A stretch of 64,000 nt of DNA from a virus. The notes under the pieces are model-generated. The model did no database searches, was not told where the DNA came from, and saw only the letters and a program-made list of their open reading frames with translations. The position numbers were made by a program, and so were the translations under genes. Where the stretch lies: positions 61,190 through 125,189 of the IMG/VR virus record IMGVR_UViG_3300028571_000013, one strand, 5' to 3'. Below are positions 1-64,000 of this stretch, piece after piece; position 1 is the stretch's first letter; every line of letters begins with the position of its first letter.

Positions 1-453
1 GTAACATCAGCTTCGGTACAAGATGCCACGACTTCAGCTAAAGGTATAGCTAGTTTTGATAGTGGAGATTTTAGTGTTTCTTCTGGCGCCGTTAGTATCA
101 AAGCTAGTGGCGTTGATAATTCTCAATTAGTTAATAGTTCTTTTACAATTGGTTCAACATTAGTTAGTCTTGGCGGAATCGCCACTTCTGTATCAGGATT
201 AACTAGTGTCTCTAGCACATCATTTGTTGGTGATTTAAGTGGTACAGCTACCAATGCCTTGAATATTGAGGTGGATGTAGCAACTAGTGGAACTAATAAT
301 CTGGTTTTTGTAAATGGTACTGACGGGAATTTAAAGCCAGTCGTTAATGATAAATTAAGAATTAATTTGAATGCTAATGAACTATTAGGCTCTTCAAATA
401 CTACCCCAACAATGACTCTCAAATACTTTATTATAGATGGTGGAATGCCATAA
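1..453 (+). CDS. Tail fibre / virion structural protein, C-terminal part (runs in from the window start)
   Basis: Frame 1 is open from base 1 to TAA at 453 (VTSASVQDATTSAKGIASFDSGDFSVSSGAVSIKASGVDNSQLVN...IIDGGMP); Ser/Thr/Gly-rich, with an IDGG ending typical of phage fibre proteins. Confidence 0.65.
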   Translation, partial: VTSASVQDATTSAKGIASFDSGDFSVSSGAVSIKASGVDNSQLVNSSFTIGSTLVSLGGIATSVSGLTSVSSTSFVGDLSGTATNALNIEVDVATSGTNNLVFVNGTDGNLKPVVNDKLRINLNANELLGSSNTTPTMTLKYFIIDGGMP

Positions 454-533
454 TTTATCTTCAAAGTTTTATACTTTAAACTATTGTTTTTACATAATCA
501 TAACTAAATTCCTTTTTTTGAAATAGATATAAC

Positions 534-926
534 ATGAAAAATGGTAAAGTATTTATTAAAAATGGTCAAGCTTTAATACCACCAGTTCGTTTAGAGAATG
601 GTGTTTGGGTAGCTTATGTTGATGGAGTTACGGCTACCACAACAACCACGGCCGCTCCGACCACCACCACAACAACAGCTGCGCCCACAACAACCACCAC
701 CACAACGGCCGCTCCTACGACGACTACGACAACAACCACAACAGCTGCTCCTACAACAACCACTACAACAATACCGCCTAACACATATAATGTAACCAAT
801 AATGGTTTTGGAAACTATTTAATAAATGGTAGTTCAAACCCAACACTAACCTTAACAGCGGGTCAAACATATACATTTAATATAAACGCTGCCGGCGGGT
901 GTATTAACAGTTATCATACCGTATAG
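534..926 (+). CDS. Thr-rich (mucin-like) virion protein, apparently C-terminally truncated
   Basis: (T)nAAP repeats followed by NTYNVTNNG..YLINGSSNPTLTLTAGQTYTFNINAAG, the start of a beta-sandwich common in phage structural proteins. Confidence 0.55.
   Translation: MKNGKVFIKNGQALIPPVRLENGVWVAYVDGVTATTTTTAAPTTTTTTAAPTTTTTTTAAPTTTTTTTTTAAPTTTTTTIPPNTYNVTNNGFGNYLINGSSNPTLTLTAGQTYTFNINAAGGCINSYHTV
630..771 (+). repeat. Low-complexity coding repeat (TTTTTAAP)n
   Basis: Four AAP units separated by runs of ACN codons. Confidence 0.85.
898..905 (+). promoter_or_regulatory. GGTGTATT motif, putative phage late promoter
   Basis: The same motif recurs about 30-60 nt upstream of structural gene starts (898, 3315, 4553, 6384, 9061). 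Confidence 0.5.
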
Positions 927-955
927 TATTCATAAAAATAGGACTACTTTCCAAG

Positions 956-2917
956 ATGGCCGTAAATGATCTTATTACATTTCGCAAAGGACCAGCATCT
1001 CAATGGATATCGGTCAATCCCGTATTAGCTAGTGGTGAGCCAGGATATGATTTAACAAATAGTATTCTTAAGATAGGGGATGGAGTTTCAAATTGGGTAG
1101 CTCTTAGTGGAATTGGGTCAACAAGCGTTGGCGGGTCATCATCTTCCTCTGTTGGAGTTAGAGGAACAATAAGCACAACGGGCACATTGAGCAGCTTCTC
1201 TGTATCAGGAGGTTACTCCCCTGGGTATTTAGATTTGTTTCAGAATGGCGTGAAACTATTAAATAACAGCGATTTTATAGCAACTAACGGTACTTCAGTC
1301 ACACTAACTAATAGTGTACCATCTGGAACAGTATTAGAGTATATTAGTTTGGGAACCTCAGTATCCTCCTCTGATTATACTAAATTAGATAGTATTAGTT
1401 CATCTTTTAATGGATCGTCTACGTCATTCGGATTAGCAGTTAGTGGAACACCATATTATCCTGTTAGTGCTAATACTTTGGGGATTTATGTGGGCGGCGT
1501 TGCTCAAGAACCCATTTCTTCATATAGTGTTAGCGGATCTAATATAATTTTTACTGAAGCTCCAGCTAGTGGTTTAACTTTCTGGGGAGTTGGCTATGGA
1601 ACAACAGCTGTGGCCACTTTGAATGGTATAGCTCCAGGCTCAGTATCGTCTCCAGCCATTAGTTCATCAAATGATCTGAGTACAGGGTTTTATTTTCCAT
1701 CTAGTGGATCATTAGCAATAGCTAGTTCTGGAGTTGATAGATTTAAGATTGATAATAAAGGAGATATTTTTGTTGGTGGAGAAAATATTAATAGTTTAAG
1801 ATATTTAGACATTAATAATATTAACTCTGGTTCAAATGCTGGAAGTATTTTAAGACTTATTACTGCTAATGTTTCTGGTGTGAGTAATGTCTCAGCAGAT
1901 ATTATTAAACGTAAAAATGGTCAATTTTCTATCAACAACAGCGAAACAGACTCTGCTGCTTTTACAAGTTTTGATGTTGGTAATTCAGAACACTTACGAA
2001 TAACGTCTTCAGGAAATGTTGGAATTGGCACCACGACACCAACAACTAAGCTTCATGTTGTGGGTGGTATTAGTGCTACTAGTGGTAATTTTACTAATAC
2101 TTTACAAGTTAATAATGTTAATGTTAGCGTTAGTGGTCATACCCATACATCTTCTGATATAACTAATTTTAATACTAGTGTTAGTGGTTTATTACCAATT
2201 ACTAATATAATTGCTGGAAGTGGAATTAATGTTGCTATTAGTGGAACAACAGCTATTATAACTGGTGATGATATTAGGTGGAATTTTTTATTACCGTCCG
2301 CGCCTACGGCCTTGACCGCAACTGTCGGAAACGCGCAAGTATCGCTGACGTGGACGGCACCGACCGGCGTGATTGCTCAGGCGCCGATCACGGACTACGT
2401 TGTTCAGTTCAGCAGTAACTCTGGATCGTCATGGACTACGTTCAGCGACGGAACATCCACGGCGACGAGTGCCACCGTGACGGGGCTGACAAACGGCACG
2501 GCGCATGTGTTCCGAGTCGCGGGCATCAACGGGATCGGCACTGGGGCGTATAGCACGGCGAGTGCTGCGGTGACGCCATTTGTTCCGGCACCCGTAACAC
2601 TAAGCACTCCGTTTGGTGCTGTCACTGGCAACGGCACAGTAGGCTCCAAGTGGGCGTGGCAGTCTGGTTCTAGTGGCGCTACCGACGGAGGCTTCAAACT
2701 GCTGACAGTTAATGATTCAATTACGTTGCAGGCAACGCTCAGTCAGACAGGAGGCGGAAACTGCGACAACGGCGAGGCCTTGAGCCTTGTGATTTACTCC
2801 GCATCAAATGTTCGCGTCAGAATAATGTCTGCAAACCCTGAGTCTCTCACGGCAGGACAATACATTGCTATGGAACTACAATGCGCACACGGGCGGGCGG
2901 AGGTGTGGAGTGTTTAG
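956..2917 (+). CDS. Tail fibre protein with Mtd-N-like N-terminus and C-terminal fibronectin type III domain
   Basis: N-term ITFRKGPASQW..VNPVLASGEPGYD...LKIGDGVSNW is Mtd_N/hyaluronidase-like; GNVGIGTTTP fibre repeat; FN3 motif PSAPTALTAT..VSLTWTAP..ITDYVVQ..VTGLTNGT..FRVAGIN. Confidence 0.8.
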   Translation: MAVNDLITFRKGPASQWISVNPVLASGEPGYDLTNSILKIGDGVSNWVALSGIGSTSVGGSSSSSVGVRGTISTTGTLSSFSVSGGYSPGYLDLFQNGVKLLNNSDFIATNGTSVTLTNSVPSGTVLEYISLGTSVSSSDYTKLDSISSSFNGSSTSFGLAVSGTPYYPVSANTLGIYVGGVAQEPISSYSVSGSNIIFTEAPASGLTFWGVGYGTTAVATLNGIAPGSVSSPAISSSNDLSTGFYFPSSGSLAIASSGVDRFKIDNKGDIFVGGENINSLRYLDINNINSGSNAGSILRLITANVSGVSNVSADIIKRKNGQFSINNSETDSAAFTSFDVGNSEHLRITSSGNVGIGTTTPTTKLHVVGGISATSGNFTNTLQVNNVNVSVSGHTHTSSDITNFNTSVSGLLPITNIIAGSGINVAISGTTAIITGDDIRWNFLLPSAPTALTATVGNAQVSLTWTAPTGVIAQAPITDYVVQFSSNSGSSWTTFSDGTSTATSATVTGLTNGTAHVFRVAGINGIGTGAYSTASAAVTPFVPAPVTLSTPFGAVTGNGTVGSKWAWQSGSSGATDGGFKLLTVNDSITLQATLSQTGGGNCDNGEALSLVIYSASNVRVRIMSANPESLTAGQYIAMELQCAHGRAEVWSV

Positions 2918-3383
2918 TCATATCTTACTACCTCCCAAGCCGACCAGTTTTCTTCCTCGCGGGAGTAACGTTATGCTTGAGTTCCCACCGACGCAGGATG
3001 TTGCAACAGCCGAACATGGTTTGTTCGGCGCTGTTGTTGGAAAAGACCTATATGGCAGCACCTGTACAAATGCGATTTGGTATCCTCCGGGCGGGTTCAT
3101 GAGTTGGCACACGAATAGCAACAACCCCGGACGCAGACTTTACGCGGCATGGAGCGAAACCGGCGACAGCGGTATGAGGTGGTACAGAGACGGAGAGGTT
3201 GTTGACGACCCCGACCAGCCGGGATGGAACGTCAGGATTTTCGAAACGCCTCAGTGGCACATGGTATATGCGAACTGCTGGCGGTTTAGTGTTGGGTGGA
3301 AAGTAGATTAGATAGGTGTATTATTAGGTATTAGAAAGTCATTATTATGTCATTATCATATAACAATTCAATCTTAGCTCAAA
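2262..3383 (+). repeat. Direct repeat copy 1 (about 1.12 kb; copy 2 at 3500-4621, offset 1238)
   Basis: Identical over about 1.09 kb except one synonymous SNP seen (A2359/C3597); the last 30 nt differ at a few synonymous positions. Confidence 0.95.
2973..3311 (+). CDS. Small cupin / 2OG-Fe(II) oxygenase-like protein (copy 1)
   Basis: ATG 2973 with GGGAG RBS; WYPPGGFMSWHTN...WHMVYANCWRFSVG resembles the H-x-D/N...H...R-x-S double-stranded beta-helix signature. Confidence 0.55.
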   Translation: MLEFPPTQDVATAEHGLFGAVVGKDLYGSTCTNAIWYPPGGFMSWHTNSNNPGRRLYAAWSETGDSGMRWYRDGEVVDDPDQPGWNVRIFETPQWHMVYANCWRFSVGWKVD

Positions 3384-3397
3384 AAGACACCGAGTGA
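3347..3397 (+). pseudogene. Truncated remnant paralogous to the 4585-4785 gene (MSLSYNNSILAQKDTE*)
   Basis: First 12 codons encode the same peptide as the 4585 ORF using synonymous codons; then the sequence diverges and stops. Confidence 0.6.
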
Positions 3398-3465
3398 AGA
3401 TATACTATCAGCGTAATAATAGTTCCAACATAGCCATTTCTGATTATAGTACTTAAGGAATAATT

Positions 3466-4155
3466 ATGCCTCTTTCAAGAATACAAACAACTTTATTGTC
3501 TGGTGATGATATTAGGTGGAATTTTTTATTACCGTCCGCGCCTACGGCCTTGACCGCAACTGTCGGAAACGCGCAAGTATCGCTGACGTGGACGGCCCCG
3601 ACCGGCGTGATTGCTCAGGCGCCGATCACGGACTACGTTGTTCAGTTCAGCAGTAACTCTGGATCGTCATGGACTACGTTCAGCGACGGAACATCCACGG
3701 CGACGAGTGCCACCGTGACGGGGCTGACAAACGGCACGGCGCATGTGTTCCGAGTCGCGGGCATCAACGGGATCGGCACTGGGGCGTATAGCACGGCGAG
3801 TGCTGCGGTGACGCCATTTGTTCCGGCACCCGTAACACTAAGCACTCCGTTTGGTGCTGTCACTGGCAACGGCACAGTAGGCTCCAAGTGGGCGTGGCAG
3901 TCTGGTTCTAGTGGCGCTACCGACGGAGGCTTCAAACTGCTGACAGTTAATGATTCAATTACGTTGCAGGCAACGCTCAGTCAGACAGGAGGCGGAAACT
4001 GCGACAACGGCGAGGCCTTGAGCCTTGTGATTTACTCCGCATCAAATGTTCGCGTCAGAATAATGTCTGCAAACCCTGAGTCTCTCACGGCAGGACAATA
4101 CATTGCTATGGAACTACAATGCGCACACGGGCGGGCGGAGGTGTGGAGTGTTTAG
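3466..4155 (+). CDS. Short fibre-tip protein (FN3 plus tip domain) identical to the C-terminus of the 956-2917 protein
   Basis: Unique leader MPLSRIQTTLLS fused to the duplicated GDDIRW...EVWSV; AAGGA RBS upstream. Confidence 0.75.
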   Translation: MPLSRIQTTLLSGDDIRWNFLLPSAPTALTATVGNAQVSLTWTAPTGVIAQAPITDYVVQFSSNSGSSWTTFSDGTSTATSATVTGLTNGTAHVFRVAGINGIGTGAYSTASAAVTPFVPAPVTLSTPFGAVTGNGTVGSKWAWQSGSSGATDGGFKLLTVNDSITLQATLSQTGGGNCDNGEALSLVIYSASNVRVRIMSANPESLTAGQYIAMELQCAHGRAEVWSV

Positions 4156-4621
4156 TCATATCTTACTACCTCCCAAGCCGACCAGTTTTCTTCCTCGCGG
4201 GAGTAACGTTATGCTTGAGTTCCCACCGACGCAGGATGTTGCAACAGCCGAACATGGTTTGTTCGGCGCTGTTGTTGGAAAAGACCTATATGGCAGCACC
4301 TGTACAAATGCGATTTGGTATCCTCCGGGCGGGTTCATGAGTTGGCACACGAATAGCAACAACCCCGGACGCAGACTTTACGCGGCATGGAGCGAAACCG
4401 GCGACAGCGGTATGAGGTGGTACAGAGACGGAGAGGTTGTTGACGACCCCGACCAGCCGGGATGGAACGTCAGGATTTTCGAAACGCCTCAGTGGCACAT
4501 GGTATATGCGAACTGCTGGCGGTTTAGTGTTGGGTGGAAAGTAGATTAGATAGGTGTATTATTAGGTATTAGAAAGTCATTATTATGTCACTATCATATA
4601 ACAACTCAATACTAGCTCAAA
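3500..4621 (+). repeat. Direct repeat copy 2
   Basis: Matches 2262-3383. Confidence 0.95.
4211..4549 (+). CDS. Small cupin / 2OG-Fe(II) oxygenase-like protein (copy 2)
   Basis: Identical to 2973-3311. Confidence 0.55.
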   Translation: MLEFPPTQDVATAEHGLFGAVVGKDLYGSTCTNAIWYPPGGFMSWHTNSNNPGRRLYAAWSETGDSGMRWYRDGEVVDDPDQPGWNVRIFETPQWHMVYANCWRFSVGWKVD

Positions 4622-4785
4622 CTATTAGTGTTAGTGGATCTAATACTAATGTTAGTGGAGTTTTAACTGCTACTAGTGGAAATTTTACTAATAATTTGTC
4701 TATTGGAACCAATTCTTTGACAACAACTAACACACTTAATATAATAAATAGTTCAAATCTTTATTTATGGTCTAATTTCAGATAG
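4585..4785 (+). CDS. Small virion / fibre-associated protein
   Basis: Shares the ATSGNFTN motif with the 956 fibre; preceded by the GGTGTATT motif. Confidence 0.55.
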   Translation: MSLSYNNSILAQTISVSGSNTNVSGVLTATSGNFTNNLSIGTNSLTTTNTLNIINSSNLYLWSNFR

Positions 4786-4794
4786 GAGATTATC

Positions 4795-5178
4795 ATGGCA
4801 GCTAGTCCAGTTTTCGCAGTTACTCCAAGAATAGGAAACGTATCAATAGCTACTGCTGAAGCTAGTTATACAGCACCAACAAATTTTGGAACTTTAATAA
4901 CAGGAGCAGCAACAGGAACACGAATAGCAGAAATAGTAGTAAAGATGGCCGCAACTAGTGCTGCTGCTATTGTTAGAATATTTTTATATGATGGTACCAC
5001 ATACTGGCATTTTGACGAAATAACAGTTACCGCAGCCACAGGATCAGCAACTGTTCAACAAAACAGAGTATCTACTACGTATAATAATCTAATACTACCA
5101 AGTGCGTCATGGTCAGTAAGAGTAACAACATCAGTATCTCAGGTTACTCATGTTACAGCCTTAGGAGCAGATCTATAA
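4795..5178 (+). CDS. Hypothetical virion structural protein
   Basis: AGGAG RBS; Thr/Ala-rich beta-type sequence within the fibre cluster. Confidence 0.6.
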   Translation: MAASPVFAVTPRIGNVSIATAEASYTAPTNFGTLITGAATGTRIAEIVVKMAATSAAAIVRIFLYDGTTYWHFDEITVTAATGSATVQQNRVSTTYNNLILPSASWSVRVTTSVSQVTHVTALGADL

Positions 5179-6044
5179 TGAATCAAGGTATTTATGCAAT
5201 TGGAAGTGCCACAATAGCTTCGGTACCATATGGCGTTAATGGTATTCCTCTACCCTCTATTATTTCAGTATTGGTTGTTGGTGGTGGAGGAGGTGGCGGA
5301 GGTGGATTATTTTCCGGAAATCCAAATTTTCGTGGAGCGGCTGGAGGAGCAGGAGGTTTTATAGAATCTTTGTATATAATATCTTTGGGAACTAGCTATA
5401 CAGTAACTATCGGGGCTGGGGGTTCCGGTTCGCATGCAACAGGATTAAAGGGAGGCGACAGCTTATTCTCAACTTTTACTGCTGTTGGAGGTGGTGGTGG
5501 TGGAGGCTTTTATTATAGTGCCAATGGTAATACTCCATCATATTGGAACTCATCAATGGGTGGTATAGGTGGCTCTGGCGGAGGAGCAGCAATAACTGGA
5601 AATATGCCTGTTGCAAATTCTATAGGAGGAAGAGCAATATTAGGACAAGGAAATGTTGGAGGAAGTGGTTTTTACAGTGCTACTGGTCCAGTTCATTTTG
5701 TTGGTGGTGCGGGAGGGGCTGGTAGTGCTGGTGGAAATGCATCTTCTGGTGGTAACGGCACGGCGGGGACTGGCAAGGCATCAACATTAAATAACGTTAC
5801 ATATGCGGCTGGCGGAAGTTTGTCCTCTGGAGCTAACGCAAGTGTTAATACAGGTAACGGAGGAAACAATAATGGATCAACCACTTTTAATGGAACAAAC
5901 GGAGGTTCTGGTGTTATCGTTGTAAGATTTAACAACGCTCTAAACATTAGATTAGGTGTTGGCTTGACATATGCCTCAATAATATCTGGCTCAGACAGGA
6001 TTATTACAATCACAGCAGGAACAGGTACTGTTACTTTTTTTTAA
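5178..6044 (+). CDS. Glycine-rich domain tail-fibre-type protein
   Basis: TAATG stop/start coupling with the upstream gene; VLVVGGGGGGG...GGAGG...SYTVTIGAGG...GGSGVIVVR pattern of phage Gly-rich domains. Confidence 0.75.
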   Translation: MNQGIYAIGSATIASVPYGVNGIPLPSIISVLVVGGGGGGGGGLFSGNPNFRGAAGGAGGFIESLYIISLGTSYTVTIGAGGSGSHATGLKGGDSLFSTFTAVGGGGGGGFYYSANGNTPSYWNSSMGGIGGSGGGAAITGNMPVANSIGGRAILGQGNVGGSGFYSATGPVHFVGGAGGAGSAGGNASSGGNGTAGTGKASTLNNVTYAAGGSLSSGANASVNTGNGGNNNGSTTFNGTNGGSGVIVVRFNNALNIRLGVGLTYASIISGSDRIITITAGTGTVTFF

Positions 6045-6055
6045 AGGATTACTAC

Positions 6056-6370
6056 ATGGCACATTATGCATTTTTAGACGAAAATAATATTGTTAGTGAA
6101 GTTATAGTTGGTAAAAATGAAAATGAAGATGGTATTGATTGGGAAAAATACTATGGAGAATTTAGAGGACAAACTTGTAAACGAACTTCATATAATACGG
6201 TTGGCGGAGTTCACAACAATGGCGGAGTTCCATATAGAAAAAATTATGCGGGGATAGGTTATCTTTTTAGAGAAGACATAAATGCTCCAGAAGGAGCTTT
6301 TGTTGCACCTTGTCTCGGAGATGATTATGTTTTAGACGAAAATACTGGACTGTGGATAATTAAAAGTTAA
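6056..6370 (+). CDS. Conserved small phage protein, possible fibre assembly chaperone
   Basis: MAHYAFLDENNIV..VIVG...KRTSYNT...RKNYAGIGY, a family usually found after Gly-rich fibre genes. Confidence 0.6.
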   Translation: MAHYAFLDENNIVSEVIVGKNENEDGIDWEKYYGEFRGQTCKRTSYNTVGGVHNNGGVPYRKNYAGIGYLFREDINAPEGAFVAPCLGDDYVLDENTGLWIIKS

Positions 6371-6383
6371 CTAGTCAATATAA

Positions 6384-6391
6384 GGTGTATT
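6384..6391 (+). promoter_or_regulatory. GGTGTATT motif, putative late promoter
   Basis: Intergenic, 50 nt upstream of the 6434 ATG. Confidence 0.5.
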
Positions 6392-6433
6392 AAAGTATTA
6401 GATATTCCTATATAATTTAAAAGGGGTCAAAAT

Positions 6434-6964
6434 ATGAGCTGGCAAGCAGAAATACCCATTATTGTAAGAACCCTTATTAATGACTTGGATCAAAATAATC
6501 AAAATTACTCGGACGAAAGACTTCTGCAAGTCATAGCCGTAGCAGCTAAATATGTTCAGTTTGATATATCTTTAGAAAGTAATTATATAATTGATGTTGT
6601 TAATTTAAATATATCTCCAGATCCCACAGCGAATGATGATAGTCTTTTTATTAGTCTAACCGGTCTCAGGGCTGCTTGCATTATTGATCAAAGTGCTCTT
6701 AGAACCAAAGCAGCATTAGAAGGAATAAGAGCATCTTTAGGTCCAGCGCAATTATCTGTTGCTGGTAGTCTTGCTGGCTTTGACTTAATTTTAGAGAAGG
6801 GTCCGTGTGCTGCTTATAAAGAATTTATAGCCTATTGGGATGTTAAAGAAGCAACTGCTGTTAGGGCGATTCTCAGTCCGTTTGCTGGAAATAAATTTGA
6901 TCCAACTTATTTACAGTCTTCGGATCTACCAGCCAGAAGCACAAGAGATGGATTTTACTCATGA
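6434..6964 (+). CDS. Putative head-tail adaptor protein
   Basis: Position before the neck/tail genes; IVRTLINDLD...YSDERL N-terminus resembles adaptor proteins. Confidence 0.45.
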   Translation: MSWQAEIPIIVRTLINDLDQNNQNYSDERLLQVIAVAAKYVQFDISLESNYIIDVVNLNISPDPTANDDSLFISLTGLRAACIIDQSALRTKAALEGIRASLGPAQLSVAGSLAGFDLILEKGPCAAYKEFIAYWDVKEATAVRAILSPFAGNKFDPTYLQSSDLPARSTRDGFYS

Positions 6965-7464
6965 ATTTAGATTTAACACCATTTAAAGCCCTTTATAACG
7001 ATGCTATAGATAATCTATTATCAAGCACAGGACTGACCACCCCATGTAAACTTATATTTGAGTCTACTAAATTACAGCAATGTCCTAATTGTATTTATGA
7101 TACTATTACTAAAAAATCATCCAATAGATATAAATCTGGTGGACCGATTAATTTTAGCAATGGCCAAGCATGTCCTTATTGTCTTGGAGTGGGCACAACA
7201 TCTAATTCGCTAGCAGAAGAGTCCGTATACTTTGCTTTAATAATAAACTCTAAAAATTTTCTTGGAACAGTAAATACCCCAGACATAGTTGCCCAAACAA
7301 TTTGTAATATAGATTATCTATCTAAAATACGTCAATGTTCGAAAATTATTTTTAATACTGATATAGCTGGCCTTAGTAATAATATTTTTATTAGAAGTAA
7401 TGAGCCACAACCAGTGGGTCTCGGAGATAATCGATATATTTTTACTAATTGGAAAAGACCATGA
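6961..7464 (+). CDS. Putative head-closure / neck protein with two CxxC motifs
   Basis: CPNC and CPYCLGVG; synteny. Confidence 0.45.
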   Translation: MNLDLTPFKALYNDAIDNLLSSTGLTTPCKLIFESTKLQQCPNCIYDTITKKSSNRYKSGGPINFSNGQACPYCLGVGTTSNSLAEESVYFALIINSKNFLGTVNTPDIVAQTICNIDYLSKIRQCSKIIFNTDIAGLSNNIFIRSNEPQPVGLGDNRYIFTNWKRP

Positions 7465-8099
7465 CGTATCTTCATATTAATATATTAGAGTCTAATGATG
7501 AAATTAGTCAAAAAATATTAAAAGCTTTATTACCAGAAGTTACTAAATATTTTAATAAAGCATTTAATCAGTGTAAAAAAGAAATTGCTACTATTGTTAG
7601 TAATGCTATTGTAAGCTCACCAGAATATCAGTCAATAATGTCTGGTAAGCTAAAATATGAATTTGGTTTGCCAGATTCTGGTAGTAGACTATCATCTATT
7701 CTATCTTTCTGGAAATATTTAGACATACAATATGATAAACCTAAAATTATTAAAAATCAAATTAATAGCTATTTTACTTTATCTATGATCAGATCTGATT
7801 ACTCCGACGTTTTATCATCAGCAGCAGCAGTTTTTAAAACAGAAAAAGGTAGTGATCTTGCATGGTTACAATGGTTATTATTATTTGGGGATAAAGTAAT
7901 TATAAAAGATTATTCTGTAGAGATGGGGCCAAATCCCAGATCAAGAACAGGTAATGCTATTATGGTTGGAAATACAAGAGGTAGATGGAGTGTTCCTCCA
8001 GAATTTTCTGGTACGGCACAAAACAATTGGATCACAAGAGCCATAGATAGTGTAGATAGTGATATTAACGAACTATTAAATAAATGCCTAAAGGTTTAA
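7461..8099 (+). CDS. Putative neck / tail completion protein
   Basis: ATGA overlap with the previous gene; C-terminal GTAQNNWITRAI resembles the tail-completion family. Confidence 0.45.
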   Translation: MTYLHINILESNDEISQKILKALLPEVTKYFNKAFNQCKKEIATIVSNAIVSSPEYQSIMSGKLKYEFGLPDSGSRLSSILSFWKYLDIQYDKPKIIKNQINSYFTLSMIRSDYSDVLSSAAAVFKTEKGSDLAWLQWLLLFGDKVIIKDYSVEMGPNPRSRTGNAIMVGNTRGRWSVPPEFSGTAQNNWITRAIDSVDSDINELLNKCLKV

Positions 8100-8106
8100 A
8101 TTTTAT

Positions 8107-9054
8107 ATGGTAGCTGGAGATGAAAAATTCACTGGAGTATCCTCCATAAATGACTATTTACTTATTTCTAACCTAGAAAATAATCTACATTCATTTTTAG
8201 ACTGGGGATTTTTAAACATTGGCGGATTTATTAATGTGAGTGGGGCTACTACTGATTATAGCTCTAATCCTAACCAGTTAGGCATTGTGATAGACCCTAA
8301 TTATAATGATGGTCAAGTATGGCAGACTAGGCATTTTAATTGGGTGTGGGAATCTGGCATAACTTTTGGATCCTCTTCTCCCTCAATGATAACGTCAGTT
8401 AGTGTGGACGGCACTATAGTAAATAGTAGTAATTATATATTAGACTATATGAATAGTAGAGTAATTTTTAATACAGCTATCCCAACAGATAGTATTGTTA
8501 CTATGAATTACTCCTACAAGCTTGTTCAGATACACAAGTCATCTGATATTGCAGCTGCTACGTGGAAACAATTTGAATTAGATATGGCTAACGACACCGC
8601 TCAATTTGATGATAATACCGGGGAATATGCTATTTTTGCACAGAATAGGATCCAGTTACCTTGTGTTATTATAGAAACTATTCCTAGGAGTGAATCTAAG
8701 CCATATCAATTAGGAAATAAATCACTAAGAACATATCAAGATATTCTATTACGTGTGGTAGCATCAAATATGAGCCATCGTAATTCTATAGCTGATATTA
8801 TTAGATTACAAGATGATAAAGTTATATGGCTATATGATACTAATACTATTATTGGCGCTAATATTTTACCATTTAATTTTAATGGATCATTAAATAGTAA
8901 TAGATTAAATTATGGTCAAATCGTTAATGATAATGCTTATCGCTGGAAAAGCTGTCATTTGAAAAATTTTATTATCTCAGAAGTAGAGTCACGATATTAT
9001 TTTGAAGAGGTTAGAATACGTATTACAGCTGAAATTATTTTTGATAATATTTAA
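8107..9054 (+). CDS. Putative tail terminator / neck protein
   Basis: Immediately before the tail tube; QLPCVIIE motif. Confidence 0.4.
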   Translation: MVAGDEKFTGVSSINDYLLISNLENNLHSFLDWGFLNIGGFINVSGATTDYSSNPNQLGIVIDPNYNDGQVWQTRHFNWVWESGITFGSSSPSMITSVSVDGTIVNSSNYILDYMNSRVIFNTAIPTDSIVTMNYSYKLVQIHKSSDIAAATWKQFELDMANDTAQFDDNTGEYAIFAQNRIQLPCVIIETIPRSESKPYQLGNKSLRTYQDILLRVVASNMSHRNSIADIIRLQDDKVIWLYDTNTIIGANILPFNFNGSLNSNRLNYGQIVNDNAYRWKSCHLKNFIISEVESRYYFEEVRIRITAEIIFDNI

Positions 9055-9060
9055 GCATTT

Positions 9061-9068
9061 GGTGTATA
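9061..9068 (+). promoter_or_regulatory. GGTGTATA motif, putative late promoter of the major tail gene
   Basis: Intergenic, 54 nt upstream of the 9115 ATG. Confidence 0.5.
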
Positions 9069-9114
9069 AAACAAATAGTGTTACCACAGTTTCAACTTAA
9101 ATGGAGATTTTATT

Positions 9115-10008
9115 ATGCCAAATAATAGAGTGTTTTACGCTTCCCAAGGTGTTAGTGTGGGAGGCACAACGGTTCAGGGCGCTCAAAGCGTCGGAATCAC
9201 AACAAACTTTAATCTAGAGCAAGCTTTCCAACTAGGTCAATTGTCCCTTTATGACAATATCTCTCTTGATCCTGAGGTAGAGATCACAGTATCTAAGGTT
9301 CTAGATGGTGAAGATTCAATTTGGAATCTTGCTGGTACCACTGGAACAAGCCTTATTGATAATGCTAATGATAGCACAACAGTAGTAGTTGGTATTGGTA
9401 GCGATATTGCCAGCTCACTTACTAGTAGTAGTGCTGTTACTTGCACAGGTATGTTCATTTCGTCTGTTAGCTATACGTTCCCTGTTGACGGTAATCTATC
9501 AGAAGAAATCACTTTTATCGGCAATGCTAAGGCTCTTAGCGGTAGCGTTAGTGCTCCAGGCGTAACATCAAGTCAAGTATTACGTAGACAGAATGTTAAT
9601 ATTGCAGGTTCAACCATACCAACAGAAGTTAGTGGTAAGAATATTACAAGCATTACTATCAGTGCTGATCTTGGTAGAGAAACAATGTATAAGCTTGGTA
9701 GTCTTGCCCCATTTCATCGCTTTGTAAATTTTCCACTCGAAGTTACATGTGAATTTGAAGTTAGTGCCACTGAGCTAGATGGTGTTGCAGTTAGTATTCC
9801 AAGTGCTGCTTGTAGCGGTTTACCAGCTAATGATAGAAGCATTCTTGTTAAGATTTGTGACGCAACTGGTACCGATAGATATGAGTTTGATCTTGGCACC
9901 AAATGCAAGCTTACTAGTGTTAACTATAGTGGTGGCGATACTGGCGGCGGCAATGCCACAGTTACCTACTCCTATAGTACCTACAATGAGCTAGATATCG
10001 TCGGCTGA
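9115..10008 (+). CDS. Major tail (tube) protein
   Basis: GGAG RBS, followed by a terminator; two internal beta repeats (QAFQLGQ / MYKLGS); position upstream of chaperones and the TMP. Confidence 0.7.
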   Translation: MPNNRVFYASQGVSVGGTTVQGAQSVGITTNFNLEQAFQLGQLSLYDNISLDPEVEITVSKVLDGEDSIWNLAGTTGTSLIDNANDSTTVVVGIGSDIASSLTSSSAVTCTGMFISSVSYTFPVDGNLSEEITFIGNAKALSGSVSAPGVTSSQVLRRQNVNIAGSTIPTEVSGKNITSITISADLGRETMYKLGSLAPFHRFVNFPLEVTCEFEVSATELDGVAVSIPSAACSGLPANDRSILVKICDATGTDRYEFDLGTKCKLTSVNYSGGDTGGGNATVTYSYSTYNELDIVG

Positions 10009-10036
10009 TCGTAGTATCATATTGTTGGGAACATAG

Positions 10037-10066
10037 TGCGGGGGAGGATTCTTCCCCCGCATTTCA
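10037..10066 (+). terminator. Rho-independent terminator / attenuator between the tail tube paralogues
   Basis: Stem TGCGGGGGA (10037-45) / TCCCCCGCA (10053-61) followed by a short T run. Confidence 0.7.
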
Positions 10067-10090
10067 CTTATATTTAGGAGTAGTCACAAC

Positions 10091-10951
10091 ATGGGTAATA
10101 GAATTTTTTATGCTTGCCAAGCTGTGGCAATCAATGGGGCCCCCGTTAATGGCGCTCAAAGTGTTGGTATTACCACGAGTTTTGATTTAGAACCGGTATT
10201 TCAATTGGGTCAGATCAAACCGGTTGATATCTTAAATATATCTCCTAATGTTGAAGTCACTCTTACGAGAGCTCTTACTAGTCAAAATGCTACTGTTTGG
10301 AGTGGAGATTTTATTACTAATGTTGGATCGGCTAATAAGACTATTTGTATAGCTATTGGAGATGACACAGCTCCACTGTTAACTTCCAGTACCGCACAAA
10401 TATATTGTACTGGTGCTGGTATTAGTGGTGTAACATATACATTTCCGGTTGATGGAATATTTACCGAAGAAGTCACCTTCGTTGCTCAACATAAACAAAT
10501 TGGTGGTTGTGCAATTGTTATGTCTGAAGATACTACTTCAAAAGCAAAAACTAGACAACATTATAGTAGTGGCGCTCCATCTTTGGTTACCAGTGCCGGT
10601 AATCTGACAAATATTACCATTAGCACATCTGTTGGTCGTGAAAATTTGTTTAAGCTAGGTCAATATCAATCATATCATAATTATGCTAATTTACCAGCTG
10701 AAGTAAGTGTGGAATTTGAAGTTAGCGCAACGTCTACTGATGGTATAGCCCTAGCTACCGCAGGATCTTGTAGTAGTCCTACTGGTGGAGCATTTGATGA
10801 ACAAAATATTGTTTTAAATATATGTGGTAAAACATTTACAATGGATAAGTGTAAATTATCTAATGTTACATATGGTGGTGGTGATACAAGTGGTGGAAAT
10901 GCCACTATCACATTTTCATATACAACATATAATAATTTAACAGTTAGTTAA
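10091..10951 (+). CDS. Tail tube protein paralogue
   Basis: Colinear with the 9115 protein (NRxFYAxQ, GAQSVGITT, YTFPVDG, GGDTxGGNAT). Confidence 0.75.
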   Translation: MGNRIFYACQAVAINGAPVNGAQSVGITTSFDLEPVFQLGQIKPVDILNISPNVEVTLTRALTSQNATVWSGDFITNVGSANKTICIAIGDDTAPLLTSSTAQIYCTGAGISGVTYTFPVDGIFTEEVTFVAQHKQIGGCAIVMSEDTTSKAKTRQHYSSGAPSLVTSAGNLTNITISTSVGRENLFKLGQYQSYHNYANLPAEVSVEFEVSATSTDGIALATAGSCSSPTGGAFDEQNIVLNICGKTFTMDKCKLSNVTYGGGDTSGGNATITFSYTTYNNLTVS

Positions 10952-10973
10952 TAATTAATTTTTTTAGGAAATT

Positions 10974-12005
10974 ATGCAGGATATTGAAGGACTAGTATAT
11001 AGAATCATTAATTCATATTATTATGTTGATATTAATAATATAAGTTATAAGGTGTTATCTCCAAGTTTAAAAATTAAACAACAAGCTCATAATATATACT
11101 TATCTATTCTAAATAGTAATAAGTTTGATGATACCAGCTGGATCCGTAAAACTGATGCTCAAGCTATTCTAAATCATAATAAAATCTGGGATAATGAGAA
11201 GGATGAACAATTTAAGATATTAAGTAATCGTCTTGATGATATGAAAATTGAATTATATCTTAAGTTTCTTGATCCTGTAATGAAGAAGAAAATAAAAGCT
11301 AGTATAGAAACTGGTAAAAATAAAATACAAGAGATGTTACACCTTAAAAATTCTATGGATCATTTAACTCTTGAAAATCATGCAGAGGGTATTAAAAATG
11401 AACATATTATATTAAATACGGTGTATGATATAAATGATAATTTGGCGATTCAAGATACTGTGGACACGAGATTATTTGAATCATTTGTTGTTGCGATAAA
11501 TAAAGCATCTATAGGAATGGAAATTCTAAGGGAAGTTGCTAGAAGTGACTTATGGAAATCATTCTGGGATGCAGCAAAAGTAAATGTTTTTGAGTTGCCT
11601 GCATATAATTGGACAGATGAACAAAGACTATTAATTAATTTGAGCAAAATGTATGACTCTGTTAGAGAACATCCTGAATCACCAGAGGATGATGTTATAG
11701 CAGATGATGATGCATTGGATGGATGGATGATGTTTCATAGAAGAAAAATTGAAAAGGAACGTAAGAAAAATAAATTAATGGATAGTGTTGGTGGAAAATA
11801 TAAGAACGCTGGGGAGGTATTTATTGTGACGAACTCTGCTGAAGAAGCAAAAGAAATTTATGGTTTAAATGATCCAGAAGCTATGGCAGCAATTAATCAT
11901 ATGAAAACATTAGCACAGACTGCTGAACAACCTATTCAATGGGCTGACTTACCTCACGTTAAGGCTGATTTACAGAATAAGCTAAAACAAAAACACAAAA
12001 AGTGA
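10974..12005 (+). CDS. Hypothetical protein, probable tail assembly chaperone
   Basis: Between the tube genes and the TMP; YDSVREHPESPEDDVIADDDALDGW motif. Confidence 0.5.
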   Translation: MQDIEGLVYRIINSYYYVDINNISYKVLSPSLKIKQQAHNIYLSILNSNKFDDTSWIRKTDAQAILNHNKIWDNEKDEQFKILSNRLDDMKIELYLKFLDPVMKKKIKASIETGKNKIQEMLHLKNSMDHLTLENHAEGIKNEHIILNTVYDINDNLAIQDTVDTRLFESFVVAINKASIGMEILREVARSDLWKSFWDAAKVNVFELPAYNWTDEQRLLINLSKMYDSVREHPESPEDDVIADDDALDGWMMFHRRKIEKERKKNKLMDSVGGKYKNAGEVFIVTNSAEEAKEIYGLNDPEAMAAINHMKTLAQTAEQPIQWADLPHVKADLQNKLKQKHKK

Positions 12006-12027
12006 TATATCTAAAGGAAAATAATTT

Positions 12028-12339
12028 ATGAAAAATAACCAATCTTCTAGTCGCAGAGAAATTATAGAACAAATTGAAATAAGATTTAAAACTATAATGA
12101 TAGGCTCTTTAGCAAGATTCGAAAAAGAATTTGGTCATTTATGGAATAATAATGCTGAGCCATCCAATAATCAAGAAGAATATTTTAGTGAAAAGTGGGA
12201 AGATTTGAGACATGATCTATTGGACCATGGAAATAATCAAATCCGTCAAGGAATAGAAGAATTGAATATGTATTTAAATAATGTTGAGAAATATAGACTA
12301 CAAGTGTTTTATAATCATAACAAGGAGAATAATCGATGA
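12028..12339 (+). CDS. Hypothetical protein
   Basis: AAGGA RBS; coupled to the next gene. Confidence 0.6.
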   Translation: MKNNQSSSRREIIEQIEIRFKTIMIGSLARFEKEFGHLWNNNAEPSNNQEEYFSEKWEDLRHDLLDHGNNQIRQGIEELNMYLNNVEKYRLQVFYNHNKENNR

Positions 12340-13211
12340 GCGAAACTTTTAAGACAAAGATTCAGGATAAAGAAGTTACATTCTTAGTTAGGATGCCTAA
12401 CCTACAAAATCAGAGAGAAGGACAAAAGATCTATAATCAAGCATTCTCGGATGCTGTTAAATCTGGTTCTATTGTTAGAGCTAAATTAGATGATCTATTA
12501 ACAGAACAAGGATTATGGGACGATAATAAACAGGCTAGATTTTTAGCCATTCAAAGAGAGCTTAATGATAGTGAAAAGAAATTGGCTGTTGGTGGTATTT
12601 CTCTAAAAGAAGCCAAAAATATAGCTATTTCTATGAAAAGAGTAAGAGATGAACTAAGAGAGTTAATTTCTGTTAGAACCAACTTAGACACCCATACTGC
12701 CGAAGGACAAGCTGATAACTCTAGATTTAATTATCTAGTTTCATGTTGTGTGGTGTATAATGATAACAAGAAGTCTTATTTTAATAATTATGAAGATTAC
12801 TTGAATAGGTCCTCAGATCCCGTTGGTATACTTGGTGCACAAAAATTAGCATCAATGTTATATGGATTGGATTCAGATTTTGAGAAAAAACTACCAGAAA
12901 ATAAGTTTTTATTGGATTATAAGTTTATTAATGATGATTTGAGATACATTAATAGAGAAAGTCAGTTGATTGATGAAGATGGCAGACTGGTTGATGAAAA
13001 TGGAAGATACATTAATGATAGTGGGAAATTTGTTGATAGGGAAGGAAATTTGGTTAATGAAAAGGGAGATTATGTTGTAGATTTTACTCCGTTTGTTGAT
13101 GATGAAGGTAAGCCAATAGTATTGGAACAGAAACCAAATGAAAAACCAGTCATTGACCAATCGACTCCGGAACCCAAACCAACAACAGAAACACCCCCTG
13201 TTAGCTCATGA
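12336..13211 (+). CDS. Probable tail assembly chaperone with short (D/N)xxGxxV repeats
   Basis: AAGGAG RBS; IDEDGRLVDENGRYINDSGKFVDREGNLVNEKG repeats; directly precedes the TMP. Confidence 0.5.
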   Translation: MSETFKTKIQDKEVTFLVRMPNLQNQREGQKIYNQAFSDAVKSGSIVRAKLDDLLTEQGLWDDNKQARFLAIQRELNDSEKKLAVGGISLKEAKNIAISMKRVRDELRELISVRTNLDTHTAEGQADNSRFNYLVSCCVVYNDNKKSYFNNYEDYLNRSSDPVGILGAQKLASMLYGLDSDFEKKLPENKFLLDYKFINDDLRYINRESQLIDEDGRLVDENGRYINDSGKFVDREGNLVNEKGDYVVDFTPFVDDEGKPIVLEQKPNEKPVIDQSTPEPKPTTETPPVSS

Positions 13212-13248
13212 TATCAGTGTAGTATTTGATTATATAAAACCTTGTAAT

Positions 13249-13286
13249 AATCCTCCATATTCCATGAGTATGGGGGATTTTTATTT
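13249..13286 (+). terminator. Hairpin terminator before the TMP gene
   Basis: AATCCTCCATATTC-CAT-GAGTATGGGGGATT followed by TTTATTT. Confidence 0.6.
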
Positions 13287-13314
13287 CATCAATATTATGG
13301 AGCTATAATTATAT

Positions 13315-16300
13315 ATGGCAGCAGCATTTAATTTGACAGCACAGATTAATTTGAGAGGACCAACCAACACAAAATCAATTGCTTCGTCTATTAGAAAGCA
13401 ATTATCTAATATCAAGGTTAAGATAGATCTTGATATGAAAGGATCTTCAGCCAAAAGTATAGCTCTGGTTAATAAAGGTTTACAAAGCATAGCTACAAAT
13501 GCATCTAAAGCTAATTCTAATATTAATCAACTTAATGCTAGCATTCAACAATTAGCGACTAGTCTTGGTGGACTTGCAGCTTCTAGTCCACAAGCATTAG
13601 CGGCCACAGGTAAAGCGGCAAGTTCAGCTGGTAAGTCTGTTTCTACTGCAACTTCTCAGATGCAAGAATTCGGTAAACAGTCTGGACTAGCTATTCGTAG
13701 ATTTGCTGCCTTCAGTACAGTTACTGGCGTAATTTATAGTTTAACTAATGCTATTACTAGTGCTTTTAAAGAATTTATTACATTTGATAAAGAACTGGTC
13801 AGATTATCTCAAGTTACTGGATCGAGCATGACTGCTTTATCCGATATTACAAAAGAAATAACCAGACTATCAACTACTCTGGGCGTTACATCTTCTGACT
13901 TATTACAAGTTTCTGTAACCTTAGCTCAAGCCGGCTTATCTGCACAAGATACTAAAACAGCACTTGAAGCATTGGCTAAATCAGCTTTAGCGCCATCTTT
14001 CGACGATTTAAATAGTACAGTAGAAGGTAGTATTGCTTTAATGAGGCAGTTTGGTATTAGTTCTGGAGAGCTAGAAGGCGCTCTTGGTAGTATCAATGCT
14101 GTTGCTGCTGCATTTGCTGTGGAAGCTAGCGATATTATCGTTGCTATACAAAGAACCGGTGGTGTGTTTGCTGCTGCTAGTAATGGTGTTAGTCAGGGTA
14201 CGGATGCTCTTAATGAATTCATATCAGTATTTACTAGCGTACGAGCTACTACTCGTGAAAGTGCCGAAACTATCGCTACGGGTTTAAGAACAATATTTAC
14301 CAGAATACAGAGAGGAGCAACAATAGAAACTCTCAAAGAATATGGTGTTGTATTAACAGACTTAGAAGGGAAATTCGTTGGACCATATGAGGCTGTTCGC
14401 AGATTAAGTGAGGGTCTTAATGGCCTTGATACTCGTGACTTGAGATTCTCTAAGGTTGTTGAAGAACTTGGTGGATTTAGACAAATTGGTAAGGTTATTC
14501 CTCTTATCCAGCAGTTTGCAACAGCAGAAAATGCCTTATCAATTGCTCAAAAGGGTCAGAGTTCTTTGAGTAAGAATGCTGTAGAAGCTCAAAAATCGTT
14601 AGCTATTCAGTTTGAAAAAACTAGACAAGCCTTCGTTGCCCTCATTAGAGATGTTGGCAATAGTAGTACCTTTAGAACAATTGCAACGATAAGTTTAACT
14701 ACCGCTAATGCTTTCGTATCTCTTGCATCAGCACTTAAGCCATTGTTACCAATGTTAACGGCTCTTGCTGCTATTAAGGGAGCATCAATTCTTAGTGAAT
14801 TTACTTCTGGTTTTGTAGGAGGTCTTGGTAAAGGCGCTCCTGATGGAGGAGACGACGGAGGTGGTGGTGGCGGTGCAGGGGGTGGAGGCTCTGGCGGCGG
14901 TGGTTCGGGCGGTAAGAGTGGCAAGAGTGGCAAGGGGAAAGGTCCAGCAAGCTCTAAGGTTGTAATGGCTAATACCCATGCTACAGCTGCAAATACTTCA
15001 CAACTATCTATAGTTAATACCACATTAGTAGGAATGATTACTAGTTTAAATAACTTAACTCAGATTATTGATAATGCATTTCCACCATCTGGAGGAACCG
15101 GATCTGGTCCGACAACAGCTAGTAAGGGTGGCAGAATATTAGGATTTAAACGAGGGGGTAGTGTTCCTGGTTATGGTAGAGGAGATAAAGTATCGGCTCT
15201 ATTAGAACCAAAAGAATATGTTATGAGTCGTGATGCTGTTGAGAAATATGGCACGGGTACATTTGATGCCATGAATAGTGGAGGAGCTATTCAGAGATTT
15301 AGTGTTGGTGGAGGTACTGATGCTATATCAACATATAAAGCAAGCTCTATGGGGCTTAATAGAAGTTTAATGCTTGGAACTCCATTAACTAAAGAACAAC
15401 AAAAAATCAACAAAGACTTAAGTAAACAAGCCAAAGATAAATTACCAAAACAATTATATTCTGGTATCGGAGAAAATAGACTCAACATTATTAAAAAACA
15501 GGTTGGAGACAAGCTACAAGAATCAAAAGGTAAAACATTTTCACTGCCTGGATTTTTATCTACCAGTTCAGATAGTTCTATTGCAATGGAGTTTGCTCGC
15601 CAAGGACTTTTGACTATTTTGACCAACCCTAAGAAAAAAGGCATTAATACCAATAAACGAGTGAGCACAGAATATGATCTGGAAAAAGAATTTATATTAC
15701 CTCAAAATTCTAAATTTAAAGTCTTAAAAGCAGAACAAAGTCAGTCTGCTGTTCGTCCTGGTAGTTCTTTGAAAAAAGAAAAATCTAATTTAGATGTTCA
15801 ACAACTAGCTTCGGGTGGAGCTATACAAAAATTTGGTAAAGGGTCGTCTGGTGGCAAGGGAGTTAAAGCATCTAAGCCTAATAGTCAATCATTAGTTGAC
15901 CTACCTCCAGACAAGGATACGCATTTTACACACCTAGACGCAAGAGTAGAAGCTAAAGATTTCCCCAAAGAATTTCAAAACTATTTAAAGAAAAACAAAA
16001 AAACATCAGTCGTTGATGCATTATATTCTAGTATGGGTTTAGATTTACCAAGAAACTGGAACCTAGACTGGAGCCAGTCACCTAATAGTGCTGGTTCATC
16101 TAGTAAATTGCTATCAGACTATATATCTAAGCCTAGCAATGAGATATTTAAAACATTATTAGGTAATAGAAAATCCTCTTCTGCGGCTGAAAAATATGGT
16201 TTTGAAGGTAGAGAAAAGTCTATAGCTGCTGGCTTTCTGTCCGAGGCACAAGATAATATTAGATCTAATTTGGCATCTTTGATTAAAAGTAATAGTAAGA

Positions 16301-19300
16301 AATTCTATGATACTGACAAAGATGATGTCTCCACGACCATGCCTGATCTTTTAGAAAGAAGTATAGGTAAGTCTTTACCTAAATCAAAATCACCAGTGCT
16401 TATGGAGGCATTAAAAACTAAAATAGCTTATGTAGGCAAGAATAGTAAAGGTAAGGACTATAGAGATAGAATTAATAGGGAAATGAGGAAAGTACTAAAC
16501 TCAAATAAAAAATCTAATGGAGGATTCATACAAAAATTTGCTGATGCTGGAGAAGTTGATATTGATGAAAGCTTATTAAGACCTTATGGACAAGTTGGTG
16601 TTTTAGCTAAAAAGAGTCTTAAGGGTGATGCGGGATTAAGTATAGAAGAGGCCGTTAGGGAGGTTCTAGTTAAACAATTAGCCGGGCTAGGTAATGAAGC
16701 TGGTATAGCAGAACTAACCGCCATTCCTGCAAACCTACGCAGGAAGCTTAGGAAAGACATGATTTCTAAAGGGCAGATAGATTTACTAGGAGCATCTGAT
16801 GTAATTAATAATGCTCTGTCCTCTAAGGGAGTACAAGATGCAGAGTATGCTGCTAAAGTTGAAAAAATGAAAAAGGTTGGTGTTGTTGGATTAGTAGATG
16901 GTCAGGGTAAATTAGATTATTCTAAAGATTTTGATAATTGGGATATTGGTAATAATCGTACAGTCTACGCTTATGCTAGAGGTTTCAAGTCCCAATATTT
17001 TGACGCTGTTACTAAAATGCAACAGCAAACAGCATCTGCTAAGGGTCAGTTTGCAGAAAATCTACAATATGCTGATATATTTACTGGTGAACCACTAGCT
17101 TTTGATTTTGATGAAACTTTAGTTGCTGGAGCAGATATTCTTAATGATAAAGGTAAACCAGATATTCCTAAATATTCTGATAGAACCATTGTGCAAGAAG
17201 CTCTAAAGAAGGGTAGATTAACAAAACTAGGAGCTAAGTTAAAATCTCTTATAGATGCCGACCCAGACTTTATTAAACAAACTAGAATTCTTACTGCTAG
17301 ACCACAAAATACTGAAGATCTTTTGGCACAGACCCTACAGAGTTTTGGACTACCATATAAAGCTGATGATGTTACTGGAGTAAGTCAAGGTCCTGGTACA
17401 GATATTGCTGGTGCCAAAGCGGCTAATTTAAGCAAGACAGAAAAATTAATTGATGATAATCTAGATAATGTTAGGGCTGCTGAAAAATCTGGTAAAAAAG
17501 CTTATCAATATAGAGAACCAGGATTAGCTCCAGAATATCAAGAATTGATGGGTCAAGGAAATATTGAGGGTGCCGTAGTAGAGGCGGCATTAGCAGAGCT
17601 TGGAGCTAGCTTACCGCCAATCGCCCAACTAGAACAGAATAGAGCCGTAGACTTTGAGAATGGATTAGGCCCAGCTGCTAAATATTTTGGTATCCCAAGC
17701 AATATTCCAACAGAAGTAAAGAGAACTCTTACCGGTTATGCTTTTGATAGAGCTCGTAAAGAGTTTGGTAGATATTATGATGAGAATCCTAGTAAGTGGT
17801 TTGAGGGTGGACAAATTCAAGCTTTTGATGAGGGGTCTATGGGAGGCGTTAAGCCAGATAGATCAACTAAGAATAAAAGAAGAGGGGCCTATGGTACTCG
17901 TGGCTTTACGCCACTGTCCCCATCAGAGCACTCCTCATTTGCTGCACAAGCTTATAGAGATGCTGATAGTGATGATAGTGTTGAGTGGTCAGATCATTAT
18001 GGCATGAAGATGCCAAAAGTATTAGCTGATTATTATGATAAACTTAATAAGTGGACTTTTGAATCTGGTGGTGCTGGTATTGCTATTGGTAAGAAATTGG
18101 TTAAGCTACCTGATGATATAGATCCAGAAGCTTTAGAAGCACTTAAACCAGATTTAATTAAACAATATGATGGATGGTATACAGAGGTAGAAGAAGTATT
18201 ACCATTTGGTAGACCAACAGAAACAAAGAATCCAGCACTAGCAGCTAAACAAGCTAGAGCATCAGCAGCACTAACGGCAGAAAGTCGTAATACTGCTTAT
18301 ACACAAGCAGAGGATGCTATAGGTTCATTTAAGAAAACTGGACAATTATCTTTTGATCCATCAATTGATAGTCATATCAAATCATCTTTTCCAAGCTATA
18401 TTAGTGAATTAGAGGATGAATTAAAATCAACAAGTGATCCCGATGAAAAAATCTCTATTCAGCGCAAACTATCTAAGGCACAAAAGGCCTGGCCAGATTA
18501 CCAGGCACTAACTAAGGGAACATCAGTACCAAATCAAGGTAGAGTAACAGCGCTATCAGAAACCTTATATACTTTATTAGATCAGTATGGTAGTGGAGAT
18601 GTTGCCGTATCCGAACTAGATAATATTCTTAAGGCTATGGGACAGAAACTACCAGTTAAAAAAGCCCATGGAGGAATACTACAAAAATTTAGTATTGGTG
18701 GTAAACTTTCAAGAGGATCGAATGTTCAGAATACAACGCAAGGGTTTGCGGTTGGAGGCGAAACAGAAGCTTTAAGTGACCTTAGAGATTGGACAAACGT
18801 TCAACAAGATCCAAACTTCCAACAAGCTGTTACTGACTTTGAAGGACTCTACGGCAGAAACAACGTCATGAATAAGCCTCAGTTTGATGCTTATGATAAA
18901 GATAAGAGTAAAACCCCCAAAATAGGAATGGACGAAGGATTAAGTGGGGCCTCGTACAAGGTTACTCCGGGAATGATAGAGCAGAAGGGCGCAGAATATC
19001 AAGATATTATAGCTAATAGGGTAGCAGGATATCGAAAAGCAAATAAAGTTCAGCAAGCAGCGATTGAAAAAAATAAGATTAAGTCCCCAGCACAACAAGC
19101 TATGGAGGACGCCCCATTCTTTAAAGACGCTCGTATACAAAAGGCTCTTGAGGATCAAGGAAAGGGGATGAGAGACTACGAACCTCGTCCTAAGCAATAT
19201 GCTATTGGAGGAATACTACAAAAATTTGCAGATGGAGGAGCGCCCGGTAAGAAATATTCTTGGAGAGAAAGTAAAGGAGTTATGGATTCCTTTAATTCTA

Positions 19301-22300
19301 AAAGGACTTGGTACGATGTTTTTGAGCATAATCCAGAGGGTGGGGCTAAAGTTGTTCATAGTGGATCTTTTGATGAAGTATTAAAATTTTTACAAGATAA
19401 TAGGAGTAAAGATACTGAGCAAAAATCTAGCGAAGATCCAATGAAAAAACTAGCTGGTGGTGGTCGTATCAAATTATACCATGGATCAAATACTGGTGTC
19501 GATGATGCCACACTTAAAAGTTTTAAAGAAAAGGGGGCTTTGTCAGATGTTGCCCAAGGATATGGTCAAGGTGCTGGCTTTTATGTTTATAGCGGTAAAG
19601 AAAAGGCTAAAGAACAAGCTCAAATGAGAGTTAAGGGTGGACTAGGTTCTTTTGCTGTTGTTAGTGGAGATACTGCTGGTAAGCCGATGGTATTAACTTT
19701 TGAAGAAGCACTAGATCCAGCTACATGGGACTTAGATTATGAGTTAAATAAAGGTTCGGTAGTTAAATGGTTAGCACAAAATTTTGATAAGATTAAAGAT
19801 AAAGTTGCTCCTGGCGAAAAACTAACAGGAATCAAGGATGTTGTTAGTCCTGATAGTTCTAAAGGAATAATGTCACATGGTATTAGAGTACAAAGCGATA
19901 CTGGGTCTATAAAAACCATATATTCCGGTATAGATTCTGATCTTAGAGAAGGAGAGCTTGTTGGACAAATAATGAATCGTCTTCAGTCCAATGATCCAGA
20001 GATGGTTCATGGTTTTGAGAATCAGTTCTTTAAGAGTCCATCACTAGCTAGTGGAGAATGGGATAATTTAGCATTAAAATATGTTGGATCATCTCCATTG
20101 AAACCAGTTGATATTGAAACATTTGCCGCTGGAGGAAGTGTTCAACAATTTGCTAGAGGCGGAGTGCCAGCATTGGTTAGTAATGGTGAGGCTTATATCC
20201 CACCCTCAACTGCTAAAAGTATAGGATATGGAACCTTAAATCGTATGAATCAAGCTGATAAAAATGGTATGGGGCGTTTTGCGGTAGGTGGTGGCGTTGG
20301 GGTTTTCAAGGGGCCGGGTAGCGGCACTAGTGATAGTATCAGAACCAATTTACCAGTTGGTAGTTTTATTTTAAGGGAAAAGGCAACCAAAGCTTTAGGG
20401 TTTAATCGTGGTGGCAGTGTTGGCGTTCGTAAATTTGCCACAGGAGGCGGTGTTGGTGCTGATAGAATGGACTATCTAAATAGAATAGCAGATAAGTTGG
20501 GTATTACAGTTCAGCAGTATGAGCGCAGTATCAGAGAAAAAATCTATAAATCTGCTAAGGGTAGTGCGGAATCTAAAACATCAGCACAATCAGATGTTGG
20601 CGATGTTTTAATTAAGAATTTAGAAAATATTGGAGATGCTAGTGTTGAGCAAGCTACTAGAGAATCATTAACAGAACTTATTAGTAAGATAGATCCAAAT
20701 ATAGATGCTACTAAACTTGGATCTACTATTGATGATGTTATTACTGGTATGAAGAATGGTTTATCTGTTGATGAACTCAAACAGACTTCTAGTGATCTTA
20801 AAGATATCTTAGAAAAGGATATTTCTATAGTATCAGAACTTGCTGATGCTCATAAAAAATATGAATCAGAGTTGGGTTTCTTGACAGGTAAGATGAAAGT
20901 TAGGGGTATTGATGTTAGAGCGCAAAAATCTCTCAAAGAGGGTAAGTTTGGAGCATTAGAGTCTGGTAATCTTAGACAAGCACAAAGAAATTTAGAGTCC
21001 CCAACAGGACAAAGAATAGATAAGTTTGGAGAAGCTCTTAAAACACAAAATATTCCGGGTATGAAATTATTATCTTCTGCTTTTCCAAAAGTTGCAGATC
21101 GTCTAACAACACTTGGAGATAAGATTGGTGGAGTTACCGGTATCATAGGAAGTGGATCAGCATTATTAAGTACTCAAATGCCTGGGTTTTTAAAATCTAT
21201 TGATGCATTTGCTGGTACTGTATCTGAGGCTAGTCCAGCCGTTGCTGGATTGCAAGGAGCTCTCAGAGATGCTGGTTCTTTTGGACTAAGTGGAGCTATT
21301 GTTGGTAAACAAGCTTTTGGAGCCAAGGGTGCTGCTGTTGGTGGTGCTGTTGGATTAGCTGGTGGCGCCGTATCTGGCTTTATTAAAGAGTCAACGTCTA
21401 AAGAAGTTGAACTAGCTATGAAGGGCGTTTCAGCTGCTTCATCAGATTTGGACAAAACACTCAGTCAATTATCAGGCGCTAAAACTTTTGGAGAACGAGC
21501 AGAGCTACAAGATAGGGCTGCTAAAAACTATGAAGCTCTTAATACTGCTTTAGAAAAATCGACCAGTACAATACAACAAAATAAAATTTGGACTTCGTTA
21601 GCAAGTGGCCTAGAAGGCTTTTTAAGCGGACTAACTATGGTTATAGGATTCATGGCCGCTGCTCAAATGGGTGGACCAACTCTTGGTCCTGGCTCTGGTA
21701 AAGGCAGTAAAGGCAAAAAAGGTGGTGGCGGTAAAGGTAAAAAAGCAGCTGGTGGTCCGATAGGATTTGCTAATGGTGGTTTAGTGCCAGTTAAGTTGGC
21801 TGACGGAGAGGGAGTTTTTACTCCTCCATTACCTGCTAGTACTGGCGAAATGAAAAAAATGAATAATGCGGACAGAAATGGTTATAAGCCGTCTTTTTCT
21901 GGTGCAATGTCGATTGTTCCTGGTGGTGGTAGCGGCAAGGTTGATAATTTTGAAACTATGCTACCAGAAGGTTCTTATGTCGTAAGAGCTGATGCTATGA
22001 AAGCTATGCAAGAACAGGAGATGGCAACAAGCAATAAGGGTGGTTCCATAGGAGCACATCAATCTAAGATTAGCATAACAGGTTCGACGCCCAAATTATC
22101 TTCCGGTGGAGAAGTACAACACTTTGCATCAGGTGGACAAATACAAAGACTAGCTAGTGGAGGAGGAACAAGGGGTTATGCTGTCGGAGGTATTGTTAAT
22201 CTGATAATGCGAGGACTAAAGATGGGACTAGGTTCTGCCCTTGGTGCGGCTGTGATGAATGGTCTATTAAGTGCTCTTGGTCAATTTTTTGATACAAGCG

Positions 22301-25300
22301 CACAAGATGTACAACTACAAGCAGAACTTCAAGCATTAGATCAATTAAGACGCATAGCAGATAATAGTGAGGCTTTTGCCACTGGAAATAAATCTTATGC
22401 TAATAGAATAATGAGAAATAGTGATGTTGTTGAAAAAGCATCATTAACTCCAGAAGAAAGAAGAGCCTCTTATGGCCGCAAGGAGAGCGGAGGAAAGCTT
22501 AATAGCTTAAATATACTACAAGAACAGGAGATGAGAAGCTCTCTTGGTGCTGAAGGTATGGTTGTGAATGATCAACAGAGCGTTCAGGAGTATCTCGATA
22601 CTCTTGGTGCTGGTTCTGAAAAACGTAAAAAGGCTGATGCAGCTATAGTTAAAGCTCAAGAACGTTTACGTAAAAGAATATATATAGAAGCTCGCGTAAG
22701 ACAGGGACAAGATAAAGAAGTTGCTCGTAAAGAATATGAAGGGGCTATTGGTAAAGACGGCAAAGTTCGTAATGCTAAATCTGCTGGTAAAGTTAATAAC
22801 TTAGTAGATCAAGAACTGGGTAGAGAAAATAGATCCCGAGTATTAGCTGATAGATTAGAGATAATAAATAGAGATGTTAAGAAATTTACTCTGAATATTA
22901 GCGATGTAATGAGTCGTTTGTCTTCTTCTATGGCTAGAATAGTTAGTGAGATTGATGCTAGTGCTACTAGGGCTATGAATATTTCTGGAGAGTTTTCTGG
23001 TCAAGGAGCAAGAGCTAATGAACCAGATGCTCAAAATGTAAGAGTTCTTGAAAATATCACAGCATATACCAGAGACGAACTATCTTCTGTTGTTGATAAT
23101 GTTACTGCTGGTCTTGGAGATAACGAGCAAACAAAACAAATAGGAAGCTTTGTTAAAGGTCTACAGGCTATTGAACAAGAACTGCCACTGATTCTTAGAG
23201 ATACAGAAGGAGGAAATCTTGAGGCTGGCTCTCGTTCGAATATAGAATCTAGATTGAGCGATATGTTTGCTGGATTAGACATGGCTCCTGGTATTCGTAA
23301 AAAATTAGAAGATAGTGTTTTGGAGTGGATTGATAGTGGAACATCTATTAATAGAAAGGGCATGTCTGTAGATGATCTTGCTGATAATATTCAAGCATTT
23401 AAAGAACTTAAAGATTCTGGAGAAAAAGCTAGGAAAACTTTAGAGGATTATGCTAGAAAACAACTTGAGGTAAATCGTAAGCTTGGAGCTATGTCGGATT
23501 CGTTAGCTGCTCAATTTGATAAGCTAGCAGATAACTCCATTAAAGTTAAAGATATTAACTTACAGGCCGCACTGCAACTTAAGGAAAAATTTGGACAAAC
23601 ACTCTCTCTAAGAGAGATGACATCACCATTTGAAGCATCTGTTGGCGGACTAACTGGTGGATTAACTGATCCTGCTACTATTGGTCAAGAAATATCAAAA
23701 GCTATTGCAGAAAAGAGAATTCTAGAAGCTGATCCTTCTAAATCTACTAGCGCTTTGGGTTCTGGAGATATAGCAAAACTCACCTCAAAAATTAATAAGT
23801 ATACTAAAGCTCTTGATCTATTGGCAAACAATACAGATAGGGCCTCTGCTGCTCTTAAGAAAATTGATGAACAATCTCAAATTTCTGCTGGTCGTCGTCG
23901 TAGTGTGATGGACTTCTTTGATATTATAGATAACCCAGAAGCTATGCTGGGTTTTGCTAAAGAGACACAATCATATGGTAGAGTTATGGGTGGTGCTGGT
24001 AGTATTGGAGATATTAAGGGAGCAAAGTCAACACTACAAAGTTTAGAAGGAACAAAAACGCCAGAAGAATATCAAAGACTACAACAACAATTCTTTGATA
24101 ACGTAACAAGAATACTTGCTAATGCTGGTGGTGATCCTGCTGTTTTTAATCAATTCAAAGATATGTTTGCTGGTGATTTTGGTAGAACTGAAGATAATCC
24201 ACAAATCAAACCATATATTGATGCATTTAATCAAGCAGCCACAGTACAAACGCAAGCAGTAAGAACACAGTCTGATCTTATTAGACAGGGTGGAGAACTA
24301 TTATCCAGAGCATTGTCCACATCTGCTGATGATTTTACCAATAAGATGCAAACTGCTATTACTAATATTGTTAATGAGTTAAATGCTGTGGCTACCAGAT
24401 TAGGCGTAGGGGGCGGCGCTGTTCCAGCCCCACCACATGCTAAGGGCGGCTTAATAAATTATTATGCTATGGGTTCTATGGTCGATTTTGCCCCTAAGGG
24501 AACAGATACTGTTCCAGCAATGTTAACGCCAGGAGAATTCGTCGTTAACAGAGCTGCAACATCAAGGAATCTTCCACTACTACAAAATATTAATAGTGGT
24601 AAATATAGTAGTGGTGGAAGTGTTAAATATTTAGCTAAAGGAGGTTTATTAGACCGTAGTGTACGCACTAGGTTCCCAATGGTACCAGACACAGAGTGGG
24701 ATAAATTAGCTGGCACATCTGATCATATACCATTGAGTAGTTTTCCACAAAGCGATTTGTTAAAATATGTAGATTTTAGATCAGCGTCTAAAGATAATGT
24801 ATTAAATAAATCAGAACTAGATAGTTATAATTCGGCAGTACAACAACATCATGACAGATACCTCTCAGGATCTGCTCAACAAAAATATAAGGTGTTGTCA
24901 GACAATAATCTTTTGATAGATAATTTACAAAAAGAAAAGAAACAATCTTCTGGATTTTTAGGTTTTGGAGGGGACAAAAATAAAACTAAACAAACTAGTC
25001 AAGCTTTAAACAAAGCAATAGCATTTAGAGATAAAGAACTTAAAGCTGGTTCAGGTTTAGATTGGTACAAAACTTATGAAGCTGCTCATGCTATACAGAA
25101 TAATAAACGAATCACTGGCGGGCGTAACATATTAGAAGAGAATTATTTCGGTGGAGATAGAAATTTTCCATTTACTCCAGAATTTATGAAGGTGGATAAT
25201 GCTTTTAGAAACGCTAAATTAGGTCTTGAGCCAGCTGATTTTGAAAGTTTAATGTATGGCTTGGCTAGTAAAGCAATTCCCGGAGTATTGGGTGCTGTTG

Positions 25301-28300
25301 GTGGTGGTTTAGGTGCCATTGCTGGTGGATCCATCGGAACTTTGGGTGGTTTGATTACTGGCCCAGGAGCAATCGTTACAGGAACTGCTGGAGCATTATC
25401 TTTAGGCTTTACTGGAGGTATGCTTGGAGATCAAATAGGACAAAATATAAATTCATATATATGGGATAAATATATTCCAGAATCTATGAAGAATAGAGTT
25501 ATGGAGAAGATGAAGGCTAGTCCAGAATCATATTCAGGAGGCCAGTGGATAGGCTTTGGTGCTGAGTTGATGGGAGGTGCTGCTGCTGATGATATGATAA
25601 GAAAGGGTATGACATCAGCTTTTGGTAAAGCCACCTCAGTAAGCGCAAAAATGTTACAGAATGGCTCTATCACATCCAATGCTATTAAGCTTGCTCCTAA
25701 TAGTATTCCTATCGCTAATGCTGATGAAATTACTAATAGAAGTTTAGCATTATTTAAAGGTGGGGCTGAGCAAACTGTTCAAAAATCGAAGAGAGTGGTT
25801 GGTGGCAGTGGAAAGGTAGCAGTCCCAGAAATGCCAGCACCCAAATCAGAAGCTCCAGCTGGTGGACGAGCAACAGCAACAGTATCTCCTCGTAATTTGA
25901 AAGCTATTCAAGAACTCTTACAAAATTCTGGACTTAAGTACAACAATGTTGATAATTTATTAGATGACTTGGTTCGTAATCCTTCTGGTAAGGGGGTTTT
26001 TGAGATTCTTGGTAAGCCACCACAAACTGGTTCTGGAGTTCTAAAGCTTCAGAGATTATTACACCCAGACACTGCTGCAACATATTTACCAGATATTTCA
26101 GCAGATATACTTAATACGGGAAGTAAGAAATTTCAAAGAATCTTTAATATAGCTCAAAATAAAGATATTTTGAATAGATATTCATCTTTAATAGATGATG
26201 GATATTCTCCAAATAATATCGTTGATGCATTTAAGGGTAACGATCCTCCATATTTTATTAGAAGTCAGTTGGGACAAAAACCAGGCGCTCCAAAGTCAAG
26301 AGCCAAGGCTCCGGAAGCAAGTACAGGAACAGCTACTCCCAAACCTGGATCGACAACGCCACCTCAGCCAAAAACAGATGTTCCACCAAGAGGAAAAGCT
26401 CCAGAAAGTTCAACATCTGCTACTCCAAAACCAACAGATATGTCGGCACCACCAAAACCAACTGATATGTCAGCACCACCAAAACCATCCCGTGGTAAAG
26501 CTGGTGACGGCAGCACTGGAACTAAACCAAAGCCAACACCCCCAAAGGCCCCATCTGGAGCACCATGGTCCGATACTGTTAAGACCAAGCTTGCTCAATT
26601 ATGGGAAAATAGTAAAAATACTGTTGGATCAGCTAAAAATTTCTGGGATAAATTACCATCTTGGGCTAGAAAGGGTATAAGTTGGGGTAGTACAGGATTA
26701 GGTTTGTATGGAGGCAAAGCTATATGGGATTGGGCTACCGGAAATTCATCAGTCACCATTCCAGATGCTACCCCTTCTGGAACTCCTACTGGCGGACCAC
26801 TACCTCCATCTACATTTGGCGACGACCCATTAGAACCTATTAAATATGCTGTTGAAGAAGCTAAACGTAAATATGAATCGACACAAGCTGGTAGAATGGA
26901 TGCTTTCAAAACACAAGATGGTCAATATAGTTTTGGACAGGTTGTGAGTGCTGCTGCTAATCTTGGTCTTAAAGATCCAATGGGTATCACGGACTTCAGA
27001 GCACGATATGCTAAAATACCAAAATTTGAACTTGGAGATGGCTCTGAGGCTGGACAACTATTAACACAAAAAGAAAGACAAGATAAACAAGACGAGCTAG
27101 ATAGTCTAAACAATCAAATAGGCGATATTGCTCAATATGATGTCGATAATGATCCAAATATTAAGGTTCTACTTGGTAGAAGAAATGAACTACGCAAGCA
27201 GTTGGAGAGTGACTATAGGGGACAGCTTAATCTTGGAGTGCCTACAGGAGATAAGCCTCCTAAGTTTACGTTATCAAGTCCAAAAGTTCCCAGATCCAAA
27301 GAAGACTTTGGGTTAACAGACGATATGATTGATCCAGTTTCGGGTAAGCCACTACCGGGCTTAGTCAACGCTGCTAAAGATAGTCCAATAATTAAAGAGT
27401 TGTCAAATCTAACTTCACATCAAGCAACCCTTAATAGAAAGGATGACTCAGGAAGCGCCACACCTGGACAAACTAATGGATCATTATTATCAAAATATAA
27501 ATTAGATTTTGAAGATTTAGAGAAAGAATCAGCAAACGCTAATATGCGTAATGGACAAGATCTTCTTAATAGATTTAATAAATTGAAGAAGTCTTATGTT
27601 AAAGATTTTGGACCAGTCAATGATCTTGACGATCAAGATATAGCATTTGGTATGGATGCTCAAGGAAAAGCAAAAGCACAGGGAGAGGTTATTAGGAAAC
27701 ATTTGGGCGGCAAATTAGGAGATAGCTCTTTTGTTGGAGCTCCATTTAAAGGTGGTCAATCTAATGGAGCAACACCACAAGAAAAAGCAAAAGCTCGTAA
27801 AGCTATCGATGAAATGAAGACTAAGTATGGAGTATCAACAGATGATGAATTAAAAAACAAACTAGAGGGTGCCTCTGTTAAAGAACAAAAAATTATCAAT
27901 GCTGATAAAGGATGGACAAGATTTGATAATAATAAGAAGACATATCATAGTGAATTAGAAAAATATTGGATGATAAGGGCAAGATGGGAAAATAGAGAAA
28001 AATTAAAGGCTGATCCAACTTTAATGATGACAGGTTCTCCAAATTTAAGCTCTGAAGATGTAACAAAACTTAATACAGAAATACAGGATTTGGATGGTCA
28101 GATACAGACTGCTGCTCCAGGTAAGCAAGATGTCGATGACCTAGTTCGTCGTAGACAAGAAAAGCTTGATCAACTACATCAAGGTCAAGGTATTAAGTTT
28201 GAATCAGTTCCACCTATGGAATATTTGTTATTTAATACTCCACATGATTCATCCCATCTTAATCCATTTAATACATTTGATAATAATTCATATGCTTATG

Positions 28301-30876
28301 GTAAACCTGGACAAAATATTAATAATGCTAAGACTCCATTTGTTAATGATACCAATTCTATTATTATTGAATTATTAACAGCATATGGTAAAGCATATGG
28401 TATTGAAGCAGATATTCCAACTAATAATAATTCATTTAATGAGTGGATTAAAGGTATCAACCCTGAGACTGCAACTAGTCTACCATCAGTATCTACCAAA
28501 AAGAGTTGGACATTAGACAAGCTTCAAAATCATTATGCTTTAGGAGAGACTGCTGCTGATACAGAGGGTAATTTTGCAGCAAAGTTTGGTTTGTGGGGTG
28601 TCGATGGTACAGAAAACTCTTTCAATAATAATTTTACAGAGCAATACAAAGAGAAATTTTTACAAAAAGCACGAGACTATCTGGTAAGCAAATCTCAGAA
28701 AACTGCTAATGAACAATATCGTTTACCAGAAAATACAGATAATTATCTGAAAGCTATAGATGCGTTTGCTTCATATACTGGTGGAATGGATAGGGATATT
28801 TACGGAAAAGTTAATCCGGGTTTTGGTACGCTAAATATAGATAAAGGCATTGAAGGAGCGGACGATCAAGAGAAGCTAAAGAAATTACGTAGTAAAATTA
28901 GTAGAGCATATGTGAAGTATAAGAGAGAAAATATAGATAAGGCTTTTGGTGGCATAACACCAACTAATATTGATAGATGGAAGAGTGTTGATAATAGATA
29001 TGGCTTCCCAGGTAGTCCAGAAGAGGTTAGGGATACTGTATTAGCAGATGTTAATACTTTAGATAGAATTAATAATTTAGATAATTATATGTTAAGTAAT
29101 AAGGTATCACCAGCAGATATTCGTTCGTTTACTGGTGGGGCTAATTTATTGATGGCTAATAATGGTCCTATAGGAGATGCTGTTGCTGGATCTTTCTCAG
29201 ATGTTGATGGAAATAAGGTAAAGGGAGATATTAAATTAGTAGATTTCTTGGTTAACGCACTAGACTTTTCAGCTCCTAGTCTTGTTAATGATAGACAAGC
29301 TAGGATTGATACGATTATAGGCATGGAGCTTGCTTCAAAAGTAAAAAATCCAAATCCAAGATATGCGCAGGCAGAAATTGATCTTGATACAGATCTAGAA
29401 AATATTAAAGATTCTTATAAGTTGTGGGACTCTCTCCAATCATATAGCATTGATCCAACAACTAAAAAATCAACAGTCGATTATATTAATCCAGATACAT
29501 TGGCTCTGGATACTTTTACCGGAGACAAGGATTCGGTAAATATTGCTGGCCAAAATATAGAGGCAAACTCTGGTTTCTTTAGGAGTTATGCTGGTGCCTT
29601 CACAGATGATGCTCCAGAATATAATCGATTAAAGCAAACTATTTCATATCTTGGTTCATTTGCTGGTGCAGGGTTGAAGTCTGCTGATCAGATGACAACT
29701 ATGCCTTCTCCATTTGATAATGATGCTTTTATCATGACTAAAAAAGAAAAGCAAATGCAGAGCGTGGCAACAAAACCAATTGGGGCGGCGGGTGCGGGAA
29801 CTGCTCCACCAGCGGGAACCTCTCCTCCAGCGGGAACCTCTCCTCCAGCGGGAACCTCTCCTCCAGCGGGAACCTCTCCTCCAGCGGGAGCCGCGCCAGC
29901 ATTAACTGGTGATGTTAAGACCCAAATTCAAACAATGCGTGAATCAGTAATAGGCAGTACTGGTAAAGCTAATAGTATTTTTGCTGATAATGCTCTACAA
30001 GATAGCGAAGCTAATGAATATAGTCCTATGTTAGATAATTTAGGAAGTTTATTATTTTCTAATATATCATCGTTTAGGGGTGATTCAGAGGCAGAAGCTA
30101 AGGCATGGTGGGCATATAAAAAACATTATCGTACAATAAAAAGATTTGGAGATCCTTTTGATCCTAAAGTGGTAGCTTCTAAGCCAAATATGGAAAGTAT
30201 TAATACAGAAAGGACTCTGAGAGGTAAACTAAATGAAATGATTCAACAGCCCAAGTATTTATCTAGTGGTGGTCCAGCACTAGTTAATTATCAACCAAAG
30301 GGAACTGACACCGTACCAGCCATGTTAACCCCCGGCGAATTCGTTATTAATAAATCATCAGCATCTAGACATATGCCATTATTACAAGCTATTAATAGTG
30401 GTGGTATTTCTTATGCTAGTTCTGGTGGTGTAATCAATCCTGTATATAAGGCTAGGGCCGGTGGAGTAGGAAATATGATGGGTATGGTTCAAGGCTTTGG
30501 AAAAGCTATGGGTTTTGATATGGGTGGAGCCAGTGCAGTGTTTGATAGCTTTATCAAGTCATTCAATACCGAAACCAATAATTTTGGATCTTTAATCAAT
30601 AATCTTGCTAAGGTATTTCCTGCTCTTAATGGTCCAGTTAATGCTTTTGGTGGTCATGTTGATAAATTAGTAAAAGCTCTTAATGAACTAAAATCGATAG
30701 AAATTAAGGGACCAAATATTCCTAATACTATTAATGTTAATAGTGAAACTATAAGAGTAGAATTAGTAGGACCAGAAAATACTAACTATAAATTAAGCCC
30801 AGATGATCAGAAAAAGATCTCAGACTCTGTAGCACTACAACTAAAAACATTAATTACAATGGGTAGAATTGCATAA
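13315..30876 (+). CDS. Giant multidomain tail tape measure protein (5853 aa) with embedded enzyme/effector-like domains
   Basis: TP901-type TMP core near the N-terminus (FDKELVRLSQVTG...LAQAG...RESAETIATGLRTIFTRIQ); repeated GTDTVPAMLTPGEFV-type motifs; internal ART, HAD, PD-(D/E)XK and J-like motifs. Confidence 0.9.
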   Translation: MAAAFNLTAQINLRGPTNTKSIASSIRKQLSNIKVKIDLDMKGSSAKSIALVNKGLQSIATNASKANSNINQLNASIQQLATSLGGLAASSPQALAATGKAASSAGKSVSTATSQMQEFGKQSGLAIRRFAAFSTVTGVIYSLTNAITSAFKEFITFDKELVRLSQVTGSSMTALSDITKEITRLSTTLGVTSSDLLQVSVTLAQAGLSAQDTKTALEALAKSALAPSFDDLNSTVEGSIALMRQFGISSGELEGALGSINAVAAAFAVEASDIIVAIQRTGGVFAAASNGVSQGTDALNEFISVFTSVRATTRESAETIATGLRTIFTRIQRGATIETLKEYGVVLTDLEGKFVGPYEAVRRLSEGLNGLDTRDLRFSKVVEELGGFRQIGKVIPLIQQFATAENALSIAQKGQSSLSKNAVEAQKSLAIQFEKTRQAFVALIRDVGNSSTFRTIATISLTTANAFVSLASALKPLLPMLTALAAIKGASILSEFTSGFVGGLGKGAPDGGDDGGGGGGAGGGGSGGGGSGGKSGKSGKGKGPASSKVVMANTHATAANTSQLSIVNTTLVGMITSLNNLTQIIDNAFPPSGGTGSGPTTASKGGRILGFKRGGSVPGYGRGDKVSALLEPKEYVMSRDAVEKYGTGTFDAMNSGGAIQRFSVGGGTDAISTYKASSMGLNRSLMLGTPLTKEQQKINKDLSKQAKDKLPKQLYSGIGENRLNIIKKQVGDKLQESKGKTFSLPGFLSTSSDSSIAMEFARQGLLTILTNPKKKGINTNKRVSTEYDLEKEFILPQNSKFKVLKAEQSQSAVRPGSSLKKEKSNLDVQQLASGGAIQKFGKGSSGGKGVKASKPNSQSLVDLPPDKDTHFTHLDARVEAKDFPKEFQNYLKKNKKTSVVDALYSSMGLDLPRNWNLDWSQSPNSAGSSSKLLSDYISKPSNEIFKTLLGNRKSSSAAEKYGFEGREKSIAAGFLSEAQDNIRSNLASLIKSNSKKFYDTDKDDVSTTMPDLLERSIGKSLPKSKSPVLMEALKTKIAYVGKNSKGKDYRDRINREMRKVLNSNKKSNGGFIQKFADAGEVDIDESLLRPYGQVGVLAKKSLKGDAGLSIEEAVREVLVKQLAGLGNEAGIAELTAIPANLRRKLRKDMISKGQIDLLGASDVINNALSSKGVQDAEYAAKVEKMKKVGVVGLVDGQGKLDYSKDFDNWDIGNNRTVYAYARGFKSQYFDAVTKMQQQTASAKGQFAENLQYADIFTGEPLAFDFDETLVAGADILNDKGKPDIPKYSDRTIVQEALKKGRLTKLGAKLKSLIDADPDFIKQTRILTARPQNTEDLLAQTLQSFGLPYKADDVTGVSQGPGTDIAGAKAANLSKTEKLIDDNLDNVRAAEKSGKKAYQYREPGLAPEYQELMGQGNIEGAVVEAALAELGASLPPIAQLEQNRAVDFENGLGPAAKYFGIPSNIPTEVKRTLTGYAFDRARKEFGRYYDENPSKWFEGGQIQAFDEGSMGGVKPDRSTKNKRRGAYGTRGFTPLSPSEHSSFAAQAYRDADSDDSVEWSDHYGMKMPKVLADYYDKLNKWTFESGGAGIAIGKKLVKLPDDIDPEALEALKPDLIKQYDGWYTEVEEVLPFGRPTETKNPALAAKQARASAALTAESRNTAYTQAEDAIGSFKKTGQLSFDPSIDSHIKSSFPSYISELEDELKSTSDPDEKISIQRKLSKAQKAWPDYQALTKGTSVPNQGRVTALSETLYTLLDQYGSGDVAVSELDNILKAMGQKLPVKKAHGGILQKFSIGGKLSRGSNVQNTTQGFAVGGETEALSDLRDWTNVQQDPNFQQAVTDFEGLYGRNNVMNKPQFDAYDKDKSKTPKIGMDEGLSGASYKVTPGMIEQKGAEYQDIIANRVAGYRKANKVQQAAIEKNKIKSPAQQAMEDAPFFKDARIQKALEDQGKGMRDYEPRPKQYAIGGILQKFADGGAPGKKYSWRESKGVMDSFNSKRTWYDVFEHNPEGGAKVVHSGSFDEVLKFLQDNRSKDTEQKSSEDPMKKLAGGGRIKLYHGSNTGVDDATLKSFKEKGALSDVAQGYGQGAGFYVYSGKEKAKEQAQMRVKGGLGSFAVVSGDTAGKPMVLTFEEALDPATWDLDYELNKGSVVKWLAQNFDKIKDKVAPGEKLTGIKDVVSPDSSKGIMSHGIRVQSDTGSIKTIYSGIDSDLREGELVGQIMNRLQSNDPEMVHGFENQFFKSPSLASGEWDNLALKYVGSSPLKPVDIETFAAGGSVQQFARGGVPALVSNGEAYIPPSTAKSIGYGTLNRMNQADKNGMGRFAVGGGVGVFKGPGSGTSDSIRTNLPVGSFILREKATKALGFNRGGSVGVRKFATGGGVGADRMDYLNRIADKLGITVQQYERSIREKIYKSAKGSAESKTSAQSDVGDVLIKNLENIGDASVEQATRESLTELISKIDPNIDATKLGSTIDDVITGMKNGLSVDELKQTSSDLKDILEKDISIVSELADAHKKYESELGFLTGKMKVRGIDVRAQKSLKEGKFGALESGNLRQAQRNLESPTGQRIDKFGEALKTQNIPGMKLLSSAFPKVADRLTTLGDKIGGVTGIIGSGSALLSTQMPGFLKSIDAFAGTVSEASPAVAGLQGALRDAGSFGLSGAIVGKQAFGAKGAAVGGAVGLAGGAVSGFIKESTSKEVELAMKGVSAASSDLDKTLSQLSGAKTFGERAELQDRAAKNYEALNTALEKSTSTIQQNKIWTSLASGLEGFLSGLTMVIGFMAAAQMGGPTLGPGSGKGSKGKKGGGGKGKKAAGGPIGFANGGLVPVKLADGEGVFTPPLPASTGEMKKMNNADRNGYKPSFSGAMSIVPGGGSGKVDNFETMLPEGSYVVRADAMKAMQEQEMATSNKGGSIGAHQSKISITGSTPKLSSGGEVQHFASGGQIQRLASGGGTRGYAVGGIVNLIMRGLKMGLGSALGAAVMNGLLSALGQFFDTSAQDVQLQAELQALDQLRRIADNSEAFATGNKSYANRIMRNSDVVEKASLTPEERRASYGRKESGGKLNSLNILQEQEMRSSLGAEGMVVNDQQSVQEYLDTLGAGSEKRKKADAAIVKAQERLRKRIYIEARVRQGQDKEVARKEYEGAIGKDGKVRNAKSAGKVNNLVDQELGRENRSRVLADRLEIINRDVKKFTLNISDVMSRLSSSMARIVSEIDASATRAMNISGEFSGQGARANEPDAQNVRVLENITAYTRDELSSVVDNVTAGLGDNEQTKQIGSFVKGLQAIEQELPLILRDTEGGNLEAGSRSNIESRLSDMFAGLDMAPGIRKKLEDSVLEWIDSGTSINRKGMSVDDLADNIQAFKELKDSGEKARKTLEDYARKQLEVNRKLGAMSDSLAAQFDKLADNSIKVKDINLQAALQLKEKFGQTLSLREMTSPFEASVGGLTGGLTDPATIGQEISKAIAEKRILEADPSKSTSALGSGDIAKLTSKINKYTKALDLLANNTDRASAALKKIDEQSQISAGRRRSVMDFFDIIDNPEAMLGFAKETQSYGRVMGGAGSIGDIKGAKSTLQSLEGTKTPEEYQRLQQQFFDNVTRILANAGGDPAVFNQFKDMFAGDFGRTEDNPQIKPYIDAFNQAATVQTQAVRTQSDLIRQGGELLSRALSTSADDFTNKMQTAITNIVNELNAVATRLGVGGGAVPAPPHAKGGLINYYAMGSMVDFAPKGTDTVPAMLTPGEFVVNRAATSRNLPLLQNINSGKYSSGGSVKYLAKGGLLDRSVRTRFPMVPDTEWDKLAGTSDHIPLSSFPQSDLLKYVDFRSASKDNVLNKSELDSYNSAVQQHHDRYLSGSAQQKYKVLSDNNLLIDNLQKEKKQSSGFLGFGGDKNKTKQTSQALNKAIAFRDKELKAGSGLDWYKTYEAAHAIQNNKRITGGRNILEENYFGGDRNFPFTPEFMKVDNAFRNAKLGLEPADFESLMYGLASKAIPGVLGAVGGGLGAIAGGSIGTLGGLITGPGAIVTGTAGALSLGFTGGMLGDQIGQNINSYIWDKYIPESMKNRVMEKMKASPESYSGGQWIGFGAELMGGAAADDMIRKGMTSAFGKATSVSAKMLQNGSITSNAIKLAPNSIPIANADEITNRSLALFKGGAEQTVQKSKRVVGGSGKVAVPEMPAPKSEAPAGGRATATVSPRNLKAIQELLQNSGLKYNNVDNLLDDLVRNPSGKGVFEILGKPPQTGSGVLKLQRLLHPDTAATYLPDISADILNTGSKKFQRIFNIAQNKDILNRYSSLIDDGYSPNNIVDAFKGNDPPYFIRSQLGQKPGAPKSRAKAPEASTGTATPKPGSTTPPQPKTDVPPRGKAPESSTSATPKPTDMSAPPKPTDMSAPPKPSRGKAGDGSTGTKPKPTPPKAPSGAPWSDTVKTKLAQLWENSKNTVGSAKNFWDKLPSWARKGISWGSTGLGLYGGKAIWDWATGNSSVTIPDATPSGTPTGGPLPPSTFGDDPLEPIKYAVEEAKRKYESTQAGRMDAFKTQDGQYSFGQVVSAAANLGLKDPMGITDFRARYAKIPKFELGDGSEAGQLLTQKERQDKQDELDSLNNQIGDIAQYDVDNDPNIKVLLGRRNELRKQLESDYRGQLNLGVPTGDKPPKFTLSSPKVPRSKEDFGLTDDMIDPVSGKPLPGLVNAAKDSPIIKELSNLTSHQATLNRKDDSGSATPGQTNGSLLSKYKLDFEDLEKESANANMRNGQDLLNRFNKLKKSYVKDFGPVNDLDDQDIAFGMDAQGKAKAQGEVIRKHLGGKLGDSSFVGAPFKGGQSNGATPQEKAKARKAIDEMKTKYGVSTDDELKNKLEGASVKEQKIINADKGWTRFDNNKKTYHSELEKYWMIRARWENREKLKADPTLMMTGSPNLSSEDVTKLNTEIQDLDGQIQTAAPGKQDVDDLVRRRQEKLDQLHQGQGIKFESVPPMEYLLFNTPHDSSHLNPFNTFDNNSYAYGKPGQNINNAKTPFVNDTNSIIIELLTAYGKAYGIEADIPTNNNSFNEWIKGINPETATSLPSVSTKKSWTLDKLQNHYALGETAADTEGNFAAKFGLWGVDGTENSFNNNFTEQYKEKFLQKARDYLVSKSQKTANEQYRLPENTDNYLKAIDAFASYTGGMDRDIYGKVNPGFGTLNIDKGIEGADDQEKLKKLRSKISRAYVKYKRENIDKAFGGITPTNIDRWKSVDNRYGFPGSPEEVRDTVLADVNTLDRINNLDNYMLSNKVSPADIRSFTGGANLLMANNGPIGDAVAGSFSDVDGNKVKGDIKLVDFLVNALDFSAPSLVNDRQARIDTIIGMELASKVKNPNPRYAQAEIDLDTDLENIKDSYKLWDSLQSYSIDPTTKKSTVDYINPDTLALDTFTGDKDSVNIAGQNIEANSGFFRSYAGAFTDDAPEYNRLKQTISYLGSFAGAGLKSADQMTTMPSPFDNDAFIMTKKEKQMQSVATKPIGAAGAGTAPPAGTSPPAGTSPPAGTSPPAGTSPPAGAAPALTGDVKTQIQTMRESVIGSTGKANSIFADNALQDSEANEYSPMLDNLGSLLFSNISSFRGDSEAEAKAWWAYKKHYRTIKRFGDPFDPKVVASKPNMESINTERTLRGKLNEMIQQPKYLSSGGPALVNYQPKGTDTVPAMLTPGEFVINKSSASRHMPLLQAINSGGISYASSGGVINPVYKARAGGVGNMMGMVQGFGKAMGFDMGGASAVFDSFIKSFNTETNNFGSLINNLAKVFPALNGPVNAFGGHVDKLVKALNELKSIEIKGPNIPNTINVNSETIRVELVGPENTNYKLSPDDQKKISDSVALQLKTLITMGRIA
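15319..15807 (+). other. VIP2/C3-like ADP-ribosyltransferase domain within the TMP
   Basis: Y..(6)..LNRSL, LYSG (R replaced by S), GFLSTS, E-K-E-FILP..SKFKV. Confidence 0.75.
17092..17511 (+). other. HAD-superfamily phosphatase domain within the TMP
   Basis: AFDFDETL (motif I), ILTAR (II), K (III), LIDDNLDN (IV). Confidence 0.85.
19465..20118 (+). other. H-Y-type (PARP/diphtheria-toxin clade) ADP-ribosyltransferase-like domain within the TMP
   Basis: IKLYHGS...GYGQGAGFYVY..KEKA pattern. Confidence 0.6.
29794..29889 (+). repeat. 18-bp tandem repeat (CCAGCGGGAACCTCTCCT x4 plus partial copies) encoding PPAGTS
   Basis: Four perfect copies at 29809-29880. Confidence 0.95.
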
Positions 30877-30925
30877 CTATGATTATTAAATATTATAATA
30901 CATACTACGAGGTTATTTAATATCT

Positions 30926-32521
30926 ATGTTTAAAGTAAAAACAGAAACATTAGTAGAAAATATTAGCACACAAGCTATTGATGGAGCAACTGTGTCTTTA
31001 GCTGGATCAACCCTGGACCCAGCGCCATTTGTATCATTATCTGTTGAGCAATATAGGGCTGGAGATTTGATTATTGGTGGCTCTTTAATAGTTTCATTAA
31101 ATGGTACAGTTTATACAACTACTGGTGGATTTGGTAACATTGCTAGTCAACTACAAGCAAAATTTAAAACAATAGGCAGTAAGGGAGATTGTGTTAATTT
31201 AAATATTAATTGTAGTGGTACAGAATTGGTTAATGGTTATGGAACAATACGCTCCGTTAACATAGACGAAGGTCCAAGTCCAAGCTGGACCCAAATTGCT
31301 ACATATTCTATTGAGATAGAAATGTATGTTAATATTAATGAATTAGTTGTTAAGCCAAATACCGCCGCCTCTCAGTATGTAACAACAAACGAGATTATAA
31401 AAGATTTATCTGAATCTATTACTTTAAATGTTGATAATGATGCATTTGCTAGTGATACCTTGTCGGGCACTAAGGCTGGTAGAGCACATGCAAAATATAG
31501 TTTTAGTGTTAGTGCTACTGGTGGTGCTGTGGGTTGTAAAAATTCATTCTCTCAAAAAACAGGATTAGAAGCCGCTGAAGAAGTTATTAAGAGACGAATA
31601 TCATCAATAGAAAGTGGTAATGTTTCAACATCAATAGCCGTCCCCTCCTCCCTCGTATCTGCATTATCTAGCTATAATTCTGGTACTAAGTGTATGCAGA
31701 TTCGCAGTATTGATGCTGATCCCATAAGTGGAACAATGACGGTAAATGGTGATCTTATCATTAGGCCGAGTGGTACAACTTATCCAAATGCTTTTATAGA
31801 TATTAGCGTTGATGCTAGGGCAGAAACGGCTCAGGTTGGACGAAACGTTACAATCTCAGGTACTATTGAGGGATTATATACAACAAGTTTTAGTGATTTA
31901 ATAACTAATGGAAATTTTCACTCTGGTATCAGCAAAATTAGTAATGCTGAGTCTGCATATAATTCATTAAAGGGTTCTTTTGCCGATTTTGCTAATCGAT
32001 ATCTTGAAGGGTTCTTATCAGATAGTTCAGACTGTACATCTGGTGGTTTATTAGCCATCTGCGCAAGTTATGTTGCTCCTAGTGAGTGTGGTATACGACT
32101 AGTTAATCGTAGCGTAACCAGAAACTTTGGACAAGGTAGCATATCTTTCTCTGACGAATATTCTACAGCTCGTAATTGTAGTATTCCTGGAGCAGCAAAG
32201 GTTGAGAGTGAAATAACCCACACATATCCTACAGATATTTTTGCTGAATTTACAATTCCGTTCAGAGGCGAACCACTCATGCAAAATCTTGGAACAACAA
32301 CAAAAGAAACTGTTTCTGTTAACGTAAATGTTACTGTAGAAAATCCTGGTTGCGATATAAGAGATCTTAGTGGAGTTATAGGATGTGCACAAGGAGAAGC
32401 AGATAATCTGGGTTCTTCGGAAGGTGCTGGCGGATGGTATCTCACACAAAATACGGTTACAAAAAGCAATACTGGAACCTTAAGAATTAGTAAAGAATGG
32501 ACTAAACCTTATAATTGTTAG
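30926..32521 (+). CDS. Putative distal tail / baseplate protein
   Basis: Directly follows the TMP; beta-rich, Cys-containing. Confidence 0.5.
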   Translation: MFKVKTETLVENISTQAIDGATVSLAGSTLDPAPFVSLSVEQYRAGDLIIGGSLIVSLNGTVYTTTGGFGNIASQLQAKFKTIGSKGDCVNLNINCSGTELVNGYGTIRSVNIDEGPSPSWTQIATYSIEIEMYVNINELVVKPNTAASQYVTTNEIIKDLSESITLNVDNDAFASDTLSGTKAGRAHAKYSFSVSATGGAVGCKNSFSQKTGLEAAEEVIKRRISSIESGNVSTSIAVPSSLVSALSSYNSGTKCMQIRSIDADPISGTMTVNGDLIIRPSGTTYPNAFIDISVDARAETAQVGRNVTISGTIEGLYTTSFSDLITNGNFHSGISKISNAESAYNSLKGSFADFANRYLEGFLSDSSDCTSGGLLAICASYVAPSECGIRLVNRSVTRNFGQGSISFSDEYSTARNCSIPGAAKVESEITHTYPTDIFAEFTIPFRGEPLMQNLGTTTKETVSVNVNVTVENPGCDIRDLSGVIGCAQGEADNLGSSEGAGGWYLTQNTVTKSNTGTLRISKEWTKPYNC

Positions 32522-32529
32522 TAGGATAA

Positions 32530-34458
32530 ATGAACAATCAATTGTACTCAATAGATATTAATAAACCAAAATGTTTAAATAGAACTAATGGTAGCATCAT
32601 CATAACTGATCTATCCAATGGGCTATTATCTTTTTCATGGTTAGATGTTCCAAATACTGCCTCTGTAGCGGATTATGGGAGAGCTATTTATAATTTAAAT
32701 TGTGGCATATATACACTTGATATATATAATATTAGAGATAGGAGCACAGAGACTATAGCCATAGATCTCTCTTGCCCTAATGAGCTTAGTATCGATTTGA
32801 TACAAATGGATGAACTATTATGCTATAATGATACCTCAGATTTATTTATAGAATGGTCTGGAGGACAGCCCCCATACAATTTAAGTATAAATGCTTTTCG
32901 TATTACAACAGACAATACATCTTATACCTATAAAATCAGATCTAATAATGGTTATAATATTTCTATTATAGATAGCTATGGTTGTCTTGTAGCTAAAAAC
33001 GACATAAAAATTTTATCTGAACAGCTATCTGTTGATGTGAGATGGGAGCCTATAACTGAACATAAGAGTAAATCACCTAATGTATCTTGTATAGTTTCTG
33101 GAGGTAAGTCGCCATATAGAGTGGCTTGGTTTACAGATACAGACAAGCAACCAATTGTTGTTAATCAAACATCTATTAATGATAAATTATATACAGGTAA
33201 TTATAGAATAGTTGTAATAGACGATAATGGTTGTGAGATTCAAAAAACTTTTACTATCAGTGAGCCACCACCCCTTTCTGTAAATATCTCAACATTTAAT
33301 GACTATAGTACAAAGTCTTTATTTGATCCAGTTAACTCTCACAGAGTTCATAATCTATTACTTTTACCAGAACATAAAGATATTAAAATTACTCAAGAAT
33401 CTTTATTAAAATCTTCTAGTATATTCTTAAAATATAATAATACTAAAATAGAACAAAAATTATGTATGGATTATGGTTCTATAGAAATAGATGATCAAAA
33501 ATATAACTATTATTATGTATCGCCAGGGCTCCAAAATCCTAAAACTCACAAACTAAAACTAATAGTTGATGATGTAGAGCATGATCTTGAACATGTTTTT
33601 GGCAGTAACCGATCTAAACTAGTTATTGGTTCGCTTATTATGAATAATGATCACAGCTTTGCTTATAAAAATAAAGATATTATTCGTATTTATTCTAATG
33701 ATAATGAAAATATAGATGCTCAAGTACATCAGGTCTATATTAAAGCCGGTTTATATTTATCTCCTAGTATTTATACTATTATTAATTTTATTCATCCAAC
33801 TAGTACAGACCCCAATGTTCTTCTTTTCATAAACAATAACTCTAACCTGTCTGTTCAATCTTTAACAACGAAAAGTAACAAGAGACTTGGTTCTATTCGT
33901 TGTAATGTTTTAAATGCTGATAAATTTTCTTTACAAGCCATTATTATTAATGAATACAATGAATCAGAAATATTTTCATTTAATAATCAAAATACTCTTA
34001 CTATTAATAATATAAAATATGGTCATTATAGAATAATTATCAAAGATAAAAATAGTACAGCTTATACATATAATCAAAAAAATATTAATACAGAGTATTA
34101 TTCTATAGATATATTAGATTCTTCTGAAGCAGAAAGAGAGCTCTCCATGATTCAATCTGCTGATATCTATCATATAGACTCCTCTTTATTAAATGTTTAT
34201 AATAAACCTCCCAATAAGCTATTATTTTCTGACCCAGAATACAAGAATGGGGTATTAATGAATATCAGCCCCTCGGATTCTTGCTACAATATAGTTGGTG
34301 AAAATATAAATATTACGGATTGTGGATATAAAATTATCAAAGATTTACCACACGGTAAATATAGTATTAGGATCTTTAAGGATGGATACAAAACACAAAA
34401 ATTAGAATTATTCTATAATACAAATAAAGAGCTTGTAACAACTATTCTAGAGAGGTAA
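32530..34458 (+). CDS. SprB-repeat / Ig-like domain protein
   Basis: Repeats of SGGxxPY..W...L..GxY...I.D.NGC. Confidence 0.6.
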   Translation: MNNQLYSIDINKPKCLNRTNGSIIITDLSNGLLSFSWLDVPNTASVADYGRAIYNLNCGIYTLDIYNIRDRSTETIAIDLSCPNELSIDLIQMDELLCYNDTSDLFIEWSGGQPPYNLSINAFRITTDNTSYTYKIRSNNGYNISIIDSYGCLVAKNDIKILSEQLSVDVRWEPITEHKSKSPNVSCIVSGGKSPYRVAWFTDTDKQPIVVNQTSINDKLYTGNYRIVVIDDNGCEIQKTFTISEPPPLSVNISTFNDYSTKSLFDPVNSHRVHNLLLLPEHKDIKITQESLLKSSSIFLKYNNTKIEQKLCMDYGSIEIDDQKYNYYYVSPGLQNPKTHKLKLIVDDVEHDLEHVFGSNRSKLVIGSLIMNNDHSFAYKNKDIIRIYSNDNENIDAQVHQVYIKAGLYLSPSIYTIINFIHPTSTDPNVLLFINNNSNLSVQSLTTKSNKRLGSIRCNVLNADKFSLQAIIINEYNESEIFSFNNQNTLTINNIKYGHYRIIIKDKNSTAYTYNQKNINTEYYSIDILDSSEAERELSMIQSADIYHIDSSLLNVYNKPPNKLLFSDPEYKNGVLMNISPSDSCYNIVGENINITDCGYKIIKDLPHGKYSIRIFKDGYKTQKLELFYNTNKELVTTILER

Positions 34459-34466
34459 TAGGATTT

Positions 34467-35381
34467 ATGTCGAGTGTAAAGGTTTTTGGATGCGAAGTAG
34501 TAAGCTTAACATGCAACTTAGGATTCGGTGGTCAAGAATCTACAGTTAGTCTTAAATTAGTAGAGTGTGGAACGCCGTATAATGGGTCTCTTGGTTGCGT
34601 TTATACAGTTGCCGTTGGTGGATTCACATTTACTGGTGTTTTAGCCGATCATTCTTATTCGAAATCAAGTTCTGGTTTAATATGGGATGTCAGATTAACA
34701 GATGGTAGACAAAGCTTATCTAATGTTTCTGTTATTCTAAACGATTATTATTGTAATGTTAATACTCCTAATCTAATTAATGTATTAGCTTTATTAGAGC
34801 CATCGGTATGTAATTTAGGCTGTGATGATTTCATGGCGTCTTTTAAAGATGAACTTGGTATTCCAATGTTATACATTTTAAATGCCCTACAGGGGAGAAC
34901 GTGTTTATTGCCAGTTTGTGGCGTTACTATGTACATAGACGTATCTGCTATAATAGCTATTTGTCCAGCATATTTGAAAATCAGTGAAACTAGTTCAAAT
35001 GTTCTAAATATTATTAATCAGGCTTGTGATGAAGCTGGCTGTGATTTTATCATTACTATTATTGGTAATACTTTTACAGCTATTCCGATTAATAAAAGAG
35101 TAGCTCCACCAAGTGGTGCTTTGGGAACATTATTAAATACTATTGCTGCTAGTTCATGTAATGGAGATGGAACCATAGACTATAGATATGGAGAAGAAAC
35201 ATCATATGAACCAAGTAAAAAATTAGTTCTTGGAGAAAATGTACATTATTTAATGACAGTATCTAAAGATGGAGAATGTAGTGGTGCTATGGGTACAGAA
35301 GGTGGAGCCCCAGCAAGTAATAATCCGATCATAGAGAGTCCACCACCACCTCCGCCGCCCCCGGCAACACCACCACCATGA
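34467..35381 (+). CDS. Putative tail-tip / hub protein, Cys-rich with poly-Pro tail
   Basis: LGFGGQESTVSLKLVE N-terminus, 14 Cys, synteny. Confidence 0.5.
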   Translation: MSSVKVFGCEVVSLTCNLGFGGQESTVSLKLVECGTPYNGSLGCVYTVAVGGFTFTGVLADHSYSKSSSGLIWDVRLTDGRQSLSNVSVILNDYYCNVNTPNLINVLALLEPSVCNLGCDDFMASFKDELGIPMLYILNALQGRTCLLPVCGVTMYIDVSAIIAICPAYLKISETSSNVLNIINQACDEAGCDFIITIIGNTFTAIPINKRVAPPSGALGTLLNTIAASSCNGDGTIDYRYGEETSYEPSKKLVLGENVHYLMTVSKDGECSGAMGTEGGAPASNNPIIESPPPPPPPPATPPP

Positions 35382-35396
35382 TAAGGAAATAGTTTT

Positions 35397-38300
35397 ATGG
35401 GATGTTCAGTTTATCAGTATTTCGGAGAAAGACATACAAGTTCTGGCCTCAAGGTCTTCAAAACAGCACCAGATAATATCAACTACCCCGACTTTGACTG
35501 TTCTATACTAAAAGAATCTTTAGAATTAGATTTTGATACATTTAGACTAACTGAACTAGAGATGTTATCCTCAGCAAGTTTGGATACTTGGTTAAGCTAC
35601 TGTGCCAAGAAAGATCACGATGGTGGAGGTAGTGATTTATTAGGGACTAAAATATTTAAATTTCTTAATGGACAAGGATTTGATGATTACAGACAAGTCG
35701 TAGTAGATATGTTTACGGGTCTTTTAAATAATAATTATGATAACACATCAGAAGGTCTTGTTAAAACACAAACGTCTGATATATGGGCAAAGTTAGAGGT
35801 TGCTAGACAATGGTTATCGCAAATACATTCAAGCTTTTATGGACAACAATATTTGATAGAAGTGGGAGATTCATCAGTAGGAGCATGTATCAAAGATAGA
35901 TTTGGTAATGCTCCATCTGATAATGTCAAAGTAGAATCAGAGGGCGGAATATATTATAGCTCTGATGCTCCGTCTACTAGTGGAGGCTGGTTATCCAAAA
36001 ATCAAACAAGCGTTATGGGCTTATCTGTTGGTACTAAAGAATTAGCTGCTTTTACAGAAAATGATAATAGGATAAGTTGTTTTGTAAAATTTAAAAAATC
36101 TACTAGTATTTCTAAATTTAATTTAACATGGGACGTTGATTTAAGTAAACTTGGAGATTCTAATTTTTATCAAAAAGAGGATATGTTATATGTTAAAGCA
36201 GATATTAATCCTGCTCTTTATCAAATAGATAGTAAGCAATATGTTTTAGTCACTTTGAATAACTCTGCATCATTAAGACTTTCAAAAGATTCTGTAACAG
36301 ATTGTCCTAGATTAGCTGCTACAATGGGTGCTGTAGCTCTTATGACATTACATGGTACTGTTTATCAGTCCTCATTAGAGGACTCTGCCTGTGACGATAA
36401 ACAAAATACTAACAGTGGTACAGTTGTTAATCTAAGTCAAGTAAATGTTTTCCAACTCGGTGCTCCGGCCATTTGTCCAGAAGAATTTTGTATACCCTTA
36501 AAGAGTAATGTTTTTGTGTACGGTCCATGGTTTTATCAAGCTAATCCTATTGGCGGTACAGAAGTTGAAGCAAACAGAGAACTTGCTCCGTGGAATTTTT
36601 CGAATTTACAAAACAATGGCTACGAGACTATGAATTACTATGGAGATCTAATAGCGTCGGATGGGCCAAGGGGTTTACAAAAACAAGAAAATGGATCCAT
36701 AACTGTAGCTGCCTTACCGTCCTATTCTATAGGGTATGTGGTTGGAGGTAATGCTGCTACATTAACAGATATTCAAATTAATATTGGAGATAACGGTTAT
36801 ACGACAACATATAATTTTCAAACTTATGCTCCAAAATTTGGTAAGCCAGGAAGACACCTTGCTGATTTATGGTCAAGAAATTATAAATCTCTATCATATA
36901 TGCAAAAGTTCTTTAAAGAAGAGAACTTAAAGATACGTGAATTAATTAATCAAACAGCTACTATAAGACAAGAAGATAAATATAGAGATAAAAGCAAGCC
37001 TATCACTTCTGGCGATGTTATTGTTGAACCACCAGATGTTGCCGGTTCAAATAGCTCTAAAACTCCGCACATGATGCTTTATTCTGGATATAGGATGAGG
37101 CTTAAAGATACTACAGATGATGGTGGCAGCGACACTATGGACAATGGAACATCGATTATTAGTCCATGCTCTTGTAAAAGTTCTCCATCCATACCTCCAC
37201 CTGTAACTTCGTCTACAGCATCTCCTGGCAATAATATTAAAAATATGCCAATAGCAGTTACTGAGACTAGTTTACACAACACATGGTATAGAGAGAATCA
37301 TTTTAATAGACTTGCGATTAGTACATTAGATCTAATTTTTTGTCCTATTAGTACCAATCAAGAAGGCGATGAAAACGGAGAACTACCCAGACTATCTATG
37401 TATCAAGACTATAGTGGTAGTCATATAGAATTTAAAGATAAGGAACAAACTGCTTTGGGCGACGGCAAAGCCCCAAATTCTAGAACAAGATCAGAAATAC
37501 CTCCTTTTTATTTTGAAGATATATTACAATATGATTTACCAATACATCAAATGTATTTAAATAGTGTTACATCCACAGTTATGCTTAGTGATTGGTTAAG
37601 TAGAATCAATGGCAGTACTGATGGATTTGTGACTAATATTATTGGTTATGGTTCTGAGGCCAAAAATTTTACACTATCTGGTTTAGAAGATGCAGAAAAT
37701 AAGAAACAAGATGAGACAAATTTTAGATATAGTGTATTAAGGGGTCCATTATCTTTACAGGCTTGGGGTTATGATACGGCCGGTAAACCTGTTCCAAATT
37801 CGGTGGACTCGGCTAGACAGGCCGAAAAGGGACGGTTTAGAAGACGCGGGTTGCAGGATAAGTTTTTAAAAAACTGGCTCTCTAACCCTAAAACATGGCC
37901 TGCTGGGCCTATTGATTTAAGATGGGATAGAGAACGTGGAGTTTGGGTCTCTCCACCAGCCAATAAAATAGTAGTGGCTAGATTATTAGGCAATTTAGAA
38001 AGATTTGGTACAGCAGAAGCAGAACTTATAGATCCTCAAGCCGGTGGCGTAAAATTTTATGAGGAGTATGATGTATGGTCTGGAGAAGGAGCAAATATCA
38101 AAGGATCTTTAAGTAAAACCAAAATTAAAGTATATGATTTTCTTGGCATTAGATTATGTAAATGTGATTATATCTATGCTTATTATGATGATAATAGATA
38201 TATTGTATTAGAAAGTAATAGAGCATATAAAGATCCTAATGAGCTGTGTTGTGCTACCACTACTACTGCACAAACTACCAAAGCATCCACACAACCAACA

Positions 38301-38489
38301 CCAACACAAGCAACGCCAACTTCTTGTTGGTGCAATTTAGAGTGTCTTAAAACACTTAACAACTTTAAAGAAGGAAAGCATCAAGCCTTGGTTCATAAAC
38401 AAGAAACTTCTGGACCAGATTGTTTGGTGTGGGAGGATATAGTTGAGTGCTATACCACCCCACCAAACTATTATGATAATAATCCATAA
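35397..38489 (+). CDS. Large tail-tip / central fibre-like structural protein
   Basis: YGPW motif, TDIQINIGDNGYTTTYNFQTY hub-like strand, Cys/Thr-rich C-terminus; last gene of the + strand block. Confidence 0.5.
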   Translation: MGCSVYQYFGERHTSSGLKVFKTAPDNINYPDFDCSILKESLELDFDTFRLTELEMLSSASLDTWLSYCAKKDHDGGGSDLLGTKIFKFLNGQGFDDYRQVVVDMFTGLLNNNYDNTSEGLVKTQTSDIWAKLEVARQWLSQIHSSFYGQQYLIEVGDSSVGACIKDRFGNAPSDNVKVESEGGIYYSSDAPSTSGGWLSKNQTSVMGLSVGTKELAAFTENDNRISCFVKFKKSTSISKFNLTWDVDLSKLGDSNFYQKEDMLYVKADINPALYQIDSKQYVLVTLNNSASLRLSKDSVTDCPRLAATMGAVALMTLHGTVYQSSLEDSACDDKQNTNSGTVVNLSQVNVFQLGAPAICPEEFCIPLKSNVFVYGPWFYQANPIGGTEVEANRELAPWNFSNLQNNGYETMNYYGDLIASDGPRGLQKQENGSITVAALPSYSIGYVVGGNAATLTDIQINIGDNGYTTTYNFQTYAPKFGKPGRHLADLWSRNYKSLSYMQKFFKEENLKIRELINQTATIRQEDKYRDKSKPITSGDVIVEPPDVAGSNSSKTPHMMLYSGYRMRLKDTTDDGGSDTMDNGTSIISPCSCKSSPSIPPPVTSSTASPGNNIKNMPIAVTETSLHNTWYRENHFNRLAISTLDLIFCPISTNQEGDENGELPRLSMYQDYSGSHIEFKDKEQTALGDGKAPNSRTRSEIPPFYFEDILQYDLPIHQMYLNSVTSTVMLSDWLSRINGSTDGFVTNIIGYGSEAKNFTLSGLEDAENKKQDETNFRYSVLRGPLSLQAWGYDTAGKPVPNSVDSARQAEKGRFRRRGLQDKFLKNWLSNPKTWPAGPIDLRWDRERGVWVSPPANKIVVARLLGNLERFGTAEAELIDPQAGGVKFYEEYDVWSGEGANIKGSLSKTKIKVYDFLGIRLCKCDYIYAYYDDNRYIVLESNRAYKDPNELCCATTTTAQTTKASTQPTPTQATPTSCWCNLECLKTLNNFKEGKHQALVHKQETSGPDCLVWEDIVECYTTPPNYYDNNP

Positions 38490-38502
38490 AACATAAAATA
38501 TT

Positions 38503-38829
38503 TTACTTAGTCGCTGGTGCTTGCCACTTATGCCAACCCTTATTGGCTAGCCAATTACCGTCGTCGTCTTTGCGTTTAGGAAATAAAGTTCCGCCCTTTT
38601 TGTGTTGACCAAATGCTAGTATGGCGCCACACTCATTACAACGCAATTCGTAGTAATCATTGCCATCAACATTTCTGACAACAAATCTGAGGTTGAGACT
38701 ATCACATAATCCACACTTCTCTTCAGCGAAGATTTCCTGTATGGTTGCTAGCTCTTTAAAGATTTCTTTTTGACCAGCACCCTCTAATTCAAATTCAAGC
38801 TTATCACCAACTTTATATTTAACTTTCAT
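38503..38829 (-). CDS. Zinc-ribbon hypothetical protein
   Basis: CGLC and CNEC pairs. Confidence 0.65.
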   Translation of the reverse strand: MKVKYKVGDKLEFELEGAGQKEIFKELATIQEIFAEEKCGLCDSLNLRFVVRNVDGNDYYELRCNECGAILAFGQHKKGGTLFPKRKDDDGNWLANKGWHKWQAPATK

Positions 38830-39569
38830 ATGATACTCCAGTTATTAACGTAGCCTTTAACATTACTCTGAATGTCATCTATTTTTTGTTGATAAGATGA
38901 CAATTCTCTAATAATTGATAAAGCATCATGATGCAATATGCTCTTTATATTGGTTTCGTTAATGTTTAATGTCTTAATCAACTCTAATACATTAACATCT
39001 AATCTTTTAGCTAATACATCAATAAAATTAATTTGATTATTAGTAATCTTATTAACATTGTCAGCACCAATATCGTCTTCAATATTTTCTGCTATTTCTT
39101 CAGCAGCAACAACTTTTCTTAATCTAAGGGCTCTACGCAAAGCTCTTCCTTCTGCTCTGGTTTCTGCTACGGCAACCGGGTGATTACGATATACCTTATC
39201 ACAATTACCCCAATAAACATCAGCAGCTCCACTTACTGTTTTAGTCTTACAGTTCTCATCAGTACCTACATTTAAGTCGTACCATGTTAAAGTATGAACA
39301 ACAGAAGCTCTCTTATCATTAGAAGGCTCAGGAGCCTGCACCAGATCAGACTCAGACTGAATAACTGTGCAGTTCATAACCTTTTCAAATATTCGTCTTA
39401 GACCATCAGTGGTTGGATTTCCATGGATTTTTTCGTCGTCCGAAAGTTGTTGTAAAACGAAATCTGTCCATTCAAGATCAGTTATCGCTATATCCTTAAC
39501 AGTCTCAATATCGTCGGCTTCAATATTATTCTTCACCTTAACCTCTTTTATTTCTTTGATTTTAGCCAT
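38826..39569 (-). CDS. Putative Rad52/Sak-like ssDNA annealing protein
   Basis: AVAETRAEGRALRRAL motif and short C-terminal ITNNQINFI helical domain; AGGAG RBS. Confidence 0.45.
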   Translation of the reverse strand: MAKIKEIKEVKVKNNIEADDIETVKDIAITDLEWTDFVLQQLSDDEKIHGNPTTDGLRRIFEKVMNCTVIQSESDLVQAPEPSNDKRASVVHTLTWYDLNVGTDENCKTKTVSGAADVYWGNCDKVYRNHPVAVAETRAEGRALRRALRLRKVVAAEEIAENIEDDIGADNVNKITNNQINFIDVLAKRLDVNVLELIKTLNINETNIKSILHHDALSIIRELSSYQQKIDDIQSNVKGYVNNWSII

Positions 39570-40356
39570 CTGTATCTCCTATTTCTATGACATTAATAGT
39601 AGTATCATTTTTTATTGTCAAAAGAGCAGAATTTAATTTATCACAAACCATCTTTGCTCTGGTCTTTGAGAAATCTTTTGTTTGTTTGATTCTTATCAGT
39701 TTGTATCCCTTACCAATCAATAAACCAGTTTTTTTCTTATCATAAGCAATATTTTTGTTTAAAACATCCTCCCCCCAAACCGGTTCAAAATGAGAGGGAC
39801 CATCGATTTCAATAGCTATGTTCATGGTAGGCAGAAAAATATCTACTTGCAACTTGGTATTTACTAGCATCTGCTCTTTATGGAATTCGGTTTTTATACC
39901 ACTACCAACCAAAAACTTAAGGATAAAATGCTCTAGTTTAGACCCAACTTTACTGCTGTGTCTTACGGCAATGTTGGCTTTATGTAGCATATTTGCTTTT
40001 TCGTCCTCTGTTTTTTTATTCCATAATTCTAGATACATCGCTTGCTTTTGACGTAATTCATCAGGACTCATATTCTGCCAATTTTTCATTACGCCAGATC
40101 CTATATTATGTTTTTCTTCATCTGATCTTTCTCTTCCCTTTGTTGGATGCTGATGTCTACCTGTTTTTAAAGCATTCTTTTGTGCTTCCGATTTATTTTT
40201 AATTGGTATACCTAATCTTTTTGCATCTCTTAAAACCTTATTTGGATAGGTATTATGTTGTGTAGCAATATCTTTAAAGCTTAAATTATCTTTAGAGTAA
40301 AGCTTATCAATTATTTCTGCTTTTGATTTATCTGATAGACTATCATAATTTGACAT
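39562..40356 (-). CDS. Vsr/DUF559-type (EDxHD-like) endonuclease with N-terminal DNA-binding repeats, probable homing endonuclease
   Basis: SKLE...VDIFLP...AIEIDGPSHF; HPTKGRERSDEEK is NUMOD3-like; HTH at the N-terminus. Confidence 0.7.
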   Translation of the reverse strand: MSNYDSLSDKSKAEIIDKLYSKDNLSFKDIATQHNTYPNKVLRDAKRLGIPIKNKSEAQKNALKTGRHQHPTKGRERSDEEKHNIGSGVMKNWQNMSPDELRQKQAMYLELWNKKTEDEKANMLHKANIAVRHSSKVGSKLEHFILKFLVGSGIKTEFHKEQMLVNTKLQVDIFLPTMNIAIEIDGPSHFEPVWGEDVLNKNIAYDKKKTGLLIGKGYKLIRIKQTKDFSKTRAKMVCDKLNSALLTIKNDTTINVIEIGDTDG

Positions 40357-40675
40357 TTTCTAATTCCTCTATTTGTGAGAGAATATCTTGTATATTTTCT
40401 ATGTCTTTAACCAATATGTTATTTTCTTTAGGGATCCCTAGGCTCTCTAGAATATTAAGATCTCTAATAGATGTAGTGAGTATAATATTATTTCTATGTA
40501 CTTTAGTAATATATAACGTATGAAATATTGCTATTGTACTTAATAAATCTGATGCGATTAGACAACTGTCGGTGAAAATTACTGGGGATTTATTAAGAGT
40601 TGTGCATATCCTAGAGTATGCGTTGATTAATTTAATATCAGATTCTTGTGTTAGATATTGTTTATATAGAAACAT
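40343..40675 (-). CDS. Hypothetical protein
   Basis: Overlaps neighbours in the operon. Confidence 0.5.
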   Translation of the reverse strand: MFLYKQYLTQESDIKLINAYSRICTTLNKSPVIFTDSCLIASDLLSTIAIFHTLYITKVHRNNIILTTSIRDLNILESLGIPKENNILVKDIENIQDILSQIEELENVKL

Positions 40676-41357
40676 TATTATATATTTTTTTGTATAAATG
40701 GTTAATATTAGTTATTTGATCAATATTATTAAAATGAATAATATTTTGTTTCACTTTATGGGCAGAAATACTAAGATGATGAGTAATAACAGTATTAATA
40801 ATTTCAAATAAATACATATTATTCTTAGTGTGGTTCTTGATTATATGTTTGAATAGCCCAAGGTCTCCACTCTTAATATATAGACATTCACATAGCTTAT
40901 TTGGCAGATCATAGAAAACAAATTCTATAAAATTTTTTGTATCTATATTACAACCTATTTTTGATTTAAATCTTAAAGAACTATTAACGATTACGGATGA
41001 TTGATGAGGCTTAATATTTTTAAATACGTTGGGGTCTACCACAACAGGCAAATTAATAAAAACAACATCTTGATTATCTGGAATCTCATCGATCACAGAG
41101 GCTATCGATTGTCCCACGTTAGAATATTCATCATAATTATGCTCTATATATCTTACCCTGGTATTTTTAATAGAGTTCTCTAAAATTCTTTTATGTTCAA
41201 AAGCATAAACTACTAATAGTTTTGCTTGCTTATTGATTTTTAAAATATTTTTAATTTGATGGTTTAAGAATGTATCTTTATATATTCTAATCAATGCTTT
41301 ATTATTCATTGATCTCATTGATTTATCTGGTAGAGATGCTATTAATACAAAATACAT
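40662..41357 (-). CDS. Degenerate sugar-phosphate nucleotidyltransferase-like protein
   Basis: VLIASLPDKSMRSMNNKALI mirrors the LAAG.G.RM...PK.L motif but lacks its glycines; NYDEYSNVGQSI. Confidence 0.5.
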   Translation of the reverse strand: MYFVLIASLPDKSMRSMNNKALIRIYKDTFLNHQIKNILKINKQAKLLVVYAFEHKRILENSIKNTRVRYIEHNYDEYSNVGQSIASVIDEIPDNQDVVFINLPVVVDPNVFKNIKPHQSSVIVNSSLRFKSKIGCNIDTKNFIEFVFYDLPNKLCECLYIKSGDLGLFKHIIKNHTKNNMYLFEIINTVITHHLSISAHKVKQNIIHFNNIDQITNINHLYKKIYNNVSI

Positions 41358-41359
41358 AT

Positions 41360-41776
41360 TTATTTATAAGCTTTGATGTAATATTCGAATACATTGATAT
41401 ATTTTTTAACACTAATTTTAAATCCAGCATCTTTTAATATCACTAATATTTCTGACATATTGTGTATGGATTTTTTATTAGGATATAAAACATTCTTAAT
41501 AACGTCCTCTGAAATCATATTAAACGCAATAGCAATACCAACTTGACGCAAATCAGATCCTTGGATATGTAATGATCCACCACTTATTAGCTTATTATAA
41601 GCTTTATTCAGAATCGCTGGAACATCTTCAGCGATAAAATGGTCGCATAAATCTTGATATACTATTTCTTGTATAGACTCATCTTTATGTGTATCTATCT
41701 CGGACACATGACAATAAGTGCTGTTAGTAGGCATCAATTCCTGTTCACTAACATGAAATAATATAGAATTATTCAT
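41360..41776 (-). CDS. Degenerate class I SAM-methyltransferase-like protein
   Basis: DESIQEIVYQDLCDHF...LNKAYNKLISGGSLHI resembles Methyltransf_11 C-terminal motifs. Confidence 0.45.
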   Translation of the reverse strand: MNNSILFHVSEQELMPTNSTYCHVSEIDTHKDESIQEIVYQDLCDHFIAEDVPAILNKAYNKLISGGSLHIQGSDLRQVGIAIAFNMISEDVIKNVLYPNKKSIHNMSEILVILKDAGFKISVKKYINVFEYYIKAYK

Positions 41777-42239
41777 AATATTTAAAAACCATTTTAGAAG
41801 TTTGAAATAGTACCCTTTGCCACATATCTGTATCAGTGATATCTTCTTTTGTTAATATCTTATGATAGTTGCCACCCCACGATGTTGCAATTTTTTCGTT
41901 CATTGCGATTTTATATGCTGAAGGTAATTCGTACTTGTGTAAATTTACTTCTTCTTCAGATAATTCTTTAGGTTTAACAGAGTGGTCTATTAGTAGAACT
42001 GGGACATGAAACTGAATAGATATATTTTTACATTTTTCATAGTAAAGGATCTTATTGTTACAGACTATTACCTGGGGTGTATCTTTACCAAAATACAAAT
42101 GATCAAAACTAATAGTATTATGTTTTAGCTTCTTAAACGCTTGCTCAAAAACCATATTATCAGATGATGTCCATAAGACATTAATCTTATCGGTATTTTG
42201 AATTTTTTCTCTGATAAGTATGCCAGTTATAGAGTTCAT
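41769..42239 (-). CDS. Hypothetical protein, possibly a GT-B N-terminal fragment
   Basis: Within the glycosyltransferase cluster. Confidence 0.4.
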   Translation of the reverse strand: MNSITGILIREKIQNTDKINVLWTSSDNMVFEQAFKKLKHNTISFDHLYFGKDTPQVIVCNNKILYYEKCKNISIQFHVPVLLIDHSVKPKELSEEEVNLHKYELPSAYKIAMNEKIATSWGGNYHKILTKEDITDTDMWQRVLFQTSKMVFKYYE

Positions 42240-43342
42240 TGTAGTAGATTCTTAATAAATGATTCTTCAGAAAATTGCTGCTTGTCAAACTTTTGTAATT
42301 TTTGTATTTTTTCTTCTTGGGTAGTTTCGTATGCTTTTCTCATTTGCTCTCTCATAGAGTCTATATAAGGCTCACGCCACTGTTCATAGATTGTATATGT
42401 ATTTTCCATATAAAAATCTTTACTATATATATTAGTTAAAAAACTCTCGATCTCAAACCCATTATATTTATTAATGTATGTATTAGCTCCAATGCCTTGA
42501 TTTACGATAGTCAGGTTGTCAAAAAGAATAGACTCAATAGAACTAGGACCAAAAGACTCACACCTACATACATTCACATAACAATCAGCCTGACTATGTA
42601 ACCTCATCATATATTCTTGCTCATAATATCCTATAATAATATGAGGAGCTTGTACATGTTTGCTATTTACTCTTAAAGTTCTCTCCACTTGTTGTATATC
42701 ATATGTAATAATTTTTTCAGATTCTTGATGATCAAAACCAGAGATATCAGTTTTTATAATAAGTTTAACATCGTCATGTTTTCTAAACTCAAGAAAAAAA
42801 GCAGTTAATAAACCTTTGATATTATTTTTGTCTTGATGTTTACCTATATAGTAGAATACAAAATCATTATCAGGATTACCAAATAATGTATCATAATTCT
42901 TATTATATTTTGATAGATCAAATGGTTCGGGCATTACTTGTACCCGTGTTTCCAGACCAGCCTGTTCCAAAGATTTCTTAGACCAGTCAGACTGTACTAT
43001 AACACGATCCATCATATTTATTCTATCAATCCACCCGGTATGTTTAATTCCCAGAGTGTCTATATCAGTAATAGCAACGTTTTCCCCAAATTCTTCCCTA
43101 TACTCAAAGCAGTTAGGAACCCCATGCTGTATTACCATATCATAAGATTTACTACTATTATCTTCAAATTCTGCATAGTCTTTACCAGACTCATTTCCTG
43201 AGTCTAAATATGGAGTAAAATAGATAGGTCTAATACTCAGATTGATATTAAAGTTATAACCAAGGGCGTCAATATATCTACGAGCCGACCTACCTAATCC
43301 TGTATTTTCTTTATATGGTCCTATATATAGTATATTTTTCAT
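42236..43342 (-). CDS. Glycosyltransferase family 4 (GT-B)
   Basis: ILYIGPY..TGLGRSAR; FVFYYIG; DCYVNVCRCESFGPSSIES (ExFG..xE). Confidence 0.85.
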   Translation of the reverse strand: MKNILYIGPYKENTGLGRSARRYIDALGYNFNINLSIRPIYFTPYLDSGNESGKDYAEFEDNSSKSYDMVIQHGVPNCFEYREEFGENVAITDIDTLGIKHTGWIDRINMMDRVIVQSDWSKKSLEQAGLETRVQVMPEPFDLSKYNKNYDTLFGNPDNDFVFYYIGKHQDKNNIKGLLTAFFLEFRKHDDVKLIIKTDISGFDHQESEKIITYDIQQVERTLRVNSKHVQAPHIIIGYYEQEYMMRLHSQADCYVNVCRCESFGPSSIESILFDNLTIVNQGIGANTYINKYNGFEIESFLTNIYSKDFYMENTYTIYEQWREPYIDSMREQMRKAYETTQEEKIQKLQKFDKQQFSEESFIKNLLQ

Positions 43343-43346
43343 ATGT

Positions 43347-44966
43347 TTAATTATACGTCAAAAAGTCATTTTGGGTTATAACCGAATTATCTTCTAAGAA
43401 TTTATTAAGCATAGTTTTATTATTGAACCATATCTCAAGAGTTTTAAGAGCATCTGATTGATTGTACGGAATAATCACATTATTAGATAATATATAACCA
43501 TTATCCAATGCCATAATTAATTGCTGAATAAAAAAACTTGTTTTTAAGCTTGGAGCCTCTAAGATAGTATCAATAACGTTATATATAAACTCTCTATTAT
43601 TTTTGCTTGGATCAACATTCTTTTTTATTTTGGCAAAGTGCTCTACTGTTATTGGTTGCCATCTATCAGCTGCTTGTATTTGAACTCTATCTATGATTGT
43701 TTCAAAATCTTTAGATGTTTTGTCCCAGGAATGATTAGCTAATACTTTTGATGTTTGTGCTTCTGATAGTTTCATTTTTTCAGATATATCAACGTCTCTA
43801 AACTGAGAAATCATATCAATACATTTATCATCATCAGGATATACCCTATCTGCATTATGTTCTTGTTCTCTAAAAGCAACAGCAACAGGTACTTTGAAAC
43901 CACCCAGATCATCAGCAAGCTCACTCATTGCTCCATGATCGACCGTTACAAACGGTATACCACAAGCAGCTGCTTCAAGAGGAGGTATACCAAATCCTTC
44001 ACAAATAGAATACTGTATATATAAATCAAAAGTACTATATATTTTAGATAGATCGGTGTCTGAGATACCATTAGAAACATTTGCTAGTGTCATTTTTAAT
44101 TTGGAACATTTGGGACAGACTGCCTGAGCCCCTTTCCATTTCATAGGAGTCCAGTGTCTACAGTTATTACAAACATAGGTAAATAGAATATGGTCATATA
44201 CATCATATTCTAGTAACAAGTCTGGTATATCCCACCCTATACTTTCTGGGTAACTGGTATGCATATATAAGTAAGTTTTTTTATTCATCAAATTATTTAA
44301 CTTACTAATAATCTTAAATAGATTTGGTATCAGTTTACGTCTTTGATTACGCATAACTGAGCCAATAATGAATGTATCTAAACCCAGACCTAAAGTATTG
44401 CGAGAAGATATTTTATTCTGTGGTTTAAAGGATTTAAGATCTATAGAATCTCGTACAACGCCAGAAACTTTGATACCATACATATTTTCAATAGTATTCT
44501 TGGCCCACTCAGTGTGTGTCAATAATGTATCACAATTACTTATAAGATCCAACCATTCGTGTCTTATGGGGAAAGAGTCTATAGTTGGGGCTAGTATCCA
44601 GTGAAACTTATCTCTGAAAACAGATGTTCTCTGGTATGTTGCCATAAAAACATCTCTGAAGTCTATTACTATATCTGGCTTAAAGTGACCTACCACAAGA
44701 TCGAACCGCCACTGTCCAAAACCATTGCTAAGTCCAGAATTATATTGAGAAAATCTTGGGTCTTCTTTTTCTACAGCATTTGGGTAAATTTTCCAAGGAC
44801 AAGAGTCCTTAAAAGACATCGTCCTATAACAAGACAACTCTGCTATTTCATACTTACCTGTATCAAAAAGTCTTTGTAGTATGGATCTAGTATAGTTTCC
44901 ATATCCAGATTGTATATGAGAAGATTCTGTACAGAATAATATTCTTTTTTTAGAATTATTTATCAT
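43347..44966 (-). CDS. Glycosyltransferase family 4 (GT-B) with Zn-ribbon insertion
   Basis: SGYGNY; RNQRRKLIP; FDLYIQYSICEGFGIPPLEAAACGIP; CNNC...CPKC; start placed at MINNSKK downstream of the terminator. Confidence 0.85.
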   Translation of the reverse strand: MINNSKKRILFCTESSHIQSGYGNYTRSILQRLFDTGKYEIAELSCYRTMSFKDSCPWKIYPNAVEKEDPRFSQYNSGLSNGFGQWRFDLVVGHFKPDIVIDFRDVFMATYQRTSVFRDKFHWILAPTIDSFPIRHEWLDLISNCDTLLTHTEWAKNTIENMYGIKVSGVVRDSIDLKSFKPQNKISSRNTLGLGLDTFIIGSVMRNQRRKLIPNLFKIISKLNNLMNKKTYLYMHTSYPESIGWDIPDLLLEYDVYDHILFTYVCNNCRHWTPMKWKGAQAVCPKCSKLKMTLANVSNGISDTDLSKIYSTFDLYIQYSICEGFGIPPLEAAACGIPFVTVDHGAMSELADDLGGFKVPVAVAFREQEHNADRVYPDDDKCIDMISQFRDVDISEKMKLSEAQTSKVLANHSWDKTSKDFETIIDRVQIQAADRWQPITVEHFAKIKKNVDPSKNNREFIYNVIDTILEAPSLKTSFFIQQLIMALDNGYILSNNVIIPYNQSDALKTLEIWFNNKTMLNKFLEDNSVITQNDFLTYN

Positions 44967-44981
44967 TATGATTATATTAAC

Positions 44982-45007
44982 AGAAAACCCCTCCTTGCGG
45001 AGGGGTT
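44982..45007 (-). terminator. Rho-independent terminator after ssb
   Basis: On the - strand AACCCCTCC-GCAA-GGAGGGGTT followed by TTCTG. Confidence 0.8.
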
Positions 45008-45024
45008 CCCGTTCCACACCATCC

Positions 45025-45432
45025 TTAGAATGCTACAACTTCTTCATTTTCCTGACTATCCGAATCAGTTGTCGTTACAGCCTTAGCTGACTGGCTGTTT
45101 TTTACTACTTTCTGGATTCGAGCAAAATTATTTACCCTTACCTTCATAGTAGATCGTTTGACACCATCCTTTTCCCATGAGTCATTCCTTAGAGATCCTT
45201 CAATCATAACTAGATCGCCTTTCCTAAAAGATGACGAAATAGCTTCTGCTCCGGTATCCCAAGCTTCACAGTTTACAAAGGTTGTAACCTTGTCTGTTTC
45301 GCCGTTGTTTTTTGTGAATTCCCTAGAAACAGCTACAGTAAAATTTACTACTGCGGTTTCTTTTCCTGATGGATTCACATGTCGTAGTTCTGGGTCTCTG
45401 GCCAAATTTCCTCTCAAAATAACTAAATTCAT
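45025..45432 (-). CDS. ssb: Single-stranded DNA-binding protein
   Basis: MNLVILRGNLARDPELR...FTVAV...FVNCEAW...KGDLVMIEGSLRNDSWEKDG; acidic tail ending in F; AGGAG RBS. Confidence 0.95.
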   Translation of the reverse strand: MNLVILRGNLARDPELRHVNPSGKETAVVNFTVAVSREFTKNNGETDKVTTFVNCEAWDTGAEAISSSFRKGDLVMIEGSLRNDSWEKDGVKRSTMKVRVNNFARIQKVVKNSQSAKAVTTTDSDSQENEEVVAF

Positions 45433-45482
45433 ACGTACTCCTAAATTCAAAAAGTGTTACGAACCAACCGAACCATGGTTTT

Positions 45483-45510
45483 ATTATACAGAAGCATCGG
45501 ACTGTGTCAA
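45483..45510 (-). promoter_or_regulatory. Sigma70-type promoter for ssb
   Basis: TTGACA (45505-10), 16 nt, TATAAT (45483-88) on the - strand. Confidence 0.75.
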
Positions 45511-45511
45511 G

Positions 45512-47116
45512 TCAGACTTGCCAGCACTTTTTAATAATATATGTATCCTTGTCTCTTGATCTATCTAATTTTATTAGTAAGGTATTACCATCTAATAATA
45601 AGTCTTTATATTTAATATATTCCTCTGGAAATATTACTAAATCAGCTGCCCCTGTAGAGTCTGTAACTTTAATAAATGCCATTTCCTGACCAGGATTAAC
45701 GCCCCTTTTTGTTTTAATAACATTTATATCACTAATTTCAGCCCCTAAGATCGGAACCTTTGAAGTTATTCCTTTAGATAAGTCTTTACATTCTACATTG
45801 GCCGAATATATATCGCACCCATCTATTTTATGACAGGTTATTGATGCTCCCAGATAAAACTTCTCATTACTAGCAATCCATTCTGGACTATCCTCTAGAT
45901 CATATGAGGGACGACTCAATCCATTAATCAGAGATACAATGGTTTGTTTTCTTTTGGTTGTTAATTTTATTAAATTATTATTTGCTAATTGATTGAGAGC
46001 AACCTCTATAGGAGATTCAGCATAATTTTTACTTATCACATCCATCTCACGATCTGTTAAATTATTTAATGTTTCATAATAAAACAACATTTTATTTCTT
46101 GATATTGGTATATGGTCTATAGCTCCCACAGATATCAAACCCTTACATGCTGCTGAATTAACCTTTCTGAGAATCTCACCATATATTTGTATAAAATTCA
46201 TACTAGCTACTGGTACGCCCTCTAATATCTTATGTAACTTTTCATAGACGGAATCTCCCAGGCTTTTAATATTTGTTAAGCCGAAGCATATGCTATTATC
46301 AATATCGTCTATGAAAAATGCTTTTTTAGGCTTTAGTATAGAAGGCTTCTTAACTATAATATCCATTTCGTTAGCATTACTAACAAGTTCTTGTATTTCT
46401 CTTAGTGGATCAATTTTATCTTTAGCAAACTTTAGATAAGACGCAAAAAATGCTACTGGAAAGTGTGCTTTTGCATATGCTGATAAATAAGCATTATAGG
46501 CATAGCTAATAGCATGGCTTTTATTAAAAGAATATCTTTGAGATTTTTCTATCCATCCGAACAATTCTTCTGATTGTTCCTTTGTTAACACGCCACTTGC
46601 CTCAGACTTATGTAAAAATAATTTTTTAATCTTTACCATTTCTTCTGGTTTTTTCTTACCGATAGCTTTCCTCAACTGGTCAGCTTCTGTAAGATCGAAA
46701 TTGGCTATTTTTTGACAAATCTGCATAGCCTGTTCTTGATATACCATCTCCCCATAAGTATTACCAAGTATTGTTTCTAAAGCAGGATGGAAGAAGTCAA
46801 CAGCTTCATTTTGATTTTTTTTATCTATATAGTGATTACTTACAGATTTTCCGTCTCTATAAGCCTCTAGGCATCCTGGTCTCATAATGCTAATAAGAGC
46901 AGAAAGCTGTTCTATATTTTCTGGCTTTAGTTTCTTCGCCATACTTTGTCCAAGTCTAGACTCAAGCTGAAAACACCCTTTTGTGTTACCATCAGAAATC
47001 ATAGACCATGTGCGTTTACAATTTAAATCAATATGTTCTATATTAATATCCAAATCAATTGTATTATTCTGCATATTGAACTTGCAGTCACAATCATTAA
47101 AAGACAAAATGTTCAT
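45512..47116 (-). CDS. dnaE: DNA polymerase III alpha, C-terminal half (fingers, HhH, OB fold)
   Basis: GCFQLES, LSALISIMRPG, YQEQAMQI, ADQLRKAIGKKK, YSFNKSHAISY, FGLTNIKSLG, MAFIKVTDSTG. Confidence 0.92.
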   Translation of the reverse strand: MNILSFNDCDCKFNMQNNTIDLDINIEHIDLNCKRTWSMISDGNTKGCFQLESRLGQSMAKKLKPENIEQLSALISIMRPGCLEAYRDGKSVSNHYIDKKNQNEAVDFFHPALETILGNTYGEMVYQEQAMQICQKIANFDLTEADQLRKAIGKKKPEEMVKIKKLFLHKSEASGVLTKEQSEELFGWIEKSQRYSFNKSHAISYAYNAYLSAYAKAHFPVAFFASYLKFAKDKIDPLREIQELVSNANEMDIIVKKPSILKPKKAFFIDDIDNSICFGLTNIKSLGDSVYEKLHKILEGVPVASMNFIQIYGEILRKVNSAACKGLISVGAIDHIPISRNKMLFYYETLNNLTDREMDVISKNYAESPIEVALNQLANNNLIKLTTKRKQTIVSLINGLSRPSYDLEDSPEWIASNEKFYLGASITCHKIDGCDIYSANVECKDLSKGITSKVPILGAEISDINVIKTKRGVNPGQEMAFIKVTDSTGAADLVIFPEEYIKYKDLLLDGNTLLIKLDRSRDKDTYIIKKCWQV

Positions 47117-47811
47117 ACTTTAAAAGAATCCTTAAACTTAATTTTTTGACTTAGTTTTTTGTGTAATCTGAGAAATCTTATGAGTATCTGTGCACAGTCT
47201 TCAACGTCTTTGAGAGCATTATGAGCGTTGGTCTTATCTATACCTAGGTAGTCTCTCATGCTATCCAAAGAAAGTCCCTTGACTTCAGAAACATAACTCA
47301 TCCATATACCAAATAGATGCATAATATCTATCTTATCTCGTGGGTGAAAGAGACATGTTTCATTTTCTTTGTTGGTATGACTATACTTTACGCTTAATCT
47401 GTTTACTATGGGCATATCAAATCGTAATATATTATAGCCAGCAGCTATTGGAGCAGTAAATTGTGATTTCTTACCACCATTTGCTTTTAAATGATATTTA
47501 TCCAAATATGTTACAAATTGTGACCATGCATGTTTTTGTTCTGGATAGACTTTCCAATCGTTAAGAACCTGTTCAGAAGAGACATTACGAATTCTGCCGT
47601 GCCACTCCAGAATATCTGAATCTGTATATGGATTACTTACTGTTGTGTCACATAATTTATCTGGTTTTAAAAATGTATTAAATTCTGATTTAGGGATAAT
47701 TTCTAGTTTTATTGGATCAATAATCAGTGCGGATAGTTGGACTGGGCTGCATTCCTCTGGATTTTTACCATCTGTTTCAAAATCAAATACACATATTTTA
47801 TTATAGATCAT
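47113..47811 (-). CDS. DEDDh 3'-5' exonuclease (DnaQ/epsilon-like)
   Basis: VFDFETDG (ExoI), AGYNILRFDMP (ExoII), AHNALKDV (ExoIII). Confidence 0.9.
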   Translation of the reverse strand: MIYNKICVFDFETDGKNPEECSPVQLSALIIDPIKLEIIPKSEFNTFLKPDKLCDTTVSNPYTDSDILEWHGRIRNVSSEQVLNDWKVYPEQKHAWSQFVTYLDKYHLKANGGKKSQFTAPIAAGYNILRFDMPIVNRLSVKYSHTNKENETCLFHPRDKIDIMHLFGIWMSYVSEVKGLSLDSMRDYLGIDKTNAHNALKDVEDCAQILIRFLRLHKKLSQKIKFKDSFKV

Positions 47812-47983
47812 CTGCAATCACCTCTATTTCTGCTTTGTATTCAAATAGTATCTGTTTATTATCTTTTAGTCTTATCGCATTTGCTTTGATCTGACAACAA
47901 CTTTGTTTGATTTCTGGAATTTTCAGATATTCTTTGTCGTCATAAATAAATCTTTGACCAGCTAATACGTTCTCAAATATCAT
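47801..47983 (-). CDS. Small hypothetical protein
   Basis: ATGA-coupled to the dnaE N-terminal gene; 60 aa. Confidence 0.6.
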   Translation of the reverse strand: MIFENVLAGQRFIYDDKEYLKIPEIKQSCCQIKANAIRLKDNKQILFEYKAEIEVIADDL

Positions 47984-49866
47984 ACCAGAACCTCTTTAGA
48001 TTTGAGTATGTCTCTAATATACATTATTTTATCTAGGAGTGCAATGCCTAGAATATCAAATTTAATAACCCCAATAGATTCTAGGTCTGACATTTCGAAT
48101 CCCGCAATACTTTGTTCTGTTTTACCATCCCATATCATAGGACATATTGTGTGTAGCGGTTCATTTGATATGGCTATACCAGCCGCGTGTTTAGATTGAT
48201 TGTACTTTGAGCCTTCCAATCTCATAGCCTGTTCAAAACGCTTTGCCAGTGGGCCATATAGCTTTTCATCGTCACCAAGATAGCACCATTCTTTAAGTTT
48301 TGCACTGTTGTTCTCAAGAGCCCATCTTATAATAGAAGCTTCTCCATCTTCTTCTTTCATTTCTTGTAATTCGTCAGCAATTTTAGCCTCGTCTGGTATA
48401 TGTTTGGTTATTCTATTCATTTCTTCAAAAGATATGTTACCATATATACGTAATACTTCTTTCAAAGCTCCACGACCCTTTAGAGTGTTAAAGGTGATCA
48501 TTTGTGATACTTTATCAACACCATATTTGTTTTTGATATAATTAATAATATCTTCTCTATGTTCTATTGGTACGTCAACATCAATATCTGGCATTGAGAT
48601 ATTTGTTTCTGTATTTCTTCCAGTATTATAGAATCTTTCAAAGATAAGATCGTACTTAATAGGATTGATAGACGTAATGCCCACAAGATATGATACTAAA
48701 CATCCAGCGGCAGATCCTCTTCCAGGTCCAGGTAAACAACCCCTATCTTTAACATAATTTACTATGTCTCTGATAATAAGAAAGTAGCTCGCTAAATTTG
48801 TTGATTCTAAAACCTCAAGTTCTTTCTTGACCCTATCAACATAGTTCTGCTGCATATCTTTTGGTATATGGTTTTGTATTTTTGCTGACCATCCCTCTCT
48901 ACATAGCTGTCTTAAATAATCTATTGGCTGTTGATTATTAGGACACTCAAAAGTGGGTAGTGTCGGTGATGAGAGTATGTCGTATACCTCACAAATTTCA
49001 TCAATTTTAATCGAGTTGGCTAGTTCAGTTTCATCATGTATAAGGGACATTTCTTCTGGAGAAAGTATATAATATTTATCAGATATGAAAAAACTAGACA
49101 TTGGAATTTTATCATTATTGATAATTTTCTGTGATATTTCTGGTAATGTTGTTTTTAGTGAACTACATAATAAAACCCTTTGATCAACAGCATCAGCCAT
49201 TTCACAATAGTGCGCATCTATAGTGGCTACTCTTTGTATATTGTGTTTTTTTGATAGTTCTCTTAAAGCTAATCCTATAGTTTGCTGATGTTTGTTTTCG
49301 ATATCCATAAGCTGTATCTCAATAAATACATTATTATTTCCAAATACTTCTTGTAGCTGCTTAATATGCTCTAATGCTTTGGATTCCCATTCCTCATTTA
49401 ACTGAGATGTATTAAAATCATATATTTCATTCGCTAATGTCGATCCAGGATGACCAGATATACAGATAATATTCTGGTTCTTAGCCAGTGTCTCTTTTAT
49501 TAAATTAAGATCAAGCCTAGGTTTATGATAAAAATTAGTAGAGCCATTAGACAGAGATACTAGATTAATAAGATCTTTCCATCCGTTATAGTTTTTACAT
49601 AGAACAACTAGATGAGACAAGCTTTGGTTGGATTTTTCTTTAAGAGAAGCTTCTTGACGACTAATATATAATTCGCAACCCATAATGGGCTTGATACCAT
49701 TCTTCTTCATGGTTTTATAAAAGTTAACACTACCTGATATCGTTCCATGATCAGTAATAGCGCAGCTTTTAATATTTAGTGCTTTACATCTCTTAGCTAT
49801 TTGTTCCGGTTTAGATAAGCCATCAAGAAGACTATAGTGTGTGTGAACGTGTAGCGGCGTGTACAT
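47980..49866 (-). CDS. dnaE: DNA polymerase III alpha, N-terminal half (PHP plus catalytic palm)
   Basis: HVHTHYSLLDG, AITDHG, GPGRGSAAG, FERF, PDIDVD, SKHAAG, KFDILG. Confidence 0.95.
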   Translation of the reverse strand: MYTPLHVHTHYSLLDGLSKPEQIAKRCKALNIKSCAITDHGTISGSVNFYKTMKKNGIKPIMGCELYISRQEASLKEKSNQSLSHLVVLCKNYNGWKDLINLVSLSNGSTNFYHKPRLDLNLIKETLAKNQNIICISGHPGSTLANEIYDFNTSQLNEEWESKALEHIKQLQEVFGNNNVFIEIQLMDIENKHQQTIGLALRELSKKHNIQRVATIDAHYCEMADAVDQRVLLCSSLKTTLPEISQKIINNDKIPMSSFFISDKYYILSPEEMSLIHDETELANSIKIDEICEVYDILSSPTLPTFECPNNQQPIDYLRQLCREGWSAKIQNHIPKDMQQNYVDRVKKELEVLESTNLASYFLIIRDIVNYVKDRGCLPGPGRGSAAGCLVSYLVGITSINPIKYDLIFERFYNTGRNTETNISMPDIDVDVPIEHREDIINYIKNKYGVDKVSQMITFNTLKGRGALKEVLRIYGNISFEEMNRITKHIPDEAKIADELQEMKEEDGEASIIRWALENNSAKLKEWCYLGDDEKLYGPLAKRFEQAMRLEGSKYNQSKHAAGIAISNEPLHTICPMIWDGKTEQSIAGFEMSDLESIGVIKFDILGIALLDKIMYIRDILKSKEVLV

Positions 49867-50930
49867 TAAACCTCTCCGGGTGCCTTGTATGTTCCTATAC
49901 TATATCCTGGAAGTTGATACTTGTCAACTGCATGATCAATGTTGTGGAGGTCTATATCATGTTTTATTTGTTCGCACTGGGTCATACACGAATTCTTCTG
50001 TGTAATCTGATTATCTCTATACTCTAAGATTGGTAAAACATGCTTATCATCTTGGAATGTGTTTTTACCAAAATGACACAACTTACTACACATCCAAGAC
50101 TTATGAAGTTTGGGTCGTGTTGTTGTTTTAATTTTGTGAAATTTTTCTCTTAACATATGTTCTGTAGTAGCTATATTATCTTGATTATCAAAACACACAG
50201 AGAATGGCCCACCATCATTAATATAATTGATTGTAACAATAATATGCTTAAATTCTGGAAATAGTCTATGTATAGCATAATGGTAGAGTTTAAGCTGAGG
50301 ATCTTCCTCTAGTTTTTCTTGAGTTTTTTCTTTACCAGTAGCCCAGTTTAATCTACGACCAGTTTTCCAGTCTATAATCTCTAATGTTGTATCGTCTATC
50401 TTGGTTATAAGGTCGATTGTTCCTTTGATGGCGAGATTACCACTTATCTTTTCTCCTTTAACATCATATATATATTTAGCCCAGTCTTTATCTATTACTA
50501 AATCAAAATGTTGTTCTGATCTGAATATGTTTCGTCTCCTTGGATCAAAGAGTCTATTATTAGACCTTAGAGTTTTACTCACCCACTCTATACAATCTTT
50601 TCTATCTTTTTCTGTCCAAGGATGATGCTTACATTCTCCGGTATAATAATCATATATTTTATTGGTTAGAGTTAATACAAAATTATTATCAAACATATCT
50701 GATATAGTTAGATCTATTTTACCAACAATATCATCATCTACAGAATCAACATTATCTTGTTGGCTCTTTTTCATTATGGCAAGTATCTCTAATACTTTAT
50801 GTACGATAGTCCCCTTATCTGCTTTCTTATTAGATAGGCCTCTCCTACCAAGTACATACTCGATAAAATATTGTTGCTCACACATAGAGTGTGTATTATA
50901 TGATGAACTTCTAAAGTATGTAATTATAAT
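49866..50930 (-). CDS. PD-(D/E)XK nuclease (RecB/AddB/Cas4-like exonuclease), probable ATT start
   Basis: KGTIVHKVLE, GTIDL, IIDWKTG, QLKLY, C-terminal cysteines; N-terminal IITYFRSSSY..C lies upstream of the first ATG (50885). Confidence 0.85.
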   Translation of the reverse strand: MIITYFRSSSYNTHSMCEQQYFIEYVLGRRGLSNKKADKGTIVHKVLEILAIMKKSQQDNVDSVDDDIVGKIDLTISDMFDNNFVLTLTNKIYDYYTGECKHHPWTEKDRKDCIEWVSKTLRSNNRLFDPRRRNIFRSEQHFDLVIDKDWAKYIYDVKGEKISGNLAIKGTIDLITKIDDTTLEIIDWKTGRRLNWATGKEKTQEKLEEDPQLKLYHYAIHRLFPEFKHIIVTINYINDGGPFSVCFDNQDNIATTEHMLREKFHKIKTTTRPKLHKSWMCSKLCHFGKNTFQDDKHVLPILEYRDNQITQKNSCMTQCEQIKHDIDLHNIDHAVDKYQLPGYSIGTYKAPGEV

Positions 50931-51517
50931 GATAGTATTCCTTTATGTTTTAGAAACTCTAAGAGAATTAAGTTTTGCTGTTGTATGGTCATATATTGAT
51001 TATCAATAGTTATATCAAATAACGTTTGATCAAAATTCTCAGGATCCAAGGCCGTTTCGCTTGAATGATCAGAATTATATGGATTACGAGTTAGCTTTAT
51101 AACAAAACCACCAGCTTTTTTAACAGCGTCCACCTCGTTAGGAAATCTGCAATCAGCAATTAAAGAAAGATACGACCTATCTTGTTCAATTCTTCTAATA
51201 GTAGCCTCTGACCATACGTTTTTTTGCATTTTACGAAACATATCCGTGCCAACTATTTGCATGACTTCTCTGGCCGTTAACTGTTTTGAGTCCCAATAAC
51301 AGTCAACAAGCTCATTCTTTTGATCATCGGCACCATAACATTGGTCGTGTGTTAGTCCCAAGATATTGATACATATGTCTTTTTTTAATGGGTCGGCAAA
51401 ATTATATATAGTATAATTCTTAATAGAATAGTCATTGATAGCTTTGCCAATAAATTCTGCACACGTTGTTTTACCAGACTGTTTTCTTCCAGCAAAAGCT
51501 ATAATAAAATTAGACAT
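50924..51517 (-). CDS. Deoxynucleoside monophosphate kinase
   Basis: P-loop GRKQSGKTT, FADPLK, REVMQIVGTD, DCRFPNE, HSSE. Confidence 0.9.
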   Translation of the reverse strand: MSNFIIAFAGRKQSGKTTCAEFIGKAINDYSIKNYTIYNFADPLKKDICINILGLTHDQCYGADDQKNELVDCYWDSKQLTAREVMQIVGTDMFRKMQKNVWSEATIRRIEQDRSYLSLIADCRFPNEVDAVKKAGGFVIKLTRNPYNSDHSSETALDPENFDQTLFDITIDNQYMTIQQQNLILLEFLKHKGILSL

Positions 51518-52670
51518 GTATTTTTTCCATTTCTGGTATAATGATTTGTTTGATTTCCTCTACTGACATATCACCAATATCATTTTGATTAATAGATAAT
51601 GTTTTAATATTATAAGTGCGACAACACTTATCATGTATTTGTTTTATACCAGCCTGACCAGCATCATCATTATCTAATAATATTAGTAAAGACATTGCGC
51701 CAGAACAATCTAGTAGCATTTTTTGTCTATCGCTCAGGGATGTACCGAATATTGCTACAGAATTTTTGATTCCAGCTTCTTCTAATCTCCAAACATTGCC
51801 AGGACTTTCTACAATAACAGATATGCCTGTTTTGAGTATATAGTCTTTAGCAAACCATAGGTTGTAAAGGCAGTCTTTAGCCTTAAAGTCTTTATTATGT
51901 TTCCATTTAGAGTATTTGTATCCATATTGATTATCTATGCAAGTCTTATCTGTGTCATGATAATAAGAACACTCTGAACACTTATTAAATATGCTTCGTC
52001 CGCTACAGCCTATCATATGAGTATAGCTTGGGTCATAAATCGGAACAACCACACGATTAAACATTTCTTTATTAGGATTTGTACAAACTCCAATGTCATA
52101 CCTATCTAGTATTTGTTTAGAATATCCTCTGCCTACATAATAGTCTGCTGGTATACTTAATGCCTTACGCACAGACTGTCTTGATGGCAGATTAGATTGG
52201 TTTGTTACTACTGGAGATATAGTCTGTATATTATTAGTAAATATTTTTTTCTCTAAATTAGTATTATTGCTTTTAATATCTTTAATGTCTTTATTTAGAA
52301 TCTTTAGTGCCATATCAAGAGTAGTATCAAATGGATATATTTCGTCACCCTCCGTAGACCAGTTATTATGCTTAACAGATAGGATACCTCTTAAGAAGCC
52401 TATGATAGATGGCTGGAATATTTTTTCACAATGGTGTGTTCTACATACCCAGTTTCCTCGATATGAATCTCCCACATAATATAAATTAAGTGAGGATTCA
52501 TTATCTCCCCTGTGTATGGGACATGCCATAGTGATCATTTTATTATTATTGTATTTACAATTTAGATCAAAAGCTTCGCACAAAAGATCTACATTGTCAC
52601 ACAACTCGTCACATATTGCTTTTATTTTAGCTTGACTAAGTGAACGAGATTTCTTCTTCGTGGGATTCAT
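51510..52670 (-). CDS. dnaG: DNA primase (Zn finger plus TOPRIM)
   Basis: CPIHRGDN...WVCRTHHC; RVVVPI; IVESPGNVWRL; LLDNDDAG. Confidence 0.88.
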   Translation of the reverse strand: MNPTKKKSRSLSQAKIKAICDELCDNVDLLCEAFDLNCKYNNNKMITMACPIHRGDNESSLNLYYVGDSYRGNWVCRTHHCEKIFQPSIIGFLRGILSVKHNNWSTEGDEIYPFDTTLDMALKILNKDIKDIKSNNTNLEKKIFTNNIQTISPVVTNQSNLPSRQSVRKALSIPADYYVGRGYSKQILDRYDIGVCTNPNKEMFNRVVVPIYDPSYTHMIGCSGRSIFNKCSECSYYHDTDKTCIDNQYGYKYSKWKHNKDFKAKDCLYNLWFAKDYILKTGISVIVESPGNVWRLEEAGIKNSVAIFGTSLSDRQKMLLDCSGAMSLLILLDNDDAGQAGIKQIHDKCCRTYNIKTLSINQNDIGDMSVEEIKQIIIPEMEKIHV

Positions 52671-54117
52671 TATCAACATTTGTTATTTGGAATGAGTTTT
52701 TAGATTGAGACGTATTATTACTTAATTCTAGTTTCGTTTGACCTTCTGTTATCTTAGCACACCAACCCTTCATATTACAATTAATATAATCATTGTCTTC
52801 TAGGCCTCCTCCGTGCCTACTTACTAGTGGAATTAATTTACGATTACCAGCATTGGGGCCGTCCTCAGCTATTTCTTCATCAGACTTACGCTTAAAGATG
52901 GAAAAATTACTACATAGCCATATGATTCTATCAGAGCCAGATGCAGTGTCGGTACTTTCTTTAGTGATGCCGTCTCGATTAAGCTGAATAAATGCTACTA
53001 TAGGAACTTTATATTTTGTAGCAAAATTATGTAAGGATGTCATCATGAACCCGAGTACCTGATACTCTTTCATGTCCTGAGATATGCCAGCAGAATCCAT
53101 AAGCTTCAAATAGTCATAAAAAATTACACAATCTTTAGCAGTTCCATCGTCATTAAGACCAACCTCTTTAATAACCCATCTTCTCATAATAGCAAGCTGC
53201 TCATCAAAAGGCTTTCCTGCTATAGATTTGTAATATAATTTTGTTGACTTTAATTTATTTTTAGCTTCGTGTATTTTGGATCTTAGGTCCGCAGAGTCTT
53301 TAAATTTACCAGTTTCTATAGTTTTAAGATCAACCTCTGTCATCATACCAATAACACGATTAATATGATCATCAGTTGTCATTTCTGTATCCATATTTAA
53401 AACTGGCACCCCACTATTTGCCAAATAATAACCCATGTTATCTGCTAGTAGTGTTTTGCCTATTTTAGGTCTTGCGGCTATAACATTTACTGTACTCTTT
53501 CTTAAGCCACCCCCTATAGCCCGATCATATATAGGAAATCCTGTAGATAAACCAACCTGATCAACTGGATTATCTTCTAAATTTTGAATGTATGCATCAA
53601 TATTCTTACCGATAGACTCAGGCTCTGTTTTGTTATCTCCAAGCAATAGACTAAGATCAAAAACCTTGCTTTCTGCAATATTTAGAATATCAGATATAGA
53701 TTCTGATCCTGTGACCGCATTTAGTTCTTTTTGGGCTAGTCCTAACTGATCACTAATATTTCTTGCTATTTCAAGTTTTTTTATTTTTGTTGCAAATTTT
53801 CTAATATTGCTTTGATCTACTGGAAAATCTAATATAGCCTTGATATGCATGGCTTCGTCTTTTGACGATAAAATATCTTTATATCCTAGCTCTTGAGCTG
53901 CAGAATATATAGAAGCTAGGTCTATTTTAGCATTACTATCATTGGCATATATGTGTTGAATACACGCATATATAAATGAATTACTATCTATAGTAAATGA
54001 AGCAGATGATACTAGGTCTGATATATCTAAGTAAGCGTTCTCGCCATACTTACATAGTCCTGATAATACTGCTCTTTCCGCAGATGGGTCTGTGAGTGTT
54101 TCTCTTAATTTTGTCAT
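52636..54117 (-). CDS. dnaB: Replicative DNA helicase
   Basis: AERAVL, GLSTGF, IAARPKIGKT, DTEM, DYLKL, QLNR. Confidence 0.95.
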   Translation of the reverse strand: MTKLRETLTDPSAERAVLSGLCKYGENAYLDISDLVSSASFTIDSNSFIYACIQHIYANDSNAKIDLASIYSAAQELGYKDILSSKDEAMHIKAILDFPVDQSNIRKFATKIKKLEIARNISDQLGLAQKELNAVTGSESISDILNIAESKVFDLSLLLGDNKTEPESIGKNIDAYIQNLEDNPVDQVGLSTGFPIYDRAIGGGLRKSTVNVIAARPKIGKTLLADNMGYYLANSGVPVLNMDTEMTTDDHINRVIGMMTEVDLKTIETGKFKDSADLRSKIHEAKNKLKSTKLYYKSIAGKPFDEQLAIMRRWVIKEVGLNDDGTAKDCVIFYDYLKLMDSAGISQDMKEYQVLGFMMTSLHNFATKYKVPIVAFIQLNRDGITKESTDTASGSDRIIWLCSNFSIFKRKSDEEIAEDGPNAGNRKLIPLVSRHGGGLEDNDYINCNMKGWCAKITEGQTKLELSNNTSQSKNSFQITNVDNESHEEEISFT

Positions 54118-54118
54118 T

Positions 54119-54532
54119 TTAACCTGGTGTTGCTGAGCACTTATTACATTTAAAACGTTCTACGCCGCCATATAATAAAGATGCTTGTACTTTTTCTTCT
54201 TTGCCACAAACTCTACATCTAACACTTACCATTTGTAGTTTACGACTACGAGCAACCGGTGGCTGTACATATAGTTTTTGAGCTAAGCCTGGATCTTCCT
54301 TATGCATATTAACTTCTGGCATAGATAAAAACTTGTTTTCTCTTTTTATATCTTTGACTTTTTTAGTTTTAGCAATACTTTGCTGTTTAGTTGGCAATTT
54401 AACCTTTGTATCTACCTCATCTTCAGAGACATCTTCTTGAGATGTAGACTCTAATAATGCAGATAGGAGACCTATCATTTGTTTTATCTGCTCTGGATTT
54501 TTTAATAGATCCTTAATATTATCAGTGGACAT
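54119..54532 (-). CDS. Hypothetical protein with C-terminal Zn ribbon
   Basis: CRVC...CNKC. Confidence 0.6.
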   Translation of the reverse strand: MSTDNIKDLLKNPEQIKQMIGLLSALLESTSQEDVSEDEVDTKVKLPTKQQSIAKTKKVKDIKRENKFLSMPEVNMHKEDPGLAQKLYVQPPVARSRKLQMVSVRCRVCGKEEKVQASLLYGGVERFKCNKCSATPG

Positions 54533-55010
54533 TTTTCACCTTATTCCTTTGAATTGCTATAATGATATCTGATAGATTTTTTAAACTATTAGATAGATAA
54601 GACAACCTATCCATTCTTTGCTTTGCGTACTTTTGTATCTTGTGTAGCCCATTAGCTTTTTCATTGTTCTTTATGGCCTGATATAGCTTTTCCATGTAGC
54701 CATATCCTTTATAGTTGCTGATATCATCAGCTACTGCCAGCTTCAAAGTATCCTCGGCCCAGTTATGTCTAGCTATCTCACGATTCAATATTCTCTGAAT
54801 GTGGAAAGCCATCTGTCCTAGCCTATATGCCATTTGAAAACAATCTTCTGGTGTGAGTTTTTCTATAACATCTCTACTCATAGATAGATACTGATTTAGC
54901 TCTTGTGACGATTCACTATTATTAGACGAAGCTGGCAGACCAATTGATGATTCATACTCATCTAAAATCTTATCCCAGTGTTCTAATTCTTCCTTACTAG
55001 TTTTATGCAT
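54522..55010 (-). CDS. Hypothetical coiled-coil protein (possibly a recombination mediator)
   Basis: Helical sequence between recA and dnaB; function is inference only. Confidence 0.5.
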   Translation of the reverse strand: MHKTSKEELEHWDKILDEYESSIGLPASSNNSESSQELNQYLSMSRDVIEKLTPEDCFQMAYRLGQMAFHIQRILNREIARHNWAEDTLKLAVADDISNYKGYGYMEKLYQAIKNNEKANGLHKIQKYAKQRMDRLSYLSNSLKNLSDIIIAIQRNKVKNVH

Positions 55011-55407
55011 GTGCTATTTTCTCCGTCCATTCGTGGGTTTTATTATAGGGTAGTTCTATGTATGTGATATTATTAATATGGCACCACTCCTGCTTTTCTC
55101 TGTCCCTTTTTTGCTGCTTCAAAAAATCTAATTTAGATCTATGATAAAATGGTGTGAATTCATAATGCTGTTCACCGTGAACCTCTATACATTTTTTAGT
55201 TAATGGTACAAAAAAGTCTATATAGAGAATCTCTGATTTTCTGATGTGTATAGGAACCTCTTCTAAAATTTGTAGAGTAGGGAATGCTTCCTTAATAATA
55301 TCCCTTGCTAATAGATGAAAGCTTGATTTATTATTTAAGCTACTCTTAGCAGTTAGTCCATTAAAAGTTAGTTTATACTCTACGCCATCTAAACCCATGG
55401 TCATCAT
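55003..55407 (-). CDS. Vsr/DUF559-like endonuclease
   Basis: LYIDFF..KCIEVHGEQHY...RDREKQEWC..NNITYIELPY. Confidence 0.75.
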   Translation of the reverse strand: MMTMGLDGVEYKLTFNGLTAKSSLNNKSSFHLLARDIIKEAFPTLQILEEVPIHIRKSEILYIDFFVPLTKKCIEVHGEQHYEFTPFYHRSKLDFLKQQKRDREKQEWCHINNITYIELPYNKTHEWTEKIAHA

Positions 55408-56414
55408 TTGATACCCATGGTTTCCTTGGTCTGAGCGAGTATTTTATCATAGGATTCTGGATTGTCAACAAGGAACTGTCTAAGTTTTTCTGTGCCTTGA
55501 AATTTTTGTATTTCTCCATTAACTTCTAGACTATACCAAGCTCCTCCCTTATTTATAATACCAATATCTATAGCTAACATCATAATTTCTGTAACCTTAT
55601 CTATACCCAATCCATATCTGATATAAGAAGTTGCGGTACCTCCTGGTGGCCCAAGAGCAGAGCAAAGAACCTGCCACTCTACCTCTTGTCCGATTTGAGT
55701 ATTATCGACCCCAAGTGTCCAGGGCTTGAATGTTTTTGCTCTCAGCTTAATATCTGTTTGATATGCTATTGCCTGACCGCTCTTTTCTTTAAACTCTGCC
55801 CCATATCCAGTTGGATTTCCCATAAGATGGGTAATACCAATAACTATATTTCTATTTACTGGTATAACATTGGAAACCTTCCTACAAAACTTTGCCAATA
55901 ACTTAGCCCCGTCGGCTCTTTGCATTTTATTCATCTCAGAAGTAATTTCCGCCTCTGTACACAAAGCAGAATATGAGTCAATAATTAATAGACATCCAGG
56001 CTCCTCATGAATTATTCTCTCTCCTATTTGTAAATACTCTTCTGCATTTAGAATTTTTCCTTCTTGAGAGCCTATGATATCAAACCTATCTAGGTCTAAA
56101 CCCTTAATACCTTCTAGATCTCTTTTCTTTAATCTACCCTCTATATTTAGATAGTACACATGCCTTGGTTTTTTTAAAGTACCTTTATACATATCTTTTT
56201 GTGCCGTTGCAGCAAAGTCTAATGACGTTGTTGTTTTGCCACATTTGGGCTGTCCAGTTAATACTACAAAACTACCTTCTGGAATACCACCAGATAATAT
56301 CATATCCAATGAAGGAGATAGTGGTATAACTACAGATGCACGATCCATCAAAGCAGTAGCGCTTTGCATAACTTCTGAACCAAAATTCTTTTTAACATCT
56401 TCTTTAAGTGCCAT
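55404..56414 (-). CDS. recA: RecA/UvsX-like recombinase
   Basis: SPSLDMILSGGIPEG, GQPKCGKTT, IIDSYSAL, GIINKGGAWYS. Confidence 0.9.
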   Translation of the reverse strand: MALKEDVKKNFGSEVMQSATALMDRASVVIPLSPSLDMILSGGIPEGSFVVLTGQPKCGKTTTSLDFAATAQKDMYKGTLKKPRHVYYLNIEGRLKKRDLEGIKGLDLDRFDIIGSQEGKILNAEEYLQIGERIIHEEPGCLLIIDSYSALCTEAEITSEMNKMQRADGAKLLAKFCRKVSNVIPVNRNIVIGITHLMGNPTGYGAEFKEKSGQAIAYQTDIKLRAKTFKPWTLGVDNTQIGQEVEWQVLCSALGPPGGTATSYIRYGLGIDKVTEIMMLAIDIGIINKGGAWYSLEVNGEIQKFQGTEKLRQFLVDNPESYDKILAQTKETMGIK

Positions 56415-56844
56415 CGTCTAACTCTCTTAATTTAGAAATGATATTTTTTGATTGATTACTGTCTTTACGGAATTTTGAGCTTTTAATTTGCCTAGAATCA
56501 TCATAGTTTTTTGATTCTTTTGTTTCTTCGACATCAAGCAACGCCTGTTCCTGCTCTATGATAGGTATCAGATGAGGAGCCCGCAAAGAATAAATATTAC
56601 GAGCCTTAATGTTTTTAAGTGCTTTAATAATAGCCTTTGCGCTGTACTGTTTAAGTAATTTATGTGCTGATCCTATCTGATTCCTATAAAATTTTTCCCA
56701 CTCTTTATTTGTCCAAAATTTATAATGCAAATCCATGTTGTCTTTGATTGCTTTATTTTCACAGATTATTTCAGTAATAAATTGCGCTGCTGATACATTT
56801 TTCCCATTAGAATATTTTGATGGGTAAGAATTTTTATCAATCAT
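56404..56844 (-). CDS. Hypothetical protein
   Basis: ATG overlapping the previous stop; operon context. Confidence 0.6.
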   Translation of the reverse strand: MIDKNSYPSKYSNGKNVSAAQFITEIICENKAIKDNMDLHYKFWTNKEWEKFYRNQIGSAHKLLKQYSAKAIIKALKNIKARNIYSLRAPHLIPIIEQEQALLDVEETKESKNYDDSRQIKSSKFRKDSNQSKNIISKLRELDDGT

Positions 56845-57160
56845 TGGGTCTAAAAATAAAGTCCTGGGTGTCTGTTCCTTTTCCATTAAATTTCTTTTTA
56901 AGATCATCGTTAAGTGCAGATGCCTCCTGTGTCATAATAGCTACGCTTGCATTCTGTTTTTGTGAAGTTTTAGTTATCATAAGAGCCTTTGACTTACTCT
57001 CTTTTTTTTCTGTAGTAGTCGGTTTAGGTTCAGAATGTACCCTTATAGCAGCTTCAACCTTCTCTATCCCTATGCCCAACTCTTCTGCAATATCTCCATG
57101 TTTTTTATTTTGAGAATGTAACCATAGGATAGCATATTCTTGATTCTTGTTCTTTTTCAT
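56837..57160 (-). CDS. HTH DNA-binding protein
   Basis: KKHGDIAEELGIGIEKVEAAI helix-turn-helix. Confidence 0.6.
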   Translation of the reverse strand: MKKNKNQEYAILWLHSQNKKHGDIAEELGIGIEKVEAAIRVHSEPKPTTTEKKESKSKALMITKTSQKQNASVAIMTQEASALNDDLKKKFNGKGTDTQDFIFRPND

Positions 57161-57501
57161 ACTAATACCTCTCTTTGTACATTATATAATAATGACAGAT
57201 TTTGTGAATTTAAAAATTTAAGATACATATCGAATATATTTTTATTAACCCCAATAAATCTAATATCCTGTTTATCAAAAAGGTTGTTAGATATTTTTTT
57301 GTGACCATAAATATTAAACGGATTGAAAACACTATTACCATTTATCATAATATAGTATTTGACTTGCTTATCCTTATAGATTTTTTTAGCGTATATTTTC
57401 TTTGAATCGCTATCGACTACAGAATTTCCATCGCCGTCTTGAGCTACGCTATCAATATAACTAGTATAGTATTGGTCTTTATTAGAATTTATGTTGGCCA
57501 T
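57157..57501 (-). CDS. Hypothetical protein, paralogue of 57838-58251
   Basis: Shared YAK..YY.M.N...NP..F..V....FD.Y..FL...NL.LL pattern. Confidence 0.65.
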   Translation of the reverse strand: MANINSNKDQYYTSYIDSVAQDGDGNSVVDSDSKKIYAKKIYKDKQVKYYIMINGNSVFNPFNIYGHKKISNNLFDKQDIRFIGVNKNIFDMYLKFLNSQNLSLLYNVQREVLV

Positions 57502-57836
57502 TTTGGCTTTTGTGGTTTCTTCATCCTTGACATTCCTTGTGGTAAAGGCTTATCTGAGGCTGCTTCCTTATAGTTATTATGGTTATCGTATAATGATCTT
57601 TTTTGATCATCAGTCATTTTGTCTCTATTACGATTTGCCAAGTCTCCTATAGTTTTTAGTTCACTGTCTGATTTTTTAACAGATGCGGAGAGTGTTGATA
57701 TGTCTTCGTTATAATCTCTATTAGATACCGCCTTGCAGACGGGGCATTTTTTAGGACTATCAGTATAATTACTAATAGAGAAAAATAATTCAAAACTATG
57801 CGAGCACTTCACACACTTATAAGAATAGGTTGGCAA
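57489..57836 (-). CDS. FmdB-family zinc-ribbon protein
   Basis: MPTYSYKCVKCSHSFE...CPVC. Confidence 0.85.
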   Translation of the reverse strand: MPTYSYKCVKCSHSFELFFSISNYTDSPKKCPVCKAVSNRDYNEDISTLSASVKKSDSELKTIGDLANRNRDKMTDDQKRSLYDNHNNYKEAASDKPLPQGMSRMKKPQKPKWPT

Positions 57837-57837
57837 C

Positions 57838-58251
57838 TTACTTCAAGCTCCTATTAGCTTTTTGTAATAGTCTTAGATTTTTAGTTCTTAAAAAGTCTAT
57901 ATATGTATCAAAAACTGATTTATCAACCTCTTTAAAAGACCATTCGGTTTTACAAACCTTATCAACAAATTTAGACTTTTCTTTAACAGATGAGTGTATC
58001 TGTACGGGGTTGTAAAGCTCATTCTTGGGATTTAACATTACATAATAACTATGATACTTTTTGTTATCGGCAATATGTCTAGGTTTCTTATTAAGAATAG
58101 CTTTCGCATAAACAATATCTGATTGTTCATTGCTACAGGGATTATTGTCTGTATCTAAAAAATCTTGCCGACCCATAAGAGTATAATACTTATTGTCTGG
58201 AATCTCATTGTCTTTGTGTTGTATGTCAAAATCTTTGATATTGATTTTCAT
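57838..58251 (-). CDS. Hypothetical protein, paralogue of 57157-57501
   Basis: Same shared pattern as 57157-57501. Confidence 0.65.
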   Translation of the reverse strand: MKINIKDFDIQHKDNEIPDNKYYTLMGRQDFLDTDNNPCSNEQSDIVYAKAILNKKPRHIADNKKYHSYYVMLNPKNELYNPVQIHSSVKEKSKFVDKVCKTEWSFKEVDKSVFDTYIDFLRTKNLRLLQKANRSLK

Positions 58252-58816
58252 TGGTGTGTTCCGTTTTAATGAAATTTTCCCACTCTGGAGTATAATCTAT
58301 ATTAGACAAGGCGTGGAACCATGGCAAGTATTTTTGATTATACGTGGGTACTTTGGGTTTATTTAATAGGGCCATACCAGCTTCTTCTGGCGTTTTATTA
58401 GCTTTTTTACGATTACACTTACAACACGCAGTAACTATATTGTGCCAACAGGTTGGAGACGTTTTATTTTTCCATTTAGATTTTGGTATAACATGATCAT
58501 AAGTTAATTTAAGACGATGATATTGTTTACCACAGTATTGACAAGTATGATTATCTCTTAAGAATAGATTCTTTCTTGAAAATTTTACATATTTTCTATA
58601 TGTGTGAATATAGGTATTAGATTTAATAATAGATGGAAGTCTATATTGGTTATTTAACCCAATAATATATTCGTTATGATATGCTAAAATATCAATACTA
58701 GGATATTTTTGTTCTTGTGTTTTAATATACCAACAAATAGATTTTTTCCAATCTATGATAGTAACTGGGGTATAGTCTACATTCAACAGTAAACACGCTT
58801 TATGAATTTTGCTCAT
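58226..58816 (-). CDS. HNH endonuclease (McrA-like)
   Basis: CLLLNVDY.P; FSRKNLFLRDNHTCQYCG..LTYDHVIPKS..WHNIVTACCKCNRKKANKTPEEAGM. Confidence 0.92.
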   Translation of the reverse strand: MSKIHKACLLLNVDYTPVTIIDWKKSICWYIKTQEQKYPSIDILAYHNEYIIGLNNQYRLPSIIKSNTYIHTYRKYVKFSRKNLFLRDNHTCQYCGKQYHRLKLTYDHVIPKSKWKNKTSPTCWHNIVTACCKCNRKKANKTPEEAGMALLNKPKVPTYNQKYLPWFHALSNIDYTPEWENFIKTEHTNENQYQRF

Positions 58817-59531
58817 GACCATCAAGTTTGGACATAATATGTGCTATAATAGGATTTCTAACAATATCAACATATTCTAATCTACTAGATCCAATTCCAT
58901 TTACTTCACTAAGAAGTTTTGCCATAGTAGCAAAGCCGCCACGATATGATCTTTGCAAATCAGATTGCGCAACGTCTCCTGTTAATACCATTTTACTATC
59001 CATGCCTATTCTGGTTAATAACATTTTTAATTGATCATAAGAAGCATTCTGACACTCGTCAGCAACTATAAAACACTTATGGAAACTTCTTCCTCTCATA
59101 AGCCCCAGAGGCACTATTTCTATTCTATTTAAAAGTTTAAGTTTATTATATAATGGTGATGTTATAAAATAATTAATTTCATCTAAAATAGGCAATAAAT
59201 AGGGATGTAATTTTTCTTCCGCTGTTCCTGGCAAATAGCCAAGTTTTTCACCAGCTTCCAATACTGGTCTTGTGATTACAATTCTTTCAATTTTTTGATT
59301 TAACAAAGCTTCTAAAGCCATACCTATTGCAATATGCGTTTTACCGCTACCAGCAACACCATGACAAAATGTAATAGTATTTTCTACGACTGTTCTTATA
59401 TATTCTGCCTGATTGTGTGTTTTAGGCTTTAGTCTATTCTTAAAGTTAAAGATTACATGATCTTCTGGTACTAAATTAGCAGTTAGATCTAAGGCTTTTT
59501 TCTGGTTTTTTCTGGTTGTTTTTTTTCTCAA
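58800..59531 (-). CDS. phoH: PhoH-like ATPase
   Basis: GVAGSGKT, ITRP, LGYLPG, MRGRSF, DECQN, LTRIG, GDVAQSD, IVRNP; TTG start with GAAAGG RBS. Confidence 0.95.
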   Translation of the reverse strand: MRKKTTRKNQKKALDLTANLVPEDHVIFNFKNRLKPKTHNQAEYIRTVVENTITFCHGVAGSGKTHIAIGMALEALLNQKIERIVITRPVLEAGEKLGYLPGTAEEKLHPYLLPILDEINYFITSPLYNKLKLLNRIEIVPLGLMRGRSFHKCFIVADECQNASYDQLKMLLTRIGMDSKMVLTGDVAQSDLQRSYRGGFATMAKLLSEVNGIGSSRLEYVDIVRNPIIAHIMSKLDGHEQNS

Positions 59532-59554
59532 GTTATTTACCTTTCGGAATAGAG

Positions 59555-62500
59555 TTAAATCAGACACGCGCCACCAGCACAACTAATTTCTTCTATTCCT
59601 ACGGTATTATCCTCGTCCTCAAATAGTTGTGTATAATCTACTTTTGAGAAACTTTCGTACAAATCACAATATAACTTCCAATTATAAACATCCTTCATGC
59701 AGTATGTCAATCTTTTAACATCTCCCTCAAAATATTTACCAGCAAAATTTTTCATTTTAGTTATAAATCTAAGCTTATCTTCGCTATCATTATCTTTGGC
59801 TTGATTCAGGTTAACGTAATCACAAGCTGCCCAGAGGTTATTATTGAATGCATTTAGTCCTAACTCTATTAGTCCGGAACACCATAAAGCAGCATCTCCG
59901 TACTCTTTTACAACCTCTCTACTGGTATAGACAGTAGTAAATGGAGCTTGAGTATAGTCTTTGTCCCCACTTTGTGGAATTAAGCTTATACCAGCAAAAA
60001 ATTTCCTATTATCATAGATATATTTTATTACTGAATTCCATTCATCTGGTTTAACGGTAACGGTATTGCTCACATTATGACTCAAATAAGATTGTGTGCA
60101 TAATGACCTATTTTTACCAGAATATACCCAGTTTTTTTGGGTTTCTTTTACTATTGATAACATTTCTACTGCTGGTAACTGATTCCTTAGTTTAGCGCCA
60201 TCTGGTACCTCTATAGGAAACTTAATGACCTCATCAGTATTGTTAGCAGACCATGAGGACTTCTCACAGGCCTGCGGGTTTACTTTTTTGAAGTGTTGGT
60301 ATGGGGCCTCTAAAATATTCGCCTGTACGTGTCTTATATAGCGTTTAGCGTGGTGTGGGTGTATACCAGAGCTTGTGCCTAACATACTACTGCTCGTACC
60401 TTCTGGCTTTAAACAGGTTACTCTGGCCGCTTGATTGATGCCAATTTTTTTAGCAATTTGTTTATTGGTTTCCACGGCTATTTGAGCACCCTGCTTTAGT
60501 ACTTTTTCCGTTAGGATAATATCATGTTTTTCCATGATTCCTGTTAGAGATACTCCTAAAAGTGCCTCTCTTTCAAAGATTTTGCAACTAATTTTACCGA
60601 GATAATCTAGTTTAGTAAAACCAGCCTGTAAAGTGCCTATGATAGCAGCAGCCTTGCATCTCTCGTAGAAATCAGCCTCATCTATTACAGAAGAGCAATT
60701 TACTGTGGATAGATTGCAACCCTGCCAACCAGACTTACCGGACTCTTCGTCTACAGGCCACATGCCGACCTCTACGCAGTTATGAACATAAACGCCGTCG
60801 TTATCGAAGGCGTGAATATCTTCGACTGTGCAATCGTATACATCTAATTCCCCAACTATAGTTTTATTAATAAGCGTATCGACGAAGTTAGTTCTATTTG
60901 GCATTCTTTGATAGTTATTAACTATTGTTTGAATTTTTTGAGCTTTGTCAATATTCTTAATAGGAACGTATTTTGAAAATCTGACTATATTATCGCTGCT
61001 AATCACTAGTTCATGAGATGCTTGGCAGAAATAGCTTTTTGTTCCACCGTTGCCGTCTGGCATCGCCCTGTCACCTTCTAATCTACGATTTTTGTAAATC
61101 TTAGAATAAATGCCTAAAGAATTAAGTGCTATTTGTAGATTTTGCAAATTTTCTAATTGAATAGATGATATTCTTAAAGAAGATCCTTTAATATTATTCA
61201 CAAGCACTGTTCCATCGGCATCAAAATATCCAGCAATCAAACCAGAAATATGATTCCACGAACCGCAAATAGATTTTTTACTTACTCTTTTGGATGTCCC
61301 GACCATACAATCATGCTTTGTTGCGAATTCCATTAACTTTTTGGATTCTATAGAACTATAAACAGCGATAGAGTTTTGTTCCTGTTTATTATGGTTATTG
61401 ATAAAACCAACATCTGATAGCATTTGATATGCTTCTGTTCTGTATTGTTCTTTAGATTCTCCCCACCATTTTAATTGCGCTGAATTTTTACTATTGTTTC
61501 CATCTCCTAAGAATAAACCTAGTAAATACCCCTTTTCCCAATCCCTATCAGATTGATTCAATTTTGCTATTCCATTAGTAACTCCTATATGATTATTAAT
61601 AACTACATTTTCGCCAAAACTAATATCCTTAGCTTCTTTCCAGCCAGTTTTTGTCATTATCTTGTGATTAGGAGTTACTTTTAATGATCTACCAGACTTA
61701 AATTGTAGTTCGATTACTTGTTTTGTGCCAGTTTTCCAAAAACCCTTATAGCTAGGATATGATACTCCATCAACGATAGCATTAAACGGCTTGTCAACAA
61801 GTTCAGAAACCATCTGTATCCCACTATCTGTTACTACTGTGGAATCGGCTACTACACAAGGATTAAAGGTCATTTCTGTGGAATCGCTCCAAATAAATCC
61901 CGGCTCACCAAATTCTTTGACACTAGCCATTAGTTTTTCAAATTGCTCTAATGACGTATCGTCTTTAAGTAGTAGTGCTGAGTTATTACTTCTTGCTCTT
62001 TGTGGATTATTTATGTACCAATTGCCTGTTTTAGCCTTTGCCATCTCCTCGTCATCAGCACTAAAAAGAGCCAAAGACGCGCTTCTACGAACGCCGCCGG
62101 ACAATACAGCATCACTACTATGCATAATAATGTCGTAGGCATCGATTGGCCTTAATTTTTTCTGACCTTTAGCTATACAATTATCTAGTAATACTCGGAT
62201 TTTTTCAAGACCATTTTGTAGCGGCTCAAAACCAGGAGCTTTACCAACTCCAGAACTTAAAGAAGATCCTTTTTTGCGTATATTGGAATAATCAAATATA
62301 ACATGGGCATTCTTATATTCCTTAAATTCTTCTATTGGTTTACTAAAATATGAGCTTAATAGTACCCCAAGAGCATCTGCCCACCCCTCAATACTGTCTT
62401 CTACAAAATATTTTGTTACATTTTCGGACGTTAGATTGTGTTCTAGGGTAGGTAGTTTTGCAATGTGGTGTTTTTGTACACTAAATCCTGTGCCACTGCC

Positions 62501-62827
62501 GCACAAAAGTAGCCAAAAACACTCTTGGAAAAACCTTAGTCTATCACAATAAGAGCTGGTACAATTATAAATTTTAGCATGTCTTTTCGTAATAGGTTCT
62601 CCGCCGAACTGTAAAGCTCTTTGACTGCCGAGCACCTTTTTCTTGTACATTATATCATAAGCCCAATCAATATCAGCCGTAATATTTTTGTCAGCATATG
62701 CCGTATGCATCATATTCCTAACTCTGTCAACAGCCTCTTTCCACGTTTCTCTTCTGTTTTGGTCTTCTATCCAACGAGCATATTTGCTAACAAAAGTATA
62801 ATTCTGCAATTCTTGAAGTGCTGACAT
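59555..62827 (-). CDS. nrdJ: Class II (B12-dependent) ribonucleotide reductase containing an intein
   Basis: YNC, LLCGSGTGFSV, SGGVRRSA, RARSNNS, GEPG, NP[intein]CVE, GCNL, KPEGT. Confidence 0.92.
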   Translation of the reverse strand: MSALQELQNYTFVSKYARWIEDQNRRETWKEAVDRVRNMMHTAYADKNITADIDWAYDIMYKKKVLGSQRALQFGGEPITKRHAKIYNCTSSYCDRLRFFQECFWLLLCGSGTGFSVQKHHIAKLPTLEHNLTSENVTKYFVEDSIEGWADALGVLLSSYFSKPIEEFKEYKNAHVIFDYSNIRKKGSSLSSGVGKAPGFEPLQNGLEKIRVLLDNCIAKGQKKLRPIDAYDIIMHSSDAVLSGGVRRSASLALFSADDEEMAKAKTGNWYINNPQRARSNNSALLLKDDTSLEQFEKLMASVKEFGEPGFIWSDSTEMTFNPCVVADSTVVTDSGIQMVSELVDKPFNAIVDGVSYPSYKGFWKTGTKQVIELQFKSGRSLKVTPNHKIMTKTGWKEAKDISFGENVVINNHIGVTNGIAKLNQSDRDWEKGYLLGLFLGDGNNSKNSAQLKWWGESKEQYRTEAYQMLSDVGFINNHNKQEQNSIAVYSSIESKKLMEFATKHDCMVGTSKRVSKKSICGSWNHISGLIAGYFDADGTVLVNNIKGSSLRISSIQLENLQNLQIALNSLGIYSKIYKNRRLEGDRAMPDGNGGTKSYFCQASHELVISSDNIVRFSKYVPIKNIDKAQKIQTIVNNYQRMPNRTNFVDTLINKTIVGELDVYDCTVEDIHAFDNDGVYVHNCVEVGMWPVDEESGKSGWQGCNLSTVNCSSVIDEADFYERCKAAAIIGTLQAGFTKLDYLGKISCKIFEREALLGVSLTGIMEKHDIILTEKVLKQGAQIAVETNKQIAKKIGINQAARVTCLKPEGTSSSMLGTSSGIHPHHAKRYIRHVQANILEAPYQHFKKVNPQACEKSSWSANNTDEVIKFPIEVPDGAKLRNQLPAVEMLSIVKETQKNWVYSGKNRSLCTQSYLSHNVSNTVTVKPDEWNSVIKYIYDNRKFFAGISLIPQSGDKDYTQAPFTTVYTSREVVKEYGDAALWCSGLIELGLNAFNNNLWAACDYVNLNQAKDNDSEDKLRFITKMKNFAGKYFEGDVKRLTYCMKDVYNWKLYCDLYESFSKVDYTQLFEDEDNTVGIEEISCAGGACLI
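60779..61858 (-). mobile_element. Intein (360 aa) with LAGLIDADG homing endonuclease
   Basis: Starts CVVADS, block B VTPNHKI, LGLFLGDG and IAGYFDADG motifs, ends VYDCTV...VHN followed by Cys. Confidence 0.95.
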
Positions 62828-62872
62828 CTGTGCTCCTTAGATTATATTGACTGTTGTCCGAATGATAAAACT

Positions 62873-62901
62873 TTTATATTAGAAAAAGTTATATATGTCA
62901 A
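62873..62901 (-). promoter_or_regulatory. Sigma70-type promoter for nrdJ
   Basis: TTGACA (62896-901), 17 nt, TATAAA (62873-78). Confidence 0.65.
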
Positions 62902-62946
62902 TTTTTTAGCTCTGTGTAAAAGATTATGATTACATTTTATGACTTA

Positions 62947-63414
62947 CTATACACCATCAACGATATTTTTTATCCAAGACATATCTGGATCTATTCTAAC
63001 TATTTCAATACCTGTTTGCTCTACAAACTTATCAAATCTGTCTTTGGCTTCTTGATCAAAAAGGACTGTGCCGTGGCTATTTGACATCACAACTTTACCC
63101 ACCCCCTCCTGCCATAAGGACATTATACAATCATTACAACTTTGTCCAGTTATATAAGCTATTCCGTTATCTGGGCGAATTGTACAATTAGATAGAGCAT
63201 TACGCTCTGCGTGTATCATCCAATGATATTTTTCTGGTCTTGTTATCGGCAATAGCTTGTCGTCCATACCTCTAGGAAATCCATTATATCCGACTCCAAG
63301 TATACGATTTTGTTGATCTGTTATGATACATCCGTGTTGAGTATGTATATCATGGCTACGCTGAGAAACAACTTTAGCTAATCCTAAAAAATAATGATTC
63401 CAAGAAGGTCTCAT
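62947..63414 (-). CDS. dCMP deaminase
   Basis: MRPSWNHYFL..A..VSQRS, GYNGFPRG, HAERNAL, SCNDC; start placed downstream of the promoter. Confidence 0.92.
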   Translation of the reverse strand: MRPSWNHYFLGLAKVVSQRSHDIHTQHGCIITDQQNRILGVGYNGFPRGMDDKLLPITRPEKYHWMIHAERNALSNCTIRPDNGIAYITGQSCNDCIMSLWQEGVGKVVMSNSHGTVLFDQEAKDRFDKFVEQTGIEIVRIDPDMSWIKNIVDGV

Positions 63415-63448
63415 AGTATCCTGTGTTTTTTGTGTGGCTTGATACTGT

Positions 63449-63477
63449 ATTGTATCTCGTGTCTTCTGCTGTGTCAA
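63449..63477 (-). promoter_or_regulatory. Sigma70-type promoter for dCMP deaminase
   Basis: TTGACA (63472-77), 17 nt, TACAAT (63449-54). Confidence 0.75.
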
Positions 63478-63624
63478 GAGAGTCATTCCGATACTTGGGC
63501 ATATTATAGAATAATAAAGTCCATAGGTTGATCTAATATACACTCAAGCATTGAGTCGTCAGAACTACCACTTTTATTTCGTATTTGATCTTCGAGCCAA
63601 TGTCCAATAACCACCTCTTTTTTA

Positions 63625-64000
63625 ATGTTGGTTGTTTTAATTTTAGGCAATCATGATGGTCCTGCTGAAGTTCTTTCGCATTTATTGGGCATAGATTTTC
63701 TGGAGGAGTATGTATTTGAGAGCGGGAATAAGAAAATTTTGGCTTTACACGGTGATAGATTTGACAGCGTTATAACAGACAGACCAATATTGGTCTATTT
63801 TGCGGACAAAATATACAAATTTATTCAAAAAATAGACAAAAGTTTTTATTTAGCTAAGCTTGCCAAGAAAAGCAGCAAGACTTTTTTAAGAAATGCAGAA
63901 ATTATAGAGAAAAAATCAACTGATTATATGAGAAAAATTGGCTGCGACATAGTTTGTTGTGGTCATGTGCATTATGCGACTGCAAAACCGCATACGGGTT
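63625..64000 (+). pseudogene. LpxH-like calcineurin-type metallophosphoesterase lacking its N-terminal motifs; runs off the window
   Basis: ILGNHD, LALHGDRFD and CCGHVH are present; the DxH and GD motifs are absent, with an in-frame TGA at 63586. Confidence 0.65.

Follow-up and report, generated by a model that had tools for sequence, protein, structure and literature searches.

A giant phage tape measure protein organized as a modular, recombining array of predicted enzyme domains

Introduction

Alt of phage T4 is an injected phage example of an R-S-E ADP-ribosyltransferase (ART). Among tape measure proteins (TMPs), pb2 of phage T5 is described as a trimer in the tail lumen that is expelled on receptor binding and that is cleaved during tail morphogenesis after R1127, at a point that separates its hydrophobic stretch from its enzyme domain (Linares et al. 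2023, PMC10038345). At 5 min into infection, the RNA polymerase fused to the TMP of phage P23-45, gp96, is reportedly present on the phage DNA (Chaban et al. 2024, Nat Commun 15:317, PMC10770324). The word "tape" is absent from the main text of the study of polyvalent proteins by Iyer et al. (2017, PMC5512222). Here, we describe a giant TMP that combines features of these systems, and we compare it with them below.

Results

The gene and its surroundings

The window, that is, the whole 64,000-nt stretch of DNA that was analyzed (positions 61,190 to 125,189 of IMG/VR record IMGVR_UViG_3300028571_000013), derives from an uncultured phage with a genome of ~140 kb. The source record is a metagenome assembly, and the sequencing runs that contain the stretch are labeled as lake or freshwater metagenomes. 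A first-pass annotation made from the sequence had reported a 5853-aa ORF at 13315..30876, and this ORF is indeed intact on the plus strand, with an ATG start, an uninterrupted frame, and no internal stops. It shares its orientation with tail-fiber-like genes upstream and is followed on the same strand by ORFs of 531, 642, 304, and 1030 aa. Family searches with the genes adjoining it gave no matches, and the upstream sequence shows no usable -1 slippery site that could give rise to a chaperone pair. A replication module is present in the window, while no integrase was found among the 20 window proteins scanned and no temperate features were seen in the window. As a profile search detected no tail sheath family, the phage is probably a siphovirus.

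An ORF of this size might be an artefact, either of a chimeric assembly or of sequencing errors that fused separate genes, and both its origin in a metagenome assembly and the fact that the Logan contigs of run X1, which may be the source sample, stop at 29838-29860, near a PPAGTS tandem repeat, could be read in this way. We nevertheless regard this explanation as extremely improbable, given that a single 25,278-nt contig from X1 spans 13315-29838 with 0 differences, that several sources yielded 16 giant relatives of 3,275-7,516 aa, that the core is encoded by at least 321 IMG/VR contigs, and that the 534- and 537-nt skips found in variants of the gene keep the frame. Past the break at 29838-29860, continuity is supported by the record itself and by one relative (P0002) that aligns through q1959-5853.

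Tape measure identity and conserved backbone

That the protein is a TMP is well supported. The Pfam model PF10145 (PhageMin_Tail), which we take to be the "TP901-type" core of the first-pass annotation, matches aa 180-382 with E 1.9e-23, scoring 83.8 bits (cut-off 33.2) or 91 bits in a six-frame search, and is present in 16/16 giant relatives; six PHROG tape-measure families match the N-terminal half; and the Gly-rich hydrophobic stretches named in that annotation were located at aa 455-496, 2668-2691, 2761-2787, 2963-2992, and 3983-4038. There is no cultured relative among 50,697 phage records searched by tblastn, which returned three weak records, the best with a 25% match. The conserved backbone is ~2,000 aa long and comprises the PF10145 core, at least four GE modules, the Gly-rich hydrophobic segments, and a helical region, laid out within the ORF as follows.

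13315..30876, plus strand: whole tape measure ORF, 5853 aa, identified by PF10145 and giant relatives
13315..14814, plus strand: N-terminal TMP core, aa 1-500, with PF10145 at aa 180-382 and a hydrophobic stretch at aa 455-496
15112..15279, plus strand: GE module 1, aa 600-655, GGSVPG..D.V.A.LEPKEYV....A....G...DAMNSGG
20131..20514, plus strand: GE module 2, aa 2273-2400, beta-hairpins and a short helix in the AF2 model, pLDDT ~37-82
20515..22104, plus strand: region G, aa 2401-2930, helical, with hydrophobic Gly-rich stretches at aa 2668-2691 and 2761-2787
22132..24444, plus strand: region H, aa 2940-3710, backbone, with a hydrophobic stretch at aa 2963-2992
24445..24684, plus strand: GE module 3, aa 3711-3790, matching phrog_25241 (E 7e-8)
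30250..30876, plus strand: GE module 4 and C-terminal end, aa 5646-5853, in 136/183 family sequences

The core is 49-88% identical to that of the relatives and evolves with a dN/dS of 0.065. GE module 1 shares 60% identity over 43 aa with a cyanophage S-SM2 protein at the gp29/TMP position, region G contains an extra GE-like module around aa 2811-2916, and region H is common to most relatives, the smallest included, at 22-29% identity. The smallest family members (1,962-2,574 aa) retain nothing beyond the core, GE modules, and the hydrophobic and helical regions, so that ~3,500 aa of the protein described here is accessory.

Joints and exchangeable cassettes

The cassettes come after the conserved core and are delimited by a short repeated peptide, the joint, with the consensus [FYL][ANS]xGGx[VI]Q[KR]FAxGG (short form GGxIQKFxxGG). 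The expression GG.[IVLM][QKHNR].[FLYM] matches this TMP 13 times, against 0.46 +/- 0.67 expected and a maximum of 4 in 2000 shuffles, which bears out the earlier description of discrete cassettes between conserved GG joints; when G[GS] is also required at +9/+10, 10 matches remain, where shuffles give 0.0135. Across 184 family sequences, there are 606 joint copies, with G at +9 in 80% and at +10 in 72%, and at the DNA level, 15-22 nt are common between joints (e.g., GGAGGAATACTACAAAAATTT). Family profiles and a motif search found neither a joint-cutting peptidase domain nor HExxH in the TMP, the sole match to H[ED]xxH / Hxx[ED]H being HDSSH at aa 4977, in unconserved surroundings. The cassettes and the variable region are listed here.

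15280..15813, plus strand: cassette A, aa 656-833, R-S-E-clade ART with STS and ExE kept and Arg replaced by Ser
15814..16518, plus strand: cassette B, aa 834-1068, in 19/183 family sequences, AF2 pLDDT <50, dN/dS 0.46
16519..17805, plus strand: cassette C, aa 1069-1497, the most widespread cassette, in 116/183 family sequences
Within cassette C, plus strand, preceding the HAD part: N-terminal sub-domain, helical and beta
17083-17517, plus strand: predicted HAD phosphatase, aa 1257-1401, from motifs and AF2 fold
17521-17808, plus strand: small sub-domain, aa 1403-1498, with a D...(E/D)xK motif
17806..18669, plus strand: cassette D, aa 1498-1785, in 20/183 family sequences, dN/dS 0.12, AF2 model partly confident
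18670..19206, plus strand: cassette E, aa 1786-1964, in 5/183 family sequences, helical in a low-confidence model
19207..19452, plus strand: cassette F1, aa 1965-2046, small domain
19453..20130, plus strand: cassette F2, aa 2047-2272, with YHGS, GQGxGFYV, WDLDYE, and KYVG, unrelated to the ART of cassette A
24685..30249, plus strand: variable region I, aa 3791-5645, with a hydrophobic Gly-rich stretch at aa 3983-4038, Pro-rich tracts, and the PPAGTS repeat
25957-26184, plus strand: J-like segment, aa 4215-4290, with HPD at aa 4250-4252

The first-pass annotation had predicted that cassettes would be gained and lost among related TMPs, and this proved to be the case, with the A and E junctions falling inside joints. 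Cassette A is absent from P0002 and P0004 and found no match in P0005; where P0002 and P0004 read GGAVQR/FGKGSS (slash, junction), the protein described here reads GGAIQR/F..ART..GGAIQK/FGKGSS. Cassette E is missing joint to joint from P0002-P0004, and F2 from P0003 and P0004, again with no match to either in P0005, and at the F2 site, relatives carry one joint-like peptide (NGGFITRFAAGG) in place of the cassette. The same events are seen in contigs of runs X7 and X8 from another lake study, which are 90-99% alike and skip from 15289 to 15824 (534 nt; ART cassette A) and from 18668 to 19206 (537 nt; cassette E, with 22 nt fitting both sides), both variants staying in frame, and which also lack F2, the stretch from 19429 to 20167 being replaced. 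It is clear from these alignments that joint-to-joint recombination has added and removed whole cassettes and that the TMP is a modular, recombining array of predicted enzyme domains. Its history appears to be mosaic, as cassette identities and dS are out of step with the core: P0006, P0007, and P0010 match cassettes E/F at 76-79% identity (E, 79%), though their cores are just 56-57% identical, and C, D, and I1 have dS values of 0.4-0.5, compared with 1.3-1.6 for the core, G, and H.

Cassette A

The proposal that this cassette is a VIP2-like ART is supported in all but one respect. PF03496 (ADPrib_exo_Tox) matches aa 716-818 above its cut-off (E 2.5e-8, 33.9 bits versus 23.4), FLSTS and ExE (E-K-E here) are retained in 12/12 aligned family rows from 11 proteins, and F92, S94, S96, E135, and E137 are invariant in 8/8. 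The exception is the canonical Arg. R-S-E ARTs such as VIP2, iota Ia, CDTa, C3, and ExoS/T share PF03496, STS, and ExE with cassette A but contribute an Arg to the triad, whereas the NAD-binding Arg position is Ser, Thr, or Ala in 12/12 rows of the cassette A family (LYSG, LYTG, LYAG, and LYSS). The LYSG of cassette A aligns with LYRG of Lmo0066, and a nearby Arg (GENR) occurs at an inconsistent position. A profile of the family had weak matches in the PDB to Lmo0066, Vis, CDTa, iota Ia, and ExoT (E 0.002-0.05). As the canonical NAD-binding Arg is missing, cassette A may be an inactive or atypical ART.

Cassette C

For the HAD phosphatase that had been proposed, motifs and fold agree. All four motifs are kept, D1264, D1266, T1268, K1368, D1380, and D1381 in 21/21 rows and T1327 in 19/21, and the fold is supported by AF2, Foldseek, and VIA. 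The AF2 model of the cassette has a pLDDT of mostly 78-98, and mostly 87-98 for the HAD part at aa 1257-1401. For the HAD part, VIA placed the T4 Pnkp 3'-phosphatase (PDB 5uj0, Z 11.3; 1ltq, 10.8) and Clostridium thermocellum Pnkp1 (4xrp, Z 10.9) first, with an rmsd of 3.2-3.3 A over 123-125 residues at 15-16% identity, followed by the next HAD row at Z 9.6, 1.2-1.7 Z units lower. Over the whole model, 44 chains reached Z >= 8, and we class 48 of the 50 listed rows as HAD-fold entries, by title or otherwise. Foldseek against the PDB gave a best E of 7.4e-4, with HAD-family rows at probabilities of 0.87-1.00, and a viral structure library yielded 12 matches at E <=1e-3, of which 8 are of HAD/Pnk type (probability 0.99-1.00) and 4 are low-probability polyprotein matches; of the 50 rows listed from that library, 12 bear the names polynucleotide kinase/phosphatase, Pnk, PNKP-domain, or PseT, and 5 of these reach E <=1e-3. 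Sequence models were silent: Pfam had no match on cassette C up to E 10 and NCBIfam none, the HAD models tried, PF13419 and PF08645, with the PNK3P model among them, found nothing in the record, and a HAD profile retrieved no HAD protein below E 1 from PDB sequences. The T4 and C. thermocellum phosphatases also consist of a small HAD core with the DxDxT nucleophile motif, but Pnkp systems have kinase/ligase partners, and neither a Pnkp-type kinase (PF13671) nor an RNA ligase (PF09414) was found in this record; a further RNA ligase model, PF09511, had no match here or in the control genomes and so is uninformative.

The suggested PD-(D/E)XK domain, at the end of the cassette, is supported by its motif but not by fold or profile searches. 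D1446 and K1469 are invariant, with E or D at 1467 (19 rows printed, 14 aligned), and dN/dS, which is 0.051, 0.13, and 0.009 across the parts of cassette C, takes its lowest value in this sub-domain. In PD-(D/E)XK nucleases, the motif sits on adjacent strands of an alpha-beta-beta-beta-alpha-beta core; the AF2 model has only one strand and an isolated bridge there, profile searches of the PDB and the Atlas gave no match, and the fold searches barely covered it.

Cassette F2

The domain described as an H-Y-type ART is supported at the level of fold by a confident AF2 model (pLDDT mostly 79-96) and by VIA, whose best match is TreX at Z 8.1, a value of about 8 being middling for this tool, followed by one at 8.0, PARP16 (6.9), Tpt1 (6.9), and PltA (6.8). 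By title, 36 of the 50 VIA rows listed (Z 8.1-4.5) are PARPs, ART toxins, DarT, Arr, or Tpt1, and the best Foldseek rows are also ARTs, at E 0.06-0.6, with none <=1e-3. Curated ART models gave only subthreshold matches on 39 F2 sequences, DUF3990 on 2/39 (best E 0.019, 15.1 bits versus a cut-off of 32.2) and the PARP model on 1/39 (E 0.055). At least 90% of the 39 sequences retain H2056 as well as G and F of GFYV, in which Tyr is the majority residue, and D2141 and E2143 of WDLDYE are invariant. F2 would thus be an ART-fold domain of the H-Y-E pattern, with catalytic residues assigned by motif. The domain has 27 homologues in IMG/VR, 14 of them within giant ORFs and the other 13 in short ORFs (232-438 aa), and these free-standing phage-gene copies keep the motifs of the domain.

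TreX is an Rhs C-terminal toxin, and this match raises the question of whether the cassettes are virion-borne toxins of the polymorphic type that kill or arrest non-permissive cells or competitors rather than serve takeover or counter-defense, by analogy with the MuF toxin fusions of temperate phages. A layout in which a constant trafficking portion precedes variable enzyme domains that recombine is indeed what has been described for polymorphic and MuF toxins (PMC3482391, PMC5576092). However, no small immunity-like gene follows the TMP, the next four ORFs having the sizes given above, no temperate features were seen in the window and none of its 20 scanned proteins is an integrase, and the cassettes are internal in the array rather than at a C-terminal tip. 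We consider toxins of this kind quite unlikely, and the least probable of the biological alternatives to a tail that carries enzymes into its own host.

Other cassettes and selection

Cassettes B and E and much of region I have no confident fold, and the sub-regions of region I occur in only 7-11/183 family sequences, with dN/dS 0.20-0.45. A homologue of cassette D, P0125, is 289 aa long. The J-domain-like segment noted earlier, which lies in region I, survives as an HPD motif at aa 4250-4252, with J-like context in 4/184 family sequences, but not as a DnaJ match: PF00226 had none up to E 10 on the piece or in the whole record, although 12/14 control genomes matched, and a search of the Atlas with the segment returned nothing. 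Of the five folds named in the first-pass annotation, the VIP2/R-S-E ART, the HAD phosphatase, and the H-Y-type ART are supported. At least 112 of the 122 non-redundant cassette pieces of relatives lack a Pfam match, and one matches ART-PolyVal (PF18760, E 1.3e-4), a model without a match in this genome.

Selection is uneven along the array, with strong purifying selection on C and D (dN/dS 0.009-0.13) and fast evolution in B, I2, and I3 (0.43-0.46). By the rule of 0.15 nm per residue, the full protein would correspond to a tail of ~880 nm, and it is conceivable that it does nothing other than set the length of a very long tail, with the enzyme-like inserts as spacer whose ancestry is irrelevant. 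The lack of the canonical Arg in cassette A, the rapid evolution of B, I2, and I3, and AF2 models that are largely helical or of low confidence would fit such a role. Catalytic residues are not expected to persist in spacer, however, and here, the HAD motifs are kept in 19-21 of 21 homologues, STS and ExE occur in 12/12 rows, dN/dS in C and D is as low as in the core, and F2 genes that stand alone in other phages retain their motifs. A pure ruler is therefore unlikely, and at least three cassettes are better regarded as predicted enzymes that have been maintained, judging by purifying selection or conserved catalytic motifs. Cargo and ruler need not exclude each other, as P23-45 suggests that one domain can serve both.

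Discussion

Our preferred reading, to which we assign a probability of roughly 0.7, is that a TMP backbone has been expanded by exchangeable, joint-bounded enzyme cassettes that we infer to enter the host and act at infection. Given that the enzyme modules lie between joints and are gained and lost there, the tail, by analogy with the systems described below, probably brings ready-made enzymes into the host. Under this model, the trimeric TMP would be expelled from the tail tube at infection, like other TMPs, its hydrophobic segments would form a conduit through the envelope, and the soluble cassettes would enter the cytoplasm before or with the DNA and then refold. By our own estimate, three copies of folded 20-45 kDa domains should exceed the lumen of a siphovirus tube, and the cassettes would therefore travel unfolded. 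Once inside, they would act immediately on NAD-dependent and phosphoester targets of the host, in takeover or counter-defense, and the joints may serve as flexible hinges or as cut sites that free the cassettes.

NAD and the phosphoesters of nucleic acids or nucleotides are substrates found in the cytoplasm, and this, together with the absence of any detected peptidoglycan hydrolase family in profile searches of the TMP, argues against the cassettes acting in the periplasm or envelope, as peptidoglycan hydrolase motifs in other TMPs do, or in tail assembly, rather than as injected cytoplasmic effectors. The hydrophobic segments do separate cassette blocks, so that some parts could remain outside the membrane, and the enzymes so far ascribed to the T5 TMP are muralytic ones that work in the envelope (PMC10038345). 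The enzyme fused to the P23-45 TMP, however, is described as working on cytoplasmic DNA (PMC10770324), and we judge an envelope or assembly role improbable, about as much so as a pure ruler.

A more speculative extension of delivery into the cytoplasm, which we put forward tentatively and hold to be rather less likely than its converse, is that the joint is a dual element, acting in DNA as a recombination site that re-arms TMPs and in the protein as a cut or hinge site that releases effectors before phage gene expression, with cassette C as an injected tool for nucleic-acid end repair or signal degradation. If this extension is correct, this widespread, uncultured freshwater phage clade would constitute a large untapped reservoir of first-minute takeover or anti-defense enzymes, given the proportion of cassette pieces that are without a Pfam match.

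Several known systems place exchangeable or enzymatic domains on a virion or injection platform, and each resembles this TMP in part. MuF toxins, as described by Jamet et al. (2017, PMC5576092), likewise have exchangeable domains, but on a head protein with a single C-terminal variable domain, and Sle1, a TMP-related effector with exchangeable domains (Nagakubo et al. 2026, PMC13277306), is described from a bacterial contractile injection system and also varies in a single C-terminal domain. T5 pb2 is a TMP with an enzyme domain too, although that domain is a muralytic metallopeptidase (PMC10038345); its cut site (..SFVPR/AEGGMMYPG..GEHGTEVV, slash marking the cut) bears a loose likeness to the GG/GE motif, and the strict joint expression has no match in pb2.

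Polyvalent proteins, in the account of Iyer et al. (PMC5512222), also combine several effector domains, including ARTs, that are delivered with the DNA for early conflict with the host. Their carrier is described as a head or ejection protein, whereas here it is the TMP; their processing is ascribed to a pervasive zincin-like MPTase, whereas no HExxH was found here; and in the protein described here, a dedicated conserved joint separates the domains. As in polyvalent proteins, three predicted enzyme domains share one virion protein, and they would presumably be delivered in the same way. A close parallel in architecture is gp96 of Thermus phage P23-45, also a giant TMP (5,002 aa), in which an active enzyme that acts in the cytoplasm and membrane domains are part of one polypeptide (PMC10770324). 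Compared by published description, gp96 contains one enzyme, an N-terminal two-barrel RNA polymerase, plus a metallopeptidase, whereas the TMP described here has no peptidase motif and instead carries unrelated cassettes (two ART folds, HAD, and others), a repeated joint, and exchange from joint to joint.

Identity and genome setting of the tape measure protein

The window makes up the final 64 kb of a virus record that has 125,189 bases and an estimated completeness of 89%. One of its ORFs, free of internal stops, is the subject of this analysis.

13315-30876, plus strand: tape measure protein (TMP), 5,853 aa

Its identification as a TMP in the first-pass annotation is secure, as PF10145 matches aa 180-382, within the TMP core formed by the first 500 residues, far above the cut-off (E = 1.9e-23; 83.8 bits versus 33.2), and the same N-terminal part is matched by six PHROG tape-measure families. 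Tail-fibre-like genes lie upstream in the same orientation, while the 3' side is occupied by a late-gene block without annotatable families, followed by a replication module on the minus strand. A model search of the whole record found no match to the sheath family, which is compatible with, but does not prove, a long tail of the non-contractile type. Two further ORFs directly upstream are arranged in a manner resembling a chaperone pair.

12028-13211: ORFs of 103 aa and 291 aa, directly 5' of the TMP, with an ATGA overlap and the second in the -1 frame

The only in-frame slippery heptamer that could serve as a -1 frameshift site for this pair, TTTAAAT at 12273-12279, was rejected because the -1 frame stops immediately.

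The assembly of the ORF is corroborated by one 25,278-nt contig from X1, a metagenome run that may be the source sample, which spans 13315-29838 with 0 differences. Contigs from this run are interrupted at 29838-29860, approximately at a tandem repeat, and the copy number of this repeat is therefore the sole uncertain point of the assembly; it may be variable or mis-assembled.

29803-29890 (aa ~5497-5525): PPAGTS tandem repeat, ~5 copies, inside the TMP

No near-identical DNA was found by megablast among 50,697 cultured-phage records, and tblastn of the same records with the TMP core returned only three, the best being a Rhodococcus phage TMP at 25%. The core-plus-cargo region, used in a word search, recovered 16 proteins of 3,275-7,516 aa, all 16 of which carry PF10145, and the nearest of these, P0002, is 89% identical to the TMP. 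Scanning IMG/VR with the core alignment gave 461 pattern matches and 321 stretches encoding a relative, from which 80 loci were retained. Closed TMP frames at these loci measure 1,962-3,953 aa, and many others are still open at the locus end after more than 4,000 aa. A scan of IMG/VR for close relatives that used cassettes C-D as the query returned a single locus.

Cassettes are delimited by a conserved joint

The first-pass annotation had described discrete cassettes set between short GG-containing linkers. This description is borne out by a recurrent peptide, GGxIQKFxxGG, referred to here as the joint.

aa 656, 834, 1069, 1498, 1786, 1965, 2273, 2931, 2940, 3711, 3767: copies of the joint in the TMP

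A regular expression for the joint matches the TMP 13 times, versus 0.46 ± 0.67 expected from 2,000 shuffles (maximum 4), and a stricter expression matches 10 times, versus 0.0135 expected. The 606 copies across 184 family sequences give the consensus [FYL][ANS]xGGx[VI][QKR][KR]F[A]xGG, with Gly at +9 in 80% and at +10 in 72% of copies. The joint strand is at the same time the start of a longer GE module, GG..F..GG.VPG.G..D.VPA.LTPGEFV....A......L..IN.GG, which occurs at least four times in the TMP and two to six times per relative; at aa 2273, AF2 models the joint as the opening beta-strand of one GE module. The T4-like cyanophage S-SM2 has a GE module as well, 60% identical over a stretch of 43 aa.

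L083 (S-SM2), locus 4996-7296: 766-aa "transmembrane protein" with a GE module, flanked by baseplate-hub genes on one side and a transglycosylase gene on the other

Because this protein is at the gp29/TMP position, the GE module is common to the TMPs of contractile and non-contractile tails. The cut site of T5 pb2 was also considered as a homologue of the joint, but the resemblance is loose and serves as a lead, not as evidence.

The smallest closed members of the family (1,962-2,574 aa) consist of the core, GE modules, the hydrophobic region G, and the helical region H, with few or no cassettes. It follows that ~2,000-2,300 aa of the TMP represent the family backbone and that the remainder is accessory.

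aa 656-2272 and 3791-5645: accessory part of the TMP, ~3,500 aa

Cassettes are gained and lost by recombination between joints

Comparison of the TMP with the 16 relatives by BLASTP revealed a mosaic pattern. P0002 is without aa 723-830 and 1830-1958, P0003 retains the first ADP-ribosyltransferase (ART) and is without aa 1834-1958 and 2052-2245, and P0004 and P0005 have none of the three segments (ART, E, and F2). The cores of P0006, P0007, and P0010 are just 56-57% identical, yet their cassettes E and F are 76-79% identical. In local alignments of the TMP with P0002-P0004, the break points fall inside joints. At the ART junction, the TMP reads ...AMNSGGAIQR/FSVGG..ART..ASGGAIQK/FGKGSS versus ...AMNSGGAVQR/FGKGSS in P0002 and P0004, and at the E junction it reads KKAHGGILQKF/SIGG..E..AIGGILQKF/ADGG versus KKAHGGILQKFADGG in P0002-P0004. 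At the F2 site, P0003 and P0004 have a single joint-like peptide, NGGFITRFAAGG, in place of cassette F2 with its closing joint. The alignment of related TMPs that had been suggested as a check on cassette turnover thus revealed the absence of ART, E, and F2 from relatives, with the ART and E junctions inside joints. The DNA shared between joints reaches 21 identical bases, for the joints at aa 1786 and aa 1965.

The same process is apparent in two lake metagenome runs from another study, X7 and X8, whose contigs are mostly 90-99% alike to the window; only the joints were used in this comparison, and uncovered parts of the window were not counted as absences. These contigs skip from 15289 to 15824 (534 nt, in frame, within the Ile codon of GGAI/Q at both joints) and from 18668 to 19206 (537 nt, with 22 nt that fit either side), and 19429 to 20167 is replaced by other sequence. 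Compared with the relative on L002, dS amounts to 0.39-0.49 for C, D, and sub-region I1, versus 1.28-1.59 for the core, G, and H. Taken together, the junctions inside joints, the skips in X7 and X8, and the mosaic dS establish, beyond inference, that whole cassettes have recently been gained or lost by recombination between joints, an exchange visible between lake strains that are 90-99% alike.

Three cassettes have enzyme folds with conserved catalytic motifs

Cassette A (aa 656-833) had been described as a VIP2-like ART. It matches the Pfam family ADPrib_exo_Tox (33.9 bits versus a cut-off of 23.4), and FLSTS and E-x-E are kept in all 12 aligned family rows (11 proteins), which upholds the assignment, although the Arg position of the R-S-E signature, after a conserved Tyr, is Ser, Thr, or Ala in the family rows. 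A profile of eight family members searched against PDB sequences gave weak matches, and those named were all R-S-E ARTs: Lmo0066 (E = 0.0018), Vis (0.012), CDTa and iota Ia (~0.03), and ExoT (0.047). LYRG of Lmo0066 aligns with LYSG of cassette A. Judged by its sequence, cassette A is an R-S-E-type ART without the catalytic Arg, and it could lack activity or be atypical.

Cassette C (aa 1069-1497) is the most widespread, occurring in 116 of 183 family sequences, and a full HMMER search with it gave 206 matches, mostly to proteins of 1,845-7,279 aa. The HAD phosphatase proposed for this segment is well supported: the four HAD motifs are invariant in its center, and an AF2 model from 27 sequences (pLDDT mostly 87-98 in the HAD part) placed HAD proteins at the top in Foldseek (best E = 7.4e-4; probability 0.87-1.00 for HAD-family rows). 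The leading matches from a full-library structure aligner were the T4 Pnkp 3'-phosphatase (Z = 11.3 and 10.8) and Clostridium thermocellum Pnkp1 (10.9), other HADs scoring 9.6 at most, and 12 of the 50 matches listed from a viral structure library were named polynucleotide kinase/phosphatase, Pnk, PNKP-domain, or PseT. No HAD sequence model matched cassette C in Pfam or NCBIfam, nor did PNK3P or HAD_2 over the whole record, and a HAD-domain profile found nothing meaningful among PDB sequences; it is a very divergent HAD lineage. The kinase (AAA_33) and RNA ligase models had no match in the whole record, and a T4-like tRNA repair set is therefore not evident; the PF09511 search was silent in control genomes too, making its silence on the record uninformative.

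The last 96 residues of cassette C, previously read as a PD-(D/E)XK domain, match the L002 relative with 100% identity and a dS of 0.49, and their dN/dS of 0.009 is the tightest constraint in the TMP. Of the earlier reading, the motif persists, as ID...(E/D)VK is conserved in 19 rows. A PD-(D/E)XK fold found no support in the AF2 secondary structure or in any search: a profile of the D..ExK sub-domain found nothing meaningful among PDB sequences, and the ESM Atlas gave low recognition and no named family. Against the same relative, dN/dS is 0.12 in the conserved cassette D and 0.43-0.46 in the fast-evolving B, I2, and I3. Purifying selection acts on cassettes C and D.

Cassette F2 (aa 2047-2272) corresponds to the predicted H-Y-type ART. 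Its family of 39 sequences shares the motifs YH[GAS][ST], GQGxGFYV, WDLDYE, and KYVG, and Pfam matches were all sub-threshold (DUF3990 in 2 of 39 and PARP in 1 of 39). With an AF2 model of pLDDT mostly 79-96, Foldseek gave no match at E ≤ 1e-3, the weak top rows being PltA, pertussis S1, and tankyrase, whereas the full-library aligner returned TreX at Z = 8.1, a middling level for this aligner, followed by 8.0 for the next match, 6.9 for PARP16 and Tpt1, and 6.8 for PltA. By title, 36 of the 50 matches listed are PARPs, ART toxins, DarT, Arr, or tRNA 2'-phosphotransferases. We assign F2 to the ART fold, as proposed, because of this uniform list and the conserved H, Y, and E positions; its profile found nothing meaningful among PDB sequences. 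F2 also exists on its own: among 27 homologues in IMG/VR, 14 belong to giant ORFs and 13 are encoded by separate genes of 232-438 aa, several of these on contigs of 186-381 kb. Residues 1420-1609 of chain B in PDB 9k3a, the cyanophage A4 pre-ejectosome, also aligned with F2 (Z = 4.8). With an rmsd of 9.3 Å, this alignment hints faintly at a possible ART-like domain in a podophage ejection protein as well.

Remaining segments and the cargo of the family

The proposed J-domain-like segment retains an HPD motif at aa 4250-4252, and in 4 of 184 sequences its surroundings plausibly resemble helices II and III. The domain itself was not recovered, as the DnaJ model had no match on this piece (E up to 10) or in the whole record, and the ESM Atlas gave low recognition and no named family. 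When ten cassette pieces were searched separately against Pfam at E up to 10, ART alone was significant, DUF3990 was weak (0.027), and there was nothing for HAD, PD-(D/E)XK, or J; NCBIfam gave nothing relevant for these pieces. When aa 656-5653 were compared as one sequence with the PDB sequences, just three irrelevant matches appeared (E ≥ 0.26), and the ART-PolyVal model had no match in the whole record. AF2 produced no confident fold for B, E, or most of D, and fold searches were dominated by F2 and the HAD, so that the other parts of the two models may yet have a known fold.

The post-core sequence of 60 non-redundant relatives, cut at the joints, yielded 364 pieces and 122 cluster representatives, among which just nine Pfam families were found at E ≤ 1e-3, in at most 10 pieces. 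These include HIGH_NTase1_ass (PF16581, a cytidyltransferase-associated region) in 2 of 122 and ADPrib_exo_Tox, ART-PolyVal (PF18760), AAA_30, EF-hand, and others in one each, in cassettes of the relatives (loci L003-L082). The cargo of the family is mostly of no recognised kind. EF-hand families are also listed for P0013, and PF28597 is listed for P0003-P0005.

Other features of the window

Three further regions of the window carry candidate insertions or unusual composition.

47980-49866 and 45512-47116, minus strand: family-B-like DNA polymerase in two ORFs, N- and C-terminal halves of phrog_405
47113-47817: 234-aa ORF between both DNA polymerase ORFs
59555-62827, minus strand: ribonucleotide reductase ORF, 1,090 aa
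956-6044: G+C island containing a 653-aa tail-fibre-like ORF that matches several fibre families

Its location between the polymerase halves makes the 234-aa ORF a candidate mobile insertion, for example an intron or a homing endonuclease. Within the ribonucleotide reductase ORF, aa 319-578 additionally match families of helicases, head proteins, and endonucleases, which suggests an intein or other insert. The island has 44-50% G+C versus ~35% for the genome and contains long overlapping frames, which may reflect collagen-like or Gly-rich repeats.

A proposed delivery role and comparison with known systems

TMPs are usually seen as rulers and channel formers, with at most a wall-degrading motif. 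The TMP described here, together with at least 321 related contigs, points to a general arrangement in which enzymes are exchanged at a dedicated joint on a TMP chassis. The array is well supported as an architecture, and its use as a delivery system is our proposal. By analogy with T5 pb2 and P23-45 gp96, the TMP would be ejected at infection, its hydrophobic Gly-rich segments would build a conduit, and the soluble cassettes would arrive in the cytoplasm, the site of NAD and of phosphorylated nucleic-acid ends and nucleotides. No peptidase domain or HExxH motif able to cut the joints was found in the TMP.

If the cassettes are delivered, they would constitute a second pre-loading route for effectors, beside head-borne polyvalent proteins and T4 Alt, and would explain the excess length of some TMPs. 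They would also be a rich source of uncharacterised enzymes acting against bacterial NAD, nucleotide, and nucleic-acid biology, as well as a natural design for multi-cargo delivery. The proposal raises the mechanical question of how foldable enzymes pass through the tail lumen and whether they contribute to tail length.

Our literature search, which covered few subscription journals, found no published account of TMPs that carry recombining enzyme arrays delimited by joints. Several known systems share individual features. T5 pb2 forms a trimer, is expelled from the tail tube upon receptor binding, and is cut after R1127, with a hydrophobic stretch on one side and an enzyme domain on the other (PMC10038345). 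Polyvalent proteins likewise combine several effectors within one injected protein, but their description, in whose main text "tape" occurs 0 times, relies on an MPTase, which is missing in the TMP (PMC5512222). The P23-45 report provides one published case of a TMP-fused RNA polymerase: gp96 is active and is on phage DNA 5 min post infection, and it is a cytoplasmic enzyme fused to a TMP, a single one without a cassette system (PMC10770324). The MuF toxin fusions (PMC5576092) and the CIS effector Sle1 (PMC13277306), as presented in those sources, follow the same swappable-domain logic on other carriers.
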